A stretch of 64,000 nt of DNA, from contig JBMNFQ010000001.1 in NCBI GenBank assembly GCA_050949405.1, positions 985,160 through 1,049,159 on the forward strand, in the 5' to 3' direction. The position numbers and the translations under genes were made by a program. This stretch comes from Limisphaerales bacterium. GTDB lineage: Bacteria > Verrucomicrobiota > Verrucomicrobiia > Limisphaerales > UBA1412. The notes under the pieces were generated by a model. That model worked only from the letters and a program-made list of their open reading frames with translations, ran no database searches and was not told the origin of the DNA. Of this stretch, positions 1 to 64,000 are shown piece after piece (position 1 is the first letter of the stretch; every line of letters starts with the position of its first letter).

Positions 1-143
1 AGGCTCACTTCCCGGCTGGTGGGGGCAGGTACGTGGTGCCCCGTTGCTACAGCGATTTGCTCTACCACAAAGGAGAGTAATTCATCCCCGGTGTGGATAG
101 ATTCGTTATGCAGACAATTTCCAAAATTATTTTGATTTTTCAT
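1..143 (-). CDS. 5' end of a hypothetical protein running off the window (MKNQNNFGNCLHNESIHTGDELL...)
   Basis: ATG at 143-141 opens a stop-free frame to base 1, co-oriented with the element genes; read by hand, not in the ORF track. Confidence 0.35.
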   Translation of the reverse strand, partial: MKNQNNFGNCLHNESIHTGDELLSFVVEQIAVATGHHVPAPTSREVS

Positions 144-252
144 AAAATTTATTTTGGTTTCCGCTTGACAAACACACCGTAGAGAGACACGATAATCTCG
201 GATTTTAGAAATATTGTGTTTCCCCCGCTGGTGTGTTTGCCAACGGGTTTTT

Positions 253-723
253 TTATGCAGTCACACCCTCCGGGGTTTCCTCTTGCGTTGGAATGGCTGT
301 TTTTTTCGTCCTTTCCTTCCGCGGGGTGTATCTGTCAGAATTGATATATTCAAACAAATCTGACTCGAGAATTTTACGCCGTCCATTAGGCGCAACGAAT
401 TTGAGCCGTCCGTCTTTCATCGCCCGTTGCATGGTCATCACTGTCACCCCGGCAATCTTGGCGGCCTCAATTATCTTGTAAGTCCTTTCAAATTTCGGGC
501 TGTCAGGCGCCTGCTCTCCAGACATGTCCGCCCAGATTTTCAGTTGTCGCCCCAATGGCCATTTGCCCCAATTGTCAGTCAGTTTTCCTACCACAAATCC
601 TAGCGTTGGCAGTTGGTTGTCTGCCACCGAGGGATGTTGAGCTTCCGTATTTATTCCAGGGTTAAGACTGGTCTCTATATTTGTACTCATACTTTTTTTT
701 TTGTATTTGTATTTTGGCGACAC
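253..723 (-). CDS. Excisionase-like (HTH_17/MerR-type) DNA-binding protein
   Basis: C-terminal YKIIEAAKIAGVTVMTMQRAMKDGRLKFVAPNGRRKILESDLFEY fits the Xis-type winged HTH pattern; close to an integrase. The true start may be ~690. Confidence 0.7.
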   Translation of the reverse strand: MSPKYKYKKKSMSTNIETSLNPGINTEAQHPSVADNQLPTLGFVVGKLTDNWGKWPLGRQLKIWADMSGEQAPDSPKFERTYKIIEAAKIAGVTVMTMQRAMKDGRLKFVAPNGRRKILESDLFEYINSDRYTPRKERTKKTAIPTQEETPEGVTA

Positions 724-824
724 AATATCGCCATTAGACCAATCATATCTTTTGGTAAGATTATGTCATTGGTAGCGATTAGTAGATTCTAGTAGATTCT
801 AGCACCATCGCTTTTGGGGAGAAT

Positions 825-856
825 AAAAAACCGCCATGGGGGTGAATCCATGGCGG
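825..856 (-). terminator. Rho-independent terminator after the 460-aa gene
   Basis: 9-bp perfect stem CCGCCATGG (831-839)/CCATGGCGG (848-856), with an A6 tract at 825-830 (U-tract on the minus strand). Confidence 0.75.
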
Positions 857-875
857 GGCAAATCACATAGTGTCC

Positions 876-2258
876 TTACCGTTTTTTAGGACGTTTCTTC
901 TTCTTTTTGCTACAGGGCGAAGGATTCCTACCAATCCATTCCATTGCACTTGCAAGGGTTGCTCTACCTCCGGGCATTTCGAATCCTCTCTTCTTCATAT
1001 TGGTCACGTAACTCACACTTCTTTTCATTTCGAGAGCTAACCCCTTAACGTCTAACAGATCACCTTCTTTCGCATTTCTGCGGTTTACTGTCTCAAGTAC
1101 CGACTCTAATTTTTCAGGAATCCCTGTTTTCCGGAGCCCCTCCTCTGTAGCGGACGTTATATCGTCGCGAGTGAATTCGCGTTTTTCTCCTTTTCTTGCC
1201 AACGGTTGGTTGAATTGAAAGTATTGAATTAAGTCCTCATAATCATGCCAACAAAACTTGCGTTTCGTTTTCGTAACCTCTACTTCGAGTTTGAGTTTGA
1301 ATTGCTCATTTGTGTTCCCATCTAGTTTAAAGGTATCCAATATCCCCTCGACTCCTAGCGGATAGCCTCCAGCCACACTAGATGTTCGGGTCTCGCCTGT
1401 CGCCTTGTCCTTAATCACCAAAGAAAAGTTCACATTATTTTCATTGTCATGCGCATCACGCTTTGCTTTTTCTTCGTTATTTTTCGAAATCTTTAAATGA
1501 ATGATAGAATCTTTATCCTTAGCCAAATAAGCCCGGAGTAATTGAATATTATGCAAGGAGTCATCATGAGACAAGCTTATCTTCCAGAGATACTTGTAAA
1601 CAAAGTCCACAATCTTCAATTTATTTGAATCTGAAACCAACCAACCCAATAGACTTTCTTTTGTTCCCGCGTCATTCGTTTCCCTGTACTTCTCGCCATA
1701 ATCATTTATCTTATCGGATAACCGCTTTTTCTCTGCATTGAATTCCTCAATTTTAGAGTCTATGTAGTGACTTTCTTTGAATTTCGGGATTGTGTACAAC
1801 ATCCCATTTCTTTTTAGAAAATCACGATAGTTTTCATCTGGTTCCCAAACAAAAGAGCTGAAGTCATCCAAGACTTTATCTAGCTGGGCAATCACCTCCT
1901 TGACATACTTCTGCGGGATATTGATTGCATCGGGTTCCAACCTCGAATCAATCTCATTCAACATTGATTGCACCCTCAAGTTATCCTCATTTATTGCATA
2001 CGCTTTATCATAATGTGCTTTCCGCTGTGGACTGTCTTTCTCTAGCGGTTTTTCGCATTTATCAAGCAGGCGTCTCCTTTGGCGATAGATTTCTCTGCTT
2101 TTCTTTTGGAGCCCGGCACATGTCTCACGATATTTGTTCCTTGTATCTTCAGGAATCGCTTCCTCCCTATCAATACAATCGCTAATGTTCTTCAATATCA
2201 GAGAAGCCTCGTTCTCTATTTGTGCGAATTCATTTTCCAGTTCACTTTGTGTTTTCAT
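876..2258 (-). CDS. Hypothetical protein, N-terminal coiled coil and probable C-terminal HTH
   Basis: 460-aa ORF directly downstream of the integrase; the C-terminus LLDVKGLALEMKRSVSYVTNMKKRG looks like an HTH. Confidence 0.65.
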   Translation of the reverse strand: MKTQSELENEFAQIENEASLILKNISDCIDREEAIPEDTRNKYRETCAGLQKKSREIYRQRRRLLDKCEKPLEKDSPQRKAHYDKAYAINEDNLRVQSMLNEIDSRLEPDAINIPQKYVKEVIAQLDKVLDDFSSFVWEPDENYRDFLKRNGMLYTIPKFKESHYIDSKIEEFNAEKKRLSDKINDYGEKYRETNDAGTKESLLGWLVSDSNKLKIVDFVYKYLWKISLSHDDSLHNIQLLRAYLAKDKDSIIHLKISKNNEEKAKRDAHDNENNVNFSLVIKDKATGETRTSSVAGGYPLGVEGILDTFKLDGNTNEQFKLKLEVEVTKTKRKFCWHDYEDLIQYFQFNQPLARKGEKREFTRDDITSATEEGLRKTGIPEKLESVLETVNRRNAKEGDLLDVKGLALEMKRSVSYVTNMKKRGFEMPGGRATLASAMEWIGRNPSPCSKKKKKRPKKR

Positions 2259-2290
2259 TTCAATTCTCTCTTAACTTTCAATTCCAGCCG

Positions 2291-3971
2291 TTATTTGTTT
2301 CCCAAAACATCCAGAATTCTCTCTGCGGTCTGTCTGGGGTCTAAACCGCTCTGAATCTCTTTCTCAATCGCACGCAATCGCATCGAGCGCGTATCTTCCA
2401 ACCGACTGTTTGCGGTGGTGTTAGCAATACCGAGCCGGGCGTGTGCCGGGGCCTTGCTGGTGAAGGCTTCACGCATGAAGTCGGAGTCAATTTTGATATA
2501 GTGTTTGTAGATAATTTCTACGGTTTTTGACCCCATGATTTTGCTAATCACCTCCATCTTTACCCCGGCACGGATTGCCGACACAACAAAGGAGCCGCGG
2601 AAGGAATGCCAGCCACGTAGCGAAGCCCGCCTTGCCCGCCCGCCGTTCTCAGGCAGGTCCGCGTTTAGCGCTCCTTTGGATTCGCCCTTACCCGACCGCA
2701 GGGGAATCAAGCTTCGGCGAATAATAGCACAGCCTGAGAGGGTCTCTAGTTGGGTGAGATAATCACAGACCGTTCCTTTCGACCGCAAGCCAAGCTCCGC
2801 AGCAACCTCTTGAAGGGGCTTGCCCTCTGCGTACCGGTCAAAACATGTTTGAGCCGTCGTTTTTCGATGTTCCGTCCAATCGCATTCAGAGATAGCCGTT
2901 GCAACTGCCGTACGCGTCTCTGCCTCATTCAAACATGGTGGCAATGCCTTCATCCCCGTGGTCTCTTGCGCGTCGCCATAGCCACAGACCAGCAAAACCC
3001 GTTTGAGTCTGTCCAGCAAGGTGTCGGGATTGCGTTTGTACTGAGCTGCCGCCTCAGGCAACACAAACTCATTTGGAAGGTGAGGTGAGTTGTCGGCCAG
3101 TGTGCGGAGTTCTTCAGCAAGGGTAGCCCACATGCCTAGAATAACTTCCCCTTTGGTTTTGTGTGTTTTGAGGGTGATTAGATTCTGTGCAAAATCCACT
3201 GCCGCCCACCGTAAGAGGCAAATATCTTTGAGCCGGAGCCCGGTGCAGGAGGCAATGACAACCATGGATTTGATTAAAGGGTCTATCCTCGCCGCGGTGC
3301 CAATAATCTCTATTATCTCTGCTGGGCCAAACAGCTCGCGGCTAATGGTTTCGTCATCCCGCTTCTTTATGCCACGAATCCATTCGTAAGTTGGTGAGTA
3401 CTCCAAGAGCGCCTTAAAAAGCATCTTCAGAACAAACAAATAATAGTTCCATGTCCGGTTGCTCAGTGTTAAGGAGGCCAAAAACGCTTCTACTTCCTCT
3501 GGTTTTACTTCCTCAAGAGTCTGAATCCGCGGGGCATGCCCCCGGACAAAACCAACAAAGCGTTGCACAATCGCCAAGGTAAACCCCCTTGCCCCGCGCA
3601 TTTGCTCGAAGGTTAGCCAAGACCTGTTGCTCAAATACCTCAGGAGTGGACTCCAGACTAATCGCCTTCCTCGGTTTGACTCCGTATTTGACCGCAAGAG
3701 TAGATTTGGCAAGCCGAGCCTCCGTCTGTTTGCGTCCCTCCACCGTTTTCTCCCCACGCAAGTCATCTTCCCATTGTCGCATCTTGGCATTGGCGACCGC
3801 CCGCGATTGCTCGAATGCCCAATCACCATAATCCGAAGCATTGCCACTTGCCGGCGGCTCTCCGTCCCATTTGTTCAATGCTGTAGAACAACGGCGACCG
3901 TTCACTGTCCCCTCAGCGTACCAGCGTTGTACCAACTTTCCGTTTCTGCCACGTTTCAATCTCAGTTGCAT
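2291..3971 (-). pseudogene. Tyrosine recombinase/integrase split by a one-base frameshift
   Basis: Catalytic motifs GLRLKD (R), WHSFRG (HxxR) and terminal KHY lie in ORF 2291-3847; the arm-binding-like N-terminus (MQLRLKRG...WYAEGTVNGRR) lies in the overlapping ORF 3513-3983. The 1681-nt span becomes 560 codons if one base is removed, e.g. from the C5 run at 3584-3588. Confidence 0.85.
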
Positions 3972-4133
3972 AAATCTTCTCAAAGCAAAGGTCCAAACAA
4001 CCTCAGTTGTTGCCGTAAGTTATTGTATGTATAATTATGAAATGCTGCAAGTTTTTACGCCAACATTCAGCGCCAACGCGTAAAACTAAAAATTAACTAT
4101 TTGAAAATAAAGCACTTATGAACAACACCAATA

Positions 4134-4180
4134 GATTTGTAATCGAACGGTCATCAGTTCAATCCTGATTGCTGGCTCCA
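4134..4180 (+). mobile_element. att site: duplicated 3' half of tRNA-Thr(UGU)
   Basis: GA-TTTGTAA-TC anticodon loop, T-arm ATCAG-TTCAATC-CTGAT, acceptor 3' strand TGCTGGC-T-CCA. No D-arm or 5' acceptor strand upstream; 160 bp from the integrase start. Confidence 0.85.
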
Positions 4181-4242
4181 TTATTCATGTTTTTTCCCCT
4201 TTTTACGTTTCATTCTTTTCAGTAAAATACCTTACTAAAAAA

Positions 4243-4271
4243 TTGACACAATAGATTGCCCAAATTATACT
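4243..4271 (+). promoter_or_regulatory. Sigma70-type promoter of the ATPase-PIN-ligase operon
   Basis: TTGACA (4243-4248), 17-nt spacer, TATACT (4266-4271). Confidence 0.75.
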
Positions 4272-4362
4272 TTATGAGTATGGCAGGTGTTGTATAGATG
4301 TTTAGCAGTTTGACTGGTTGAATGCTAAACTAAACCAGGATCGCGCATCAGGAGCAGATGCC

Positions 4363-4431
4363 ATGAGACTCTTCGTGTTTGAAAAATTGTTTAAAATACT
4401 AATGGAGCAGGGGGTGACCCAGCTTCTTTGA
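4363..4431 (+). CDS. Possible 22-aa leader ORF (MRLFVFEKLFKILMEQGVTQLL)
   Basis: AGGAG at 4350-4354, 8 nt before the ATG; lies between the promoter and the ATPase start. Confidence 0.3.
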   Translation: MRLFVFEKLFKILMEQGVTQLL

Positions 4432-4472
4432 CTTATTTCAAATCATTGGCTGACAGATAAAAAGGTAGCTTT

Positions 4473-5888
4473 ATGTTAAAAAAATTAAGAATTCAGAACT
4501 TTAAGGGCTGGAAGGATACCGGTGAGATAGCGATGGCGCCTATCACCCTCTTCTTTGGCGCCAACAGTTCGGGAAAATCCAGCATTGGACAGTTTTTGAT
4601 GATGCTCAAACAGACAGTTGAGTTGCAGGATCGAAAAACTGTCCTTTATTCTGGTGGAAAAAATTCCGCTGTTCAGCTTGGGTCTTATCAAGAGATGGTT
4701 TTTCAGCATTATGAGACAAACAAGATATCTTTTGACTACAACTGGACCTTACCGGAAGAGATGAAAACAAAAGACCCCTTGTCGAAAAATGAATTTTCTG
4801 GAAATAATATTTCTTTCAATGCTGAGATTGGATTTGAAAACACGCTAATCCTCAACTCTTTAGAATATAATTTACTTAAAGACGATAAATCAGTGCTTTC
4901 CATAGGCATGGAGAGAAAAGAGCAAGAAACCGGTGCATATGAAGTTAAGGCAGATAAATACAATATAATGCGTAATCCGGGGCGTGCCTGGCCCCTTGGT
5001 GTTCCGGTTCGTTTTTATGGTTTTCCTGATGAAGTGCTTGCCTATTACCAAAATGTGGACTTTGTGCAGGAGCTGAATTTAAGGCATGAAAAGCTGTTCC
5101 GTTCACTCTATTATCTGGGACCACTGCGCACGAAGGCTGAGCGCTTGTATTCATGGTCCGGCATTGAGCCTGAAAATGTCGGCTATGCCGGGGAAAATAC
5201 GATTTCCACGATTCTTGCAGCTCGAAGCAGACAGATAGGGTTGGTCAAACCTGCTGGTAGGTATGTATCAGCAGAAAAATCTTTTCAAGAGGTCATTGCC
5301 CTGAAGCTCAAAGAAATGGGACTGATCGAGGAGTTTAAAGTTGGGAAGATTGCCAAACAGCGGTATGAATATGAGGTCAAGGTTCGTACCAAAGGCTCAA
5401 GTGATTGGGTGGATTTGCCCGATGTAGGGTTTGGAATTTCTCAAGTGCTTCCGGTTTTAGTGCAATGTTTTTTTGCTCCCGCCAACTCGATCATTCTCAT
5501 GGAACAACCCGAAATACACCTTCATCCCCTTGCACAATCCGCATTGGCGGACGTGATGATTGATGTAATTAAATCTAAGGAGAAGGGGAAAGATAGGAAT
5601 ATTCAGCTAATCATAGAGACACACTCAGAACATTTTTTAAGACGATTGCAGCGCCGAATAGCTGAACACTCTGATGCTTTAAAAGGAAAAGTATCAGCTT
5701 ATTTCGCTAATGTCTCCCAAACCCCTACCACGCTTGAACCACTTCAAATTGATGACTATGGTAATATTTTAAACTGGCCCAGGAATTTTTTCGGTGATGA
5801 AATGACTGATATCATCGAACAGTCCAAGGCAGCTCTAAAGACACAGAAAAAACTGAAGAAAAACCGAACATCGGAGGCCTGCCAGTGA
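4473..5888 (+). CDS. ABC-superfamily (AAA_15/AAA_21-type) ATPase with DUF3696-like C-terminus
   Basis: Walker A GANSSGKS, signature-like DVGFGISQVLP, Walker B ILMEQPEIHLHP, H-loop ETHSEH, C-terminal IDDYGNILNWPRNFF; no TM partner gene. Confidence 0.9.
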   Translation: MLKKLRIQNFKGWKDTGEIAMAPITLFFGANSSGKSSIGQFLMMLKQTVELQDRKTVLYSGGKNSAVQLGSYQEMVFQHYETNKISFDYNWTLPEEMKTKDPLSKNEFSGNNISFNAEIGFENTLILNSLEYNLLKDDKSVLSIGMERKEQETGAYEVKADKYNIMRNPGRAWPLGVPVRFYGFPDEVLAYYQNVDFVQELNLRHEKLFRSLYYLGPLRTKAERLYSWSGIEPENVGYAGENTISTILAARSRQIGLVKPAGRYVSAEKSFQEVIALKLKEMGLIEEFKVGKIAKQRYEYEVKVRTKGSSDWVDLPDVGFGISQVLPVLVQCFFAPANSIILMEQPEIHLHPLAQSALADVMIDVIKSKEKGKDRNIQLIIETHSEHFLRRLQRRIAEHSDALKGKVSAYFANVSQTPTTLEPLQIDDYGNILNWPRNFFGDEMTDIIEQSKAALKTQKKLKKNRTSEACQ

Positions 5889-6413
5889 GTTTTCCCAATC
5901 TATGCGTGGTGGATACTAATGTGCCCAAGGTTGCCAATCTCGCCATTGCACCGGATACGGATTCAGATATCGGTTTGGATTGTATACTGGCATGCGTAGA
6001 AGCGATTGAGCATGTTATGAAGCACCGTCTGGTTATTGATGCGGGCGGCGAAATATTCATGGAATATCTTAGGGAGCTCCCCATGAAGGGCCAGGGTGGA
6101 ATCGGGTCTCGTTTTATGAAGTGGGTTAATGATCATCGCTGGAGCGGTGCATCCATTCAACAAGTGGCTATCCACAGAGAGGGGAATACATACCGGGAGT
6201 TTCCCAAGAGTTCCGGGTTAAAAAAACTTTGATCCATCCGATCGAAAGTTTGTTGCCGTAGCGAATGCTCACAAAGCTAAACCGCCGATTTTACAGGCCA
6301 CGGATAGCAAATGGGTAGGCTGGGAAGCTTCTCTGGCTGAGGAGGGAATCCAAGTCTGTTTTCTTTGTGAGGACTACATCAGAGCCAAATACAAAAAGAA
6401 GAAGAGAGTGTGA
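5885..6413 (+). pseudogene. PIN-like nuclease, frameshifted at an A7 run (6220-6226)
   Basis: N-half has VVDTNV and EIFMEY. Removing one A continues the frame as LKNFDPSDRKFVAVANAHKAKPPILQATDSKW...KKKRV* (175 aa), whose TGA overlaps the next GTG start. Confidence 0.8.
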
Positions 6414-7099
6414 GCGAAGACTTTTTCAAGTTTCCTTCAACCTCCCATCTTGCGACTCTATCGGGTGCCAGGATTAGAGGCGACAAAGTTTTGAGCCCTT
6501 CTGAACGTGATGAGTTTTTGCAGCACAAACTCACTATTGAGGAAAAGGTGGATGGAGCTAATTTGGGAATCTCATTTAGCACGCAAGGCAATATTCGAGT
6601 TCAAAACAGGGGAGCTTATTTGCATTTGCCTGGTACGGGACAATGGAAAAAACTTGAGCAATGGCTTACTCCCCGTACAGATACATTTTTCGAGTATCTG
6701 ACAGATCGATACATTCTTTTTGGAGAATGGTGTTATGCTCAACATTCGATTTTTTATGACCGTCTGCCGGATTGGTTTCTTGGCTTTGATATTTACGACC
6801 GTCAATCCAGTCTTTTTTTATCATCCAGAGGTCGGGATGTTTTACTGGAGAAAATGAATGTTTTTAAGGTTCCTCTTTTAACATGCGGGCAATTTTCTTT
6901 TTCTGAAATCAAAAACCTTCTATCCCAATCAAAATTGGGAGCCAGTCCAGCCGAGGGGCTTTATTTGAGAATTGATGGCGAAGACTGGCTTGAGAAAAGA
7001 GCAAAACTTGTACAGGCTGCTTTTATTCAGTCAGTAGAGAAGCACTGGTCACGCTCTGCTCTGAAACCCAATAAACTAAGCGCACAAGTTTCAAAATAG
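6410..7099 (+). CDS. ATP-dependent RNA ligase family protein (Rnl2-like nucleotidyltransferase domain)
   Basis: Motif I EEKVDGANLG, motif III FGEW, IIIa FLGFDI, IV EGLYLR, V RAKLV; 229 aa, with no OB-fold domain of a DNA ligase. Confidence 0.85.
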   Translation: MSEDFFKFPSTSHLATLSGARIRGDKVLSPSERDEFLQHKLTIEEKVDGANLGISFSTQGNIRVQNRGAYLHLPGTGQWKKLEQWLTPRTDTFFEYLTDRYILFGEWCYAQHSIFYDRLPDWFLGFDIYDRQSSLFLSSRGRDVLLEKMNVFKVPLLTCGQFSFSEIKNLLSQSKLGASPAEGLYLRIDGEDWLEKRAKLVQAAFIQSVEKHWSRSALKPNKLSAQVSK

Positions 7100-7584
7100 G
7101 CCTTTATCCTATATTCACTCTCACTTACTAATTCAATTTTTGGCAGGCGTCATGGAGCGGGCCACCCCGGCATCAGTTTTTTGCCCCTTGGTATTTAACG
7201 CTGATATGGCAGAGGTGGTGGTTTTTGAATGGGGTTAAGAACCAGAACATCGAAATATTGAGTGTTGTTTTCGAGCGTTTGCTTAAAACGATCAAGAAGC
7301 CTTGCTCCCTCTTCGTTGGTAAAAAAAGTAAGGTCGTTGCACATCTTTCAGCATTTTACTGGTGTTTTCTATTCAAAAACTTATCGACCCCATTGTAGTA
7401 ATATATCGAAATGCTGGCAATTAAAATTCTGATAGCCGACTCTGTTTTCCAAAATTTATCCCCAGATATTCGGATGACATTTTGGTGTGACTGTTTTTGA
7501 AGCAATGCGGAATGTTAGGGACATTGATTTTTAAATGGCGCTTTGGGGGTAATCTCTATAAAGTAATGCCGGCGGGGTTGTGGG

Positions 7585-8940
7585 GTGAGTGCAAAAAGCA
7601 AAAATAAAAGCCTGGTATTCAAAAAGAGCGTCATCGAAGCCATTCCCTATGCGGTGGCTATTCTTTGCGTTATTGTCGGCTTTTTCATTCTGGGGCATCA
7701 GGCCAGCGACAAAGAAGGCGTGTTGTTCTGGGAAATTGAATCGTTCTTCACTCAGTATCAGTTGTGGGTGCTCTCCTGTCTGTTCGGTCATGCCGGCTCG
7801 GAGAGCCTTCTGGTCCGGCTCCCAGATTGGGGGAGTGTTCTGTTCCTGGTAACGCTGGTCTTTTCGGGGACCTTTCTTTCCTGGTATAGCTCGGCTTCAC
7901 GGATACTTATTTTTGGTCTTTCATCTTTGGTTTTTTTGGGACTCATCGAGCTGCTGCTTTTGGTGACGGTGGGACTTGATGTTCCACTGGTTGTTCCTGT
8001 GGGTTGCGCGACTTTGGCCTCGGTGGTCTGTATTTTTTTGCGCTGGAGCCGCGAGCAGGTACTTCAAGGCGAAGTGGCTGAGGAGCGCGACCGGCTGGGG
8101 CGAATTTTCGAGAGGATGCTCTCGCCTAAGGTGGCGCGCCAGATACTGCGCTGCGCCCAGGCTGGCAAACTCGAGACCGAGGGGAGCCGGAGCGTGGTCA
8201 CGGTTCTTTTTGCCGATATTCGCGGCTTTACCGACCTGATGAACTACGAGCATGAACAGGCCGAGAGCCACATCCGCCGGCATGGTCTGCGCGGAGCGGA
8301 AGCCGAGGAATACCGCGACCTGCACGGCGCACGACTTCTCAAAACGATTAATATCTACCTCTCACTCATGACCGATGTCATTATGAACCATGGAGGGACG
8401 CTCGATAAATATATTGGGGATTGCGTCATGGCCTTCTGGGGTGAGCCGACCCCGAACATGCGCCATGCGCTGGCGGGGGTACAGGCAGCCGTGGCGATGC
8501 AGGAGGCGATCTTCCTCCTGAACCGTGAGCGGCAAATCGAAAACCAGAAGATAGCCGCCTTCAATGCGGAGGCGATGAGCCGCGATGAGCCGCAGAAAGA
8601 TTTCCTGCCGCTGCTCTCGGTCGGCATCGGGGTGAATACGGGTGAGGCGATCGTCGGTTTTATCGGCTCCAAGAGCGCATTGGCCTATACGGTGGTGGGG
8701 CGTGAGGTGAACCTGGCCAGTCGGCTCGAGCGCCGCGCCGAGGTGGGGAAAATTTTGATTGGCCAACAGACCTATGAGCAGCTCCGCAAAGATGAACCGA
8801 GGCTGGCAGAGAGCTGTACCACTGTTGAGCCGATCCGGATAAAAGGCTTTCAAGAAATGGTGAGCTATTATGACGTGAACTGGAAATCGCGAGAAATGGC
8901 GATTGAAGAGTGGGGCTGGAACTGGGTGATTGGTAACTAG
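7585..8940 (+). CDS. Membrane-bound class III adenylate/guanylate cyclase
   Basis: Several N-terminal TM segments; VTVLFADIRGFT, DKYIGDCVMAFWG, GIGVNTG, NLASRLE. Confidence 0.92.
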   Translation: MSAKSKNKSLVFKKSVIEAIPYAVAILCVIVGFFILGHQASDKEGVLFWEIESFFTQYQLWVLSCLFGHAGSESLLVRLPDWGSVLFLVTLVFSGTFLSWYSSASRILIFGLSSLVFLGLIELLLLVTVGLDVPLVVPVGCATLASVVCIFLRWSREQVLQGEVAEERDRLGRIFERMLSPKVARQILRCAQAGKLETEGSRSVVTVLFADIRGFTDLMNYEHEQAESHIRRHGLRGAEAEEYRDLHGARLLKTINIYLSLMTDVIMNHGGTLDKYIGDCVMAFWGEPTPNMRHALAGVQAAVAMQEAIFLLNRERQIENQKIAAFNAEAMSRDEPQKDFLPLLSVGIGVNTGEAIVGFIGSKSALAYTVVGREVNLASRLERRAEVGKILIGQQTYEQLRKDEPRLAESCTTVEPIRIKGFQEMVSYYDVNWKSREMAIEEWGWNWVIGN

Positions 8941-8942
8941 CG

Positions 8943-9746
8943 ATGGATGCGTTTTTATATATTCCCAGGCTGCTCAAGCCGATTCTCTCAACGTGCGGGT
9001 TTCTCTGGTTTCTTTTGATTCTGGTCGGCGTCTACCTGCTTTCCTCCAAAAAAAACCGCAAACTGGGTTTCTTCTGCCTCTCACTGTCTCTTTTCATGAC
9101 CCTGACCGGCGCTTACCCGCTGCCAGCCATCCTCCTGGGGTCGCTGGAAAAACCGTATCAGAATGTCCGACTGGAGGAGCTGCCCCGTTGCGATGTCGTC
9201 CTGCTACTGGGCGGCGGCCAATCGTACTCGGAGCATCTGCCTTTCCATGTCGAGCTCAATGAGGCCGGCGACCGCGTAATCGGCGCCTTTGAAGCGATGC
9301 GCCAGCAAAAGGCCGATACGCTGGTGACCAGCAGCGGCTACTTCCACAGGAACGGGGAAAAGATCGCCCACAGCTACTCGCTGACGAACTGGATTGCGGG
9401 GTGGAATCTTTTTGAAGAGCAGGTGATCTCCCTTGGACCCCGCAAGAATACCTGGGACGAGGCGATTACTTTCAAAAAATTGGCGCAAGAACATGGCTGG
9501 CAAAAAATCATGCTGGTGACTTCAGCCTTCCACATGCGCCGCTCGGTGGTCACTTTCGAGAAAATGGGCTTTGAGGTGGTGCCTTATCCGGTCGATTTTT
9601 ACGTGGTCGGGATTCCGGAGTTGAGACACCAGAGGTCTTTCGTGCCGGATACTGAGCGGTTTCAATTTTTCGATATCTGGTTCAAAGAATATACGGGCTA
9701 CTGGCTCTACAAGCTGGGAAGTCTCTGGGAAAGGAAAAATGAATAA
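8943..9746 (+). CDS. YdcF/DUF218 (ElyC/SanA-like) membrane protein
   Basis: LLLGGG, NTWDEA, LVTSAFHMRRS and VVPYPVDF motifs; N-terminal TM helices. Confidence 0.9.
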   Translation: MDAFLYIPRLLKPILSTCGFLWFLLILVGVYLLSSKKNRKLGFFCLSLSLFMTLTGAYPLPAILLGSLEKPYQNVRLEELPRCDVVLLLGGGQSYSEHLPFHVELNEAGDRVIGAFEAMRQQKADTLVTSSGYFHRNGEKIAHSYSLTNWIAGWNLFEEQVISLGPRKNTWDEAITFKKLAQEHGWQKIMLVTSAFHMRRSVVTFEKMGFEVVPYPVDFYVVGIPELRHQRSFVPDTERFQFFDIWFKEYTGYWLYKLGSLWERKNE

Positions 9747-10641
9747 GGATGATTTGAGGAGGCTCCGCGCTGTGGAAGACCACAGCAGGAGCTTCAAAAA
9801 CCTCAACTACGTTTACCCGGTTATCGCGCGCCGCTCGGGCGGGCTTTCCCTGGGGGTGAACCTCAATACGAACCGCGCCTGCACGTTCGATTGCGTCTAT
9901 TGCGAGGTGGACCGCTCGGCGCCTTTGCCTCCGGCGGCTCAGAAGGCGAAGGTCGATATACCCCTTCTCAAGGAGGAGCTGGGTTGGCTTTTGGGGCAGG
10001 TCCGGAGCGGCGAGCTTGGCAAAGAGGAGCGGTTTGCCGCCGCGGCGGAAGTGGCAAGAGAGGTGCGTGACATCTCTTTCAGCGGGGATGGGGAGCCGAC
10101 GCTTTGTCCGGATTTCCTTGAGGCGGTCCGGGCAGTGGGGGAGGTGCTCGGGGACTTTGGCCTTCTGGAGAGCTGCAAAGTGGTCCTGATCACCAATGCC
10201 AGCCGGCTGCATCTGCCGGAGGTTTATGGGGCGCTGGATGAGCTGATGCAGTTTCCCCTGGGGGAAATTTGGGCCAAGCTAGATGCCGGTACACCGGAGT
10301 ACTACCGGCAGATCAACCGCTCCGGGGTCTCTTTTGAGCAAATTCTCTCGAATCTCGATTTCATCTCCAGACGTTTCGCGGTCTATATTCAGAGCATGTT
10401 CCTGAAGTTGAACGGGCAGATGCTCAGCCAGGAGGAGCTGGCGGCCTACTGCGACCGGTTGAGGACGCTCTTGAACTCCGGCGGCAGGCTGCTGGGCGTT
10501 CAGGCCTATACGCTGGCCCGGCCTGCCTGCGCTCCCGGCCTGGGCTCGCTCAAACTGAGCGCTCTCTCCCAAGCGGAGCTGGAAGGACTGGCCGCCCATA
10601 TCCAGAGCGCCACCGGCCTCAATGTGGAGTGCTATGCGTAA
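9739..10641 (+). CDS. Radical SAM Fe-S oxidoreductase
   Basis: CTFDCVYC (CxxxCxxC), SGDGEPT, LITNAS, KLDAG. Confidence 0.9.
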   Translation: MNKDDLRRLRAVEDHSRSFKNLNYVYPVIARRSGGLSLGVNLNTNRACTFDCVYCEVDRSAPLPPAAQKAKVDIPLLKEELGWLLGQVRSGELGKEERFAAAAEVAREVRDISFSGDGEPTLCPDFLEAVRAVGEVLGDFGLLESCKVVLITNASRLHLPEVYGALDELMQFPLGEIWAKLDAGTPEYYRQINRSGVSFEQILSNLDFISRRFAVYIQSMFLKLNGQMLSQEELAAYCDRLRTLLNSGGRLLGVQAYTLARPACAPGLGSLKLSALSQAELEGLAAHIQSATGLNVECYA

Positions 10642-10724
10642 AAACCGCGCTTTTTTATTTTCCCTTCCGGGCATTCTAAAGAGATTGCTCCGGTGGTGGG
10701 TTTATGGTAATCTGCCCCTGAGTT

Positions 10725-12131
10725 ATGGCTGAAAAAAAGGTTAGCGATCTTCTGCCCTTTTGGAGAGACCAGTACCAAAAAGGACGTGTAGCGTTGGACA
10801 GGAAAAACTACGACTACGCGATGATGCTCTTTTGCCAGTTGCTGGACCAGGAACCCGGTTGCCTGGATTGCAGAGAGGCGCTGCGTATAACCCAGTTCCG
10901 CAAAGCGGAGGAGGGTGGACAGAGAAGCTTCTTCAAAAAAGCTTTTGGCATGACCGGTGACCTGGCTCACTTGAGCAAGGCGCGGATGCTCCTCAAGAGC
11001 AATCCGGCGGAGGCAATGTCGGCCATTGAGCAGGTCTTGAACAAAGACCCGCAAAACGTTTCGGCCCATCATCTGATGGCGGATGCCGCCCTGGCAGCCG
11101 GTTTTATCCGGACCGCGTTGATCTCTCTGGAGCTTCTCTTTAACAAACTGGGGCAGAGAGATATGGCGATGGCTCGCAAGCTGGCGGATACTTTTGTAAA
11201 GGCTGGCCAGCCTGGCAAAGCCGAAGGTATTTACTCGCAGTTGGTCGATGAAAACCCCGATAATCTGGAGCTGGCCCAGGCATTGAAAGATGTCTCCGCC
11301 AGCCGGACCATGAAAGAGGGGGGATACGAAAGCGCCGCTGCAGAGGGGAGCTCCTTCCGTGCAGCCTTGAAAAGCGAGGAGGAATCCCGACGGCTGGAGC
11401 AGGAGGCGCGCCTGGTGCAGACTTCGGATTCTTCAGAGGAAATCATCAAGAATCTGGAGGCCAAGGTCGAGGAGGAGCCCAACAGCCTGCGCTGGTGGCG
11501 CGCCCTGGCGGACCAGTATATGCGCGTCAAGGAGTACGAAAAGGCGCTCCATGCCTATGAAACCTTGAAAGCGCTCTTCTCGGGGACGGACCCCCAGCTC
11601 TCCATGAACATTTTGCGGGTGAAGCTGCGTATGATTGATTCAGAGCTGGCAACCCTGGACCCCGAAGACCCCGATTTGGCCGAAAAGACAGCCGCGCTCA
11701 AAAAACAACAGGCCGAGCTGGAACTGGCTGAAATGGAAAGCCTTTCAGAGGCTAACCCAACCGATATGATCGTTCTCTTTGACCTGGCGGCCCTTTACTT
11801 CAAGGAGGGAAAACTGGGCAAAGCGATTCAGGCACTACAAAAAACTCAAAACTACCCGGGCAAGAAGACCGCAAGTCTTCTTCTTCTGGGGCAATGCTTT
11901 GCACAGCGCAAGATGTATGATCTGGCAGTCCGTGCCTACAGCAACGCCCTGCAAGATAAAAGATCGATGGACGAGGAGAAGAAAGAGCTGCTCTATCTGC
12001 TGGGACTGACCTATGAAATGATGGGCAAAAAGGAGGATGCCATCGAGCACTTCAAGCTTATCTATGAGGTCGACATCGGCTACCGTGACGTGGCTGAACA
12101 TGTGGATGCCTATTATAACGAAAATGAATAA
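10725..12131 (+). CDS. Tetratricopeptide repeat protein
   Basis: All-helical with multiple TPR-like repeats (e.g. LYLLGLTYEMMGKKEDAIEHFKLIY). Confidence 0.85.
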   Translation: MAEKKVSDLLPFWRDQYQKGRVALDRKNYDYAMMLFCQLLDQEPGCLDCREALRITQFRKAEEGGQRSFFKKAFGMTGDLAHLSKARMLLKSNPAEAMSAIEQVLNKDPQNVSAHHLMADAALAAGFIRTALISLELLFNKLGQRDMAMARKLADTFVKAGQPGKAEGIYSQLVDENPDNLELAQALKDVSASRTMKEGGYESAAAEGSSFRAALKSEEESRRLEQEARLVQTSDSSEEIIKNLEAKVEEEPNSLRWWRALADQYMRVKEYEKALHAYETLKALFSGTDPQLSMNILRVKLRMIDSELATLDPEDPDLAEKTAALKKQQAELELAEMESLSEANPTDMIVLFDLAALYFKEGKLGKAIQALQKTQNYPGKKTASLLLLGQCFAQRKMYDLAVRAYSNALQDKRSMDEEKKELLYLLGLTYEMMGKKEDAIEHFKLIYEVDIGYRDVAEHVDAYYNENE

Positions 12132-12185
12132 TTACAATTCTGCTTTTTAATCTACTTTTTAATTCCAAAAATCGAAAACTGAAAA

Positions 12186-12668
12186 ATGGACGATATCCTG
12201 AATATATTGCGTAAAAACGCGGCTATGCCGGTTGAAAAAATCGCCTTATTGGTCAACCAGACTTCCGATGAGGTCGAAGAAAAGATCAAAGGCTGGGAAT
12301 CAGACGGCACCATTCTGGGCTATACCACGGTGATAAACACCGATAAACTGGAAGATGAATCTCTGGTCATGGCCATGATCGAGGTCAAAATCACGCCCGA
12401 GCGTGAAGGCGGCTTCGATAAGATCGCCCGGAGAATCGCCCGCTTTTCTGAAGTCAAATCCTGCTACCTGATGTCGGGAGGGTTTGACCTTCTGGTCATG
12501 GTGGAAGGGGAGGATTTGCGCCAGGTGGCCGGGTTCATCTCGGAGCGGCTGGCCACTATCCAGGGGGTTGTCTCCACCGCCACGCATTTCATCCTCAAAC
12601 CGTACAAGCAACAGGGGGTGACCTATGTGGAAGAGCCCAAGCCCGAACGGTTGAAGGTGACTCCCTAA
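12186..12668 (+). CDS. Lrp/AsnC family transcriptional regulator
   Basis: N-terminal HTH, GTILGY, CYLMSGGFDLLV RAM domain. Confidence 0.92.
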   Translation: MDDILNILRKNAAMPVEKIALLVNQTSDEVEEKIKGWESDGTILGYTTVINTDKLEDESLVMAMIEVKITPEREGGFDKIARRIARFSEVKSCYLMSGGFDLLVMVEGEDLRQVAGFISERLATIQGVVSTATHFILKPYKQQGVTYVEEPKPERLKVTP

Positions 12669-12760
12669 GGGGAGTGCCGTACTAAAACAACCGCCCCTGT
12701 TACAGAGAGTTGGAGAGATAAGAATAGAGCCGCAAACTCGCTAAAGCTGATTCGTTTTCT

Positions 12761-13729
12761 ATGGTTCAACAGCTTTTTTATCACGAGAGCCGCTCGCTGT
12801 CTCCCTATTATAACCTGGCTCTGGAGGAGTTGCTACGCTCGGAGCTCCTTCCGGCAGAGGCCGTTCTATACCTCTGGCGCAATGAGCATACGGTCGTCAT
12901 CGGCAAGCATCAGAGCGCCCGCCATGAGTGTGATCTGGAGGCGCTTGAGGCTGACGGCGTGAGCCTGGCCCGCAGGAAGACCGGCGGCGGCGCCGTCTTT
13001 CACGATGCGGGCAACCTCAATTTTACCTTTTTGAATCGCAGGGAGGATTATGACCCCGGGCGTAACTTTGAAATACTTCTCGAGGCTTTGAAAGCGGTTG
13101 GCGTTCCGGCTGTTTTAAGCGGTCGCAATGACCTGACGGCCGAAGGGCTGAAGTTCTCGGGTAACGCCTTCTTTAAGAGCGCTTTCGTGGCCTATCACCA
13201 TGGCACCCTGATGGTAGAGGTGAGCATGGAGAGGCTTTCGCGTTACCTGCGGGTAAGTCCGCTGAAGCTCCGTGCCAAGGGGGTCAGGTCCGTACAGTCG
13301 CGAGTGGTGAACCTGCGCCAGCTCTGCCCCGTTCTCACGCTGGAAGCGCTTGGGAAGAGCTTGCAGAGCGCTTTTGCCGCCTCCTATTCTCTGCCGCTGC
13401 AGCCCGGACCACGCCTGAACGAAACCCGAATAGCGGAAATAGAGAAAACCTTCGCATCTCGGGAGTGGATTCTGGGCAAGGCGGGAGGGTTTGACGCCGC
13501 ATCGGCAAAAGTGGAGGAGCGCTTTGACTGGGGCTCTCTTCTGCTTGTCAGGGAGGGAGACTCCGGGAAGCCGAACCTCTACAGCGATGCGCTTGATACG
13601 GAGGTGGTTGAGTATCTTCGAGCGGAGCTGCCGCGCGTTTATCCTGGCCCGATTCCTCTGCCTGCTTCATTTAGCCCTTTTCAGAAAAAGATGGTGGAAG
13701 ATGTAAACGAGATTTTAAAAAGATTCTAA
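12761..13729 (+). CDS. lplA: Lipoate-protein ligase A
   Basis: YNLALEE, RRKTGGGAVFHD, GRND, KFSGNA, HHGTL. Confidence 0.92.
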   Translation: MVQQLFYHESRSLSPYYNLALEELLRSELLPAEAVLYLWRNEHTVVIGKHQSARHECDLEALEADGVSLARRKTGGGAVFHDAGNLNFTFLNRREDYDPGRNFEILLEALKAVGVPAVLSGRNDLTAEGLKFSGNAFFKSAFVAYHHGTLMVEVSMERLSRYLRVSPLKLRAKGVRSVQSRVVNLRQLCPVLTLEALGKSLQSAFAASYSLPLQPGPRLNETRIAEIEKTFASREWILGKAGGFDAASAKVEERFDWGSLLLVREGDSGKPNLYSDALDTEVVEYLRAELPRVYPGPIPLPASFSPFQKKMVEDVNEILKRF

Positions 13730-13784
13730 AAAGTTTTTTCGGTTAAGAAGAGAAGAGCGGATGTTTTGTCTGTTCTTTTTTTAT

Positions 13785-13811
13785 AAAAAAAAGCCTCCCC
13801 GAAGGGAGGCT
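13785..13811 (-). terminator. Rho-independent terminator of the porin gene
   Basis: Minus strand AGCCTCCC-TTCG-GGGAGGCT followed by a T-tract (UUCG tetraloop). Confidence 0.85.
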
Positions 13812-13843
13812 CGTCTTTAATCAGGCTATTGATTTGATTAAGT

Positions 13844-15100
13844 TTAGAATACGTAAATGATATTGCCCGTGATGCCGAAGGCATTCTTGCGGTCCCAATC
13901 ATCCACCATGGCTTTACCGCCACTGAGGTCATGATCCCAGCGGAATTCTGCGCGGGTGATCACGTTTTCCCACAGCTTGTAGCTGACGGTGAAGGTATTA
14001 GAGAGATACTCATCATCTCTATCGGAGGCTGCTTTGACAGAGGGCACTATTCCAGGAGGGATCAAACCACCGACGAGACCGATGGCATCATCGAGGTAGT
14101 AGCCCCAAGAACCGTTTACGCCATTGGCGTACTCAACACGGTTGGCGAGGGTCAGCTTATCGGTGACATCATAGGCCAGATATGCGGCAAAGGCGTTGGC
14201 CCACGCACTGCGGGTGACCATTACACCAGCGTCATCAGTGCGTTCGCTCTGACCACGGTAGTCATAGGAGAAACCAAAACGCAGACCGGTGACCGGCAGC
14301 GGCATCGTGATGCCTGCATAGTAGTTGACAACGTTGGCAGTATCCCAGCCGGAGGTTGTTCCGGAAGAGACCCAACCATTATCAATACCACTGACAACAC
14401 CGAAATAAACCTCGGTACCTTCCATGAAACCGGTGGATTCAGGGAAGATCAGGTTGACGGCGCCCATATAGGTGAGACGACCGGAATTGGAACCGCGGTC
14501 GTAGATCGCCCAACCGTCATAGGTGTTTGCAACACCGCCACGGACGCCCAGGATCCAATCGTTCAGATCGAAGCTGTAGCTCGCCAGGACACCGGTGTGC
14601 TGACGGGGCTGAATCGCAAAACCATAAGAACGGGAGAAGTTCGGATTCAGGTAGCTGTCAGAGCTCTCGTAACCGACGACGGATTCAAATACACCAGCGC
14701 GGAAATCAAGGCCGTTGCCCAGGGGAGCGCGCAGATCTACATAGGCGTTCTGCAGGACAAAGTCGACGGTGGTTTGGCTGAACATATTCGCATCATCGCC
14801 GAAAAGCAGGTCTGCCTGATAACCGGCGGCCCATACGGAAGCATCTTCTTCCAGGGCTTTTCCGACACCGACTTTCACGGCATTCAGGTTAAAACCGTTC
14901 TGCCTGTTCCAAGCGTCATTCGACCTGCCAATGCTGGTTTTCTTGTCACCAAACTGCCAATTCATGGAGGTATCCACATAACCGCTAATGGTCGTACCAG
15001 AAACGGCTGTTAAGACCTGGTTGTCGGCTTCTTCTGCCGATGCAACGGCGGCCATACTAACGATCCCGGCTGCAGCCAGGGCTAATGTCCATTTATTCAT
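13844..15100 (-). CDS. Outer-membrane beta-barrel porin (BBP2/DUF1597-like)
   Basis: Signal peptide, TISGYVDTS, alternating beta strands, C-terminal aromatic (IIYVF). Confidence 0.85.
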   Translation of the reverse strand: MNKWTLALAAAGIVSMAAVASAEEADNQVLTAVSGTTISGYVDTSMNWQFGDKKTSIGRSNDAWNRQNGFNLNAVKVGVGKALEEDASVWAAGYQADLLFGDDANMFSQTTVDFVLQNAYVDLRAPLGNGLDFRAGVFESVVGYESSDSYLNPNFSRSYGFAIQPRQHTGVLASYSFDLNDWILGVRGGVANTYDGWAIYDRGSNSGRLTYMGAVNLIFPESTGFMEGTEVYFGVVSGIDNGWVSSGTTSGWDTANVVNYYAGITMPLPVTGLRFGFSYDYRGQSERTDDAGVMVTRSAWANAFAAYLAYDVTDKLTLANRVEYANGVNGSWGYYLDDAIGLVGGLIPPGIVPSVKAASDRDDEYLSNTFTVSYKLWENVITRAEFRWDHDLSGGKAMVDDWDRKNAFGITGNIIYVF

Positions 15101-15526
15101 AATAAATAATATAAGTTATCGTTACTGAGAGGTGCTTCAGGTTTCTTGTGACAACACAAATCAAGCCTGCACGAAAGAAGCCGCTGCACGCTCCGCCAAA
15201 TAGCAACGCCATTTTATGGCTTTTAGTCAGACATGGCAACTATTTTTTTCACTTTCTTAACATCTTTTTTTATAGGTGATTATAAAGTTCCTTTCTTTCA
15301 TGCAAGAAACACTCCAAGAGCCAATCTTTAAAAAACATCCATAAAGAGTAATATTATTTCATAATCCGTTCTGTGTCAGTAGGTAATGATAAATCGTCAT
15401 ACTTTGGGCGACCGGATATAAAAGCGCGGAATTCAGGTTTTTATGCTTGCCTTATCAAGAAGCTGATAAATAATTTTGCATGTGCCGGCTTTGCAGGGAT
15501 GGATCCGCAGCAGCCGGCAGCGATTT

Positions 15527-16855
15527 ATGGCTAGCAATACCGTTTTTAATCCGATCAGTGCTCCGGATTACCTTCCTCCAGAGCGACTTAAAGAGCTTCA
15601 GGCCGCGCGGCTCCGCCAGCGTGTGAGCGAAGCTTATGAGAAAGTTCCGTTTTTTCGCGCTAAAATGGAGGCGCTCAATGTGGTTCCCGGCGATATCCAA
15701 AAAATTGAAGATATTGCCAAACTTCCCTTTTCGGTTAAAAAAGATTTGCGCGATACCTATCCGTTTGGGCTCTTTGCCGAGCCGATGAACAAGGTGGTGC
15801 GGGTCCATGCTTCCAGCGGTACGACCGGTAAACCAATCGTGGTCGGCTACAATCAGCGCGACGTGGATGTCTGGAAAGAGGTGGTCGTCCGCGGTCTGGT
15901 CTCTGCCGGCATTGGTGCGGATGACGTGGTGCAGGTCTCCTATGGCTACGGGCTTTTTACCGGCGGGCTTGGTCTGCATTATGGTGCCGAGGCGCTGGGG
16001 GCGACGGTGGTTCCGGCTTCCGGCGGTAATACTCACCGGCAGGTCATGTTGATGAAAGATTTTGGCGTAACGGTTATCTGCTGCACTCCGAGCTATTTCA
16101 TTCACCTGATCGACAGGGCCGAGGCGATGGGGATCGATATGAAGGCGCTTGCCCTCCGCTTTGGTATTTTCGGGGCCGAGCCCTGGACCCAGGAGATGCG
16201 GCGTTACATTGAGGCGCATACCAGTATCAAGGCGCTGGATATTTACGGGCTTTCGGAGATCGTCGGCCCGGGCGTCGCCATGGAGTGCGCGGCGCGTGAG
16301 GGCTCGCATATCTTCGAGGACCACTTCTATCCGGAGATCATCGACCCGGAGAGCGGCGAGGTCCTGCCCGATGGAGAGGAGGGGGAACTGGTTCTGACCA
16401 CTCTGAGCAAGGAGGCGATGCCGATGATGCGCTACCGGACTCGCGACATTACCTCTCTCGACCCGGGGCAGTGTTCCTGTGGGCGGACTTTGCGGCGGAT
16501 TCGGCGTATTACCAGCCGCAGCGACGACATGTTCATCATCCGCGGCGTCAACGTCTACCCCTCGCAGATCGAGACCGCCCTGTTATCGATTGAGGGGACG
16601 CTGCCGCACTACCAGATCATCCTGCGCAGAGAGAACAACCTCGACACGCTGGAAGTACAGGTGGAGATCAACGCCAACCTGGCCAGCGACACCGTGAGCG
16701 GTATCACCGCTCTGGAGAAGCGTATTGCGAAGAATCTCGAGCAAATTGTCGGAATCCATGCTATCATTAACCTGGTGCAGCCGGAGACGCTGCAACGTAG
16801 CGAGGGCAAGATACAGCGGGTGAGTGATCTTCGCAATTTAAACCCTGGTTCTTAG
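15527..16855 (+). CDS. paaK: Phenylacetate-CoA ligase
   Basis: HASSGTTGKP, YGLSE, RYRTRD, GVNVYPSQIE; ATG 15527 chosen within ORF 15476-16855. Confidence 0.92.
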   Translation: MASNTVFNPISAPDYLPPERLKELQAARLRQRVSEAYEKVPFFRAKMEALNVVPGDIQKIEDIAKLPFSVKKDLRDTYPFGLFAEPMNKVVRVHASSGTTGKPIVVGYNQRDVDVWKEVVVRGLVSAGIGADDVVQVSYGYGLFTGGLGLHYGAEALGATVVPASGGNTHRQVMLMKDFGVTVICCTPSYFIHLIDRAEAMGIDMKALALRFGIFGAEPWTQEMRRYIEAHTSIKALDIYGLSEIVGPGVAMECAAREGSHIFEDHFYPEIIDPESGEVLPDGEEGELVLTTLSKEAMPMMRYRTRDITSLDPGQCSCGRTLRRIRRITSRSDDMFIIRGVNVYPSQIETALLSIEGTLPHYQIILRRENNLDTLEVQVEINANLASDTVSGITALEKRIAKNLEQIVGIHAIINLVQPETLQRSEGKIQRVSDLRNLNPGS

Positions 16856-16893
16856 TAGTTTAAACTGTTTTTGAAACATCATCCCAACGACTT

Positions 16894-17322
16894 ATGAAGC
16901 TCAAACAACTTTCCCTCGTCATCCCCAATGAGCCCGGCGCTCTGGTAAGGGTCTGTGAGGTGCTCCAAAGGCACTCGGTCAATATATCGACACTGACATT
17001 GGCCGATACGGCTAATTTTGGCATCCTGCGGCTGATTATCCAGGAGTGGGAGGGGGCGCTTGAGGCGCTTGAGGGCGATGGACTGGTCGTCAAAGTCAGC
17101 GACGTGCTGGCGATCTCCATCCCTCATGTTCCCGGCGGGCTCCACCAGATACTGGCGCTCCTCAATGAACACCGGATCAACGTGGAGTATATGTACGGCT
17201 TTTCGCTGGCCACTCGCGAGCGCAGCGTCCAGATATTTCGGCTGAATGACACCGACCGTGCCATTGAAGTGCTCTCTCAGGCGGAGGTTTGCCTCCTGGA
17301 GCCAGGCGAGCTCTTCCTCTAG
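16894..17322 (+). CDS. Tandem ACT-domain protein
   Basis: QLSLVIPNEPGAL...INVEYMY; the usual neighbour of paaK in anaerobes. Confidence 0.9.
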   Translation: MKLKQLSLVIPNEPGALVRVCEVLQRHSVNISTLTLADTANFGILRLIIQEWEGALEALEGDGLVVKVSDVLAISIPHVPGGLHQILALLNEHRINVEYMYGFSLATRERSVQIFRLNDTDRAIEVLSQAEVCLLEPGELFL

Positions 17323-17394
17323 CGGGCAAGCCAAACCCAATTGAAGCGCCCGGTTTAGCCGATTCAGGCAGTATAAAGTGTAATAATACGCAAT

Positions 17395-17784
17395 ATGACC
17401 GAATCCAATTCTCAAGCGGAGTCCGCTCAGCCGCTCCACTACAAGGTGGCCGATGAGCGGGTAATCAGCGTCACTCAGGATGCAGCCGATAAAATATCTT
17501 CTCTGCTCACGCGGCAGAACAGGCCCGAGGGGGTCCTGCGAATCGTCGTCACCGGCGGCGGTTGCTCCGGCTTGCAGTATAAGATTGACCTGCAGGATGA
17601 GCCGGCGGCCCGTGATATTCTGGTCGAGAGCAAAGGGATAAAGGTGGTCATGGACCCCAAGAGCGTGCTCTACGTATCGGGTTCAGAGCTGGATTACGTC
17701 GATGCGCTTCAGGGTGCCGGCTTCAAGGTCAATAACCCCAACGCCACAACCACCTGCGCCTGCGGAGAAAGCTTCAGCGCATAA
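17395..17784 (+). CDS. A-type Fe-S cluster carrier (IscA/ErpA/HesB family)
   Basis: GGGCSG and CACGESF. Confidence 0.93.
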   Translation: MTESNSQAESAQPLHYKVADERVISVTQDAADKISSLLTRQNRPEGVLRIVVTGGGCSGLQYKIDLQDEPAARDILVESKGIKVVMDPKSVLYVSGSELDYVDALQGAGFKVNNPNATTTCACGESFSA

Positions 17785-17844
17785 GCTCCCCCCCGTGCAC
17801 AAGGGCACCGGTTTGGAAAGCGAGTAGTAAAGAGAGTAATTGAA

Positions 17845-18441
17845 TTGAGAGAAATTAAAGGACTGATATTTGATTTTGATGGAACCCTGGCCGATACCAT
17901 GTTTTACCACTGGAAGGCGTGGGATATCATTGCCAAACGCTATGGAATCGAACTGAGCCGCCAGAGGCTCTACTCCATGGGGGGAATCCCCTCCCGCGAT
18001 ATCCTCCTCCTGCTTCAGGAGGAGCAAAGCCTCCCCAATCTGGATATCGATGGGATCGCCCGCGAAAAGGAGCAGGAATACCTGCGGATGATGGGCCGTG
18101 TGCAGTTGATTGATACCATCGCTTCTATCGCCAGGGAGAACCTGGGCAAGCTGCCGATGGCAATCGCTACCGGCGGTCGGCGCTCCATCATGGAAAGAAT
18201 CCTGCCACAACTGGGGATTGCGGAGTGGTTTGGCGCGGTGGTGACCAGTGAAGACGTGGTCCGCCAGAAGCCGGCACCGGATATCTTCCTGGAAGCGGCC
18301 CGGCGGATAGGGGTTGAGCCGCAGTATTGCCGCGCCTATGAGGATACGGAGCTGGGTCTGGCCGGTATCAGGGCCGCCGGTATGGAGGCTGTGGATGTGC
18401 GCAAGGTCATCCCCGAGGAATCTCTCGTCTCGAGCCTCTAG
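17845..18441 (+). CDS. HAD-superfamily phosphatase (YqaB/beta-PGM-like)
   Basis: FDFDGTLADT, KPAPDIF, YED. Confidence 0.9.
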   Translation: MREIKGLIFDFDGTLADTMFYHWKAWDIIAKRYGIELSRQRLYSMGGIPSRDILLLLQEEQSLPNLDIDGIAREKEQEYLRMMGRVQLIDTIASIARENLGKLPMAIATGGRRSIMERILPQLGIAEWFGAVVTSEDVVRQKPAPDIFLEAARRIGVEPQYCRAYEDTELGLAGIRAAGMEAVDVRKVIPEESLVSSL

Positions 18442-18512
18442 TTGTTTTTAGTTTCATTTTGTAAAACAACGCCTTATACTGGCGCACGGGTTTTTAACAG
18501 AGACTTCGATAT

Positions 18513-19817
18513 ATGTTCAATGCGCCAATGAAGATTTGTATTGTCGGCACCGGTTATGTAGGACTGGTGACAGGAACCTGCTTTGCAGAGATAGGTCACG
18601 ACGTTATCTGCGTCGATAACGCACCCGAGAAGGTGAAGATGCTCAATGCCGGACAGATGCCGATTTATGAACCGGGTCTGGAAGAGCTGGTCAAAAAGAA
18701 CGCGGCGGCCGGTCGGCTCAAGTTCACCACTTCCACTAAGGATGGAGTCGAGAAATCAGATGTCGTTTTCATTGCCGTCCCCACGCCGCCCCAGCCTGAT
18801 GGCTCGGTGGACCTGAGCTACATGGAGAAGGTCTCGCGTGAGATTGCCGACGTGCTGACCCGCTACAAGATCATTGTCGATAAAAGCACGGTGCCGGTGC
18901 GCACGGGTGAGAAGGTTTGCGAGACGATCCGGCGTTACTGCAAGTCCAAGGTGGAGTTTGACGTGGTGAGCAATCCGGAGTTTTTGCGGGAAGGGTTTGC
19001 GGTGCAGGATTTCCTTAAGCCTGACCGCATCGTCTTCGGCGTCCAGAGCCAGCGCCCCGTCCATGCCCTGAAGGAGATATACGCCCCTCTCAATGCGCCT
19101 GTGGTGGTGACCGATGTCAACTCTGCGGAGCTGATCAAACATGCTTCCAATTCTTTTCTGGCACTCAAGATTTCCTATATTAACGCTGTTTCGGTTATCT
19201 GCGAAGCGGCCGGCGCCAATGTGGAAGAGGTCGCCAACGGCATGGGAATGGATAAACGCATTGGGCGCGAGTTCCTCAATGCGTCGCTTGGCTTTGGCGG
19301 CAGTTGCTTTCCCAAGGATTTGAGCGCTTTTATCAAAATAGCCGAGCAGCTCGGCTACGATTTCGCGCTCCTGCGTGAGGTGCAGAAGATCAATGCCCAG
19401 CAGATGGAGCGCTTTGTCCGCAAGATAGCCGATACACTCTGGGTGATTAAGGACAAGACAATCGGTGTCCTGGGTCTGTCTTTCAAGCAAAACACCGATG
19501 ATATTCGGATGTCCCCGGCCATCGCCCTCTGCCTGCGTCTGCGCAAGGAGGGTGCGCGGCTGAAGGTCTATGACCCCAAAGCGATGGATAAAGCCAGAAC
19601 CGTCCTGAAAGAGGCCACCTTCATGGATGACATGAACAAGGTGCCCGAGGGGTGTGACGCATTGGTGATCGCGACGGAGTGGCCGGAATTCAAGAAGCTG
19701 GACCTGCAGCGCGCGCGCAAGAGCATGACGCACCCGATTCTCTTTGACGGACGCAACCTCTTTGAGCCGGCAGAGATGGAGGCGCTGGGCTTCATCTATA
19801 AGAGCATTGGCCGCTAG
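18513..19817 (+). CDS. ugd: UDP-glucose 6-dehydrogenase
   Basis: GTGYVG, FIAVPTP, KSTVPV, NPEFLREG, GFGGSCFPKD. Confidence 0.93.
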   Translation: MFNAPMKICIVGTGYVGLVTGTCFAEIGHDVICVDNAPEKVKMLNAGQMPIYEPGLEELVKKNAAAGRLKFTTSTKDGVEKSDVVFIAVPTPPQPDGSVDLSYMEKVSREIADVLTRYKIIVDKSTVPVRTGEKVCETIRRYCKSKVEFDVVSNPEFLREGFAVQDFLKPDRIVFGVQSQRPVHALKEIYAPLNAPVVVTDVNSAELIKHASNSFLALKISYINAVSVICEAAGANVEEVANGMGMDKRIGREFLNASLGFGGSCFPKDLSAFIKIAEQLGYDFALLREVQKINAQQMERFVRKIADTLWVIKDKTIGVLGLSFKQNTDDIRMSPAIALCLRLRKEGARLKVYDPKAMDKARTVLKEATFMDDMNKVPEGCDALVIATEWPEFKKLDLQRARKSMTHPILFDGRNLFEPAEMEALGFIYKSIGR

Positions 19818-19882
19818 GAAAATTTAGAAAAAGACGTAAGGAGAGCCTGAGCCTGAAACCTCGGTTCTCCTTTTTTTATCAG

Positions 19883-20290
19883 ATGATTATTCCGGTAACA
19901 GCGGGCCTCATTTTTCGCGAAGGCAAACTCCTTATCACGCGGCGCCCCGGGGGAAGCCACCTGGCCGGACTCTGGGAGCTGCCCGGGGGCAAACAGGACC
20001 CCGGAGAGACCCTGCCCGAGTGCTTGAAGCGTGAACTGCGCGAAGAGCTCGGGGTGGAGGTCGCCGTTCACGAGCTCCTCCATGAGTGTGAGCATGAATA
20101 TCCGCTCAAGACGGTCAAGCTTCACTTCTTCCGCTGCACGTTGCTGCAGGGCGAGCCGCAGCCGCTCCAATGCGCCGAGCTGGCCTGGGTCACGGCGCCG
20201 GAGCTCTCTCAATACGAATTCCCCCCGCCGGATGCTTCACTATTGGAGAGCCTCCAGAGAGGGGAGCTTCTGCGCTTCTTCAATCCTTAG
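19883..20290 (+). CDS. mutT: 8-oxo-dGTP diphosphatase (Nudix)
   Basis: WELPGGK...ETLPECLKRELREELG Nudix box. Confidence 0.85.
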   Translation: MIIPVTAGLIFREGKLLITRRPGGSHLAGLWELPGGKQDPGETLPECLKRELREELGVEVAVHELLHECEHEYPLKTVKLHFFRCTLLQGEPQPLQCAELAWVTAPELSQYEFPPPDASLLESLQRGELLRFFNP

Positions 20291-20292
20291 CT

Positions 20293-23200
20293 TCAATGCA
20301 GCGGCGCCGCAGATGCGACTCGAAAAAAGAGTTGCCTCTGGGGTTCGACGACGACACGGTAGCTGCCTGAGAGCTCCTCAGTGGCTTGTTCCCAGTGAAT
20401 CTTATCCGAACTCATCTCCAGCACTCCTTCGTAGTTAAGGGTGAAGGCGACGACCTTGCCGCCCTCGTCTTTTTCGATATCGCCCAGCTTCATTGTCGGC
20501 AGCGGCAGAGCGGCGACTCCGACTCGGAAAAAGAGCGACTTGCCCGGCTCGACAACGACTCGGTAGCTGCCCGAGAATTCCTCAGAGACGCTTTCCCAAT
20601 TGACCATGTCTGAGCTCGATTCCAGCACTCCGGTATAGGTGATGGTGAAGGCGATGACTTTGCCCGTATCATCTCGCTCAATCTCGGAAAAGGTGAGGGA
20701 TGGTACCCACTCATCACTCCAGACCTGTGTTGGCCGGCCGCCCCAGGGATTGGTCCAGCCTTTGGTTCCGTAGAGGTAATAGAGAGTAGCCTGCGTCTCT
20801 TCGAAGGGATTCCTGCCGGTCCATTCGGGCGCATCGCCGCGGAAGTAGACCTTTTCGAGCTGGTCGCAGCCGCTGAAGAGCTCTTCGCCCAAGAGGGTGA
20901 GCGACTCGGGGAAGGTGATCTGAGTAAGCCCGGCGGCTCCGCTGAAGGCGTGGTCATGGACCCGCGTGAGCGTAGGAGGAGCCGTATAGCCGCCCGCTCT
21001 GCCGGCGGGATACTGGATGAGGGTGCTCCCCGTGGAGTCGAAAAGCACGTAAGTAGAGTCGGTAAGTATGCCAGGGGGCAAGCTGCAGTAGTGCTGGTTG
21101 GCACTATTGACTTTGAACTCCATCAGCGCCAAGCAATCCCGGAAGACTCCGTCTTCCAGATTACCGGTCACGCTGGCGGGGATATAGACTCTGGTGAGCC
21201 CCGTCGCGCGAAAGGCCCATCTCTCCAGAGTCGTGAGGGTCGAGGGGAAATTGATTTCCGAGAGACTGCTGCAACCATAGAAGGCCCCTTCGCTGATTTT
21301 CAGGAGACCGGCGGGCAGCTCCAGATTTTGCAACTGCGTGCAGCCGTAGAAGGCGTACCACGGAATTTCTTTGAGCTTGGCAGGGACGATAAACTCCAGC
21401 AGGTTGCTGCACTGATAGAAGAGCGCTTCCCCCAGAACCGTATTCTCATTGGGGAGGATTACTCTTTGCAGGCTGGAGCAGTTGCCAAAGGCCCAGGGGC
21501 CGATCTCCAGGACCGAGAAAGGCAGGTCAATCTTCATGAGAGACTTTTGCGAGAAGAAGGCGCGGGGAGCGATCCGTTGCACTCCGCTGGGGACGGGGTA
21601 GAAACCGGCCTTGCCCAGCGGGCAGAAGTGGAGAACGGTCTGCTCTTTGTTGAAAAGGACGCCATCGCGGCTGCTGTAGCTCATGTTTTCCTGGCTGACT
21701 TCCACTCGGTAGGAGCCGATCAGGGCGTCGAGCCCCAGGTTGCTTAGGCCGCTGCCGAGCCGGACCATTCTGGCAGGGCAGTTGAGGAAGGCGCTCTCGC
21801 CGATGCTCCGGACGTTATCAGGGATCACGATTTCATTGAGACTGCAATGGGCAAAGGCTCTGGAGCCGATCCCGCGCAACGTTTCGGGGAAAGTGACCGT
21901 TTTCAGCTCGTCATGGCCCAGAAAGGCCTCCTCGGCAATCCAGAGAACCGGATAGCCGGAGATGCTGCCGGGGATAGTGAGCGAGCTGGCGGCCCCGTGG
22001 TAAGCGATGATCGTGATTTCGCCTTCGCTCAGGGTGTATTCAAACTCGGATGGCGGCAGAATCGTCAAGGTGGCCGGCTGGTAGCTGAACGTATAGTTGG
22101 GATGGAAGAGCCCATCGGCGCTCAGCTCATAGGTTCCTTCCGGCAGGGGTGTCAGGAGCTCATCAATCGGGATGCCGTCGATGTAATAGAGCGCTGGACC
22201 CTCAAGCGTATCGTCTTTGACCAGCCCCTCCACGCTGAAGCTGAAGAACGGCAGGGGGTAATTGGAGGGGAGTTCGAGGGAATCGACCTTGACGGTGGCC
22301 GCTTTGGGCAGCACTTCCAGGGTCATCGAGGCCGGTTCGGCCGGGAAGTAATTGACGTTCCTGCGCGTTCCGCCGGGCTGGTAGCCGGTAATCGTGAAGG
22401 TGCCGGCGGCTTTGATACGGAGCATCTTGCTGCTGGTGACCGTGGCAATCTCTTCGGGGCTGGTCAGGAGCGTCACGACCAGGGCGCTGCTGCTGGAGGC
22501 CCAGAGCTGTTGGTCCGCATCGCCGTAGGTGAGCGTCTGGCTGACGGGGGTGAGGGTAATGGTCTGGTTTTGGGCATCGGAGCGGGCAGGGTAGCCGGCG
22601 AATTCATCTCCCCAGCCGTTGGCGCCGCTCTTATAGTAAACGGCCAGAGTGGAGGGGACGTCATAGAAAATATCCGTTCCGGTTTCGGGGGCGTCCCCCT
22701 CAAAGCCGATCCCCAGCAGGGCGGAGCAATACCAGAAGGCGCGTTCTTCGATTTTGGCGAGGCTGGCCGGCAAAATGAGGCTCAGCAACGAGGAGTCGCT
22801 AAAAGAGAGCGATGCCAGGGTAGTGGTCCCCTCCGCAATGGTGCACTGGCCGGTGCGGCCCGCGGGGAAGACCAGCAGCGTATCGCCGGCGTGGTTGTAG
22901 AGGACGCCATCCCGACTCTTGTAGAGCGTATGCTCGGGGTGTACTTCAAAATCGGTCAGGTGGATGCATCCCTGGAACGCGTTGGGGAGGAAATCGACGA
23001 TGTTCGGGGGGAGGGTGAAGGTGCCCACTTTACCGGCTGGGCAGATAAAGAGCTGCGTCTGCTCTTTATTGCAGAGTGAACCCTCCTGGCTGCCGTAGTA
23101 GGGGTTTTCGGGATGGATATCAAAGCTGCTCAGCCCGACGCAATAAGCAAAGGCGGAGGAATCGATGGATTCGAGCGCTGGGCCGATTTCAATCTGGCTC

Positions 23201-23847
23201 AAGAGCGAGCAGCGGCCAAAGGTCTCCTTGCCGATAAAGGTGAGGCCGGTCGGCAGCTCCACGCTTTCCAGTCGGGAGCATCCATAGAAAACGCCATTTT
23301 CCAGACGGCTCAGCCCCGAAGGCAGAGAGATTTCCCTGAGTTGGAGGCAACCGCTAAAGGCGTAGGGGCCAAGCTCGGTCAGGGTCTCCGGCAGCAGGAT
23401 TGACTCCAGACTGCTGCAGCCAAAGAAGGCGTAGCTCTCGATCCTGTTCAGGGCGTTGCCCAGACGCAGCTCCTCCAGGTTCCGGCAATAGGAGAAGGCC
23501 TCCATGCCGATGCGCGTGACGCTTTGGGGCAGCTCGACGCTCTGCAGCGTCTCATTGCGGGTAAAGGCCCAGTTGCCGATGGTGGTGAGGGGCAGCCCTT
23601 CGATTTCCGCGGGCACCACGACGGCGGTTGCCTGGCCGGTATAGTCCAGAAGGGTGACCGCGCCATCCTCAATCGCGTATTGGAAATCCTCAATCGGGGT
23701 TTGCGCCTCCGCATGGCCCGGGAGCAAAAGGGCCAAAACCAGAACCAGACAAGGAATCCAGGCATAGAGAGGCAACTGTGGGGAGCCTTCAGCGGCGATG
23801 GCGGTTGCGCCGCTCCGTTCGGCAGGGGTATTTAATTCTCTCTTCAT
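20293..23847 (-). CDS. BspA-type leucine-rich-repeat (LRR_5) surface protein with Ig/MBG-like linker
   Basis: Signal peptide, two blocks of IgxxAFxxCxxL repeats, MBG-like segment, duplicated ~58-aa C-terminal module. Confidence 0.9.
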   Translation of the reverse strand: MKRELNTPAERSGATAIAAEGSPQLPLYAWIPCLVLVLALLLPGHAEAQTPIEDFQYAIEDGAVTLLDYTGQATAVVVPAEIEGLPLTTIGNWAFTRNETLQSVELPQSVTRIGMEAFSYCRNLEELRLGNALNRIESYAFFGCSSLESILLPETLTELGPYAFSGCLQLREISLPSGLSRLENGVFYGCSRLESVELPTGLTFIGKETFGRCSLLSQIEIGPALESIDSSAFAYCVGLSSFDIHPENPYYGSQEGSLCNKEQTQLFICPAGKVGTFTLPPNIVDFLPNAFQGCIHLTDFEVHPEHTLYKSRDGVLYNHAGDTLLVFPAGRTGQCTIAEGTTTLASLSFSDSSLLSLILPASLAKIEERAFWYCSALLGIGFEGDAPETGTDIFYDVPSTLAVYYKSGANGWGDEFAGYPARSDAQNQTITLTPVSQTLTYGDADQQLWASSSSALVVTLLTSPEEIATVTSSKMLRIKAAGTFTITGYQPGGTRRNVNYFPAEPASMTLEVLPKAATVKVDSLELPSNYPLPFFSFSVEGLVKDDTLEGPALYYIDGIPIDELLTPLPEGTYELSADGLFHPNYTFSYQPATLTILPPSEFEYTLSEGEITIIAYHGAASSLTIPGSISGYPVLWIAEEAFLGHDELKTVTFPETLRGIGSRAFAHCSLNEIVIPDNVRSIGESAFLNCPARMVRLGSGLSNLGLDALIGSYRVEVSQENMSYSSRDGVLFNKEQTVLHFCPLGKAGFYPVPSGVQRIAPRAFFSQKSLMKIDLPFSVLEIGPWAFGNCSSLQRVILPNENTVLGEALFYQCSNLLEFIVPAKLKEIPWYAFYGCTQLQNLELPAGLLKISEGAFYGCSSLSEINFPSTLTTLERWAFRATGLTRVYIPASVTGNLEDGVFRDCLALMEFKVNSANQHYCSLPPGILTDSTYVLFDSTGSTLIQYPAGRAGGYTAPPTLTRVHDHAFSGAAGLTQITFPESLTLLGEELFSGCDQLEKVYFRGDAPEWTGRNPFEETQATLYYLYGTKGWTNPWGGRPTQVWSDEWVPSLTFSEIERDDTGKVIAFTITYTGVLESSSDMVNWESVSEEFSGSYRVVVEPGKSLFFRVGVAALPLPTMKLGDIEKDEGGKVVAFTLNYEGVLEMSSDKIHWEQATEELSGSYRVVVEPQRQLFFRVASAAPLH

Positions 23848-24114
23848 AACTCACTCAACGCTCTCATTATGCAGGGGAGAGCTCCATTTGTCACTTTAAT
23901 TCTGGGCTAATCCTCTTTTCGGCTCGGCTCTGGCGCGGCAGGACTGGGAAACGGAGGAGTAATGTTCAAAAAAAGCCTGAAAAAACAGAGTTTTTATTGA
24001 TTTTTTATTTTTGCGGCAGTAGACTCTCGGCAGGAAAAATAGCTACGTATTGACAAAATAAAGTAGAATGCGCAAGTCGCATTGTCAGCCTGTTTCTATT
24101 GAACCCTGTTAATC

Positions 24115-27100
24115 ATGAAATTGCCTGGGGCGAGTCGAATAATACTGTTTTTTTGCGCGCTTTCTCTTGGAGTGGTTTTGCTGCTGGCCAGGGGTGGCGG
24201 AGCGGAGGGAAGCGCCTTTGGGGAAAGTGGTTCCGCTTCAATATTCAAACCGGTTATCGAAGAAAACCAGACGTTTAAAAACCATGGCAGGCTGGTCACC
24301 CTCGCCATCGGTACACTGCTTCTGTTGCCCTTTCTGGTAGGGGCGCTCATTTTGAGTGGCAGGAGGGAGGAGCAACGGCAGTTGCACAAAACGCTTCTCT
24401 TGAGCCTCAACAAGATGGGCGATTTTGCCTGCTTCTATTGCAATGAAGCGGGCAAACCCAAAGATTTCCCCATGGACCCAAAGTTTTGGCCCTGCAAACC
24501 GGACGGCACCCCGATATCCCCTTCAGAGTGGATTTACAGAGAAGATGTGCCTGCTTTCAAGGCGGGCTGGAAGCGGCTTCTGGCCAGACAGAGCCATGAG
24601 GAGTGTATCTCCTACCGGGTGAGCGAGGGGGGGAAGCTCAGATACTTTGAAATGCGGGTGAGGGAGGCAGGAGCGCTCACCGGTGAAAAGGGGTTTCTGG
24701 GAATGATCCGCGATGTGACTCAGGCCAGAGAGCGTGAGAACTCTCTTTTGGAGACCAATATCCTGATGCAGGAGATACTTGATAACTCGCCCTGTGGTAT
24801 CTTCGTAAAAGATATCAATGACGGCGGCCGCTACCTGATCAGCAATAACCATAACCTGCAGGTCCACGGGCTGGAGCCCGGAGCGATGCTTGGCAAGAGC
24901 GATGCGGAGATTTTCCCGGCCAAGGTTGCCGAGGGCTTTGAGCGCAGTGACCGCGAAGTCCTTGAAAAGGAGGGCTTCCTGAAGTATCTGGACCACTTTA
25001 CCGATTCGGCAGGCAGGGAGCGTATCTTCCAGCTCTACAAGGTGGTGCTTCCCCAGAAGACCGATAAGAGGCTTTTGCTTGGTATCTCCTTTGACCTGAC
25101 GGAGATCGAAAACAAACGCACCGAACTGGCAAAGAACGTCAAACTGCTTCAATCGATCATTGAGAACATGCCGTGCCACTTCTTCGCCAAGGATGCCAGC
25201 GATGACTTCCGGATTCTGTTGGTGAATGAGCACTTTGCCGGGTATTTCAACAAGGAGCCCGAGGAGCTCGTCGGCAAAACGGAGCTGGAGTTTCTCCCTT
25301 CACTGGAGCAGGCGGATAAGTTCTTCAAGAACGATCTTTCTCTTCTGGCGACAGGTGGCCGGAGCGAGTTTATCTCGGAAATCACGGGTGCCACAGGGGA
25401 GCAACGCGTTTTCCATACCGCCAAGAGTCTGGTCACGCTTGAGGATGGGCGCCAGTTGATTCAGGGGATCGCCATAGATATTACCGAGCAGGAGAAAGCG
25501 AAGGCAGAGCGGCGGAAGCTGATCAAGAACCTCAACCGCTATATCAAACAGGAGCGAATGCTCAAGGATTCCCTCGAGGCGGTGGTGATGAGCCCCAGCA
25601 GCGAGGAGGCGTTGCATCTACTCCTCCAGACGGCTGTGGAGTATATCGGGGCGGTCTCCTGTTATCTGGTGCAGTATGATTTTTCGAGCTCGCGCTTTTT
25701 GCCTTTGGTCAAGTATCTGCATCCGGATTTCGAGGAAGAGTCCGGCCTGCAGATGAAGTGGAGGAACTCCGTCAAGCCGCCCTGGTATTCCTTCTATGAG
25801 CGCAGGGAGCCGTTCCTGGCACCGCAGGCGTATACTTTGAGGGACCTTCTGAGTGCGAGCGGCTATGAAGAGCTCACCCATTACTTGAACGTAAATGAAA
25901 TTCTTTCTCTCGCCACGGTGGGGCTCTATCAGGATAAGAAAATCTGGGGCAGTCTCACTTTCTTTTTTCGCGACAACGAGAAGAAGTTTACGGCACTCGA
26001 TAACCGGTGGCTCAAGGTGACGGCGCATCTGGTGGAGATGGTGCTGGATTCACGCTTCCGGCATCAGCAACTGGAGCGCAGTGAATATGAGAAGCGGCTG
26101 ATCATGGACACCATGGATATTCCGATTCAGCTCTTTGATGCTAATATGAAGCTCATCCGCATTAACAGCGCGGCGCAGAAGCTGGTGGGCCAGTCCGAAG
26201 AAAAGATTCTGCGCGAGCCATGCTACCGCAACTTCTGCGGCTTTGAGACGCGTCCCAACGATTGCCCCACGCTTTTAACGCGCGAAGACCACCAGAAACA
26301 CCAGAAAGCGCTCACGCTCAAGGGGAACGATTTTGAAATATGCTCTCACCCCGTCTTTATAGATGGAAAACTGGCCTATATCCTGAAAACTTTTGTTGAC
26401 GTCAGCGAATCCAAAAAGACGCAGCAGAAATTGACCCAGGCGCTGCTCAAGGCGCAGGATGCGAGCAGGGCCAAGAGTTTCTTCCTGGCGACGATGAGCC
26501 ATGAAATCCGCACGCCGCTCAATGCGGTAATCGGTTTCAGCGAGCTGCTCAAGAAGGGACAATGCCCCGAAGAGGAAAAGCTGGAGTATCTGGAATCCAT
26601 TCACCTGTCGGCCAATGCGCTTCTGAGCCTGATTAACGATATTCTGGACCTTTCACGGATTGAGGCCGGCGCGGTGTCGCTGGCTCTGCGCAATGTCAGC
26701 ATCGCGGAGCTGCTCCAGGAGATTCGCTCCATCTTCCAGTATCAGGCCCAGACCAGGGGGCTGGAGTTCCTGGTGGAGTGCCCCGACGACATACCGGCTC
26801 TGCGGGTTGACCAGTTGCGCCTGCGCCAGATATTGCTGAACCTGGTCGGCAACGCCGTTAAATTTACCGAGCATGGCAGTGTGAAGGTGAGCGGGAAGTT
26901 CAAAATAAAAACCGAGCTTCTGGGAGAGCTCCGGCTTACGGTGGAGGATAGCGGTATTGGCATCGAGGAGAGCGCCCAGAAGAAAATCTTCCAACCCTTC
27001 ATCCAGCAGGACTCGATTCGGGAGACTTTTTTGCACAAGGGGACCGGTTTGGGGTTGGCTATTTCGCATCAGTTGGCTATACGTATGGGAGGCTCACTGG

Positions 27101-27633
27101 AGGTGGAAAGCAGGGTTGGCCAGGGAAGCAAATTTACTCTCAGCCTGGAAAACGTACCTTATCAGAATAATGGCCAGGCCCCTCAGATAAGTACCCCCCC
27201 GCGCCAGGAAGAAGAGCTGGAAATACCAGAAGATATACTGCTGGTCGATGACGTGCCGATGAACCTCTCGGTGCTTTCACTGATGCTAAAAAACATGGGA
27301 GCCCGGCCCAGGACGGCTACTTCGGGGGCCAAAGCGCTTGAAGAGCTTGAGAACTTCACCCCCGAGATTATCTTGACCGATATCTGGATGCCCGATATGG
27401 ATGGATGCCAACTGGCCAAAAGTATTCGCAAAAAGAGAAAATTTAAACAGATACGAATCATCGCCGTGACGGCCGATTCAGAAGTACAGGTCAACTTTGA
27501 CCTGGGGGATTTTGACGCAGTCTTGCTTAAACCTCTCACTATCCCTAAAATGAAGAGTCTTTTTCGAGACCTCAAGAAGAACAATCTGAGAAAGCCTGGT
27601 GTAAGAAAAACAGATTTGAATAAAGAGGACTGA
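24115..27633 (+). CDS. Hybrid sensor histidine kinase (PAS/GAF, HisKA, HATPase, REC)
   Basis: MSHEIRTPLNAV, NLVGNAVKFT, DSGIGI, GTGLGL, LLVDD...LTDIWMP. Confidence 0.95.
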   Translation: MKLPGASRIILFFCALSLGVVLLLARGGGAEGSAFGESGSASIFKPVIEENQTFKNHGRLVTLAIGTLLLLPFLVGALILSGRREEQRQLHKTLLLSLNKMGDFACFYCNEAGKPKDFPMDPKFWPCKPDGTPISPSEWIYREDVPAFKAGWKRLLARQSHEECISYRVSEGGKLRYFEMRVREAGALTGEKGFLGMIRDVTQARERENSLLETNILMQEILDNSPCGIFVKDINDGGRYLISNNHNLQVHGLEPGAMLGKSDAEIFPAKVAEGFERSDREVLEKEGFLKYLDHFTDSAGRERIFQLYKVVLPQKTDKRLLLGISFDLTEIENKRTELAKNVKLLQSIIENMPCHFFAKDASDDFRILLVNEHFAGYFNKEPEELVGKTELEFLPSLEQADKFFKNDLSLLATGGRSEFISEITGATGEQRVFHTAKSLVTLEDGRQLIQGIAIDITEQEKAKAERRKLIKNLNRYIKQERMLKDSLEAVVMSPSSEEALHLLLQTAVEYIGAVSCYLVQYDFSSSRFLPLVKYLHPDFEEESGLQMKWRNSVKPPWYSFYERREPFLAPQAYTLRDLLSASGYEELTHYLNVNEILSLATVGLYQDKKIWGSLTFFFRDNEKKFTALDNRWLKVTAHLVEMVLDSRFRHQQLERSEYEKRLIMDTMDIPIQLFDANMKLIRINSAAQKLVGQSEEKILREPCYRNFCGFETRPNDCPTLLTREDHQKHQKALTLKGNDFEICSHPVFIDGKLAYILKTFVDVSESKKTQQKLTQALLKAQDASRAKSFFLATMSHEIRTPLNAVIGFSELLKKGQCPEEEKLEYLESIHLSANALLSLINDILDLSRIEAGAVSLALRNVSIAELLQEIRSIFQYQAQTRGLEFLVECPDDIPALRVDQLRLRQILLNLVGNAVKFTEHGSVKVSGKFKIKTELLGELRLTVEDSGIGIEESAQKKIFQPFIQQDSIRETFLHKGTGLGLAISHQLAIRMGGSLEVESRVGQGSKFTLSLENVPYQNNGQAPQISTPPRQEEELEIPEDILLVDDVPMNLSVLSLMLKNMGARPRTATSGAKALEELENFTPEIILTDIWMPDMDGCQLAKSIRKKRKFKQIRIIAVTADSEVQVNFDLGDFDAVLLKPLTIPKMKSLFRDLKKNNLRKPGVRKTDLNKED

Positions 27634-27663
27634 ACTGCCAGACCTTCGTAAAAGAAAAATTTT

Positions 27664-30600
27664 ATGACCTTTTTTGATAAAGAACATTTTCTCCTGAAGA
27701 AAGTTGCTCTGCTCTGTACGCTTTTCTGCCTGGCGCTGTTGCTTGCGCCCGTCCACTTGCAGCTCTGCGCCCAGGAGGCCGAGCCCTCTCCGGAGCTCGG
27801 AACAGCCGAGGCATCATCGCACAGGGTGTTGGTCATCACCGAGCAGGGCCGGACGCTTTATGGGAAGCTTCACCCCTGGCAGACGACTTTTCAGCAGAGG
27901 CTCTTCCGGCTTTTTTCGGAAAAGCCCAATGTTTTGCTCAGCCGGTTTGATATCCCTATTGGCGCTGACGCTCCGGTCTGTGAGCTTGAGCGACTCTCGA
28001 CGGAGCTCGAAGCGATGCTTCAGCCCGGCCAGTATGACCTGGTAGTGGCCGTTCTGGAGACCCCCTGCCATATTCTGACCCAGATCGCCGAGAGGCTCCC
28101 GCCGGAGCTGCCGCTGCTCTTTTGTACAGACCGTGACTGGAGCGCACGGATAAAGGCGCATCATCCCAATGTGAGCTTTATAGAGGCTCGGCGGATGCCG
28201 CTGGAGACGGTGAGGCTGGCTCTGACCCTGCAGCCCCAAACGCGGCAGATACTCTTCATCTCCAACGATACAACCCATAATGAAGAGCTGGAAGAGCTGG
28301 TCGGGCCGGCATCTGCCTATAGAGATTGCAAAATCACTTTTCTCTCGAAGGAGGGGCGGAGTATGGATGAGCTGCTGGAGGCTGTGGCCGGGCTGCCGGA
28401 GCGCTCTCTGGTTGTGCTTGATGCCTTGGAAGCGCCTGGCACTTCCCCTTTGGGGCTGAGCCCGCTCCTGGCGCTCGAGATTGCCAGGCAAGCCGCTACC
28501 GTGCCCTGCTTCGCCACTTCGCAGCTCCCTCTGCATATGGGCGCCGTGGGCGGCTATGGAGTGCCTGCCATGGAGTTTGCCGATGCGACCAGCCTCCAGA
28601 TACAGAGAGTGCTTGAGCAGGGCAATGCCGTTGACGTGATGCCGCTGGTTCCCGACCATATCGCCCTGGTGGATATCTCCGTGGCTCTGGAACATGGTCT
28701 CAAAGTGGATGAGCTGCCGGCGGATGCCAGAAAACTCTTTGAGCCGCCGCCCTATTGGAACCCGAGCTACAAAACCCTCGTCGTTGCGTTTACTTTGTTG
28801 GCGATTACGTTGGTTTCTCTGCTGGCGATGTTCCTCATTTACAAGCGCTACCGTCATTTTACACGGCAGGCCATGGCCATTTTCAAGGAGCTGCCGGTGC
28901 GGGTGAGCGTGATTGATCGCCAGAATAATCTCCTCTTTTGCCAGATTGAGCGCGGTTTGCGTGACCCTGCCGCCCCCGTGCCGCGGCATATCAGCTACTT
29001 CAAAGATATCTCCCCCGAAGAGGTGGCCAATACGGTTGCCTGGGTGGTGGAAACCCGTGAGCCGACCACCATTCATCATGTCGAGAATGGGAAAAAACGG
29101 GTGGTTACCTGCTCGCCGCTGGAGAAAGCCGTTTTTGGGACCGATGCCATCGTCGCTGTCTCCCAGGATGTCAGCGAGGTTGAAAAGGCGCGCAGCAAGG
29201 CCGAGGAACTGGCTGAACAGCACCGGATTATCCTGGAGGCGGTGGATGACGGTCTGATGATGACCGATGTGGAGGGGAAGATCATCCTGATGAACCGACT
29301 GGCGGCGGAGCTGACCGGTTGGCGCCGCCTGGAAGTGGTTGGAAAGCAGCTTGAGGAGGTGCTCCAGTTGGAGGATAGCAGCACGGGCAAGCCGTTCCCA
29401 TCGCCGGTTCACAAGGTGCTGCAGGATAAGCGGGAGTACTCCCGCAATGAGTCCGCGATTTTGGTTTCCAAAAAAGGCGAGCGCTATCATCTGGCCCACG
29501 GCGCTTTCCCTGTGGGCGATAGCGATGGCAGTTTTACCGGTGTCGTTATCGTTTTCAGGGATATTACCGAGGAGTATCAGAACCGGAGCCAGGTCGTTTC
29601 CGCATTGCAAACGTTCAAGTTCGCCACCAAGCTGGCCAATCTCTCCTCCTTCCACTATGACCCGGCTAAGGGTTTTGAGCTCGAAGGGGATAAAGAGAGC
29701 TTCAACTGGGCCTACCGAGAGGGTCAACCAATCAATGTGGAAGAGTGGATTATCCCCGAAGACCTGGAGAAATTCAAAGCCGCCTGGGAGCAACTGATTG
29801 ACGGAAAGAGCGATGAGCTCACTCTCTCCTATCGCTCCAACTACACAGGCTCCCTGCGCTACTACACGATGATGGCCTCCGCCTGGCAGCAGGAGGGGAG
29901 CAGAGAGCGCCGGATATTCGGAGTGATTCAGGACCTGACCCATATTGGCGAGAGCGAACGCAAGCTTCACGATACGAGCCAGCTCTTTGAAACGATCATG
30001 GAGCGGCTCTCCTGCTACGTCTATGCGCGCGATATCGATGATGATTTTCGCTATATTCTGGAGAACCAGCGCCTGCGCGATTTCTTCGCCCAGTTTGGAG
30101 CCGATGTCCATGACAAAACGATCTATGACCTGAATGACAAACTTGCCCAAAACGAGCTCTACAAGGTCAATCTCGATACGGTGGTGGAGGGCAAAACGGC
30201 AGAGCGCACCGCAACGATCACCGATAAAGAGGGTCAGGAGCATATACTGAAGATTCTCGAGACGCAGATTCGCCAGTCTGATGGCCGGCGCCTGCTCCTG
30301 GGCGTGGCGGTGGATGTCACCGAACTCAGGGAGACTCAGAAGCGCGAGGGGGAGACCAGGGAATTCCTGCAGCTCATTCTCGATTATCTGCCGGCCTGCG
30401 TTTCCGCCAAGGATGTGGAGGATGAGTTCCGCTATGTTATCTGGAACAAGGAGCTTGAGCGGCATACGGGACTGAATGCCGAAGAGGTGCGTGGGAAGAC
30501 TGACTTTGAGATTGACGCCTACCCGGGCTTCGCTGAGGATTTCCGTCGGATGGATGAGCAGGTGGCCGGCCTGGGCCGGCCGATGCAGTTCGTGGTCGAT

Positions 30601-32838
30601 TGCGTCAGCGCCAAAGGAGAGCCATTGACCTATAACAGCTACAAAATGCCGATTCGTAACCACGAAGGCAAAGAGCTGCTTTTGGAGCTTAGCCTGGATA
30701 TCAGCCGCGAGAAAAAGCTCGAGCGTGAGCGCATTGATATGATCAAGCGGCTCAATGACCTCCTGGAGAGCGGCCATATTGTCAATGAGTGCCTGAGGCG
30801 GATTACGCTGGAGGAGAATTTTGAAAAGGTTGTCCGGGAGATGCTTGGCGTGATCGGTGACAGCGGCGGGGCTGATCGCTGCTACGTCTACGAATACCGC
30901 CCAGGGGAGAAAAAAGCCAAATGCCTCTTCGAGTGGACCCGCAGCGGCCTGGAGGATGCCTCCGCCAGAGAGATACATCCGAGCATATTGATGGATGAGC
31001 TGAGCTCCTGGAGTGAGCTCCTGGAGCGAAAGGAGGAGATCGTTATCCGCGATGTCTCCAATCCGCCGGAAAACCTCAAAGATATTTCCCATCTTCTGCA
31101 GGAGCGCAACGCCAAATCAATGATCGCCAGCGGTATCTGGGTGGATGGGAAGCTCTGGGGCTTCATCGGTCTGGATTTTGTGCTGCGTCGGCGAGATATC
31201 AACAAAGATGACCTGCGCACCATCCATAATGCGGTTAACCTCTTCCAGTTGGCCCATGAGCGCAACCGCCGTAAAAATGCCCTGGCAGAGGGCTCCTTCC
31301 GCCAGAGGCAGATTTTCGACCATATCGATATTCCGATCGCTCTTTTTGATATCCAGTGCAATGTCATTATCTCCAACCCGAGCTACAACAGCTTGATGAA
31401 GCAGGAAGACAGCAACAGCATTTGCAAAGAGTACATAGGCAGGCTCTCCAGCCAGAGTGGCGGGCCAGGTTCCGCCCCCATCCCCACGCGAAGCAAGGTG
31501 GAGGCGCTGGGGCGCCACCAGTTGGAACTGGTCCGGTATGCGGAGCGCGAATACGTGGTGAACCTGCAGCCGATTTTTGACCGGCAGGACCGCCTGGCTC
31601 TGATATTGGAAACAGCCGTCGATGTCACCGATATCAATGAAAGCAAACGCCAGTTGGAGACTGCCATGCAGGCGGCCCTGGCCGCGGACCGCGCCAAGAG
31701 CTACTTCCTGGCAACCATGAGCCATGAGCTGAGGACCCCGCTCAACGCGGTGATCGGCTTTAGTGAACTGCTCCAGACGAGCGTCCTCTCAGATGAACAG
31801 CAGAAAGATTACCTGCAATCGATTCACGTGGCCGGCAATGCCCTTCTGAGCCTCATTAACGACGTCCTGGATTTATCAAAGATCGAAGCCGACCAGACCC
31901 AGATCACCCCCCGCAAAACCGCGCTCATCCTGCTCATGGACGAGATTGAGGCGATCTTCCGCAAAAAAGCAGAGGCAAAAGGGCTCGCCCTGGAGGTCTA
32001 CTGCCCGCCAGAGCTGCCGATGCTCTACCTGGATATATTGCGCCTGCGCCAGATATTGCTGAACCTGACCGGCAACGCCATCAAGTTTACCCACGAGGGG
32101 AAGGTGAAGCTCAGGGTCGACTTCCAGGAAACCGATGATACCTATGGAGCGCTGAGGCTGATCGTTGCCGATACCGGCATCGGCGTAAAGAAGGAGTACC
32201 AGGAGAAAATCTTCGAGCCGTTTGTCCAGCAGGACAGCATCAGGGGCGGCCGCACTTATGAGGGGACCGGCCTGGGACTGCCGATCTCGCAGCGCCTGGC
32301 CCAGAAAATGGGCGGGGAGCTGCTCCTGGAAAGCGAGGAAGACAAGGGAAGCACCTTCACTATTTTGCTGGAGCGGGTTCAGTATGAAAAGCAGAGTCCT
32401 GACCGTGCGCACTCTTCGCCCCTGCCGCAGCCGGTCCTGGCAGCCTTGCCGGAGGGTTATCTGGTTCTGCTGGTCGATGACGTAGAGATGAACGTGCAGG
32501 TTTTGGCCTCAGCTTTGAAGAATCTCGGCGTCGCCACCAAGATGGCCTCTTCGGGCGAGGAGGCGTTGAAAATTTTGGAGGAATACGCTCCGCAGTTGGT
32601 GATGACGGACGTCTGGATGCCCGGGATGGATGGAAGCGAGCTGGCCAGGAGCATTCGCCGCAACCCGCGCTGGGACTCGGTGAAGATCGTGGCCGTGACG
32701 GCGGATACTGAGGTGGGGCACAGCTTTAACATGAAGCACTTTGACGATGTGCTGCTGAAGCCACTGACGCTGAAGAAGATTTTGGCTTTCTTCCACAAGC
32801 TCTATTTGCCCGAAGCCGAAGAAGCAGAAGAAGAGTAG
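27664..32838 (+). CDS. Hybrid sensor histidine kinase (periplasmic binding-protein-like sensor, multiple PAS, GAF, HisKA, HATPase, REC)
   Basis: MSHELRTPLNAV, NLTGNAIKFT, DTGIGV, GTGLGL, LLVDD...MTDVWMP. Confidence 0.95.
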   Translation: MTFFDKEHFLLKKVALLCTLFCLALLLAPVHLQLCAQEAEPSPELGTAEASSHRVLVITEQGRTLYGKLHPWQTTFQQRLFRLFSEKPNVLLSRFDIPIGADAPVCELERLSTELEAMLQPGQYDLVVAVLETPCHILTQIAERLPPELPLLFCTDRDWSARIKAHHPNVSFIEARRMPLETVRLALTLQPQTRQILFISNDTTHNEELEELVGPASAYRDCKITFLSKEGRSMDELLEAVAGLPERSLVVLDALEAPGTSPLGLSPLLALEIARQAATVPCFATSQLPLHMGAVGGYGVPAMEFADATSLQIQRVLEQGNAVDVMPLVPDHIALVDISVALEHGLKVDELPADARKLFEPPPYWNPSYKTLVVAFTLLAITLVSLLAMFLIYKRYRHFTRQAMAIFKELPVRVSVIDRQNNLLFCQIERGLRDPAAPVPRHISYFKDISPEEVANTVAWVVETREPTTIHHVENGKKRVVTCSPLEKAVFGTDAIVAVSQDVSEVEKARSKAEELAEQHRIILEAVDDGLMMTDVEGKIILMNRLAAELTGWRRLEVVGKQLEEVLQLEDSSTGKPFPSPVHKVLQDKREYSRNESAILVSKKGERYHLAHGAFPVGDSDGSFTGVVIVFRDITEEYQNRSQVVSALQTFKFATKLANLSSFHYDPAKGFELEGDKESFNWAYREGQPINVEEWIIPEDLEKFKAAWEQLIDGKSDELTLSYRSNYTGSLRYYTMMASAWQQEGSRERRIFGVIQDLTHIGESERKLHDTSQLFETIMERLSCYVYARDIDDDFRYILENQRLRDFFAQFGADVHDKTIYDLNDKLAQNELYKVNLDTVVEGKTAERTATITDKEGQEHILKILETQIRQSDGRRLLLGVAVDVTELRETQKREGETREFLQLILDYLPACVSAKDVEDEFRYVIWNKELERHTGLNAEEVRGKTDFEIDAYPGFAEDFRRMDEQVAGLGRPMQFVVDCVSAKGEPLTYNSYKMPIRNHEGKELLLELSLDISREKKLERERIDMIKRLNDLLESGHIVNECLRRITLEENFEKVVREMLGVIGDSGGADRCYVYEYRPGEKKAKCLFEWTRSGLEDASAREIHPSILMDELSSWSELLERKEEIVIRDVSNPPENLKDISHLLQERNAKSMIASGIWVDGKLWGFIGLDFVLRRRDINKDDLRTIHNAVNLFQLAHERNRRKNALAEGSFRQRQIFDHIDIPIALFDIQCNVIISNPSYNSLMKQEDSNSICKEYIGRLSSQSGGPGSAPIPTRSKVEALGRHQLELVRYAEREYVVNLQPIFDRQDRLALILETAVDVTDINESKRQLETAMQAALAADRAKSYFLATMSHELRTPLNAVIGFSELLQTSVLSDEQQKDYLQSIHVAGNALLSLINDVLDLSKIEADQTQITPRKTALILLMDEIEAIFRKKAEAKGLALEVYCPPELPMLYLDILRLRQILLNLTGNAIKFTHEGKVKLRVDFQETDDTYGALRLIVADTGIGVKKEYQEKIFEPFVQQDSIRGGRTYEGTGLGLPISQRLAQKMGGELLLESEEDKGSTFTILLERVQYEKQSPDRAHSSPLPQPVLAALPEGYLVLLVDDVEMNVQVLASALKNLGVATKMASSGEEALKILEEYAPQLVMTDVWMPGMDGSELARSIRRNPRWDSVKIVAVTADTEVGHSFNMKHFDDVLLKPLTLKKILAFFHKLYLPEAEEAEEE

Positions 32839-32932
32839 GGGGGCTCAGAACTCTAAAAAAATCAGATCGACTGTGGGATTGATTCCTCCGGTCGAGCTGG
32901 TTTTGGTGTTGGTTTCGATTGATGCAGGTCTC

Positions 32933-33676
32933 TCAGGCTTCCAGTGTGGCGAGGGTTTCGGGGTCGCGAACGTCCACCCAGCGGCCTTCGATCTGTTGGC
33001 CCGCCAGCAGGAGGTTATTCTCGTAGTGAGCCGCGATGGCATCGGTCAATTCATACTCGCCGCGCGGTGACTTCTTCAATTTGGCGGTGAATTCAAAAAG
33101 AATCGGTTTGAAGATATAGATACCGGCATTGTACCAGACCGGCGCCCCCTCCTTAATCCATCCCTCTTCGCGGAGCCCTTCGAGCTCTTCGAGCGAAGGT
33201 TTCTCCACCAGACGGTTCAGGCAGAAGTTTTTATCAAAGAAGAGCAGCCCGCCTTTGGTGACATCCTCGCCCGCAATCACGGTCAGGAGCCCCTCATAAG
33301 GGCCGCTGCAGTAGCGCTTGATCATCCGGCTGTAGGTCTCGGGCCGGACCAGTATATCGCCATAGGTCAGGAGGAAGTCCTCCTGCCCCACGAAATCCCT
33401 GGCCAGCTCCGCCGCCTTGCCGGTACCGTTCTGGGCAGTCTGGCGGACGTATTGAATGGTGATCCCCAGCTCGGTTCCGTCGCCGAAATAGTTTTCGATG
33501 ACTTCGGCCTGCCAGCCGGTGATGATGCAAAAATCGGTGATGCCGTTGCTTTTGAGCCCTTCGACGATGTGCATCAAAATCGGTTTACCCTGCACTTTGA
33601 GCATCGGCTTGGGGCAACTGTTGGTGAGCTCGCGCATACGGGTTCCTTTGCCCGCAGCCAGAATGACAGCCTTCAT
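32933..33676 (-). CDS. Sugar-phosphate nucleotidyltransferase
   Basis: MKAVILAAGKGTRM, PKPML, YGD, LVEKP, RGEYELTDA; start set at ATG 33676. Confidence 0.9.
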   Translation of the reverse strand: MKAVILAAGKGTRMRELTNSCPKPMLKVQGKPILMHIVEGLKSNGITDFCIITGWQAEVIENYFGDGTELGITIQYVRQTAQNGTGKAAELARDFVGQEDFLLTYGDILVRPETYSRMIKRYCSGPYEGLLTVIAGEDVTKGGLLFFDKNFCLNRLVEKPSLEELEGLREEGWIKEGAPVWYNAGIYIFKPILFEFTAKLKKSPRGEYELTDAIAAHYENNLLLAGQQIEGRWVDVRDPETLATLEA

Positions 33677-33791
33677 TATGAGTGAGCGAAGAATTCTAAA
33701 ATCTAAATAATCCAAAAAACCATTGGGGGGATGCTCTCCATTTAAAAAGCATCCCCACAAAGTCTCATTTTAAAGAACAGTGAGCCGCCGG

Positions 33792-35015
33792 CTAAGCGCC
33801 GAACTTTTCGAGCATTCCGGCATTGGCTTGAATGTAACGGATGAGGTCCTTGGCCGGGAAGACTCCCAGCGAGCCCAGGTTCGCACCCGTATCGGTGAAG
33901 CGCTCCAGTTTATCGGAGCCGGAGAACTGAGAGTGAATCAGAACCGGCTGCGGATGCCAGGAGTGCGCCTTCATTGGTGTTGGAGTCGAGTGGTCGCCGG
34001 TGACGACGATCACGTCGGGTTTCTTCTCCATCAGGATGGGCAGAGCGGCGTCGAACTCTTCGACAGCCTTGACCTTGGCGTCGTAGTTGCCGTCTTCCCC
34101 GTATTTATCGGTGTACTTGAAGTGGATAAAGAAGAAATCGTACTCATCATACACCTTCTTGTAAATTTCGAATTGCTCGGCAATTGTCTGAGCATCTCCC
34201 ACCTTGTCCATTCCCACCAGTTGGGCCAGCCCCTTGTACATCGGATAAACGGCGATACAGGCCGGCTTCAGGTTGTAGCGTTGCTCAAAGAGGGGTATCT
34301 CGGGCTGATGCGCAATGCCGCGCAGGAGGAACCCATTGGCCGGCTTCTCCTTGGCCAGGATCGGCAGAGCCAGCTTGTAAAACTCATTGAATACCTTGGC
34401 GGCCTTTTTGACCTTGGCGCTCTTGGAGTGCCTGGGTGCTACCGGAGGTATTGGTAAACCGACCTTCTGAGGGTCGGAATCGGTGAGCGGGCCTTCCATC
34501 CCCTTGCCACGCAGGATCACCACGAAACGGTGCTCTTTGCCTGGCGTGATGATGACTTCCACTTCTCCGATTTTTTTGATCTTGGCGCTCAGCATGGCGC
34601 AGAGCCTCTCGCATGTTTCGGTGGGGATGCGGCCGGCACGGCGGTCGGTCACAATCCCTTTGGCATCGAGCGTGCAGAAGTTGGCGCGTGCAGCCACGTC
34701 TCCGGCCTGAAGCTCAAGGCCCAGACCGAGCGCTTCGATGACGCCGCGACCCACTTCGAACTCCAGCGGGTCATAACCAAATAAACCGAGGTGACCTGGT
34801 CCGCTGCCCGGGGTGATGCCCGGCGCCACAGGGGTCATACGGCCCTGGGCCGAATCTTTGGCCAAGGCATCCAGGTTGGGGGTCCTGGCAGCTTCCAGCG
34901 GTGTGAGGTAATTGTTTTCTTTAATGGCGATATCGCCGACACCATCCATTACCAGAAGAGCAATTTTACCTTGGGGTTTGCCAGTGAGTTCTTGATATAC
35001 AGCATCCAGATTCAT
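33792..35015 (-). CDS. apgM: 2,3-bisphosphoglycerate-independent phosphoglycerate mutase (archaeal type)
   Basis: VMDGVGD, PGSGPGHLGLFGYDP, GRGVIEALG, TGDHSTP, HSWHPQP. Confidence 0.92.
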   Translation of the reverse strand: MNLDAVYQELTGKPQGKIALLVMDGVGDIAIKENNYLTPLEAARTPNLDALAKDSAQGRMTPVAPGITPGSGPGHLGLFGYDPLEFEVGRGVIEALGLGLELQAGDVAARANFCTLDAKGIVTDRRAGRIPTETCERLCAMLSAKIKKIGEVEVIITPGKEHRFVVILRGKGMEGPLTDSDPQKVGLPIPPVAPRHSKSAKVKKAAKVFNEFYKLALPILAKEKPANGFLLRGIAHQPEIPLFEQRYNLKPACIAVYPMYKGLAQLVGMDKVGDAQTIAEQFEIYKKVYDEYDFFFIHFKYTDKYGEDGNYDAKVKAVEEFDAALPILMEKKPDVIVVTGDHSTPTPMKAHSWHPQPVLIHSQFSGSDKLERFTDTGANLGSLGVFPAKDLIRYIQANAGMLEKFGA

Positions 35016-35209
35016 ATATTTTTATTTTCCTGAAGTTCTTGTTGAGGCGGCTGTCAGATAGGAGCCGAGGAATTCTGCCTCAACAACACCGCTATGCTCT
35101 CACAAAACCCGAGGGGCGTCAACCGGCTTTTTCACCTGTCTCTCTCTATAAAAAAGACCTCCCTGACCGAAAAACATAACCCACCGAACGCAAACGGAAG
35201 AAGAACAGG

Positions 35210-35385
35210 AACCACGGATAAACACGGATGAACACGGAATTGTGAAGTGCCCTCCGGAGCGTTGCAGATCATTCTCTGAGTGTTTTTTAACGCATTGACC
35301 TGGATATTGTAGTTCTCATTGTGCACATATCTTTAAAGACTACCCGCCACAAAACATCAGTGTCTATCCGTGTCCATCCGTGGTT
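35210..35385. repeat. Dispersed inverted-repeat element, copy A
   Basis: Ends AACCACGGATAAACACGGATGAACAC / GTGTCTATCCGTGTCCATCCGTGGTT (22/26 complementary); core is the reverse complement of copies B and D. Confidence 0.9.
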
Positions 35386-35726
35386 ACTCTTTCGGTTCCT
35401 GTTCCCTGCTCATTGGTGGTTTCAATGTGAAATGCGTTCTGGTTATATTACCATTCTGGGGGATTGACAGCTTGGGACAAATCTGAGAAACTGACCCAAA
35501 GTTTATGAGTATTTTTACTTATACGATTCCAAAGTTTGACCAGGCTGTTAAAGCAAGGAATGTTGCTATACTCTATGCAATGCAAGAGGTAGAAGGTAAA
35601 CCTTGGAATGGAGGCACAATTTCTCAGGAGGAGGATGGTCATGCATCATCCCCACCCAAGAAAAGAGTGTAAAATAAAGAGCTGATCATACTGTAATAAA
35701 TTTAATTATTAGTGAAATAGAGAAGA

Positions 35727-36650
35727 ATGATGAATCAAAAAAACTCAAGACAAGGCGTGTATTTACTCTTGATGCTGCTTGTTCCAGTGTTATTGATTGT
35801 TCTTTTTTCTGTTAAAAATCGTTTTAGTCACGACATCCCGTTCAACATACATGAGACGAGAAGCATACTGCTATCATGGGAAAAATTATATTTTGTGCCA
35901 ATTTCTGACAATAAGAAATTGCTTTCTTACTTAAAGAGTGTGCCCATATCGGGCGAAGAATCGCTTTCTCCGATTCAGAAGGACACGTTATTTTCTTCTA
36001 TTGTGACGATGTGCGATGCCTACAGCCGCGGAACATACGATGCCTATAAGAAATTCCGAATTCCAGAGGGGATTCCTTATGAACTTAATGAGACAGAATG
36101 GGAGAAAATCGCAATGGATTGGTATCAATCTCATCCGAAATCTGCTCCAAGTGAGATCCCAAACGATTTGGAATTGTTTCGATGGTACGTTCTTACACAG
36201 AGCAAGGGAACATGTTATAATGATTATTGGCAAAAGATTTGCCTGGATAGCCGCAATATTTATAAAAAACTGGGCACCAAAAGTTTGCTGGATCAGGAAG
36301 CCCGTGCCGGTATTTATGTAAGCCGGGACTTTTTGTGGAACATGAATAACGGGGCGGGGAACTTTTATAACATGTTCACAGCCAGTGGGATTTTAAACGT
36401 TGGACCTTTTTTTAAGTTTTATCCCAATGGAATGGAAGATTTAGATTCTTTTGTATTTGAAAAAGTTTTATCCGTCAGCCTCTATTTTTTTGTAAAACCT
36501 TCACCGCCGGAACCGGTAATATCTCTGGCAGTGCAATGGGTTTGGGATGAACAAACAACCCAGTGGATTCCGATGAGCATGGTTCGGGGAGACTGGATGG
36601 CCATGGAAAACCCTGAATTTTCTAAATCCGGAAGATCTTTTGTGTTTTAA
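35727..36650 (+). CDS. Hypothetical membrane-anchored/exported protein, paralog 1
   Basis: 307-aa ORF in an AT-rich block, N-terminal hydrophobic helix, motifs shared with the next gene. Confidence 0.8.
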   Translation: MMNQKNSRQGVYLLLMLLVPVLLIVLFSVKNRFSHDIPFNIHETRSILLSWEKLYFVPISDNKKLLSYLKSVPISGEESLSPIQKDTLFSSIVTMCDAYSRGTYDAYKKFRIPEGIPYELNETEWEKIAMDWYQSHPKSAPSEIPNDLELFRWYVLTQSKGTCYNDYWQKICLDSRNIYKKLGTKSLLDQEARAGIYVSRDFLWNMNNGAGNFYNMFTASGILNVGPFFKFYPNGMEDLDSFVFEKVLSVSLYFFVKPSPPEPVISLAVQWVWDEQTTQWIPMSMVRGDWMAMENPEFSKSGRSFVF

Positions 36651-36684
36651 TTGAATATAATATTACAGCTTATAAAAAAATTTT

Positions 36685-37686
36685 ATGAAAAGAATCTATT
36701 TTTTATCTAAAATTTTATTTTTGATGTTTTTGGTTTTTAATATTTTTATTTTTACGGAAGATTCTCAATCAGAAGACCTTAATAAAGAATATCAAGCCAA
36801 GTTGGAAGCTATACACCAGGATAAAATGAAAATATTAGCCCGGTGGAAAGAATTGCCATATGAGACAATTTCAACTAACAGTTCATTTAAGGAATATATC
36901 GACAATATTGAATTTCAAGGTGAAATGCTTGAAGATTTGACAGAAGATCAATCCGAAAAACTTCGGGCGAGTTTATACAATATGTTCCTTGCCTACAATC
37001 AAGGAGATTTAAAAACATATTTAAAATTTCGGACACCACAGGGACCTGAGTGGAAATTAGAATATAATCTCTTGTGCAACTGGCTTGCAAAAGAAGGAAA
37101 GAGAGCAGATACAAACAATGAAAACCTTCATTTAACTTATGAAATATTAAGGGATGAAATTATTTTTAAAGCCTCCGGAGGCGATTATTATAAAGATTTT
37201 TGGGTGGGAGTTTGCATGGATGCTGTTGATATGGAATCCCATTTGGATAAAATTGAAAAAAATATCCCTTTAAATTTCGGGGTTGAAATTAAGAGAATAA
37301 GTGAGTTTAGTGTCTTTACAAGCGACATACGAATGACGTTGGATAAAAACAGGGAGGAATACTACCGTCTGGTAAAAGAAGAGGACAGAGTGGAGGCGGA
37401 GAAGTATCGTTACTGGCCCTTGGAATTTTCTGTTGTTCAAAACCCGTGTTTTAGAGAGACTGCCCCGATGAGGGAGACCTTCAGGAAAACTCATGACTTC
37501 CTTTTAGCCGATGTTTACTGTTTTGTAAAAAGAAAGGAACCGCTTCCTGCCATTCCGATACTGGCTCGTTTTTATTGGAATGAGTCATATCAAAACTGGT
37601 TGCCGCTTGGATTCGCCAGAGGATATCTTGAAAAAATGCCGGATCAATTCCCTGCAGGCTCAAAGGTCATTTTAGAGATATTCTAA
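36685..37686 (+). CDS. Hypothetical exported protein, paralog 2
   Basis: 333-aa ORF with a signal peptide; AYNQGDLKTYLKFRTP vs AYSRGTYDAYKKFRIP in paralog 1. Confidence 0.8.
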   Translation: MKRIYFLSKILFLMFLVFNIFIFTEDSQSEDLNKEYQAKLEAIHQDKMKILARWKELPYETISTNSSFKEYIDNIEFQGEMLEDLTEDQSEKLRASLYNMFLAYNQGDLKTYLKFRTPQGPEWKLEYNLLCNWLAKEGKRADTNNENLHLTYEILRDEIIFKASGGDYYKDFWVGVCMDAVDMESHLDKIEKNIPLNFGVEIKRISEFSVFTSDIRMTLDKNREEYYRLVKEEDRVEAEKYRYWPLEFSVVQNPCFRETAPMRETFRKTHDFLLADVYCFVKRKEPLPAIPILARFYWNESYQNWLPLGFARGYLEKMPDQFPAGSKVILEIF

Positions 37687-37756
37687 ACACTTTTGAAATG
37701 CCGCCTTGCCTCAAAAACAGGCACACCGAAAGGGGCATCCACAGGCTTCTGTAAGA

Positions 37757-37931
37757 AACCACGGATAAACACGGATGAACACCGATGTTTTGTGCCGGGT
37801 AATCTTTAACGGAATATGCACAATGAGACCCGCAATATCCAGGTCAATGCGGTAAAAGCACTCAGAGAATTACCCAGAACGCTCCGGAGGGCACTTCACA
37901 ATTCCGTGTTTATCCGTGTCTATCCGTGGTT
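37757..37931. repeat. Dispersed inverted-repeat element, copy B
   Basis: Same termini and core (CCAGGTCAATGCGGTAAAAGCACTCAGAGAAT...CGCTCCGGAGGGCACTTCACAATTCC), inverted relative to A. Confidence 0.9.
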
Positions 37932-38065
37932 ACTCTTTCGGTTCTTGTTCCCTGTCCAGCCGTGTGCATCCGTGGTTCCTTCCCGTGGTTTCAAAAGAAG
38001 GGGTGCGATGGCGGGCGGCGGTTATGAAGTTGGATTTGGGAGGGGTTGCGGGCATAATGGGTGCG

Positions 38066-40654
38066 ATGGCTGAGAAGTTGCCCATATATGAGATCGAGAG
38101 AGAGCTGGTGGCCGCGGTGGAGCGTGGCCGGCGGCTGATAGTTCAGGCGCCGACCGGCTCGGGCAAATCGACCCAGGTGCCGCAGATGCTTCTGAAGGGT
38201 GGGTTGCTGGACTCCGGCGAGGTGGTGGTTTTGCAGCCGCGGCGTCTGGCCACGCGGATGCTGGCGGTGCGTGTGGCCCGTGAGCTCTCCGTCGCGCTGG
38301 GGCAGGAGGTCGGCTATCAGATACGTTTTGAGAGCCGTGTTTCGGAGCGGACACGGATTCGTTATGTGACCGAGGGGGTACTGCTGCGGCAGATGATCCA
38401 GAATCCGGAGCTCGACGGGGTGAGCGCGCTTATCTTTGATGAATTCCATGAGCGGCATCTCTATGGGGATATCACGCTGGCGCAGGCTTTGGAGCTGCAG
38501 GCGCGGCGGCCGGATTTAATCCTGATCGTGATGTCGGCCACGCTGGAGCTCTCGGGCCTGCAGGAATACCTGGCGCCGTGCGAGGTGCTCTCTTCGGAGG
38601 GACGGGTTTATCCGGTCGAGATCGGCTATTATCCCCAGAAAGTCGGACCGTCTCAGAGGGGGTATCTGCCGGTTTGGGAACATGCGGCCGAGGCTTTTGC
38701 CGCCGCGGTGCGTCAGGGGCATCGGGGCGACTCGCTCATCTTCATGCCCGGCAGCTTCGAGATACACAAGACGCTGGAGGCTCTGAGGAATACCTCCGAA
38801 GCCAAAGGCCATATCCTCTTGCCGCTCCATGGGGAGCTCTCGAGCAATGAGCAGGATGCCGCCGTGGAGCAATATGAGGCACCCAAAATCGTGGTGGCGA
38901 CCAACGTGGCCGAGACCTCGCTGACCATCTCCGGCGTGCGGCTGGTGATCGATAGCGGGCTGGCACGAATACCGCGCTATGATGCGGTCCGGGGGATGAA
39001 TACGCTCTTTATTGAACGGATTTCGCAGGCATCCACAGAGCAACGGGCCGGCAGGGCCGGGCGGACGGCTCCGGGCCGTTGCCTGCGGCTTTGGGCTGAG
39101 CGCGAACAATGGTCACGGCCTCCGCAGGAGGTGCCGGAGGTGCGGCGTCTGGACCTGGCGGAGGTGATTCTGACCCTGAAAGCGGCCGGCATCAATGATT
39201 TACGCGCTTTCCGATGGCTTGAGGCGCCTGACGAGCTGAGCCTTTCGCGGGCGGAGACGCTTCTGCGTGAGCTCGGAGCGCTCAGCCCCGATGGAGCGAT
39301 TAGCGCGATCGGACGCAAGATGCTCGCTTTCCCGGTTCATCCTCGGTACTCGCGGATGTTGCTGGCGGCTCAGGAATATGGATGCGTGAGGCAGGCAGCA
39401 ATGATCGCCGCATTGACCCAGGGGCGAAACCTGCTTTTGCGGCAGGTGGGGCGCGAGGTGGAGGAGTTCCGTGATGAGCTTTTTGGAGAGGAGCACGATT
39501 CGGATTTCTGGCTCCTGATGCGCGCCTGGAACTACGTGGCCAACAATCAGTTTAATCTGAGCGCCTGCCGCAGAGCGGGCGTACATGGCATCACGGCGCG
39601 GCAGGTCCAGCCGCTTCTGGAGATGTTCCTCGATATTGCACAGCGGCAGGGGCTTGAAATCGACCATCCGATGCCCGATGACGAGAGCATCCGCAAGTGC
39701 GTACTGGTCGGCTTTTCTGACCGTCTGGCCAAGCGTCTGGACCAGGGCTCTCTGCGCTGCCTGCTGAGCCATGGACGCACGGGGCTCCTGAGCCGAGAAA
39801 GCGTGGTGCAATCGGCCCCGTTTTTCGTAGCGGCGGAGATTAGCGAAATTGAAGGGCGCGATAAGAGCGTCAGTACATTGCTCTCGCTGGCAACGGCGGT
39901 GGAGACCTCCTGGTTAGAGGAGCTTTATCCCGAGGAAATCGAGCTGGAGACGTTCGTGAGCTACGACTCCACGTCGCGAACGGTGCTGGCGGAGGAGCAG
40001 TTGCTTTTCCGGGGGATCGCGCTTGCCAAAAAAGCGCTGGTGCATCCGGGCGGCGCTGCCGGCTCCCGCAATTCCCGGGCCGCGGGGAGTGAATTCGCCT
40101 CCAAAGCGGCTGAGCTCTTGGCCGAGGAGGTACTGGCGGGCCGGCTGCAGCTCAAGCATTGGGACCATGCGCTTGAGCAATGGATATTGAGGCTCAATTC
40201 ACTGGCGCGCTGGTGTCCGGAGCTGGAGCTCGCGCCGATTGAAGAGGAGAACCGGCGGGCCATATTGCAGGAGATTTGCTATGGCGCCTATTCCTATAAG
40301 GAGATCAAGGAGGCGGATGTGAAAAGCGTGGTCAAATCGTGGCTTTCTTATGAGCAGCAGCGGCTCCTGGAACGCCATGCGCCCGAGCGGCTGGAGCTCT
40401 CCAACGGCAAGAAACCCAAGCTGGTCTACTCAGCCGATGCCTCTCCGCATATCGCGCTGCGGATTCAGGAGCTCTTTGACGTGAAGGCGGTGCCGAAGAT
40501 CGCGCAGGGCAGAGTGCCGGTCATTGTCCAGATATTGGCCCCCAATATGCGCCCGGTGCAGGTGACTCAAGACCTGGAGAATTTTTGGGTGGAGCACTAT
40601 CCCAAGCTGAAATCCCAGTTGCAGCGCAAGTACCCCAAGCACGAGTGGCGTTAG
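38066..40654 (+). CDS. hrpB: ATP-dependent helicase HrpB
   Basis: APTGSGKST, DEFHER, ATNVAETSLTI, QRAGRAGR, C-terminal RKYPKHEW; start set at ATG 38066. Confidence 0.95.
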   Translation: MAEKLPIYEIERELVAAVERGRRLIVQAPTGSGKSTQVPQMLLKGGLLDSGEVVVLQPRRLATRMLAVRVARELSVALGQEVGYQIRFESRVSERTRIRYVTEGVLLRQMIQNPELDGVSALIFDEFHERHLYGDITLAQALELQARRPDLILIVMSATLELSGLQEYLAPCEVLSSEGRVYPVEIGYYPQKVGPSQRGYLPVWEHAAEAFAAAVRQGHRGDSLIFMPGSFEIHKTLEALRNTSEAKGHILLPLHGELSSNEQDAAVEQYEAPKIVVATNVAETSLTISGVRLVIDSGLARIPRYDAVRGMNTLFIERISQASTEQRAGRAGRTAPGRCLRLWAEREQWSRPPQEVPEVRRLDLAEVILTLKAAGINDLRAFRWLEAPDELSLSRAETLLRELGALSPDGAISAIGRKMLAFPVHPRYSRMLLAAQEYGCVRQAAMIAALTQGRNLLLRQVGREVEEFRDELFGEEHDSDFWLLMRAWNYVANNQFNLSACRRAGVHGITARQVQPLLEMFLDIAQRQGLEIDHPMPDDESIRKCVLVGFSDRLAKRLDQGSLRCLLSHGRTGLLSRESVVQSAPFFVAAEISEIEGRDKSVSTLLSLATAVETSWLEELYPEEIELETFVSYDSTSRTVLAEEQLLFRGIALAKKALVHPGGAAGSRNSRAAGSEFASKAAELLAEEVLAGRLQLKHWDHALEQWILRLNSLARWCPELELAPIEEENRRAILQEICYGAYSYKEIKEADVKSVVKSWLSYEQQRLLERHAPERLELSNGKKPKLVYSADASPHIALRIQELFDVKAVPKIAQGRVPVIVQILAPNMRPVQVTQDLENFWVEHYPKLKSQLQRKYPKHEWR

Positions 40655-41640
40655 GGGGTGGGCGCTTCGGGGTTGCTCGCTTCGGCCAGTTTACGGCGTT
40701 CATCGAGGTTCTTGAGGAGTGTTTCTTTGAGCTCCTGATGCTGCGGAAAGGTAACCGCTTCGAGTTGTTTTTGCGCCTCCTCGAAATCTCCGGCAAGGAT
40801 CGCCACCCGCGCATAGTGGAGGAGTACCGCCTGCCGCTCGGAGTCATCGGCGGCCAGCGCATGGGCTTTCTTCCAGTCGGCCAGCGCTTTTTCCGGTTCA
40901 AAGGGTGAGAGGTAGTACCAGGTTTGGGCCAGAGCGGTGCGGAGGATAAAATCATCGGGCGCCAGCAGCAGCGCCTTGCGGTAGAGCGCCTGGGCCAGCA
41001 GCAGCGCCGCTTGCGGCTTCAGATGGTAGTAGGTGAAGGCTTCTTCACGGAAAATATAAACCACCGAGGCGAGATTCTTCACGTAGAGCGGCTCTTGCGG
41101 CGCTTTGGCGATGGCGGCTTCATAGTAGGGGAAGGCTTCCAGCGCCTCGCCTTTCTGGGCGAAGTAATTGCCCAGATTGTTGAGCAGGACCGGACTGTCG
41201 GGATGTTTCTCCTTGAGCCGGAGCCATTCTCTGGCGGCATCGTTATCTCTGCCGATATCCATGAGGAAGCTCGCATAGGCCAGACGCCCCTCCATGCTCT
41301 CGGGGTGGCCAAAGAGGTAATCCTCATAAGCCTTTTCGACGGAGGCCAGCCGGTCGCGAATCCGCAGGGGGAGCGTGTCGTCCTGGAATGGTTTTTCCTT
41401 GTTGAGCTCCTGATGCTCGCGTATCCAGAGATCGGCCTGCGCCTGCGCCTGGTTATCCTGGTCAATGATTCGCTGGAGAGCAGGGTCGAGCTCCAGACTG
41501 GGAGTTGAGCGAACCGGAGCGCTGGCGGGTGCTGGCGCCAGAACTTCCGGCGCTTGCTCCTGGGCCAGAAGAGCCGGAGCGCTCATGAGGAGCGCCAAAG
41601 CCAGAAGCGCAATGCTGCAGAATGGTTTGAGCCGGTTCAT
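40651..41640 (-). CDS. Exported TPR protein
   Basis: Signal peptide; LNNLGNYF...AFPYYEAAIAKAP TPR pattern. Confidence 0.8.
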   Translation of the reverse strand: MNRLKPFCSIALLALALLMSAPALLAQEQAPEVLAPAPASAPVRSTPSLELDPALQRIIDQDNQAQAQADLWIREHQELNKEKPFQDDTLPLRIRDRLASVEKAYEDYLFGHPESMEGRLAYASFLMDIGRDNDAAREWLRLKEKHPDSPVLLNNLGNYFAQKGEALEAFPYYEAAIAKAPQEPLYVKNLASVVYIFREEAFTYYHLKPQAALLLAQALYRKALLLAPDDFILRTALAQTWYYLSPFEPEKALADWKKAHALAADDSERQAVLLHYARVAILAGDFEEAQKQLEAVTFPQHQELKETLLKNLDERRKLAEASNPEAPTP

Positions 41641-42146
41641 TGTTCGGGTTTTTCCGGAGGGATATCTTCGAAAGGGATATCAATGATCGGTTCGGAAGAG
41701 GCGGAGGAGGCTTTGCGTTTGCGCTCTTCAAAGACGGGCGGTATTTTCCGTTCCGGCTCCGAGTCTTCCGGGGTATCACTCTCAGTGTAAAGCTCCGGAC
41801 GCATCGGGAAGGCCTCTTTGCCGCCCGGCTTCCTGATGGTCCCAAAAACCGCGATGCTGCCGACCACCAATATCCAGAGCGGGAAAATGCCGACGCCGGG
41901 AATCGCCTCGGCGATCAGGGCCGGCAGGAGAATCATCCGCCAGCCCAGAATCATAAAGAGCAGGATCGCCGTGGCGAAATCAACCCCCAGACTGAAAGGA
42001 CCGGTGAGCTGCACCGGCGCCAGGACGACATCGGCAAGCCCGGCCACGAAGAAAGCGAGCGTCAATTGCAGGCGCGATATCGGTTTGCCAAAAAAAGGGT
42101 GCCCTTCAGGTCGGTTATTTTCTTTGTGGTCGCCAGAGCTCATCAC
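41637..42146 (-). CDS. Hypothetical membrane protein
   Basis: Three hydrophobic segments and a charged tail; 4-bp overlaps with both neighbours. Confidence 0.7.
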
Positions 42147-44818
42147 ATCTGCCGGTTATTGGCTTTGGCGAGCAGTTGCCGCAGCACGTAGGGGAGAATC
42201 CCGCCGTGGCGGTAATACTCCACCTCGATGGGGGTATCAATCCGGCAAAGGACGTTGACCTCCTGGAGTGTCCCCTCGGCGCGGCGTACCCGCACGGTGA
42301 TCTCCTGCTGTGGCCGGAGCCCTCCCTCAATGCCCAGAATATCAAAGCTCTCACTGCCATCCCAGCCGAGGCTCTCAGCGCTCGTCTCTTCCTTGAACTG
42401 GAGCGGCAGGACACCCATCCCGACCAGATTGGAGCGATGGATACGCTCAAAGCTTCGGGCCAGTACCGCCTTGACTCCCAGGAGGGCGGTTCCCTTGGCG
42501 GCCCAGTCACGCGAGCTGCCGGTGCCATACTCAAAGCCGGCCAGAATGATCAGCGGCCGCCCTTCGGCTGCATATTTCTGGGCCGCCTCGTAGATAGGCA
42601 TCATCTTGCCCTCGGGCTGATAGCGGGTGAAGCCGCCCTCGACCCCGGGGACCATCCGGTTCCTGATGCGTACATTGGCGAAGGTGCCGCGAGTCATCAC
42701 ACGGTCATTGCCGCGGCGCGAACCGTAGCTGTTGAAGTCGGACGGCTCGATCCCGTTCTGGACCAGGAATTGGCCGGCGGGTGAATCGGGGGAAAAGGAG
42801 CCGGCCGGAGAGATATGGTCCGTCGTCACGCTGTCGCCAAAGAGAGCCAGTGCGCTGGCGCCGTTGATATCTCTCGGTTCCGCGGGCTCCGTGCTGAAGT
42901 GTTCAAAGAAAGGCGGGTTCTGAATGTAGGTGCTCTTTTCATCCCACTGGAAGACCTTGCCTGTGGGGGCCGCCACGGCGTTCCACTCCTCCAGCCGGGA
43001 GGTAAAGTCCGTATAGGCCGCTCGGAAGAGCTCCGGTTTGAGGGCGAAGCCGTAAAGCTCGCTGATCTCTTCGGGCGTGGGCCAGATATCCCTCAGGTAA
43101 ACCGGTTTATCTTCCCGGTCAAGACCCAGCGGCTCCTCTTCGATATTGATATCGACCCGACCGGCCAGCGCGAAAGCCACCACCAGCGGCGGCGACATCA
43201 GGTAATTGGCTTTGATGCTCGGGTGAATCCGCGCTTCAAAGTTGCGATTGCCCGAGAGAACCGAGGCGCAGATATAGTTTTGCGATTTGACGAGTGATTC
43301 AATCTCGGTCGGCAGCGGGCCCGAGTTGCCGATGCAGGTCATGCAGCCGTAACCGACCGTGTTGAAGCCGAGCTGGTCCAGCGACTCCTGCAACCCCGAG
43401 GAGGTCAGGTAATCGGTGACGACCCGTGAGCCCGGCGCCAGAGAGGTCTTGACGTACGGAGGGACTTTGAGCCCGGCGGCCACCGCTTTTTTGGCGAGCA
43501 GCCCGGCCGCCAGCATTAGGCTCGGGTTGGAAGTATTGGTACAACTGGTGATGCTCGCAATCAGGATGGAGCCATCGCCAATCCTCACCACCTCGCCACT
43601 CTCCAGAGTGAGCTCCTGCTGCGGACGCTCCCGTCCCAGTACGGCGGCGAATTTCTCTTTCTGCTCCGAGAGATAGACCCGGTCTTGCGGACGTTTGGGG
43701 CCGGCGATGCAGGGCTCGACCGTGCCGAGGTCCAGCTCCACCACCTGGGAGTAATCCACTTCGCCTTTGCGGGGGATTCCGAACATCCCCTGGGCGCGGT
43801 AGTAAGCTTCATAGAGGGCGCAGAGCTCTTCGGAGCGGCCGGTCTGCCGGAGGAATTTGACACACTCCTCATCCACGGGGAAGAAGCCCATCGTGGCGCC
43901 ATACTCCGGAGACATGTTGGCGATGACCGCGCGGTCCGGAACCGTCAGAGCGGCGGCACCTTCTCCAAAGTACTCGACGAATTTGCCCACCACCCGGGTC
44001 TGCCGGAGCAGCTCCGTAATCGTCAAGGCCAGGTCCGTGGCGGTGACGCCCGGGCGCAGCGAGCCGCTCAGGTGGACACCGACCACGTCGGGGGTCAGGA
44101 AATAGAGCGGCTGGCCGAGCATCCCCGCTTCGGCTTCAATACCGCCCACACCCCAGCCGGCAATGCCCAGACCGTTGATCATGGTGGTATGGGAATCGGT
44201 CCCGACCAGGCTGTCGGGATAGGCGACGCCATCGCGCAACTGGACGCCGCTGGCCAGATGCTCCAGATTGACCTGATGAATGATGCCGGTGGCCGGCGGG
44301 ATGACCTGAAACGTTTTGAAAGCCTGCGTACCCCATTTCAGAAGCTGGTAACGCTCGGTGTTGCGCCGGAACTCCATCTGGAGATTCTTGCTCAGCGCAT
44401 CGGAGCAGCCCGAGAAATCGGTCTGTACCGAGTGGTCCACGATCAGGTCCACCGGTACCAGCGGCTCAATCAAATCGGGGTCCTTGCCCAGAGCGACTAC
44501 CGCGCTGCGCATGGCGGCCAGGTCCACCAGAAGCGGCACGCCGGTAAAATCCTGAAGAATGATGCGGGCTACGACAAAAGGGATTTCCTCCACGCGCGGC
44601 GCGTTGGGCTTCCAACCGGCCAGGGCCTTGACGTCGGCCTCGGTTATCCGCTGGCCGTCGCAGTTGCGCAAGACCGATTCCAAAATCATCCGGACCGAGA
44701 CGGGCAGCCGGCTCACCTGAGAAATACCGGCCTCCTGCAAAGCGGGCAGGGAGTAGTAGTAAACTTCTTGGGAAATGGGGAGCTTCCTTTTGGTATTGAA
44801 TGGGTTTGTCATATTCAT
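42143..44818 (-). CDS. acnA: Aconitate hydratase A
   Basis: [59 protein letters not shown]. Confidence 0.97.
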
Positions 44819-44966
44819 TTTCGCGCGTGCTCTGGAAAAGAGGAGCTCCGCTCTTGGCCGCGGCGGCGCATTTATTTATCGGCTCCGGCTCCTCTTTCCG
44901 GCAAGAGCAGAATACCATTGAAGCCCTTCTTCCGTCCAATAGATTCCCTCCGCCTCCCTTCACGGC

Positions 44967-45261
44967 AACCACGGATGGACACAAACGGAAGAGGAACAGA
45001 AACCACGGATAGACACGGATGAACACGGATGTTTTTGATTGTGTCGGTTCAAGCTGGTGTGCGAAATAGTATCCGCTGGCATTTAAGTCGAAACAGAGAG
45101 TAATTTCAAAGACTCATTCTCAAATCCGTGCCCATCCGTGGTTACAAAATGAAATAAGACCTGCTATGCCCAGGTCAATGCGGTAAACGTTTTGTATAAA
45201 TTACCGCAGCGCTCCGGAGGGCACTTCACAATTCCGTGTCTATCCGTGTCTATTCGTGGTT
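44967..45261. repeat. Dispersed inverted-repeat element, mosaic copy C
   Basis: Stacked AACCACGGAT units at 44967 and 45001, an unrelated spacer, an internal terminus at ~45124-45143, then the 3' half of the B/D core and a terminus ending 45261. Confidence 0.85.
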
Positions 45262-45340
45262 CCTTCCACTGTGCGTCCGTGGTTTCTTATGGGGGCCGCG
45301 GGTGAACACGAACAGACACTGATTGGTAGGGGGGGAAGTA

Positions 45341-45604
45341 TTATTTGTTCTTCAGCTCCTGGACTTCCTTGGCCAGAGCGGCAAGCCCTTCACGGTTCTT
45401 CTGAAGCTCGGCGATGACAGAATCGTTGAGGTTCTGCAGTGATTGCTCGGTAGGCAACTTCGAGACGCTCATAGCAATGCGCAACACGGCAAAAACAATC
45501 GCAACGAGCAGAACGATGATGGCGAAAACATAAACGTTTCCACCGCCACAAAGCCGCGATACTTCATCCGTTGTCGCAGCCGCTATCATCATGTTATGAA
45601 TCAT
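45341..45604 (-). CDS. Small single-TM protein with coiled-coil tail
   Basis: 87 aa; one strong TM helix then an amphipathic heptad pattern. Confidence 0.6.
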   Translation of the reverse strand: MIHNMMIAAATTDEVSRLCGGGNVYVFAIIVLLVAIVFAVLRIAMSVSKLPTEQSLQNLNDSVIAELQKNREGLAALAKEVQELKNK

Positions 45605-45730
45605 ATTCTAACCTTTCTATTCTGAACTATATTTCAACAAATGAGTTTCACGCGCACTCCGATTTCGCAACACAACCGCACGATTCACTAAACTCATTGA
45701 CCCCATTATGGTTCTTTTTATCCACATGAG

Positions 45731-46780
45731 TCAATTATTTTTTTCGATCTTAGTTTTTTCCTCCGTTTTTTCCTTAAAGTCCTCTACCTTTTCCGACTTT
45801 TTTTGAGGCGGAAACGACTCCGCAGGGAGAAAACGCCTGAGCAAATTGCTCTTTTGCGTGGCATTCATCTTCAGAAATTCCTCATCGGGAATGGATAAGA
45901 GGTTTTTGATATAGCTCAAATCTTTTAAAATTTTTTTCTGGGCATCATAGGACATCTCTAAAATTTTTTCGGCGTCGTTCATTTCTTTTATTTCTGAGGG
46001 AGTATACGTTCGTATGTTTTTAGAATCATTCAGACGTGTCTGAGATTTTACTATTTCTTTTAACAATTCATCAGTTGCAAGCAGCTCTTCGTAGTCCTCA
46101 GGTGTACTTTCTTTGTCTCTTATCGACAAGGGTGATGTCCGAAAAAGTGAACGTTCAGATACCCTCCATAAAATCAATTTTTTTGTACTTCCATCAATCA
46201 CAACGGTGCAGACATCTCTGGGGGTATTCGAGTCTTCATATCTAGATTTACCCTCCCATTTCACGGTGAAAATGGGTGATTTCAAAACTGTTATAGGCCC
46301 AAATTCCCCGTCTTTAGGAAAAAAGGAATATTCATGTTGCGAGATACTGTTGGTGTACCCTGATTCTAACTTTGTTATATCTACCCCACCTAGAACAAGC
46401 CAATTGGTCGCCAGCCGGTAGGCTCGCTGTTTATCGATTTTGGATTCAATTAAACACAATTCCTTTCTTCTTTTTTCAAATTCCTCTTTTCCTTTATCAA
46501 AGCTTGGAAGATAATTTTTTATTAAAAAACTACTTAAATAACCATCTGAAAAAGAAAATACGTAATTATATTTTGGAACAATAAATGACGCCCCAATACC
46601 CGTAATTTCACCTTCTTTTAAATTAATAGTGATAAAAGCTTTATCATTAAGGGTGGCGCTCGTTATGGGCGAATCCAATGGAATACCTAATGTTTCACAA
46701 AAATAAGTGGCATGAAGCGTTATGAGCATCATGGCAACAAAATTGAATGCTATATTTAATGGATGTGAAAAAAGTAACAT
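45731..46780 (-). CDS. Hypothetical protein, partner gene of the secreted protease
   Basis: 349-aa ORF starting 21 bp after the 936-aa gene; hydrophobic N-terminus. Confidence 0.75.
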   Translation of the reverse strand: MLLFSHPLNIAFNFVAMMLITLHATYFCETLGIPLDSPITSATLNDKAFITINLKEGEITGIGASFIVPKYNYVFSFSDGYLSSFLIKNYLPSFDKGKEEFEKRRKELCLIESKIDKQRAYRLATNWLVLGGVDITKLESGYTNSISQHEYSFFPKDGEFGPITVLKSPIFTVKWEGKSRYEDSNTPRDVCTVVIDGSTKKLILWRVSERSLFRTSPLSIRDKESTPEDYEELLATDELLKEIVKSQTRLNDSKNIRTYTPSEIKEMNDAEKILEMSYDAQKKILKDLSYIKNLLSIPDEEFLKMNATQKSNLLRRFLPAESFPPQKKSEKVEDFKEKTEEKTKIEKNN

Positions 46781-46801
46781 AAATTCATTAAAATTAAATT
46801 G

Positions 46802-49564
46802 TTAGTCGTAGCGGGTCAAATCCTTACAGCCAGAAATTTTCCATTTCCTCATTCCATTAAACACAGTGCCAAATATAAGGCCATCAAACGCATTAAGACA
46901 TACATCCAGAGCCTCCCCTTGCATCCAGTTCCTCCAAAAGGATGATAGTGCACTTTGATAATAGGAACTCATATAGTATCCAGACAGCCAATACTCAGTT
47001 GGAACAAGAATTCCCTTCTCCCATCCGACAAAGGCTCTCGGTTGGCGAGCACAATCCTTATAATCCTGTGCTGTACGAATAGTCCCACTTTTAATGAAAT
47101 CGACACCAAAAGCCGTAGCCATAAATTTTTCGTAAGAATAACACGAATTTAATATTGTCAATTTATAAGGGCCTTCGTTTAATTCCGGCTTCATTGAGTA
47201 TTCCATGTAATCTGATTCTGTGTTTTTATTTTTCAGTAAGGTTCGGATATCAGAAGAGTCCAGATAGCTAGTTTCTGGATTTCCGGCTATGGTACCCGAA
47301 TCAGTCCCATGGCCGAACCAGAAAAAATTACCGCTTCCAACCAGTGCGTTCGTAAGCACTCCCTTATCAACGTCGGTGTCATATCGAAAGGCCGTGGAAA
47401 CAAGGGGTGCATTAGCCGGTTCAGGCAAAACACGATATGAATGGCTCCAAACTGCGCCGTTCAAAAAATTTATAACCCCATCCCTCATCAGATCCGTACG
47501 TTGTTTTACGAAATTTTTTCCATATTCATCCCAACCCCAAGCGACTGTGAAAACATTGGGATTCTGAATAATTCCTTCCTTTCCATAAGATTTCGTTATG
47601 GTTCCCACTTGATTTGGATTAGTATCAGGTGTTCCAGGGACTATTTTAGCCTTAATTCCTCCAAAAGCTAGCTGAATGCCAGCTGCATTGCAAAGGTTCC
47701 ATCCTAACAATAGCCGCCCATCGGTAACGGAAAATACTCTCTCCGTGAGGGGGAAATCGTATTCATCATAAAGATAGACCGTATAGTGTGTTTCAGTATT
47801 GGAGCTCGACAAACTTGCGTCAATGACCAGTGTACTTGAGAAACGATCGGCCACTGGGTTAAATCTCAAAGGATTGGATAGATACACACTTTTAGTAATT
47901 CCTGCGATAATATCTTCGTCTTCATCACCATATTCGATGTACATCTGGATATCATGAACCCCATTAGTTAAGTAAGTGGTATTCCATTTAAGAACCCATG
48001 CTCCGTCTCCACGTTGTGTGAGAAAAGTATTATCTACGGGAAAACCATCTACCATCAGTCCTACCGAATTTCTATGTTCTCTTATCGTTGAAATTGCGTT
48101 TGGCAAAGGAAAATAAACGTGGCCTGACAGAGTGCTTCCGCTGGAGATAAACTGTAAGTTAAGCAGATTATCCTGCACCCCGGGATGGGTTCCCAAGAGA
48201 TATTCTGCCAGATTGTTTACACCATCCCCATCAGGGTCGCTCAACGAATTAGTGACGGAAAGATTCATTCCATAATCAAGTAACCATTGTTGGGGGATTT
48301 TTGGATCGTTTGTGCTCATTATTTGCTTAACGGTTATCCAAGACTTTAACATCCCTCCCTTACCATCCGTAACAACATATTCAAAGCGGTCGTCTCCGTA
48401 ATACTGCGGATTCCTTTCGTAGGTAATGTTGCCGCCGCTATGTGTAGCTGTTCCGTATTTTGGTGTTGTTAGCGCAAATAAGCTAATTGTGTCATTGTCC
48501 GGATCGGTCACATTAGTCAAAACGTTAAACGTTGCTGAGAAGGAGTTTGTCTGCAGGATTAAGAGAGTCGGAGCCAGTTGTTGGGGTGGATTGTTTCCGG
48601 TTTTGTTCACAAATACTGTAGTCTCTCCTATACCTTCACCTCCATATTTGTTTTCAATCAAATACAAAAAGGATTCTACTCCATAATAATTCGTGTTTGG
48701 GGTATAAAAGAGCGAAAATGGAACAGATACCCAAAATCCTTCTTCTTGATAGAAATTTTCATAATTAATTGTTCCGTATATAGGATTTGAGTATCCTGTT
48801 ATGAGAAAACTTTCATCATTTGGAGCGTGATCATTTTTTAGGATATCCAAATGGTTATAAAGACTATTCTGCTGGACCATGAAATAATCGGGCTCGGCCA
48901 CAGGAGAAATATCGACGACACGGAAAAACCCCGAAGTATACTGATCCTGTCCCAAATTTCCAATCAGTACGAAGATATTCGTTTCAGCAACGAAAGATGT
49001 CTCAAAATCCCATAAATCAGGGTTGGGGACAGAACTGGATTGGAGCATATATTCGCCGCCTGCCTTAGTGTTATGAATCAGAATAGTTGAATTGCTGACG
49101 TTGTTATTATATGCGCTAACGCCCGGGAATATTTCCAACCATAGTCCGTTTGTGTTTAACGTGGGTAAGGTGACCTGAGGCGTTCCTCCCTGGGAGCCAG
49201 AAGCCGGCAAAGGTGGTAAACTATCGGGAGTTGTCCGCATCACAGCCTCCTGGTTCTCACTCAAGGAAAACCTGGTATTGATTAATTGGGCCGCATCTTC
49301 CGGAGTGTCAGCAACCAAATATTTTCCATCGGCTCGTAAATAAACAGGTATTTCCCAATCCGAAGGATAGGGAGAACAGGGATAGGGAGGATAAATCACC
49401 CCTTTACTGTCAGCCGAGAGAAGATAAAACGTCCCCGAAGAAGGAGGGAAAACTCTTTGAAGGTTTTCATCTCCCTGAGATGTTTGGGCTAAAGCACACA
49501 GTTGGAATATCACAGCCGAGAAAAAAGCGATGAAAATCTTTTTGTTTTGTGTTCTGGTTTTCAT
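46802..49564 (-). CDS. Large secreted protein: cadherin/Ig-like repeats, TSP3-like Ca motif, C-terminal clan CD (caspase/gingipain-like) peptidase
   Basis: Signal peptide from ATG 49564; TDPDNDTI/TDGKGG Ig repeats; DPDGDGVNNLAEY; FWFGHG ... LTILNSCYS His/Cys dyad, AFVGW. Confidence 0.75.
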   Translation of the reverse strand: MKTRTQNKKIFIAFFSAVIFQLCALAQTSQGDENLQRVFPPSSGTFYLLSADSKGVIYPPYPCSPYPSDWEIPVYLRADGKYLVADTPEDAAQLINTRFSLSENQEAVMRTTPDSLPPLPASGSQGGTPQVTLPTLNTNGLWLEIFPGVSAYNNNVSNSTILIHNTKAGGEYMLQSSSVPNPDLWDFETSFVAETNIFVLIGNLGQDQYTSGFFRVVDISPVAEPDYFMVQQNSLYNHLDILKNDHAPNDESFLITGYSNPIYGTINYENFYQEEGFWVSVPFSLFYTPNTNYYGVESFLYLIENKYGGEGIGETTVFVNKTGNNPPQQLAPTLLILQTNSFSATFNVLTNVTDPDNDTISLFALTTPKYGTATHSGGNITYERNPQYYGDDRFEYVVTDGKGGMLKSWITVKQIMSTNDPKIPQQWLLDYGMNLSVTNSLSDPDGDGVNNLAEYLLGTHPGVQDNLLNLQFISSGSTLSGHVYFPLPNAISTIREHRNSVGLMVDGFPVDNTFLTQRGDGAWVLKWNTTYLTNGVHDIQMYIEYGDEDEDIIAGITKSVYLSNPLRFNPVADRFSSTLVIDASLSSSNTETHYTVYLYDEYDFPLTERVFSVTDGRLLLGWNLCNAAGIQLAFGGIKAKIVPGTPDTNPNQVGTITKSYGKEGIIQNPNVFTVAWGWDEYGKNFVKQRTDLMRDGVINFLNGAVWSHSYRVLPEPANAPLVSTAFRYDTDVDKGVLTNALVGSGNFFWFGHGTDSGTIAGNPETSYLDSSDIRTLLKNKNTESDYMEYSMKPELNEGPYKLTILNSCYSYEKFMATAFGVDFIKSGTIRTAQDYKDCARQPRAFVGWEKGILVPTEYWLSGYYMSSYYQSALSSFWRNWMQGEALDVCLNAFDGLIFGTVFNGMRKWKISGCKDLTRYD

Positions 49565-49796
49565 ACTGAAAAATTCCTTACTATTACACTCGTTAACTAA
49601 CGATAGCATCATTCCAATTTTTTGTCAAGCGACTTGGTATTTTTTTGTTCTTGTCGTGCTCTCCTAAAAGCTACTCAGTTGAAATGCAAGGAATTCTACC
49701 TCTGTTTCTATTCTTTTATCGGTTGGTTTCTAGCGTAATCATCTGTTTTTTCGACTTTTTCTAAGATAGACGATAGATTTAATCTTGTTCGGGTTC

Positions 49797-49955
49797 CTAC
49801 TCTTCTTTTTTCTTTTTTCTGCGTTGGCGTACGGCATTTGAGAGAATATGCTCTATCTGTCCGTTGACCGAACGAAATTCCTGTGCCGCCCAGCGCTCGA
49901 GTTCTTCCCAGAGCTTGGGGTCCATCCTGAGTAAAAATGATTTACGGGGTGCCAA
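49797..49955 (-). CDS. Arc/ribbon-helix-helix small DNA-binding protein
   Basis: TTG start; MAPRKSFLLRMDPKLWEELERWAAQEFRSVNGQIEHILSNAVRQRRKKKKEE* (52 aa, below the ORF-track cutoff); typical neighbour of SPFH genes. Confidence 0.8.
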   Translation of the reverse strand: MAPRKSFLLRMDPKLWEELERWAAQEFRSVNGQIEHILSNAVRQRRKKKKEE

Positions 49956-50006
49956 TGTGCTTAATTATCGTGTGCTGGTAAAAGGAATCGCTCCATCGGG
50001 ATTGTA

Positions 50007-51005
50007 TCAGTGATAGAGAGTTCCGGTGTTGACGACGGGTTGAGCCTCGGAATCGGAGCAGAGGACGACCAGAAGGTTGCTGACCATGGCGGCTTTGCGC
50101 TCATCGTCCAGCTCGATTACATTTTTGCGGGAGAGTTCTCCCAGGGCCATTTCGACCATGCTGACCGAACCCAGGACGATTTTCTCTCGAGCCGCGATGA
50201 CCGCTTCGGCCTGCTGGCGCCGAAGCATGACGCTGGCGATTTCCGGCGCATAGGCCAGATGGTTGAGGCGGGCTTCCTCGATCACGACCCCGGCCCTGTT
50301 GAGTCGGTCCTGGAGCTCCGCCTGGAGCGCCACGGAGATTTCGGCGGCGTTGCTGCGCAGGGTGATCTCTTCCTGTTCATGCTCTCCGTCATCATAGGCG
50401 TAAGAGGTGGCCAGATGGCGGACGGCGGATTCGCTCTGAATGGTTACGAACTGCTCGTAATCATCGACATCGAACATGGCTTTGGCGGTATCTTCCACGC
50501 GCCAGACGATGACGGCCGAGATTTCAACCGGGTTGCCCCGCTTATCGTTGACCTTGAGTTTTTCGCCATTCATGTTGCGTGAGCGCAGGGAGATTTTATT
50601 GCGGCTGGCGCTTTTGAGATTGCGTTTGGCGGCCAGAGAGCCGACCGAGGGCGTCGGCGTGGTTTCAGCGGTGGCGAGCATTCTTCCATTGGAGTAAAAT
50701 GGGTTGCCCCAATGGAAGCCGGTTTGGCGTACCGTCCCGACGTATTTACCGAAGAGAATGAGGACGCGTGCCTGATTGGGCTGCAGGGTGAAGAACCCGG
50801 GCAGGATCAGTGAAAAGAGGAGAGCTTCAAGAAGAGCTCCCGGGATGATTATAGAAGGACCTTGCATCCTGATTCCGAAAATCATCATGAGAAGTGCAAA
50901 AACGACAGCGAATAAAAAACAGACGAGTACGAGCCATCCGTTCATTACGTGAATTTCTTTTTCGACGCTCGTAGTGAGCTCTTTGAGAGGTAGGTTAGTT
51001 TTCAT
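50007..51005 (-). CDS. SPFH/band 7 domain membrane protein
   Basis: N-terminal TMs, [33 protein letters not shown]; start set at ATG 51005. Confidence 0.92.
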
Positions 51006-51116
51006 AGTAGTGATAATGGTGTATGTAGCCGTCAGTCGGCGACATATCAAAATGATATCACTTTTCAGAAAAAAAAGGCAAGAGCGCAGGCGCGTTTTTT
51101 TAATTTTTTTACGCCC

Positions 51117-52229
51117 TTATTTCCACTGGAAGTAGAGGATGCGGACATCGCGGGCTGAGACGCGGTGAAGCATGGAGGAGAAGACGCGCTCCTGGTCGCC
51201 GACCCGCGCGCGGACTTCGACCTCGAAGACGGTACTGCGGACTCCGCAGAAGGCGCCGATCTGCTGCACCAGGCTTGGGGGCATTCCGGGGATTTGCTGG
51301 AGCATCCCGACGCCGGTGATCATGACGTCGTCTTCGGTGCCCTCCACGTCGTCGAGCCCACGGCGATAGGTGATGATTTCGTTGGCGATTTCCGGGGTGA
51401 CGCCCGGGAGCATCCGGAGGACTTCCGCCGGTGCGGTATTGATGTTGAGCGTGCCGGAGGAGAGAGTGCAGAAGAGGTCCATGAGGCCGCCTTCGAAGAT
51501 ATTTTCATCCGCGTAGTGTCTGCCGATGCGGATTTCGTCGGGGTCGATGTAGGTACTCATTGGCGAGCGGCCTTCGAGCCTGGCGATTCCGTAGTAGAGC
51601 TCCGGGCTGACGCCCTGGATCATGAGCAGCTCCGAGATATCATCGAGCGGTCCATTCTTGCAATAGTAGGGCGGGTCCAGGCCGAGGTAGTACTCGTCTT
51701 CGGCGCCGCTCAGTTTGGCGTTGTTATCGGTATCGCGCCAGTCGAGGACGGAATCGGAGATGGTGCTGGCGAGGGTGGAATCTGCGCCCAGGACGGCAAG
51801 CGCGTTTTCCAGGAGAGCCGCCGTAGCGGTATTGATATTCATCTTGCGTTCATTATCGGTGATGGAGACCGAGAAGATGCCGTTGCCGAGCTCGTTATCT
51901 TCGAGGAAGACGAATTCCAGGAGGTCATTGGTCTGGCCGGGGCCGCCGGCCCATTTTTGGTTCAGCGCGTCGCAGGGTCGGTTGAGATTGAGCTGCTGGC
52001 CGACGACATAGCGGGCCAGTTCCACACCGGAGCGCCCGAGCCACTCGAGCTCAGAATCGCTCAGGTGGTTATTGGCCAGCTTCATCTCCACTTTCATGAA
52101 CCAGGCGAAGCCAGCCGTCATGGTTCCCAGAACGATGATGACGACCAGGACGATGATGAGGGCGATACCGCTCTGGGGAGTGGTCGCTCTGGCATTGTTT
52201 GCCGGTTGTTGAAGAGGTATTTGCATCAA
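51117..52229 (-). CDS. gspK: Type II secretion minor pseudopilin K
   Basis: SGIALIIVLVVI, DNERKMNIN, DSVLDWRD, NGPLDDISELL, LNINTA. Confidence 0.9.
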   Translation of the reverse strand: MMQIPLQQPANNARATTPQSGIALIIVLVVIIVLGTMTAGFAWFMKVEMKLANNHLSDSELEWLGRSGVELARYVVGQQLNLNRPCDALNQKWAGGPGQTNDLLEFVFLEDNELGNGIFSVSITDNERKMNINTATAALLENALAVLGADSTLASTISDSVLDWRDTDNNAKLSGAEDEYYLGLDPPYYCKNGPLDDISELLMIQGVSPELYYGIARLEGRSPMSTYIDPDEIRIGRHYADENIFEGGLMDLFCTLSSGTLNINTAPAEVLRMLPGVTPEIANEIITYRRGLDDVEGTEDDVMITGVGMLQQIPGMPPSLVQQIGAFCGVRSTVFEVEVRARVGDQERVFSSMLHRVSARDVRILYFQWK

Positions 52230-52250
52230 GAGTCCATCCTTTTTTGCCGG

Positions 52251-53246
52251 TTAGCGTCTGCCACCTCCCGGGCCTCCGGGCATCGGGGGACCGCCTCCGC
52301 CCGGGTTAAACCCACCGCCGGGCCTTCCACCCTGCCCGCTACCGGGTCCAAAACCGCCGCCGGGCCGGCCGCCTCCGCCACCGCCGCCGGATCCCCAGCC
52401 TCCTCCCTGAGCGCCTTGGCCGCCGCCGGGTCGACCGCCGCCGCCCATGCCGGGTCGGCCTCCCTGACCACCCTGGCCTCCTCCCTGGCCGCCTTGACCG
52501 CCGGGACCACCCTGACCTCCTCCCTGAGCGCCCATGGTCATGCCGCTGGAGACGGTGCCCTGGATTTGCGGGTCGATGATAGTGCCGCTCATGGCGACGA
52601 CGCGTGAATCGAGCTGGGCCGGTTCATTGCCGACGTAGCCGTGCCCCATCGAGACGCGTGCCAGTTGCGGCAGCGTATTGGTGTTTTCCCAGTCCAGGAC
52701 CCAGTCCAGCTCATTGGTATCCCAGAACTCGACGGCGAAGAACGAAATATCGGTGGAGAGCTCAATAGGCGGGATGAGGTCGGTATACTCCTCATCGATC
52801 AGGAGCGGATGCTGGTAGAGGATCAGGGAGTTGCGTCCGCTTTCATTGGCTTCGACGACGTAGGTGAGCCGTCGCAGGGGCAGGCCGTCATAGAGGCCGC
52901 TGCCGATAAACCCCGGCGGCAGATAGGCCACGAAGGAGAGGGCCGAGTAGTCGCCGTCGTTATCGACTTCAAAGCTGTAATAATTGGTGTTGGCCCGGAA
53001 CATCCGCGCGGACATCAGCGATTCGCTCAAGGCGCGCATTCCGACCCGTGTCCGCTGGGTTTCTTCGGCGGCAAAGCTGGCCGATTGTTTGCCCATGAGG
53101 ACGAGCGACCAGATTTCATAAATGGAGGTCAGGATCAGAGCGAAGATGAAGATGGAAATCATCACCTCCAGGAGGGTGAAGGCACCTCGGCAGCGCCGCT
53201 GCGGGGCCTGGGCTCTGATTTCGGGATTGTTCATTTCTTCAAGCAT
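52251..53246 (-). CDS. gspJ: Type II secretion pseudopilin J-like with Gly-rich tail
   Basis: GAFTLLEVMISI prepilin motif; W...NTLP C-terminal motif; position before gspK. Confidence 0.75.
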   Translation of the reverse strand: MLEEMNNPEIRAQAPQRRCRGAFTLLEVMISIFIFALILTSIYEIWSLVLMGKQSASFAAEETQRTRVGMRALSESLMSARMFRANTNYYSFEVDNDGDYSALSFVAYLPPGFIGSGLYDGLPLRRLTYVVEANESGRNSLILYQHPLLIDEEYTDLIPPIELSTDISFFAVEFWDTNELDWVLDWENTNTLPQLARVSMGHGYVGNEPAQLDSRVVAMSGTIIDPQIQGTVSSGMTMGAQGGGQGGPGGQGGQGGGQGGQGGRPGMGGGGRPGGGQGAQGGGWGSGGGGGGGRPGGGFGPGSGQGGRPGGGFNPGGGGPPMPGGPGGGRR

Positions 53247-53264
53247 GTTTTGCCTTTCCTGCGT

Positions 53265-53687
53265 TTATCTTCCCAGGATTGATTCGGGTCGGTAGAGCCA
53301 GAGGCTCATCATGGTGGAGTCGCGTCCGCCAAAAGCGCCCGGGTGATAGACCTCCACATCGACCTGGAAGAAGCCGTTGGTGCTGACTTCATAAGCTTCA
53401 CGGGTCCAGGACCAGCCCGGGTACATATCGCCAAAATCGCCCGATTCGACGACCTCCTCCAGCCGGTTGGTCGCCAGCATGTCATAGACGACCTGCGTGA
53501 AATCAATCGGGGTGACGTTGAGGGAGTGCGCCGCCCGCAGGTTGGTATTGAGCAGCTCCATGATCGAAAAATAGGCCATGAAAAAAATCGCCATGGCGAC
53601 CATGATCTCCAGGAGGGTGAAGGCCGGCGCCAGAAACGCCCAGCCGGCTGCCGAGTAATCGCGGGAGTTGTTGATTGTGATTTTCAT
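53265..53687 (-). CDS. gspI: Type II secretion pseudopilin I-like
   Basis: AFTLLEIMVAMAI; small; position in H-I-J-K order. Confidence 0.7.
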   Translation of the reverse strand: MKITINNSRDYSAAGWAFLAPAFTLLEIMVAMAIFFMAYFSIMELLNTNLRAAHSLNVTPIDFTQVVYDMLATNRLEEVVESGDFGDMYPGWSWTREAYEVSTNGFFQVDVEVYHPGAFGGRDSTMMSLWLYRPESILGR

Positions 53688-53705
53688 CAGCCGCTTTTTC
53701 GGGGG

Positions 53706-54335
53706 TTAGAATTCGATGCCGCCTCTCCTGCGGCGGAGCGGGTTCTTGGGGGTGGCCAGCTCATTGAGGTTATCAAAATCGGCCAGACCGGTGACGATAT
53801 CGACCGTTACGCGCCGGAACTCGCCCTGCCAGGAGAGGACCACCGTCAGAAGGTCCGCCGTGCCGTTGGGGAAGAAGCGCGAGATGACCAGGTCGTCATC
53901 CATATGCTCGGTCATGTTGACGTCAAGCATCTCGATCTCCACCTCGTCATGGAGTCTGTACTGGTCGCTTTTGTAGGGGGCTCCCCTCATGGAGCTTTGG
54001 GGGGCTGAACCGGTTGAGAGCGTGGCCGCATTGCCCCAGTTGATCGATTCGTTGATATCGCGCGGCATCTCCTCCACCTGGAACGTATATTCATAGGGGT
54101 GGAACTTGAGCACCATCGGGGTGCAGCGGAGAATGGCCGTGGCGCGTGCCTGGGCGCAGGCCTCCACCAGGTCCGATACGCTTTCGGTGAGGGGGTCGCG
54201 CTTCTGGATGGCGCGGAAGACGGCCGGGATACCAATGCTGCAAAGGACGCTGATAATCCCCATGACCACCATCAGCTCAATGAGCGTGAAGGCGGCGTTG
54301 CATGGCGGGGATTTCTTTGGCGTCAATGCTCTCAT
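53706..54335 (-). CDS. gspH: Type II secretion pseudopilin H-like
   Basis: AFTLIELMVVMGII; RFFPNG motif. Confidence 0.7.
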   Translation of the reverse strand: MRALTPKKSPPCNAAFTLIELMVVMGIISVLCSIGIPAVFRAIQKRDPLTESVSDLVEACAQARATAILRCTPMVLKFHPYEYTFQVEEMPRDINESINWGNAATLSTGSAPQSSMRGAPYKSDQYRLHDEVEIEMLDVNMTEHMDDDLVISRFFPNGTADLLTVVLSWQGEFRRVTVDIVTGLADFDNLNELATPKNPLRRRRGGIEF

Positions 54336-54341
54336 GGTCGG

Positions 54342-55619
54342 CTAGCGGTTGATATTGGAGGTGAGCGAGAACATGGCCGAGAGAATACCCAACAGGATGA
54401 AGCCGACAAAGAGCGCCATCGTGATGATGAGAATCGGCTCAATCAGTGTGGTCATGAGCCGCAGTGCCGTCTGGAGGTCATCCTCGTAAGTTTCGGCCAG
54501 GCTTTGCAGGGAGTTGGGGATATCGCCGGTCTCCTCGCCAATCTTGACCATATCGATCATCAACTGCGGGAAGACGCCGCTCCTTGCCAGCGGCTGGGCG
54601 ATTGTTTTGCCATCGGTGACCGCTTCGCGGGTATCGGCGATGGCTTTCTGGAGAATGACGTTGTCTATGACCAGCTCCGTGATTTTGAGCGCGACCAGAA
54701 CCGGGACGCCATTCTGCATCAGGGTGGAAAGGGTGCGTGAGAACTGGGCAAAGAGGTTCATGCGCACCGCGTTGCCGATAACGGGGGCATTCATCTTCCA
54801 GCGGTCCCAGGCGAGGCGCCCGCGTACCGACTGGATGTATCTGCGGAAGAGCATGATGACCGTGAAGATACCGATCAGGACGGCCCACCAGTAATGTTTA
54901 AAGAAGGTGGAGCTATCCATCAGAAACTTGGTGCTGGGCGGCAAGGGAGCATTCATGCTTTTGAAAATCTCCATGAACTTGGGCATCATGACGGTCATGA
55001 AGAAGAAGATCACCGCCAGGCCGACGATGACCACCACGGTCGGGTAAACCATGGAGCTCTTGAACTTGCTCTGGACCTCCGCGAAGCGCTCATAGTGGGC
55101 CGCCAGGCGCTTCAAGACCTCCACCAGGGCGCCGCTTTGCTCGCCAGAGCGGACCATGTTGATGAACATGTTGGAGAAGATCACCGGCTGGCGGCTCATC
55201 GCTTCAGAGAGGCTCTTGCCTTCGACGACATCCTGCTTGAGCTGGCGGCTGACATCGGTCGGGATGCCTTTGCTGCCGACATAGGTCATACTGTTGAGGG
55301 CGGCGGTGAGCGGCATACCGGCCCTGAGGAGATTGGCCAGTTGGTTGGCAAAGTTGGCCAGCTCTTTCATGGCCGGTCTTTTCTGGCGAGTGAAGTAATC
55401 GCGCATTCCCTGCGGCAAAAGGTTGAGGAGGCCGCTGGTGCTTTGGCTGCCCCGCAGGCTCCGTGCTTTGCCTTTTCCTTTTTTGGCAGGCTCGATCGAT
55501 ACGGGCAGGAGCCCCTGCTTTTGCAGTTGGGCCAATGCCGCCATACGATCGGCTGCTTCCAGCACCCCTTGAATGGCGGTGCCGTTTTTCTTACGCGCTT
55601 TATAAACGAATTCTGCCAT
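54342..55619 (-). CDS. gspF: Type II secretion/T4P inner-membrane platform protein F
   Basis: LANLLRAGMP, MVRSGEQSGAL, MVKIGEETG, LIEPILI. Confidence 0.92.
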   Translation of the reverse strand: MAEFVYKARKKNGTAIQGVLEAADRMAALAQLQKQGLLPVSIEPAKKGKGKARSLRGSQSTSGLLNLLPQGMRDYFTRQKRPAMKELANFANQLANLLRAGMPLTAALNSMTYVGSKGIPTDVSRQLKQDVVEGKSLSEAMSRQPVIFSNMFINMVRSGEQSGALVEVLKRLAAHYERFAEVQSKFKSSMVYPTVVVIVGLAVIFFFMTVMMPKFMEIFKSMNAPLPPSTKFLMDSSTFFKHYWWAVLIGIFTVIMLFRRYIQSVRGRLAWDRWKMNAPVIGNAVRMNLFAQFSRTLSTLMQNGVPVLVALKITELVIDNVILQKAIADTREAVTDGKTIAQPLARSGVFPQLMIDMVKIGEETGDIPNSLQSLAETYEDDLQTALRLMTTLIEPILIITMALFVGFILLGILSAMFSLTSNINR

Positions 55620-55651
55620 CGTCAGTCCTTGTTTGAAACACCCATTTTGGG

Positions 55652-57850
55652 CTAAAGTTGCTCTTTCCGGGCTTTGGGCTCCTGCTTTTCATCTTCTTTG
55701 GGCCCGGCTGGCTCAGTTGGGTCTGGCTCGGTGGGCGCTGGGAAAGAATCGACCGGCGGAGGCGGTGGAGCCTCTTCAACCGTCGCTTTGAGCGGAGGCG
55801 CCATCTGGGGAACCTCCAGCCCCAGAAGCTCATAAAACTTCTGGGAGTCGAGCATCTCCTTCTCCAGAAGCTCGCTGCAAATCAGCTCGAGCTGCTCTTT
55901 GTGGTCGGTCAAAATTTTGCGGGCATGGGCGTAGGCGTCGTTCAGGAGCCTCAGGACCTCCTGGTCGATGATCCGCGTCGTCTCCGGACTGCAATCAGTG
56001 CGGAAGCCGCCCTCGGCACCGGAGAACATCCCGTGGTCCGGCTGGAGGCAGTGAGCCAGTCCGATCGTCTCGCTCATGCCGTACATGCAGACCATCTGGC
56101 GCGCGAGCGAGGTGGCCCGCTTCAAGTCGTTTTCAGCTCCGGTCGAGACCTCCTGGAAGGTGATCTCCTCGGCAGCGCGTCCACCCAACAGGCCGGCTAT
56201 GCGCGCCATCAGCTCTGAACGGGTGAGGATGAATTGATCCTCGGGCGGCACCTGCATGGTATAGCCCAGGGCGGAGCGGCCTCTGGGGACGATGCTGATT
56301 TTCTGGACCGGGTCGCAGTTCTGGTCATAGGCGGCGATGAGCGCATGGCCGGCCTCGTGAATGGCGACGCGGTGGAGCTCCTTTTCGCGGAGACGGCGGC
56401 TCCGGCGCTCGGTGCCGGCAATGACTTTCTCGATTGCCTCCTCCAAGTCCGATTGCGCAATGACCGAGGAGAGCCGTCTGGCGGCCAGCAGTGCGGCTTC
56501 GTTCAAGGTATTGGCCAGGTCAGCCCCCGAAAAGCCGGGAGTACTCTGGGCCACACGCCGCAAATCGACCTCGGAGGCCAGCGGTTTGCTGCGGGAGTGG
56601 ACCTTGAGGATCGCCTCGCGGCCATCCAGGTCAGGCGCATCGACGACGACCTGCCGGTCAAAGCGGCCCGGGCGCAACAGCGCGCGGTCCAGTACATCGG
56701 GCCGGTTGGTGGCCCCCAGGATGATCACCCCGGCATTGGTCTCGAAGCCATCCATCTCCACCAGGAGCTGGTTAAGGGTCTGTTCACGCTCATCATTGAC
56801 CGAGCCCATGTGGACGCCCCGCTGGCGGCCGATGGCGTCGAGCTCGTCAATAAAGATAATGCAGGGAGATTGCGCCTTGGCCTGCTGGAAGAGGTCACGC
56901 ACGCGGGCCGCGCCGACCCCGACGAACATCTCGACAAAATCACTGCCGCTCAGAGAAAAGAAGACCACTTTGGCCTCTCCGGCCACGGCGCGCGCCAAAA
57001 GCGTCTTACCGGTCCCGGGCGGCCCCACCAGCAGGACCCCTTTGGGTATCTGCGCGCCCAGGGCCTTGTAGCGGGCCGGGTTCTTCAGGAAATCGACCAC
57101 CTCCTGGAGCTCGTACTTGGCCTCGTCGCATCCGGCTACGTCGGCAAAGGTGACGCCGGTCTCCTTATCGGCGGAGACTCGCGCCTTGGATTTGCCGATG
57201 GAGAGAATCGACTGGCCGCCCATGCCGATTTTGCGTGAAATAAAAATCCAGAGCCCGATCATCAGCCCAATCGGCAATACCCAGACCAGCAGGAACTGCT
57301 CCAGGAAGCTCGGACGGCTGCCGAGGAACTTGGCGCCGCTCTTCTCGAGCTCTTCAATCAGCCGCGTATCTGCATCGACGCGAATGGTGGTAAACGCGAA
57401 AACGCCTTCAGGGTCGCTCTGTTTGGAAAAAAGCCTGGAAAAGGGGCTCTGTGGCAGATGAATCTGGGGGTCCACCGCTTCCGCGAGCGGTGCATTGGTG
57501 GCTGCCGGAGCCGTGGCTGCCGTGGATGAAGAGTCTGCTCCGGAACCATCTTCCACCCTGAGGCCGGAAGCAGGCGCCGGTGCCTCCGCTTTTTGGAGAG
57601 CGATCTTGCCGGTGATCCGCTCCTGGCTGATGAGGCACTCGATCACCTCGCCGCGGGCGACATGCTTCTTGAATTCACTGTAAGGGATACTTTTGGAGCC
57701 CGTGGAGCTCATCACCTCCTGCCAGAGGATGAGAATGAGCAGCGCTGCCAGAACGTAGCCCATCGAGAAACGCCAGGGTGGCTTCTCCTGAGGGGGCCGA
57801 CCGCCGCTCTCTTTGCCGGGTTTATTCTTCTTTGGAGGTATCATATCCAT
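55652..57850 (-). CDS. ftsH: ATP-dependent zinc metalloprotease FtsH
   Basis: Two TMs, [28 protein letters not shown]. Confidence 0.97.
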
Positions 57851-58033
57851 TTTCCCTTCTTTCGGTTGCGCTACCGGACTGAAACTCTACTCCATAATAG
57901 GACAAGTGCAAACCTATTTATAACCGGATAAGCTTTTGAGTGAGGAAGAAAGACCCACCCCTCGAAAAAATCCCCACCCGTTAAAAACCACCAAATCAAA
58001 ACAAAAAATCCGCCAGAGGAGGCAGGTACAAAT

Positions 58034-58353
58034 ATAAGGTATGCGGAGCAATAAGGTATGCGGAGCATACCCATAACATAGCCAGGGGTCATAGACCCCT
58101 GGTAGGGAGGTAGTAAAGATTCCCCCCCGACCCCGCAAGGGGTCGCATCCCATCATCCGTATGATAAAAAATGGGTAAATTCATGGTTTTGGGGTGATCG
58201 TTTTTTATTGGGCGTGTTGTTTTTTGAGTGTTGGCTGCGACCCCTCTGGGGTCGTCTGTTTGGTGGGGGGGATGGGTACCAGGGGTCTGAAGACCCCTGG
58301 CTATAAGATGGCATCCCTCCGGGATGCTTGAGAATGGTACGCTCCGCATACCT
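58034..58353. repeat. REPIN/BIME-like palindromic element
   Basis: Two homologous arms in inverted orientation (AGGTATGCGGAGC ... CCAGGGGTC-n-GACCCCTGG ... CGACCCC-n-GGGGTCG) around an AT-rich spacer; 17-bp tandem duplication at 58034-58067. Confidence 0.85.
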
Positions 58354-58422
58354 CATGTTTGTATGCCCCCCTGCAAGGCGTTAAAAAGAGAGGTGTGCTC
58401 CGTATACATGATGTTTACCTCA

Positions 58423-58458
58423 TTCCCTTTTCGGTGCGAATATTTTTGAGGCAATGCG
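58423..58458 (+). promoter_or_regulatory. 36-bp upstream motif, copy 1
   Basis: TTCCCTTTTCGGTGCGAATATTTTTGAGGCAATGCG, identical to 62259-62294. Confidence 0.55.
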
Positions 58459-58538
58459 CGAAGAGACAAAAATGAAAAGAACTCTTGACAAAACATGAAA
58501 AACGTGGTTTTGTGAGGTGTCTTAGTTTGACGAATAGT

Positions 58539-61445
58539 ATGTTAAAATCAAAGATCGCCCTTAAAATTGGTTTGGTTGTTGCCTTGGGTGTTTCCGCAGG
58601 ATACATCTCTTACTCCATTGCTCAGAACAATACTTCACTGCGGTTATCGGAGTTTAATTGGAAAACCATTTTGGATAATGTTGTAGATGCAACACCCCCT
58701 CTTCTTGCTGAAGAAATGCCTAATTTTGGGACTTTTTATTCGGCTCAATTTGGTGAATATATGCCTCCGCTTCCTGCCAACATTTTTGGGCTTCCTTTTT
58801 GGCCACTAGGTGATGGGTTTTACATAGTGGACGATCGTCAAGTAGATTATGATCTCTTAAATGCTGAGCCTGTATTAAATACATCTTCCTCTGACGGAAA
58901 TCGTTCTTCTGTTTCATCTGTTAGAAATACTCTTTCTAACGATGATGCTTATGGACAGATCCCGTATATGACCAATGTTTCGATTTTTCTTCCGACAACT
59001 AATTCTATCGCTTTCCAATTTGATATTGCCGGTGGAGTAAAAAATGTTCCTTATGATATTTTTAGAGGCGTGGAACTGGAAAATGCTGGAACAAACGTTG
59101 AAGCAGATATTTCTGATTGGACTTGGGTTGGTATTGGTTATGCTATGTCTCATTATATTTTTACAAATACTCTTTCAGATCAAGCATATTATGCACTAGC
59201 TAAACCAACTCAGACACACGTTTTCGGTTGGGGCAATAACGAAGTAGGTCAATGCGATGTTCCCCTTGATATCGCTAATGCAGTTATGGTTTGCGGAGGA
59301 GGTGGTCAAAGTCTGATCCTGCTTAATGATGGTACCGTGCGAGCTTGGGGACAAAATGCCAGCGGCCAGGGAAGTGTTCCCTCGGGTCTCTCTGAAGTAG
59401 CGCAAATTACCTCGGGCTGGTACCACAACGTGGCTCTTCGCGCAGATGGATCGATAGTTTCCTGGGGAAATAATACCTATGGACAGTGTAACGTCCCTTC
59501 CGGGTTGAATAGTGTCAAACTGATCTCTGCCAATGCGAACTACTCAGTGGCCCTCAAAACTGACACAACTGTGGCTGTCTGGGGCTTTACACCCAATAAT
59601 GAAAACGACATTCCTAGCGGTCTTACAGGCGTGGCTGCAATCTCTGCGGGGCCTTCTCACGTTCTGGCAGTACGTACCAATGGAACCGTCTCCGCGTGGG
59701 GCAGCAAAAGTGGTGGCAAATGCAATGTTCCTGCAGATTTGACCGATGTCGTTGACGTAGCCGCAGGGGTTCAGCACAGTCTGGCTCTTCGTGCAAATGG
59801 AACAGTGGTTGCCTGGGGCAAAAATGCCGATGGTGAATGTGATGTTCCGGCAGGCCTCACAAATGTAGTTGCCATCGCAACGGGCGGGAACCCTCTTAAT
59901 ACGACAAATTACCAGCCTTGGTCCATCGCTTTGCTCAGGGATGGAACGATAGCCAAATGGGGAAGCGGAGCTGTCGCAGAAAACTCGGACTCTTTTGATA
60001 ACATCATTGCTATTGCTGGTATTGGTCCTCATGCCTTGGCTCTGAGAACTGGTCCTAACACCCCGGTTGCCACAGTCACACCCGCTTTGCAATACAAACT
60101 CCAGGGTTCTAGTGCAACCATCTCATGCTCAGCAAATGGATTTGGAAGCAGCCTGACCTATCAATGGAAACACAATGGAACCAACATTGTCGGTGCCACC
60201 AATGCCACGCTCACTCTTTCAAATCTCCAGCCATCTCAATCGCATACTTACAGTGCCCTAGTGACAAGCAGTGTTGGAAGTTCTCTTACCTCCGACAGTA
60301 AGCTTTATATAATCACCCCTCCGGTAATTACTTCTCGCACTCCATCTACCAATCCTGTAATTTCGTTGGGGCAGTTGCTCTCTCTCAGCGTTACTGCTGA
60401 AGCCCCTTCTACAAATCTCTTCCCTATCAATTATTACTGGCTAAGAGAAAATTGGCTTTATCCTTTAGCATCAAATGGACGTTCCAGTTGTATTGTAACG
60501 GGTTATTTTTCAAATCCAAAAGTATACTCTGTGATTGTCTCTAATGCAGCAGGAACTACATCAGCAAATTGGTCTATCACCACGACGTCCGAAGGGACAT
60601 ATGCCGATGAAGGAACCTTGGCACACTATCTAGCGACCAATACGTTGTCCCATGCCTCAGGTAAAAGCTTAGCTAGTAACGGGCTTTTGTTAAATAACTG
60701 GCCATCTGGAACCGTAACAAATCATCCAACAAATCTTGGATATCTTTCAAATCTGACTTGGTCCACAAATTGCTGGCTTTCTGGCGTGCAAGGTCTTAGT
60801 GCAACTTCTATTGCAGCGGAGACAAGACACTCAGGACAAGCATTGGTGACCATGATATCACCCATTCACTTCATCAGAGCGTGGCATACCAGCAAATCCG
60901 CACATCCAGGTTCCAGTAACATCGTCTTTTTGAGTTCGAACAATCAACTTTATTGGAGAACCATATGTGAACAAACTCAAATTGAGAACACTGATATTAC
61001 TGTCGGAATTTTGAATTCAGAACTTCCAACTTCTGTTGGGTACTTACCTATATTGCCGGATAATTACTTCAATTACCTACCAACTAACAGCACACATATT
61101 ATTCAACAAATTGGGATGAACCAATATATGCGTGTGTTCAGCCAACCTTCATGGTTTGATTCTCAAATGTCTATTTACTGGGATCATACTTTGGAAGTGC
61201 CTTTCGGTCTCAGTTCAGAATGGAATATTAAGTTAACTACTGGAGACTCGTCCGCTCCAGAAAGGCTTTTAATAAATAATCAGCTTGTTTTATCAAGTTT
61301 CCACACTGGTGTACCAGCTGGACCAAATATTATTTATTTCAAAAACCAAATAAACGAAATAATGACTTCTCTTTCAGAGAGTTATAGCAAAAATAATTAC
61401 CAGGTTGAACAAATGCAATTAATTGGATTTAATCAATTATATTAA
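58539..61445 (+). CDS. Large secreted protein: RCC1/BLIP-II propeller, Ig domains, C-terminal trypsin-like serine protease
   Basis: N-terminal hydrophobic signal; about 7 GTVxAWGxNxxGQCxVP repeats; YQWKHNG Ig domain; ISPIHFIRAWH / TDITVG / TGDSSAP triad-like motifs. Confidence 0.8.
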   Translation: MLKSKIALKIGLVVALGVSAGYISYSIAQNNTSLRLSEFNWKTILDNVVDATPPLLAEEMPNFGTFYSAQFGEYMPPLPANIFGLPFWPLGDGFYIVDDRQVDYDLLNAEPVLNTSSSDGNRSSVSSVRNTLSNDDAYGQIPYMTNVSIFLPTTNSIAFQFDIAGGVKNVPYDIFRGVELENAGTNVEADISDWTWVGIGYAMSHYIFTNTLSDQAYYALAKPTQTHVFGWGNNEVGQCDVPLDIANAVMVCGGGGQSLILLNDGTVRAWGQNASGQGSVPSGLSEVAQITSGWYHNVALRADGSIVSWGNNTYGQCNVPSGLNSVKLISANANYSVALKTDTTVAVWGFTPNNENDIPSGLTGVAAISAGPSHVLAVRTNGTVSAWGSKSGGKCNVPADLTDVVDVAAGVQHSLALRANGTVVAWGKNADGECDVPAGLTNVVAIATGGNPLNTTNYQPWSIALLRDGTIAKWGSGAVAENSDSFDNIIAIAGIGPHALALRTGPNTPVATVTPALQYKLQGSSATISCSANGFGSSLTYQWKHNGTNIVGATNATLTLSNLQPSQSHTYSALVTSSVGSSLTSDSKLYIITPPVITSRTPSTNPVISLGQLLSLSVTAEAPSTNLFPINYYWLRENWLYPLASNGRSSCIVTGYFSNPKVYSVIVSNAAGTTSANWSITTTSEGTYADEGTLAHYLATNTLSHASGKSLASNGLLLNNWPSGTVTNHPTNLGYLSNLTWSTNCWLSGVQGLSATSIAAETRHSGQALVTMISPIHFIRAWHTSKSAHPGSSNIVFLSSNNQLYWRTICEQTQIENTDITVGILNSELPTSVGYLPILPDNYFNYLPTNSTHIIQQIGMNQYMRVFSQPSWFDSQMSIYWDHTLEVPFGLSSEWNIKLTTGDSSAPERLLINNQLVLSSFHTGVPAGPNIIYFKNQINEIMTSLSESYSKNNYQVEQMQLIGFNQLY

Positions 61446-61464
61446 CTGATATAAAATTTTTAAA

Positions 61465-62055
61465 ATGAGAAAAAATATTATAATAGCGGGGATCGCAATT
61501 CTAACATCGATCTTTGCGGTTTCCACTCACGCCCAAGGCAAAATCCTCCCTGCGGGAATATGGGATACTGGAATGGGATATATCGGAGTTTGCTTTTTGC
61601 GTCCGGAAAATCCGAATTTTGACGAAGAATTCACGGGATTCGCTTTTCTGGGCGGCACCTCATATGACATACTCCTTAATGGGGGTATTCGTACATTCTA
61701 TGCCTCTAAAGACGACGTCTTTACGCTTAATTCCATTCAATCGGGAACCTTCACTGAATTGAATCCGTATGGCGATCCAAACTCGCCACTGAAGGGTGAG
61801 TTTTACCTCGCGATTTACTCGGGCTATCCCAATTACGGCAACCCGGAAGATCCTTATTTCCAAGACCCTCTTTACGGCTGGGCTCTTCTGAATAACGATG
61901 GAAAATCAGTTTCCCTGGTAGATAGCGCATTAGGCTATGGAGCCGATGGGATCATCGTCGGTACGACGGTAATGGTTCCCGAGCCGGGGATCTTGGCACT
62001 TTGGGGGCTGGGAGCAGGGCTGCTTACGATGTACATCCGTCACAGGCGCTCTTGA
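61465..62055 (+). CDS. PEP-CTERM (exosortase-sorted) protein, paralog 1
   Basis: Signal peptide; C-terminal VPEPG + TM + basic RHRRS. Confidence 0.92.
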   Translation: MRKNIIIAGIAILTSIFAVSTHAQGKILPAGIWDTGMGYIGVCFLRPENPNFDEEFTGFAFLGGTSYDILLNGGIRTFYASKDDVFTLNSIQSGTFTELNPYGDPNSPLKGEFYLAIYSGYPNYGNPEDPYFQDPLYGWALLNNDGKSVSLVDSALGYGADGIIVGTTVMVPEPGILALWGLGAGLLTMYIRHRRS

Positions 62056-62258
62056 CGCGGAATACCCCACGAACCTTTTGGCAAAATATTTATATCCATT
62101 ATCTTAAATTGAGGTTTCGAGTCGCGTGGGAAAGGCCTGGCGATCCCGCCGCTAGGGGATGTTATACCTCTTTTAACGCCTCTATCGAATGAATTAGACT
62201 TCCCCTGATACGCCGGATAAATAAGGTTTTCCTACCCCTTTTCCAATACCGTTTTCAT

Positions 62259-62305
62259 TTCCCTTTTCGGTGCGAATATTTTTGAGGCAATGCGAATATT
62301 TTTGA
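62259..62305 (+). promoter_or_regulatory. 36-bp upstream motif, copy 2, with an extra TGCGAATATTTTTGA repeat
   Basis: Identical to 58423-58458; the 15-mer occurs at 62271 and 62291 (20-bp period). Confidence 0.55.
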
Positions 62306-62454
62306 TTCGCGCTTTTCCTCTTGTTTCCGAAGTTGTTATTCGTTACCATACGCATATATAGATTGATCGTGTGCCCAACCGAAAGTCTCCACCGGCGACC
62401 TTGCTGCGCGGAGCCTATCGTTGGGCAGGTATTAACAAACAAAAAAAGATAAAA

Positions 62455-63051
62455 ATGAAAAAGATAATTCTGCTGGCGGTGACCTTGGGGGCATGTTTTG
62501 GCGCGTATGCCCAAGGCAGCATTCACTACATTATTCCGAACGGAATACGGGCATATACACAAAAGCCGACCTCAATAGCTGTTAAAACGCTGGATCCGTG
62601 GGGTGAAATGCTCACCGGTTTTCTGTTTTATACCGGGCCTGACCCAAACGTGTTCCGTTTAGACCATTTCATGGACGGCATCGGCCTCCGAACATTTTTA
62701 GTTCGGGAAAAAGATGTTCTCGATTTGAATGCCATTCAAACGGAAAAGTTTAATGAACTGTATTACGGTCATGACTATACGTTCAAAGAAGGGGAATCAT
62801 TTTACATGGGAGTCTATACGGGAAGCGCCCCTCGGACATCTGAAGGCCTTTACGAAACACCGCTTTATGGGTGGGCTCTGTTGTCGAATGACACGGGGGA
62901 AATAACCTTAAAAGATAGCGCACTTGGCTATGCTGGCTACGAAGGGGGCATTATTGTCGGAACCTCGACCCTGGTTCCCGAGCCGGGAACGTGGGCTCTG
63001 TGGGCTCTGGGTGTGGCTTTGATCTCTTGCGCCCGCCACCGCAAGAGCTAA
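62455..63051 (+). CDS. PEP-CTERM protein, paralog 2
   Basis: MKKIILLAV signal (ATG 62455); PLYGWALL...DSALGY...GIIVGT shared with paralog 1; VPEPG + TM + RHRKS. Confidence 0.92.
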   Translation: MKKIILLAVTLGACFGAYAQGSIHYIIPNGIRAYTQKPTSIAVKTLDPWGEMLTGFLFYTGPDPNVFRLDHFMDGIGLRTFLVREKDVLDLNAIQTEKFNELYYGHDYTFKEGESFYMGVYTGSAPRTSEGLYETPLYGWALLSNDTGEITLKDSALGYAGYEGGIIVGTSTLVPEPGTWALWALGVALISCARHRKS

Positions 63052-63097
63052 TGAATTGATGGAACCAGGAAAGAATAGAGAACATAACCGAAAGAGT

Positions 63098-63272
63098 AAC
63101 CACGGATGGACACGGATGAACACCGATGTTTTGTGTCGGGTAATCTTTAACGGAATGTGCACAAAGAGACCTGCCATGCCCAGGTCAATGCGGTAAAAGC
63201 ACTCAGAGAATGATCCGCAGCGCTCCTGAGGGCACCTCACAATTCCGTGTTCATCCGTGTCTATCCGTGGTT
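63098..63272. repeat. Dispersed inverted-repeat element, copy D
   Basis: Same termini and core as B, same orientation; 175 bp. Confidence 0.9.
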
Positions 63273-63422
63273 CCTGTTCTTCTTCCGTTTGCGTGCATCC
63301 ATGGTTTCTTGCCGTACAAAAGAGGGGGGCTGTTTTTGCTTGAGGTTTGGGGGGAGGGGTGGCAGGCTTGGGGGCCCGGAGTCCGGCTTTAAATAAAAGA
63401 AGTCTGACAGAGAGAACTCGAT

Positions 63423-64000
63423 TTGAGACTTCAGGGAACCAATTTGATCGTCGTAAACGTCCTGGCCACCTATGTGCGGATTTTGCTGGTGACGGGGCTG
63501 ACTCTTTATACCAGCCGTTGGGTTCTGGCGGCGCTGGGGGAGGAGGATTTCGGGCTCTACTTTCTGGTCGGTGTTCTCATCACCTTTATTCTTTTCATAG
63601 GCAACGTGATGGCGGCGAGTATGCAGCGCTTTTACGCCTATGCCATGGGGCGGGATGACCCGAGAGAAATTCAAAAGTGGTTTAACTGCGCCTTTGTCAT
63701 CCACAGTCTCTTCGCCCTGTTGCTGATCGTGGCCGGGGTGCCTTTTGGCAAACTTCTTCTCACCTCGCTCCTGAAAATCCCGCCCGAGCGCCTTCTGACC
63801 TGTTACTGGGTCTACGGGCTCTCCATTGCGGGGGCGGTCTGGACCATGCTGGCGGTTCCCTACATCGGGATGTTCCATGCACGGCAGCGGATATTCGAGC
63901 TTTCGTTCTGGAATTCGGTTCAGGCGCTTTTGATTTTTACGTTGGCCGGCTCGCTTTTTCGCTTAAGTGGGGATTTGCTCCTCTTCTACGCCTTCGGGAT
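63423..64000 (+). CDS. Wzx/MATE-like polysaccharide flippase, 5' part
   Basis: Read by hand from TTG 63423: NVLATYVRILLVTGLTLYTSRWVLAALGEEDFGLY...MQRFYAYAMG...FNCAFVIH; runs off the window. Confidence 0.8.
   Translation, partial: MRLQGTNLIVVNVLATYVRILLVTGLTLYTSRWVLAALGEEDFGLYFLVGVLITFILFIGNVMAASMQRFYAYAMGRDDPREIQKWFNCAFVIHSLFALLLIVAGVPFGKLLLTSLLKIPPERLLTCYWVYGLSIAGAVWTMLAVPYIGMFHARQRIFELSFWNSVQALLIFTLAGSLFRLSGDLLLFYAFG

Follow-up and report, generated by a model that had tools for sequence, protein, structure and literature searches.

The inverted repeats at the edges of low-GC gene blocks in this DNA belong to a dispersed, non-autonomous family with inverted-repeat ends, as is supported by copies elsewhere in the host genome and in its congeners. 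The units of their arms also flank the gene for a GxxExxY nuclease, and comparison of sequences has shown that the type of array goes with the clade of the nuclease and not with the host. Congeners have been shown to differ in gene content at array-bounded sites. On balance we favour a reading in which the repeats would form a foldback family whose arms are the recognition arrays of GxxExxY cassettes, and in which nuclease-linked recombination would explain the copies.

The window copies and their family

The window (the whole stretch of 64,000 nucleotides that was analysed) comes from an uncultured Verrucomicrobiota with a genome of 2.74 Mb (G000). The four repeat copies that a first-pass annotation had claimed, here A to D, are indeed present (Table 1); it had given them inverted repeats of about 26 bp, of which the inversion stands and the length does not, each arm being about 29 bp. 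A single arm consists of AAC and three CACGGAT heptamers, whose starts lie exactly 10 bp apart, or one per helical turn. When the arm pattern AACCACGGATNNACACGGATNNACAC was searched with up to 3 mismatches allowed, 9 matches were found in the window (at 35210, 35360, 37757, 37906, 37952, 45001, 45236, 63098 and 63247) and 0 in 100 dinucleotide-preserving shuffles. Between the arms the window copies hold a conserved core of 115 bp without an ORF. Copy A matches B and D as their reverse complement (85–94% identity), B and D are in direct orientation (89% identity over 184 nt), and these three type-1 copies and one at genome position 427291 are 86–91% identical in a multiple alignment. Copy C was rightly described as a mosaic, being composed of an orphan unit with an extension, a complete type-2 element and a partial type-1 element. 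The type-2 element has the same arms but a different core, the left half of which is homologous to types 1 and 3, and it is 76–80% identical to copies at genome positions 613146, 819060 and 891780. The two end extensions that had been said to recur were both found again, inside the window as well as at other sites of the genome. At the site of the solo arm to the right of B, congeners carry a mini-hairpin of CACGAAG/CACAAAT units.

Table 1. Repeat copies, neighbouring gene blocks and IS-end-like motifs, with positions in the window
Feature	Position	Strand	Remarks
Copy A, type-1 element 35210-35385	35190..35410	-	Core reversed relative to B
Copy A, outer extensions			Left GCAAACGGAAGAAGAACAGGAAC, right GGTTACTCTTTCGGTT
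Cassette 1	35727..37686	+	Two genes, products without Pfam matches; 37-41% GC
IS-end-like motif	37702..37738	-	CCCTTTTCGGTGCG..TTTTTGAGGCAA.GCG
Copy B, type-1 element 37757-37931	37757..37943	+	With extension GGTTACTCTTTCGGTT
Solo degenerate arm right of B	37949..37983	-	CCCTGTCCAGCCGTGTGCATCCGTGGTTCC
Copy C, outer part	44967..45003	+	Orphan AACCACGGATGGACAC unit and GCAAACGGAAGA-type extension
Copy C, left	45001..45143	+	Complete type-2 element, 143 bp
Copy C, right	45153..45264	+	3' 112 bp of a type-1 element with right arm
Cassette 2	45341..49612	-	87-aa ORF, 349-aa ORF, 936-aa Big_9/cadherin-like protein
Slot content left of D	57957..63085	+	REP-type hairpins, IS-end-like motif, cassette 3
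IS-end-like motif, second copy	58423..58458	+	Identical to the 62259-62294 copy
IS-end-like motif, third copy	62259..62294	+	
Copy D, type-1 element 63098-63272	63086..63310	+	Both extensions and an extra outer unit GTGCATCCATGGTTT

Genome-wide, 46 arm matches form about 24 elements or fragments, all of which fall between 303 kb and 1,771 kb, in regions that also accumulate REP hairpins and IS-end-like motifs. Elements are carried by six of the seven congeners, which hold more copies, and one homologous core is common to 32 copies from four species; the earlier description of a dispersed, non-autonomous element with inverted ends is thus borne out by the genome-wide copies. Column information in the element alignment is 1.70 bits for the arms and 1.21 bits for the core, and one positional orthologue is 95% identical between flanks that are about 82–84% identical. 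Within G000 no identical copies were found (the best pair is 91%), which gives no hint of present activity there.

Copy B folds into a long hairpin, at -66.6 kcal/mol (z -5.6) on one strand and -74.6 kcal/mol (z -7.3) on the other. An RNAalifold analysis of 20 copies gave a covariation term of -0.78, with compensatory changes solely in the arm stems and one short stem and none found in the core; the compensatory G-C to A-U changes preserve the inversion of the arms. The elements had no match in Rfam at gathering score, and this null result together with the lack of core covariation leaves unsupported the structured non-coding RNA that had been offered as one reading.

Phased arrays at GxxExxY genes

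The first-pass annotation had mentioned that similar repeats flank GxxExxY genes in PVC genomes, and arrays do flank the single intact gene of this genome and those of its relatives. This gene, the sole full-length one (1,770,270–1,770,646; TIGR04256, 133 bits; PF13366, 123 bits), sits 720 kb from the window. On its left are two mini-hairpins with element-type arms, and on its right a solo arm (genome 1,770,689–1,770,721) that is identical to arms of the elements, for example at 798934. The only other PF13366 match is a degraded remnant of 33 codons (genome 1,058,713–1,058,811), which has an array of another, second family (AACCGCAGATTACGCAGAT, about 36 arrays) at a distance of about 110 bp. 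Analogous arrays were found beside GxxExxY genes at 29 loci of related genomes and in a set of 80 loci from many phyla, in which the best inverted repeat between the gene flanks scored at least 16 in 48/78 cases vs 1/71 shifted controls. Of the 84 genes that encode a protein with 60% or more identity to the resident one, 81 have phased C(A/G)CnRAT arrays beside them, including one in a Methanosarcina MAG, whereas such arrays accompany only 3 of 18 paralogues of less than 45% identity from the same order, where other units are used.

The gene product is a 128-aa PD-(D/E)XK nuclease, RecB/Cas4-like, with intact catalytic motifs; residues E35, Y38, D74, K86 and Y102 are invariant, and Q98 is nearly so. 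Its structure model (pLDDT 87) has as best fold matches the alkaline and lambda exonucleases, Cas4 SSO0001 and the Hjc resolvase. Biochemical data on any GxxExxY protein were not found in searchable papers. The nuclease probably binds the phased heptamers, as duplex DNA or as an extruded hairpin, and cuts there.

No GxxExxY gene lies between the arms of the window copies, and the core had no similarity to 110 GxxExxY loci, so the core is not an obvious deletion derivative of the gene. They also persist without the nuclease, since the gene was undetected in three element-bearing congeners, G005 (92% complete), G003 (63%) and G007 (71%). Because they share their arms with the intact gene, and because such arrays go with its close homologues but seldom with distant paralogues, we read the window copies as relatives of GxxExxY cassettes that lack the gene (REPIN- or MITE-like) and not as cassettes themselves.

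Array-bounded sites and gene content

Every copy adjoins a block of 36–45% GC in a background of 55–64% GC, and these blocks encode Big_9/cadherin-like, RCC1+Ig and PEP-CTERM proteins and two proteins without a Pfam match. They had been called foreign-looking, a term that calls for qualification: much of cassette 2 is syntenic in congeners (83–91% identity), with partial synteny in G001, G004 and G005. Cassette 1 is bracketed by A and B in inverted orientation, and both of its genes are present at another locus in G005. None of the seven congeners has cassette 3, which encodes a 986-aa RCC1+Ig protein and two PEP-CTERM proteins.

When regions picked for containing elements were compared with congeners, 10 of the 12 elements were found to border segments that are absent, replaced or rearranged. 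At window slot 57956–63324 three species hold three unrelated gene sets: cassette 3 and D in G000, one LRR_5 gene with an array to its left and an arm to its right in G001, and a T5orf172 gene flanked by two elements in G005; the outer unit GTGCATCCATGGTTT of D occupies the position that the right arm of this slot has in G001. The 423 kb locus has a solo arm in G005, one element in G001, a nested element in G004 and, in G000, two to three elements around a gene for a 1112-aa LRR protein, whilst the 807 kb locus has one element in both G000 and G005 and, in G004, a pair of elements that enclose about 5.6 kb. A gene-less hairpin in G005 is the counterpart of the GxxExxY cassette of G004, and the breakpoints of a 1-kb inversion at this locus lie within the hairpins. 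At site C the whole intergenic spacer is replaced relative to congeners. Slot boundaries match arms exactly at several independent loci, and the empty-site comparison proposed in the first-pass annotation gave neither a target-site duplication nor a clean empty site at any locus compared.

An element lies within 1 kb of 4 of the 17 loci for BspA-type LRR (LRR_5) proteins, where about 0.3 would be expected. Enrichment at low-GC borders, on which the annotation had staked its reading, was not found genome-wide: a flank of less than 46% GC was seen at 10 of 24 elements, as against about 31% of random intergenic sites (Mann–Whitney p 0.44–0.72). The proposal that the elements mark or mediate cassette acquisition therefore fares unevenly, with synteny and LRR enrichment in its favour and the GC of the flanks against it.

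Known systems, rival explanations and a possible mechanism

Correia elements of Neisseria and like MITEs depend on DDE transposases for their movement, which leaves target duplications (TA for Correia). They resemble the present elements in size (about 100–180 bp), inverted ends, several core variants, intergenic position beside surface-protein genes and hairpin-forming transcripts or DNA, and differ in that neither a duplication nor a matching transposase was found here. Tn7 and Mu have several transposase-binding sites per end, and TnsA of Tn7 is a PD-(D/E)XK nuclease; elements of this type require a DDE transposase as well and produce 5-bp duplications. Repeated short sites (putative here), direct within an end and inverted between ends, are shared with Tn7 and Mu, as is with Tn7 a nuclease of restriction-enzyme fold, which there cuts at the element end, whereas the GxxExxY cassette encodes just one 128-aa protein. 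Integron attC cassettes and the pdif modules of Acinetobacter plasmids use tyrosine recombinases (IntI, XerCD) and defined core sites. They too have cassettes bounded by short imperfect inverted repeats, and a given slot carries different genes from genome to genome, but the ends seen here (AACCACGGAT.../...ATCCGTGGTT; elements end in ...ATCCGTGGTTACTC or ...GGTTCCTG) do not fit the attC core GTTRRRY, and no such recombinase is known to be linked to them.

The nearest described systems are REP/RAYT and Ssn/SRM. In REP/REPIN-RAYT systems (REPtrons), and in TIRtrons with TIRYT, a single-copy gene is bracketed by a genome-dispersed repeat (PMC3733652). The likeness to REP/REPIN-RAYT extends to a single-copy enzyme gene inside a repeat that is also dispersed gene-less, to palindromic units in intergenic clusters, and to several repeat families per genome, each possibly with its own gene; the enzyme there has a Y1/HUH fold rather than PD-(D/E)XK, and the repeat is a short hairpin with a GTAG tag rather than an array of three phased heptamers. 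Membership of that class was rejected, as the host's own RAYT, the single Y1_Tnp gene (883,856–884,203), is flanked by unrelated REP hairpins (GCGACCCC....GGGGTCGC) and not by CACGGAT arrays. Ssn is a GIY-YIG nuclease for which single-strand cutting and an effect on transformation have been shown (PMC11893778). In Ssn/SRM (SRM/NTS repeats), as here, a small nuclease gene has hairpin repeats on both sides that are also dispersed and surround particular genes, and variants of the repeat go with variants of the nuclease; our repeats differ in being longer and made up of phased units, and in having a 115-bp core or entire genes between them. The architecture alone is alike, the linked gene being PF13366/TIGR04256.

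It could be supposed that the repeats are classical MITEs mobilised in trans by a DDE or Y1 transposase from elsewhere in the genome. They share terminal inverted repeats and small size (about 150–180 bp) with MITEs, are intergenic and carry several cores on the same ends; a five-copy rve-type insertion sequence (IS) and the one Y1 transposase were located in the genome, and a dispersed motif that resembles the terminal inverted repeats of this IS adjoins many elements. However, the CACGGAT arms bear no relation to the IS ends (TTGCCTCAAAAA...GCACCGAAA), the IS-end-like motifs that flank an element are in direct, not inverted, orientation, and the Y1 gene is bracketed by other hairpins. None of these transposase genes falls in the window, as the first-pass annotation had noted, and a long element copy enclosing a transposase was not seen. 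With neither target duplication nor clean empty site at the loci compared, and no transposase seen to share the ends, the MITE-like transposition that the annotation had suggested is unsupported in the classical sense, and we consider it highly improbable. At least as improbable is an Ssn-like role, in which single-strand cutting at hairpins would modulate transformation and dispersed copies would serve as self-marks: a small nuclease gene flanked by a genome-dispersed repeat, as in Ssn/SRM (PMC11893778), and the folding of the elements into hairpins suit it, but the nuclease fold is not GIY-YIG, copies number tens and not hundreds, and such a role alone leaves the differing content between arms unexplained.

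Host cis-acting elements, be they binding sites of a chromosomal regulator or of a nucleoid protein, or else terminators, promoters or small RNAs for neighbouring surface-protein genes, would accord with the 10-bp phasing, which suits cooperative binding along one helix face, with the core conserved across four species, the very stable hairpin and the intergenic position, often beside exported-protein genes. A host regulator nevertheless fails to explain why the same arrays travel with the nuclease gene across phyla, an archaeon included; the elements also have no fixed orientation and no fixed side relative to genes, and the lack of an Rfam family and of core covariation adds to making this explanation improbable. 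The elements may instead be inert relics, GxxExxY-derived and now idle, which gather independently of the low-GC surface-protein genes in permissive, fast-evolving intergenic DNA, so that the association is incidental. The lack of identical copies, target duplications and clean empty sites, the negative GC-flank test and the survival of elements in genomes without a detected GxxExxY gene all agree with this, as does the collection of REP hairpins and IS-end-like motifs in the same regions. Variable regions may simply be tolerant of repeats. Against it stand arms that are better conserved than cores, an orthologue better conserved than its flanks, the exact coincidence of arms with slot boundaries and the enrichment beside LRR_5 genes, and we hold it to be unlikely.

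Under the nuclease-linked recombination that we favour, the full form would be a pair of inverted arms enclosing the nuclease gene, in place of which the window copies enclose the core. The nuclease is predicted to recognise and cut the phased heptamers, on duplex or extruded hairpin, and array breaks, or homologous recombination between dispersed palindromes, would be mended with other array-bounded loci as templates. The content between two arms (core, nuclease gene or surface-protein cassette) could then be copied, replaced or inverted without target duplication, a step that we put forward only tentatively. The window elements would be REPIN-like passengers of the nuclease, and this recombinogenic behaviour would account in part for their presence at cassette borders. 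A homing-like cassette conversion, in which the nuclease breaks the arms and repair swaps content between slots and, after transfer, between genomes, is more doubtful still. No description of a partnership between the GxxExxY nuclease and a repeat was found in the papers searched; such a partnership may reshuffle gene cassettes. If cassette conversion is true, it would be a new route to surface-protein diversity that needs no transposase and leaves no target duplication, and a very large family of nucleases, as yet without a known role, would have its first function.

The CACGGAT elements and their neighbourhood

The four inverted-repeat elements that the first-pass annotation described in the window (copies A, B, C and D) were all located at the positions tabulated below, and they are very probably gene-less relatives of cassettes built around GxxExxY genes (TIGR04256/PF13366; PDDEXK_3). 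Each end of an element is an arm, a phased array made of AAC and then three CACGGAT heptamers whose starts lie exactly 10 bp apart, with the right end as the inverse; this pattern has nine matches in the window and none in 100 dinucleotide-preserving shuffles. Copy A is the reverse complement of copies B and D (85-94% identity), which run in the same direction and are 89% identical to each other. Copy C is mosaic, as had been proposed: besides an orphan unit and its extension it contains a full 143-bp type-2 element, the core of which is different from that of type 1, and 112 bp from the 3' end of a type-1 element. Both of the end extensions reported earlier are recurrent, and the low-GC neighbours also stood up, with a block of 36-45% GC adjoining every copy against a background of 55-64% GC. 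The products of these blocks (cassettes 1, 2 and 3, beside A/B, C and D, respectively) are a Big_9/cadherin-like protein, an RCC1+Ig protein, two PEP-CTERM proteins and two proteins without a Pfam match. A C-terminal sorting-signal region is common to the two PEP-CTERM genes of cassette 3 (72% over 65 nt). Elsewhere in the window, a 77-bp stretch is found at 82% identity in two genes 5.2 kb apart that are probably a paralogous pair, and an imperfect GC-rich repeat (9-27-bp period, GCC.CC.CC units) within overlapping long ORFs is probably a Gly/Pro-rich low-complexity coding stretch.

The genome under study (G000) is a single contig of 2,744,397 bp with 51% GC, and the window occupies C1:985160-1049159. 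Across the genome, 46 arm matches resolve into about 24 elements or fragments, all of them within 303 kb-1,771 kb; elements were also found in six of the seven congeners (G001-G007). Core clustering revealed types 1 and 3 to be homologous (32 copies, four species), and in the alignments type 2 has the left half of its core in common with both. The type-1 copies of G000 are 86-91% alike and no two are identical. Conservation is stronger in the arms than in the cores (1.70 versus 1.21 bits per column), and inside the arms the heptamer positions are near-invariant and the 3-nt spacers free. The element at 1,135,047 has a positional orthologue in both G004 and G005, at 95% identity compared with about 82-84% for the flanks; judged by such sequence comparison, some elements, this one included, are old. 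The composition of G000 is bipartite (53-56% GC at 0-1.6 Mb, 45-46% at 1.7-2.3 Mb), and the high-GC part, edge included, contains all CACGGAT elements and most copies of the other repeat families.

Coordinates of features in the window, elsewhere in G000 and at array-bounded sites of congeners
Feature	Position	Strand	Genome	Content or remark
Copy A	window 35210-35385		G000	
Copy B	window 37757-37931		G000	
Copy C	window 44967-45261		G000	
Copy D	window 63098-63272		G000	
77-bp stretch	window 26815-26891, 32038-32114		G000	
GC-rich repeat	window 52344-52532		G000	
Sorting-signal region	window 61948-62012, 62947-63011		G000	
IS-end-like motif	window 37702-37738	-	G000	resembles rve-type IS ends
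IS-end-like motif	window 58423-58458	+	G000	resembles rve-type IS ends
IS-end-like motif	window 62259-62294	+	G000	resembles rve-type IS ends
REP hairpins	window 58040-58330		G000	same as at Y1 gene flanks
Slot at D	window 57956-63324		G000	cassette 3 and D
Slot at D	orthologous slot		G001	one LRR_5 gene, left array to right arm
Slot at D (L034)	C15:2662-3638		G005	231-aa T5orf172/MUG113-domain gene exactly between two type-3 elements, behind same left array
423-kb slot	423 kb		G000	two to three elements around 1112-aa BspA-type LRR gene
423-kb slot			G001	one element
423-kb slot			G004	nested element
423-kb slot			G005	solo arm
807-kb site	807 kb		G000, G005	one element
807-kb site			G004	two elements around about 5.6 kb
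Element	genome 798792		G000	
Element	genome 1,135,047		G000	
LRR_5 locus	genome 303,569-304,900		G000	
LRR_5 locus	genome 423,640-427,291		G000	
LRR_5 locus	genome 788,650-790,623		G000	
rve-type IS copy	genome 795,444-796,740		G000	
Y1 transposase gene	genome 883,856-884,203		G000	Y1_Tnp
Y1 gene with flanks	genome 883,700-884,650		G000	
GxxExxY gene	genome 1,770,270-1,770,646		G000	full length
GxxExxY remnant	genome 1,058,713-1,058,811		G000	N-terminal
Remnant with array	genome 1,058,713-1,058,945		G000	second array family

GxxExxY genes and their flanking arrays

The only full-length PF13366/TIGR04256 gene of G000 encodes a 128-aa predicted PD-(D/E)XK nuclease. Two 75-bp mini-hairpins in tandem, with CAC(G/A)GAT arms, stand to the left of the gene, and to its right is a solo arm that matches those of the dispersed elements exactly. 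An assembly chimera was rejected as the reason for the location of this gene in the 45% GC half, since that half is syntenic with the congeners at 77-78% identity. The sole other PF13366 match in G000 is a 33-codon remnant some 9.5 kb beyond the right edge of the window. About 110 bp away from it is an array belonging to a second family, AACCGCAGATTACGCAGAT(T/G)..CACAGAT, of which G000 has about 36; the AACCGCAGATTACGCAGAT arrays are often followed by a hairpin, GCGACCCC....GGGGTCG. With the intact gene beside CACGGAT arms and the remnant beside a AACCGCAGATTACGCAGAT array, each array family therefore has a GxxExxY locus of its own, one intact and one decayed.

GxxExxY genes were present in 29 of 40 related genomes, where inverted arrays of three short units flank nearly every gene and the unit sequence varies from gene to gene. 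The two flanks of each gene were also compared in a cross-phylum set of 80 loci (L074-L153) from many phyla, with homologues 62-95% identical: the best inverted repeat between flanks scored at least 16 in 48 of 78 loci as against 1 of 71 shifted controls, and the arms were almost all GAACCAC(G/A)(G/A)ATGGACAC... The gene copy at L107 has an in-frame stop. When the sets were pooled, phased C(A/G)CnRAT arrays stood beside 81 of the 84 genes with a product of 60% or more identity to the G000 protein and beside only 3 of 18 paralogues from the same order that are less than 45% identical; it is thus the nuclease clade, and not the host, that the array tracks. With 62-77% identity, the clade protein occurs in Verrucomicrobiota, Acidobacteriota, Desulfobacterota, Gamma- and Zetaproteobacteria, Planctomycetota, Chlorobium and a Methanosarcina MAG, and its arms are nearly the same in all of them, an indication that gene and arms are passed on horizontally as a unit.

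Within the GxxExxY protein, residues E35, Y38, D74, K86 and Y102 are invariant and Q98 is nearly so; these are the PD-(D/E)XK and QxxxY motifs known from RecB-type nucleases. The structure model is confident (pLDDT 87), its best fold matches, all weak, are alkaline exonuclease, lambda exonuclease, Cas4 SSO0001 and Hjc resolvase, and a sequence search of PDB chains returned no solved relative. GxxExxY/PDDEXK_3 proteins are very widespread. In a 2012 survey of PD-(D/E)XK proteins the family was recorded in prokaryotes and viruses, with multiple transfers and function unknown (PMC3424549), and the literature searched here for GxxExxY, PDDEXK_3, PF13366 or TIGR04256 gave only incidental mentions and assigns the proteins no function. 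Co-variation and co-location of gene and arrays make it reasonably likely that the nuclease recognises the phased heptamers.

Other candidate partners and readings

Two other mobile-element systems of G000 were considered as partners of the elements. On either side of a RAYT-like Y1 transposase gene (88 bits) stand the REP hairpins GCGACCCC(N4)GGGGTCGC and CCAGGGGTCT..AGACCCCTGG, which also fill a stretch of the window; RAYT was set aside because its REPs are a different repeat from CACGGAT. An rve-type IS is present in five copies, and a dispersed motif, CCCTTTTCGGTGCG..TTTTTGAGGCAA.GCG, closely resembles its terminal inverted repeats. Such solo IS-end-like motifs number 41 by the strict pattern (about 41-65 genome-wide) and explain the 'identical 36-bp sequence' upstream of two genes. 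Many elements adjoin one, with constant junctions such as ...GAGGCAA.GC.CAGGGTAAGGAAC joined to CACGGAT, and CGCAGAT arrays likewise adjoin solo motifs at constant junctions. The terminal repeats of the IS, TTGCCTCAAAAA..GCACCGAAA, are unrelated to CACGGAT, and where two motifs flank an element they are in direct orientation, so that the element is not mobilised by the IS; the IS was rejected as a partner on both grounds.

The first-pass annotation had also offered a structured RNA. The element folds as a long hairpin (-66.6 kcal/mol, z -5.6, for one strand; -74.6 kcal/mol, z -7.3, for the other), and its arm stems carry compensatory G-C to A-U changes, the arms staying inverted. An Rfam scan of the whole window gave no match at the gathering score, and the consensus fold of 20 copies supports the arm stems only (covariation term -0.78), for which reason this reading was dropped. 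That the core is a deletion derivative of the nuclease gene was rejected in turn, as an nhmmer profile of the core had no match in 110 GxxExxY loci.

Array-bounded sites and cassette turnover

The surroundings of 12 G000 elements, in regions picked for containing elements, were compared with G001, G004 and G005, which are close to one another and have genes about 80-85% identical to those of G000. The proposal that the elements mark or mediate the acquisition of cassettes held in part: 10 of the 12 elements edge a segment of 1 kb or more that one or more of these congeners lack or have in replaced or rearranged form, whereas the expected genome-wide association with low GC failed, flanks below 46% GC being found at 10 of 24 elements versus about 31% of random intergenic sites (p 0.44-0.72). 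None of the seven congeners has cassette 3; the T5orf172 domain, encoded in the same slot of G005, is related to GIY-YIG nucleases. In G004 and G005 the left flank of copy A lies next to rRNA-operon sequence, and the right flank of copy B has a mini-hairpin at the same position in G001, G004 and G005. Cassette 1 occurs among the congeners only in G005, at a different locus and without flanking CACGGAT arms, so that a model of A, cassette 1 and B as a simple composite transposon lacks support. Copy C is missing in G001, G004 and G005, which have an unrelated 168-bp spacer instead; the change is one of replacement, not insertion with duplication. The element at 798792 is inside a 3.6-kb segment found in G000 only, together with the rve-type IS. 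The GxxExxY cassette of G004 has a gene-less hairpin as its counterpart in G005, and a 1-kb inversion at this site has its breakpoints in the hairpins. Neither target duplications nor clean empty sites were found at site C, the 423-kb slot, the cassette-1 locus in G005, the slot left of D or the G004 GxxExxY cassette; all five are replaced, nested or rearranged. An element lies within 1 kb of 4 of 17 LRR_5 loci, compared with about 0.3 expected (24 elements x about 2.2 kb / 2.74 Mb x 17). The 17 loci encode paralogous BspA-type LRR surface proteins with signal peptides and are highly variable between congeners.

Recognition at the arms might drive the copying or replacement of whatever sits between two of them, which would fit the lack of target duplications, content that is replaced and not inserted, and the inversion breakpoints. 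Some causal role for nuclease and arrays in cassette turnover is, from these sequence comparisons, a tentative and rather doubtful hypothesis: variable regions may simply be tolerant of repeats, and it counts against a causal role that G000 has no recent copy and that elements are kept, with no detectable GxxExxY gene, in G005 (92% complete) and in G003 and G007, which are less complete.

Among described systems, REP/REPIN with RAYT, TIRtrons, and Ssn with SRM repeats come closest. To a bare gene with arms this family adds a population of elements that lack the gene and share a core conserved from species to species, two array families side by side in a single genome, one with an intact and one with a decayed gene, and orthologous array-bounded slots whose content, surface-protein genes included, differs between close species. 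Should the nuclease act at the arrays, the two would form a third partnership of a nuclease with its own repeat, after RAYT/REP and Ssn/SRM, and could yield sequence-programmable nucleases; otherwise the elements would still be of use for marking hypervariable sites of these uncultured Verrucomicrobiota.

Follow-up and report, generated by a model that had tools for sequence, protein, structure and literature searches.

We have analysed a 64,000-nucleotide stretch of DNA from an uncultured Limisphaerales bacterium of a biogas reactor (hereafter the window), in which two genes for large exported proteins, P0001 and P0002, lie on opposite strands (Table 1). Both genes are in low-GC stretches (0.36-0.44, compared with 0.55-0.64 in neighbouring genes and a genome value of 0.51), in agreement with the AT-rich islands described in an earlier note on this DNA. 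The islands flank a T2SS/ftsH cluster, as that note also stated, and the genes between them encode Band_7, T2SS K, three pseudopilins, T2SS F and FtsH. Both P0001 and P0002 are multidomain peptidases exported by Sec. Their two families, A and B, occur widely in Limisphaerales (Verrucomicrobia subdivision 3). The two proteins have a single part in common, an autonomous head domain of ~55 residues that directly follows the signal peptide. Each peptidase gene is followed by a different partner gene, as had been noticed, and these partners are cognate and kept order-wide. Within the genus, the distribution of the system is patchy.

Table 1. Features of the two peptidase units in the window (nt, nucleotide position; res., residues).
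Feature	Position (nt)	Strand	Res.	Remarks
P0003, cognate partner of family A	45731..46732	minus		ORF to 46780; 333 aa from Met17
P0001, family A gene	46802..49564	minus		ORF to 49612; likely start Met17 at 49564
Clan CD (CHAT/caspase-fold) cysteine peptidase domain of P0001	46805..47560	minus	685-936
Putative catalytic dyad of P0001	47309-47311; 47141-47143	minus	His768; Cys824
TSP3-like DPDGDG segment of P0001	48182..48304	minus	437-477	weak NCBIfam Amuc_1099_fam match, 1.8e-5, below cut-off
Cadherin-like / Big_9 domains of P0001	48329..48895	minus	~240-428	Pfam
Recombination junction in P0001	48878..49015	minus	~200-245	100% P0011 upstream, 100% P0008 downstream; DNA breakpoints mapped
First beta module of P0001 (NGLWLEI..GGEYMLQSS..FFRVVD)	48905..49171	minus	148-236
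Head domain of P0001 (GTFYLLS..PPYPC..IPVY..DGKYLVAD)	49259..49459	minus	52-118	out-of-genus HMM 1.1e-10; profile A5 4.3e-18
Motif of P0001 (GTFYLLS..KYLVAD)	49307-49435	minus	60-102
Predicted Sec signal peptide of P0001, MKTRTQNKKIFIAFFSAVIFQLCALAQ	49484..49564	minus	17-43	read from sequence
P0002, family B gene	58539..61445	plus		ORF from 58485; likely start Met19
Head domain of P0002 (GTFYSAQ..PPLPAN..LPFW..GDGFYIVDDRQVDY)	58692..58877	plus	70-131	out-of-genus HMM 4.3e-17
Motif of P0002 (GTFYSAQ..FYIVDD)	58728-58835	plus	82-117
Beta-sandwich module of P0002	58956..59225	plus	158-247	AF2 model of short variant: strands at 131-239
RCC1 propeller and two Ig domains of P0002	59232..60584	plus	250-510; 527-700
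Trypsin/chymotrypsin-fold serine peptidase domain of P0002	60717..61442	plus	745-986
Putative triad of P0002	60885-60887; 60993-60995; 61248-61250	plus	His801; Asp837; Ser922
P0004, first PEP-CTERM partner of family B	61465..62055	plus		PF07589 23.0 bits, cut-off 20.7
Second PEP-CTERM partner	62452..63051	plus		ORF from 62371; PF07589 23.5 bits; 41% identical to P0004

In P0001, the signal peptide and the head domain are followed by a beta module, cadherin/Big_9 domains, a TSP3-like segment, an Ig-like region and a clan CD peptidase. Database relatives of P0001 begin at Met17, and family A members without a head domain begin with the P0001-type beta module. The middle of the protein was assigned by Pfam to Big_9 (5e-22), Cadherin_5 (1.3e-10) and Cadherin_4 (4.6e-8). 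The peptidase domain gave no Pfam match at E<=10, CHAT, Peptidase_C14 and C25 included, none in NCBIfam or PADLOC, and none in a sequence search of the PDB. Its AF2 model (pLDDT 86.9, pTM 0.87) matched SAVED-CHAT in Foldseek (9e-8), followed by separase, caspases, legumain and GPI transamidase. In the model, strands 103-107 and 159-163 come before the putative His and Cys, and these two residues, located in FFWFGH768G and LTILNSC824, are invariant in 28 sequences. Judging from this model, P0001 ends in a CHAT/caspase-fold clan CD cysteine peptidase domain, which agrees with the cadherin/Ig and cysteine protease assignment in the earlier note. Upstream of this C-terminal domain, cadherin/Ig or no Pfam domain is present in all 29 relatives found.

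P0002 consists of a signal peptide, the head domain, a beta module, an RCC1 propeller, two Ig domains and an S1-fold peptidase. Most of its 60 relatives have the RCC1, Ig and S1 parts, and the RCC1 and Ig block is missing in short variants (P0045 and a 555-aa ORF of G002). The peptidase domain had no Pfam match at E<=10, Trypsin included, and none in NCBIfam, PADLOC or the PDB sequences. As a structural model for it we used the homologue P0045, which is 48% identical to P0002 in that domain. A Foldseek search with the P0045 model returned 512 PDB matches at E<=1e-3, of which the top 50 are all S1 proteases, and the TM-scores on the targets plasmin, thrombin, trypsin and elastase are 0.5-0.6. 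Among 45 sequences, the His and Asp are invariant and the Ser of GDSS is conserved in at least 90%. By this homologue's model, P0002 ends in a trypsin-fold serine peptidase domain, so that the RCC1, Ig and serine protease parts named in the earlier note are all present. The second modules of P0001 and P0002 are both beta-rich, as that note described, but homology between them is not detectable (hhalign probability 0.2%, cross-HMM E>0.1).

Homologues of P0004 come after family B genes at other loci as well (L100, L101, L089 and L015), and the genome has two Exosortase_EpsH genes scoring above the cut-off. By their PF07589 matches, both partners of P0002 have the PEP motif, transmembrane helix and basic tail at the C-terminus. 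The family A partner belongs to an exported family of ~335 aa kept order-wide. Its N-terminus is a hydrophobic anchor or signal, its core is variable and its tail, NLLSIPDEEFLKMNATQKSNLLRRFLPAESFPPQKK, is conserved; P0003 had no match in Pfam, NCBIfam or PADLOC, and a P0003-family profile found none among the PDB sequences. Both units were found in biogas-fermenter metatranscriptomes, each on a single contig, although contig depth is a poor measure of expression. One metatranscriptome contig spans 45000-49623 and holds P0001 together with P0003, and RNA contigs at 58535/58639-62140 hold P0002 and P0004. A 36-bp element precedes P0002, but it is not peculiar to the system described here, as at least 12 genes of diverse kinds have it 70-170 bp upstream.

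The two head-domain motifs lie where the earlier note had placed them. When only the N-termini of P0001 and P0002 are compared pairwise, the similarity is not significant (BLASTP E=0.08, no phmmer match), and hhalign of two genus-level profiles of these N-termini is suggestive only (probability 44%, P=2e-4). The decisive result came from an HMM built from 26 sequences, none of them from the genus, and run against 17,344 six-frame ORFs of the 2.74-Mb genome. It matched three ORFs: P0002 (4.3e-17), a P0001 paralogue (8.1e-11) and P0001 (1.1e-10). All three matches sit just behind a signal peptide, and the next-best match in the genome was at 0.11, a clean gap below the true ones. In addition, bridging sequences are matched at the same place by both single-family profiles, for example L076 at 1.7e-8 and 1.8e-5. 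The similarity proposed from the two proteins is thus real, even though it is weak pairwise. The consensus of the head domain is GTF[YW]..PP[LY]P..P[VF][YW]..G.[FY]LVDD..VDY.

Searches with residues 45-240 and 60-245 gave no match for the head domain in Pfam-A 2025 (E<=10) or NCBIfam 20.0 (E<=0.1), and PADLOC gave none. In the literature, we found no described motif of such a kind for Limisphaerales, Pedosphaerales or Verrucomicrobia. On the basis of the sequence profiles, the head domain is a real, unannotated and lineage-specific domain. The suggestion that the motif is undescribed has therefore stood, as no family covers it. A known domain of fixed architecture is also not what we found, because the head domain matches no family and heads many architectures.

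Among 1.84 billion representatives, the head domain occurs in at least 1,284 protein clusters at E<=1e-3, and in nearly all of the best 150 of these 1,284 clusters it lies at residues ~40-130. It is present in 92 of 301 Limisphaerales genomes and in 50 of 137 genera, with one to nine copies per genome, and there are essentially no matches outside the order. Searching the whole phylum with a B-type N-terminal profile gave one real match, from the same order, and otherwise noise. A profile search of genome contigs with a narrower alignment found seven loci, all in Verrucomicrobiia or subdivision 3 MAGs.

The payloads behind the head domain are diverse, and a tally of them covered 52 long carriers. 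Among the payloads found are Peptidase_S8 (three times), Alginate_lyase2 with LamG, IgGFc_binding, PA14 with SGL, and DUF900, and further Calx-beta, Glucodextran_B, TSP3, RCC1, cadherin and alpha/beta hydrolase. Most carriers are adhesin-like or degradative exoproteins, such as subtilases, alginate lyases and alpha/beta hydrolases. The conserved N-terminus described in the earlier note does head many architectures with unrelated payloads. Within families the head domain is optional, with 7 carriers among the 29 relatives of family A and 40 among the 60 of family B, and it is sometimes doubled in tandem with low-complexity linkers. In the AF2 model of P0045, the head-domain region has a pLDDT of ~90, which could stem from packing against another domain, and is followed by a segment below 50. 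The domain is confidently predicted by this model to fold as a short helix, a Pro-rich stretch and short strands, with a low-confidence linker after it.

At the family A locus, the P0001 gene of the window is a hybrid, with its head from one tandem gene and its body from the next: P0001 is 100% identical to P0011 over residues 17-240 and to P0008 over residues 241-936. A close strain has two body-plus-partner cassettes in tandem, and this tandem form is known here only from an ENA contig. The hybrid form is spanned by independent DNA contigs of 12.7 and 13 kb. A cassette of ~3 kb is 100% nucleotide-identical inside flanks that are ~70-90% identical. The N-terminal regions of the locus are 88-100% identical, while the bodies of different types have ~40% protein identity. 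Of the two crossovers, one lies where the N-terminal region ends and the other within the partner gene's conserved tail, although these breakpoints may merely mark the most similar DNA between paralogues, without a selected function.

The partner families track the body family, not the head-domain motif. P0003 is 100% identical to a 333-aa partner from ENA, whereas partners that go with other bodies reach 36% and 43%. In G005, partner p1 adjoins body type 1 and is 98% identical to a 336-aa ENA partner, and a possible orphan partner gene is also present; this configuration is that of a MAG contig, which could be an assembly chimera. Assemblies from other samples break in the N-terminal region, and three of them extend the 3' end of the cassette with letters unlike those of G005, which were read as the ENA type. 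A third body type was found before partner p2 (run X28). As read from these contigs, body-plus-partner cassettes of ~3 kb at the P0001 locus are exchanged between strains, and the locus behaves as a polymorphic cassette locus with tandem cassettes, a hybrid and body-partner linkage, in keeping with the polymorphic logic of the earlier note. Since each body is always linked to its own partner, an allele-specific interaction is implied.

Considering these results together, we think that the head domain is probably a docking or sorting module that also serves as a recombination arm. It would hold or route exported proteins at the cell envelope by docking, anchoring or post-Sec sorting, much as dockerins, SLH domains and sorting tags do, but from an N-terminal position. 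A general sorting signal would not be expected to have as few as one to nine copies per genome and to be absent from two thirds of the order, and for the head domain we identified neither a receptor nor a processing enzyme nor a co-occurring gene. The N-terminal region is conserved DNA before divergent genes and therefore acts as a homologous-recombination arm, a fixed arm next to which the body-plus-partner cassettes of family A are swapped. The bond between body and partner would be allele-specific, and the partner may be an inhibitor or immunity protein, an anchor, a substrate or an activator. A bolder proposal, which we regard as quite improbable, is that the head domain could be the docking half of an undescribed, order-specific surface-display system, a counterpart of cohesin-dockerin that gathers interchangeable exoproteins on one envelope receptor. 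In that proposal, the family A cassettes, each with a cadherin stalk, a secreted CHAT-type peptidase and an allele-matched partner, would be polymorphic modules for self/non-self recognition or antagonism, exchanged between co-resident species in anaerobic-digester flocs by recombination at two fixed arms, the head region and the tail of the partner.

The earlier note had seen polymorphic toxin logic in the two genes. In such a system, the head domain would be a trafficking module, the peptidases toxins delivered to competitors and the downstream genes immunity genes, with cassette exchange diversifying the toxin-immunity pairs. This reading is unlikely; its plausibility is greatest for the family A cassette, and for that unit alone we count it as a live rival. 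There, the divergent tandem cassettes with hybrids between strains, the constant linkage of the body to its own partner with a possible orphan partner in G005, and the cassette that is nucleotide-identical within diverged flanks all fit, as do the low GC and the patchy occurrence within the genus. Caspase-type toxin domains are listed among polymorphic toxins, where Tox-Caspase occurs with Imm57 (PMC3482391). However, the note's swapped protease tips were not found: the catalytic domain is fixed per family in the 29 P0001-type relatives and in most of the 60 P0002 relatives, and all body types of family A have one and the same clan CD domain at their C-terminus, invariant residues included. 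Strains differ over the entire ~700-residue body, which diverges evenly, and not just in a tip. Tabulating the C-terminal domains with the downstream genes, as the note had advised, showed partners covarying with the body and no swap of catalytic type. Searches of Pfam, NCBIfam and PADLOC found no RHS, FilH, LXG, PT-type/PT-VENN or other trafficking, repeat or pre-toxin domain, and the head-domain carriers are mostly enzymes or adhesin-like proteins rather than toxins. The partners of P0002 are PEP-CTERM surface proteins in two copies and are thus unlikely to be immunity proteins; the family A partner is large, with a hydrophobic N-terminus. Both operons are also kept order-wide, even without the head domain.

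The head domain could instead be a secretion-targeting signal that is read after Sec export by the T2SS, another outer-membrane translocon or a dedicated periplasmic chaperone. Its constant position directly behind the signal peptide and its typical exoprotein payloads agree with such a role, which we nevertheless consider highly doubtful. The T2SS cluster between the two genes, from which the earlier note took its export route, is found here and in the close strain, and this linkage holds within the genus only; in a total of 267 kb around 36 carrier loci from other genera, no T2SS homologue was present, so the neighbourhood is not conserved and lends that route no support. Members without a head domain retain the architecture and the signal peptide, tandem duplication is unusual for a targeting signal, and only a third of the genomes of the order have the domain.

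That the head domain is a cleaved propeptide, which as an intramolecular chaperone or inhibitor would hold the enzymes inactive before their release, is very improbable. In its favour are the peptidases among the payloads (S8, S1-fold and clan CD) and the flexible linker behind the head domain, but the domain also occurs in tandem copies and on adhesin-like, non-enzymatic proteins, on a lyase and on hydrolases whose folds are unrelated, and in P0001 and P0002 it lies at least 600 residues from the catalytic domain. Finally, a chance or compositional likeness of two Pro- and aromatic-rich N-terminal stretches, which the weak pairwise scores might suggest, is refuted by the out-of-genus profile that picks exactly three ORFs, and by the bridging sequences and the many clusters, and we dismiss it with near certainty.

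Soils, fresh water and anaerobic digesters are rich in subdivision 3 Verrucomicrobia, few of which have been cultured. Apart from PEP-CTERM, little is known of the ways in which these bacteria route or hold their many large exoproteins. Found on more than 1,000 clusters of unrelated exported proteins, the head domain offers a testable handle on envelope sorting or display, and it could readily be curated as a domain family of its own. The family A locus shows, in compact natural form, cassette exchange with fixed arms that involves a secreted caspase-fold peptidase. If the family A pair is a toxin-immunity or recognition pair, such systems would reach a new phylum, effector context and partner family.

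On the one hand, the system resembles polymorphic toxin systems (CDI, Rhs, MafB; Zhang et al. 2012, PMC3482391) in its conserved N-terminus, variable remainder and linked downstream gene, in divergent tandem cassettes that recombine between strains, and in a caspase-type peptidase, a listed toxin type. On the other hand, the catalytic type here is fixed per family, the whole body varies without a demarcated tip, the partners are exported (PEP-CTERM proteins in family B), and known trafficking, repeat or pre-toxin domains are missing. In Myxococcus, TraA/TraB comprise a variable surface receptor with adhesin-type domains and a linked partner, with allele-specific pairing. Family A differs in having a peptidase domain, and the likeness is one of description, in which homology is not expected.

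The P0001 domain has the fold of CHAT/caspase-fold clan CD peptidases (SAVED-CHAT 8tl0, separase, caspases and legumain; Foldseek 9e-8 to 1e-3), together with the invariant His-Gly and the Cys after a conserved hydrophobic stretch. Most of the bacterial CHAT proteins known so far are defence effectors of the cytoplasm, whereas the P0001 domain is secreted, stands C-terminally on a stalk of cadherin/Ig type and is paired with a dedicated partner that is itself exported. The P0002 domain shares with S1 (trypsin/chymotrypsin) peptidases the fold, the His-Asp-Ser order and the GDSS.P motif, and differs in its place behind an RCC1 propeller and Ig domains, in the two PEP-CTERM genes after it and in the missing Pfam Trypsin match.

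As in PEP-CTERM/exosortase, GlyGly-CTERM/rhombosortase (PMC3237569) and the T9SS CTD, a short conserved tag is found here on unrelated exported proteins of one lineage. Unlike these C-terminal sorting signals, the head domain is N-terminal and is a folded unit of ~55 residues instead of a transmembrane helix plus motif, has a low copy number and no known processing enzyme, and coexists with PEP-CTERM proteins in the same operon. Dockerins of the cellulosome, SLH domains and CBMs are small autonomous modules with a flexible linker and many unrelated payloads, proteases among them. The head domain differs from them in its N-terminal position and in having no sequence or Pfam kinship, no dockerin-type Ca-binding repeat and, compared with dockerin, no identified cohesin-like partner or ligand; like them, it is sometimes duplicated, is restricted to one lineage and is present in just a few copies in each genome.

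The two large genes P0001 and P0002 share a domain of about 55 residues behind the signal peptide (the head domain), which is new and lineage-specific, and they belong to two divergent peptidase families, A and B, each with cognate operon partners. Pfam assigned Big_9/cadherin domains to P0001 and RCC1 repeats with Ig domains to P0002, and even at E<=10 it matched neither the N-terminal 200 nor the C-terminal ~280 residues of either protein. As the earlier note had claimed, both genes lie in AT-rich islands, with a GC content of 0.36-0.44 against 0.55-0.64 in the flanking genes (genome mean 0.51); only about 11.5% of the 2-kb windows of the genome fall below 0.45. Between them are seven genes, encoding Band_7, T2SS protein K, three pseudopilins, T2SS protein F and FtsH. 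An imperfect GC-rich tandem repeat is located within one pseudopilin ORF, where the frame of the latter overlaps ORF 52226-52510; its minus strand would encode Gly/Pro-rich repeats. In P0001, a weak, below-cut-off NCBIfam match to the Amuc_1099 family of pilus-like system proteins covers a DPDGDG/TSP3-like segment and probably reflects only a shared Ca-binding motif.

Coordinates of the features discussed (positions in the window unless a contig is named)
Feature	Position	Strand	Remark
P0001 ORF (family A)	46802-49612	-	936 aa; likely start Met17 (49564)
P0002 ORF (family B)	58485-61445	+	986 aa; likely start Met19 (58539)
P0003, partner of P0001	45731-46780		349-aa ORF
Second PEP-CTERM paralogue, next to P0004	62371-63051		
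Amuc_1099 match in P0001	48182-48304		residues 437-477
Pseudopilin ORF	52251-53246	-	
GC-rich tandem repeat	52344-52532		
RNA contig, P0003 + P0001	45000-49623		depth 22-27
RNA contig, P0002 + P0004	58535/58639-62140		depth 87-101
RNA contig, T2SS + FtsH	51077-57571		depth 34-38
MITE- or REP-like repeat	44991-45280		
MITE- or REP-like repeat	63092-63282		
MITE- or REP-like repeat	~35200-35320		
MITE- or REP-like repeat	37754-37937		
36-bp element	58423-58458		upstream of P0002
36-bp element	62259-62294		upstream of second PEP-CTERM gene
P0001 paralogue	C1:1418128-1420953		full-length
Third P0004-like gene	C1:581458-582066		outside the window
L014 frame	G006:C10 2119-4341		741 aa
L017 ORF	G006:C3 9115-9636		174 aa

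The peptidase domains were recognized from fold and conserved residues, and both bear out the cysteine and serine protease calls made earlier for P0001 and P0002. The AF2 model of P0001 residues 660-936, built from 28 sequences, reached a pLDDT of 86.9 and a pTM of 0.87, and Foldseek matched it to SAVED-CHAT (9e-8), separase, caspases, metacaspase, legumain and GPI transamidase. This domain has two invariant motifs, FFWFGH768G and LTILNSC824. On the predicted fold, the P0001 tip is a CHAT/caspase-fold cysteine peptidase of clan CD that every sequence model missed. For family B, the model of the short member P0045 (542 aa) gave 512 PDB matches at E<=1e-3, of which the top 50 were all S1 proteases; the His and Asp do not vary, GDSS.P is conserved to at least 90%, and in P0002 the putative triad is H801, D837 and S922.

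Each family keeps its own architecture and partners. For the P0001 C-terminal domain there are 29 relatives (35-60% identity), in all of which cadherin/Ig or no Pfam domain lies upstream; for that of P0002 there are 60, mostly with RCC1 and Ig. The RCC1-Ig block is cleanly absent from a few family B variants (P0045 and a 555-aa ORF of genome G002); P0045 agrees with P0039 at 85% over residues 3-245 and 71% over 243-537, with ~455 residues missing in between. The different genes downstream of the two proteases, noticed earlier, are P0003, which has no family match, and P0004, a PEP-CTERM protein of 196 aa. A P0003-like gene also follows the P0001 paralogue, the family A genes of G005, G007 and locus L086, and the distant L102 and L103, which carry no head domain. 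The partner proteins of this type are 36-44% identical across the core and end in a near-invariant tail, NLLSI[SP]DE[ED]FLKM[DN][AE]TQKSNL..RF..[PA]ESFPPQKK. Behind family B genes stand two P0004-like genes of ~200 aa in tandem (L100, L101, L089) or a single one (L015); both in the window have PEP-CTERM, and the genome has two exosortase genes. Since the same partner types recur behind each family with or without the head domain, partners follow the body (the portion beyond the N-terminal region), not the head. A third P0004-like PEP-CTERM gene, with no family B gene adjacent, looks like a recent duplicate: its product matches the P0004 N-terminus from MRKNIIIAG with five extra residues ahead, and the 36-bp element described below is upstream.

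The pair alone was insufficient to establish the shared N-terminal motif; we accept its homology because relatives link the two proteins. BLASTP between the two N-termini gave E=0.08, phmmer did not link them, and hhalign of two small genus-level profiles gave a probability of 44%. However, the P0002-type profile picked up an intermediate, P0007, from another family of the same order (CGTFYLLSD..PPYPC..APVYQIEDNLFLVDD). A combined 64-position profile matched proteins of 200-1,600 aa in ~19 genomes from many families of the order (1e-5 to 1e-11), all with a signal-peptide-like N-terminus before the motif, and P0001-only and P0002-only profiles met at one place in several relatives (L076: 1.7e-8 and 1.8e-5). 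When all 17,344 ORFs from the six frames of the 2.74-Mb genome were searched with an HMM of 26 sequences from outside the genus, three matched, P0002 (4.3e-17), the P0001 paralogue (8.1e-11) and P0001 (1.1e-10), with the next E-value at 0.11. The motif proposed from the sequence is thus borne out, whereas the second beta-rich module said to follow it showed no detectable homology between P0001 and P0002.

The consensus of the head domain is P..GTF[YW]S.Q....[WY]PP[LFW]P.N....LP.[WY].[LI]G.G.[FY][LIV].DD..VDY; behind it there is often a helix rich in Ala and Glu and a linker of low complexity. In the P0045 model it has a pLDDT of ~90 (helix 41-51; strands 65-68, 87-91 and 94-97) before a segment below 50. 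Searched against 1.84 billion representative proteins, the profile matched 1,284 clusters at E<=1e-3, of which 412 reached E<=1e-10. Among the best 150 of the 1,284, almost every match begins near residue 40-70 or, failing that, further along but still inside the first ~200 residues. The domain occurs in 92 of 301 sampled genomes and 50 of 137 genera of the order, with 1-9 copies per carrying genome, and was almost absent outside the order in class- and phylum-wide searches; matches in named genome records are all from Verrucomicrobiia, subdivision 3 or Limisphaerales MAGs. Its payloads are mutually unrelated: three subtilases, alginate lyase with LamG, an IgGFc_binding-like domain, PA14 with an SGL/NHL propeller, DUF900 hydrolase, Calx-beta, Glucodextran_B with Big_13, TSP3, cadherin/Big_9, and RCC1 with Ig. 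RCC1 (11) and Glucodextran_B (9) are the commonest in a set of 52 long carriers with high scores, many of which have no Pfam domain. Some proteins carry two head domains in tandem, ~50 low-complexity residues apart. Within a family the domain is optional: only 7 of 29 P0001 relatives have it, and others, among them P0015, P0016 and P0018, have a beta module directly after the signal peptide; it is present in 40 of 60 P0002 relatives, many of the remainder being truncated gene calls. The L017 ORF consists of a signal peptide and B-type head domain only, with unrelated PEP-CTERM genes on either side; it could be either an orphan head or a family B gene that has been truncated.

The family A locus exchanges cassettes of body plus partner, and the crossovers fall within the conserved N-terminal region on one side and the partner tail on the other. 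In the assembly of a close strain (ENA contig; DNA 97.8-99.2% identical over aligned stretches), two units stand in tandem between Band_7 and aconitase, where the window has its single unit: P0011 with a 336-aa partner, then P0008 with a 333-aa partner. P0001 is identical (100%) to P0011 over residues 17-240 and to P0008 from residue 241 to the end, so the window is a crossover product of two N-terminal regions or the ENA tandem is the reverse product; P0003 equals the 333-aa partner (100%). The two ENA units are ~88% identical in the N-terminal region, ~40% in the body and 36% in the partner, and share as DNA only the 5' part and 128 nt (87.5% identical) of the conserved partner tail, where the 3' crossover zone also lies. 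G005 belongs to another species of the genus, and its flanks share ~70-90% identity with the ENA contig. Between about residue 257 of its large gene and the partner tail, ~3 kb is 100% nucleotide-identical to that contig; the N-terminal region is of the other type, and a further partner gene, p2, comes next. This combination could be a MAG chimera, because three samples continue the cassette 3' end with non-G005 letters, which we read as ENA type. The hybrid form of the window is safe, since it is spanned by independent DNA contigs of 12.7 and 13 kb and by RNA contigs. In other samples, assembly graphs break within the N-terminal region, where unitig depth is raised, and the cassette is one contig terminating in the partner tail. 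In one run, a different ~2.1-kb stretch, which we read as a third body type, replaces the ~3.1-kb body and partner between the N-terminal region and p2. In the L014 frame, the first ~280 residues resemble a P0003-type partner tail; a head domain comes next, then a body like those of family A, which ends early, with a remnant in the next ORF. This is probably a decayed or rearranged cassette.

The organism is present in metagenomes of biogas fermenters, anaerobic digesters and landfill. In two metatranscriptomes, contigs end at the unit boundaries, and DNA contigs are uninterrupted across 45040-58081. Contig depth is a poor measure of expression; both units are nevertheless present in the RNA libraries, and each protease shares one RNA contig with its partner, which fits co-transcription. 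A dispersed MITE- or REP-like repeat, ~180-290 bp long and bounded by terminal inverted repeats (ACCACGGATAGACACGGATGAACACGGA), gave 41 BLASTN segments at roughly 20 genomic loci; since copies lie at the outer edges of the islands, they enclose an 18-kb block made up of both islands and the T2SS/FtsH cluster. One 36-bp element (TTCCCTTTTCGGTGCGAATATTTTTGAGGCAATGCG) occurs in identical form ~80-160 bp upstream of both P0002 and the second PEP-CTERM gene. Of its thirteen genomic copies (<=6 mismatches), twelve have an ATG-start ORF 70-170 bp downstream, and these ORFs are diverse (PEP-CTERM, secreted, membrane); probably the element serves a single regulon as its promoter or regulator site.

The head domain has a fixed place behind the signal peptide, an independent fold and a flexible linker, is occasionally found in tandem, and heads payloads unrelated to one another. 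We infer that these features would best suit a module for docking/anchoring or post-Sec sorting. A reading of the family A cassette as a polymorphic toxin-immunity system carries real weight. On the one hand, body and partner stay linked, cassettes occur in tandem, one cassette is identical across diverged backgrounds, and caspase-type peptidases are among the listed polymorphic toxins (PMC3482391). On the other hand, as a general account it meets a catalytic type fixed in each family, divergence that is even along the whole body, the absence of known trafficking or pre-toxin domains, partners that are exported and large or bear PEP-CTERM, and operons that are both conserved order-wide. A cleaved propeptide or a T2SS signal fits less well, and the T2SS export route suggested in the earlier note is not supported: linkage of T2SS genes to head-domain carriers is confined to this genus, with no T2SS homologue near 36 carrier loci outside it. 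The interpretation proposed there is partly supported: the conserved head and the linked partners hold, and the family A locus behaves like one of polymorphic cassettes, but a swapping of catalytic tips within a family is not borne out. The system is a new variant on the theme of a conserved head, a variable payload and a linked partner.
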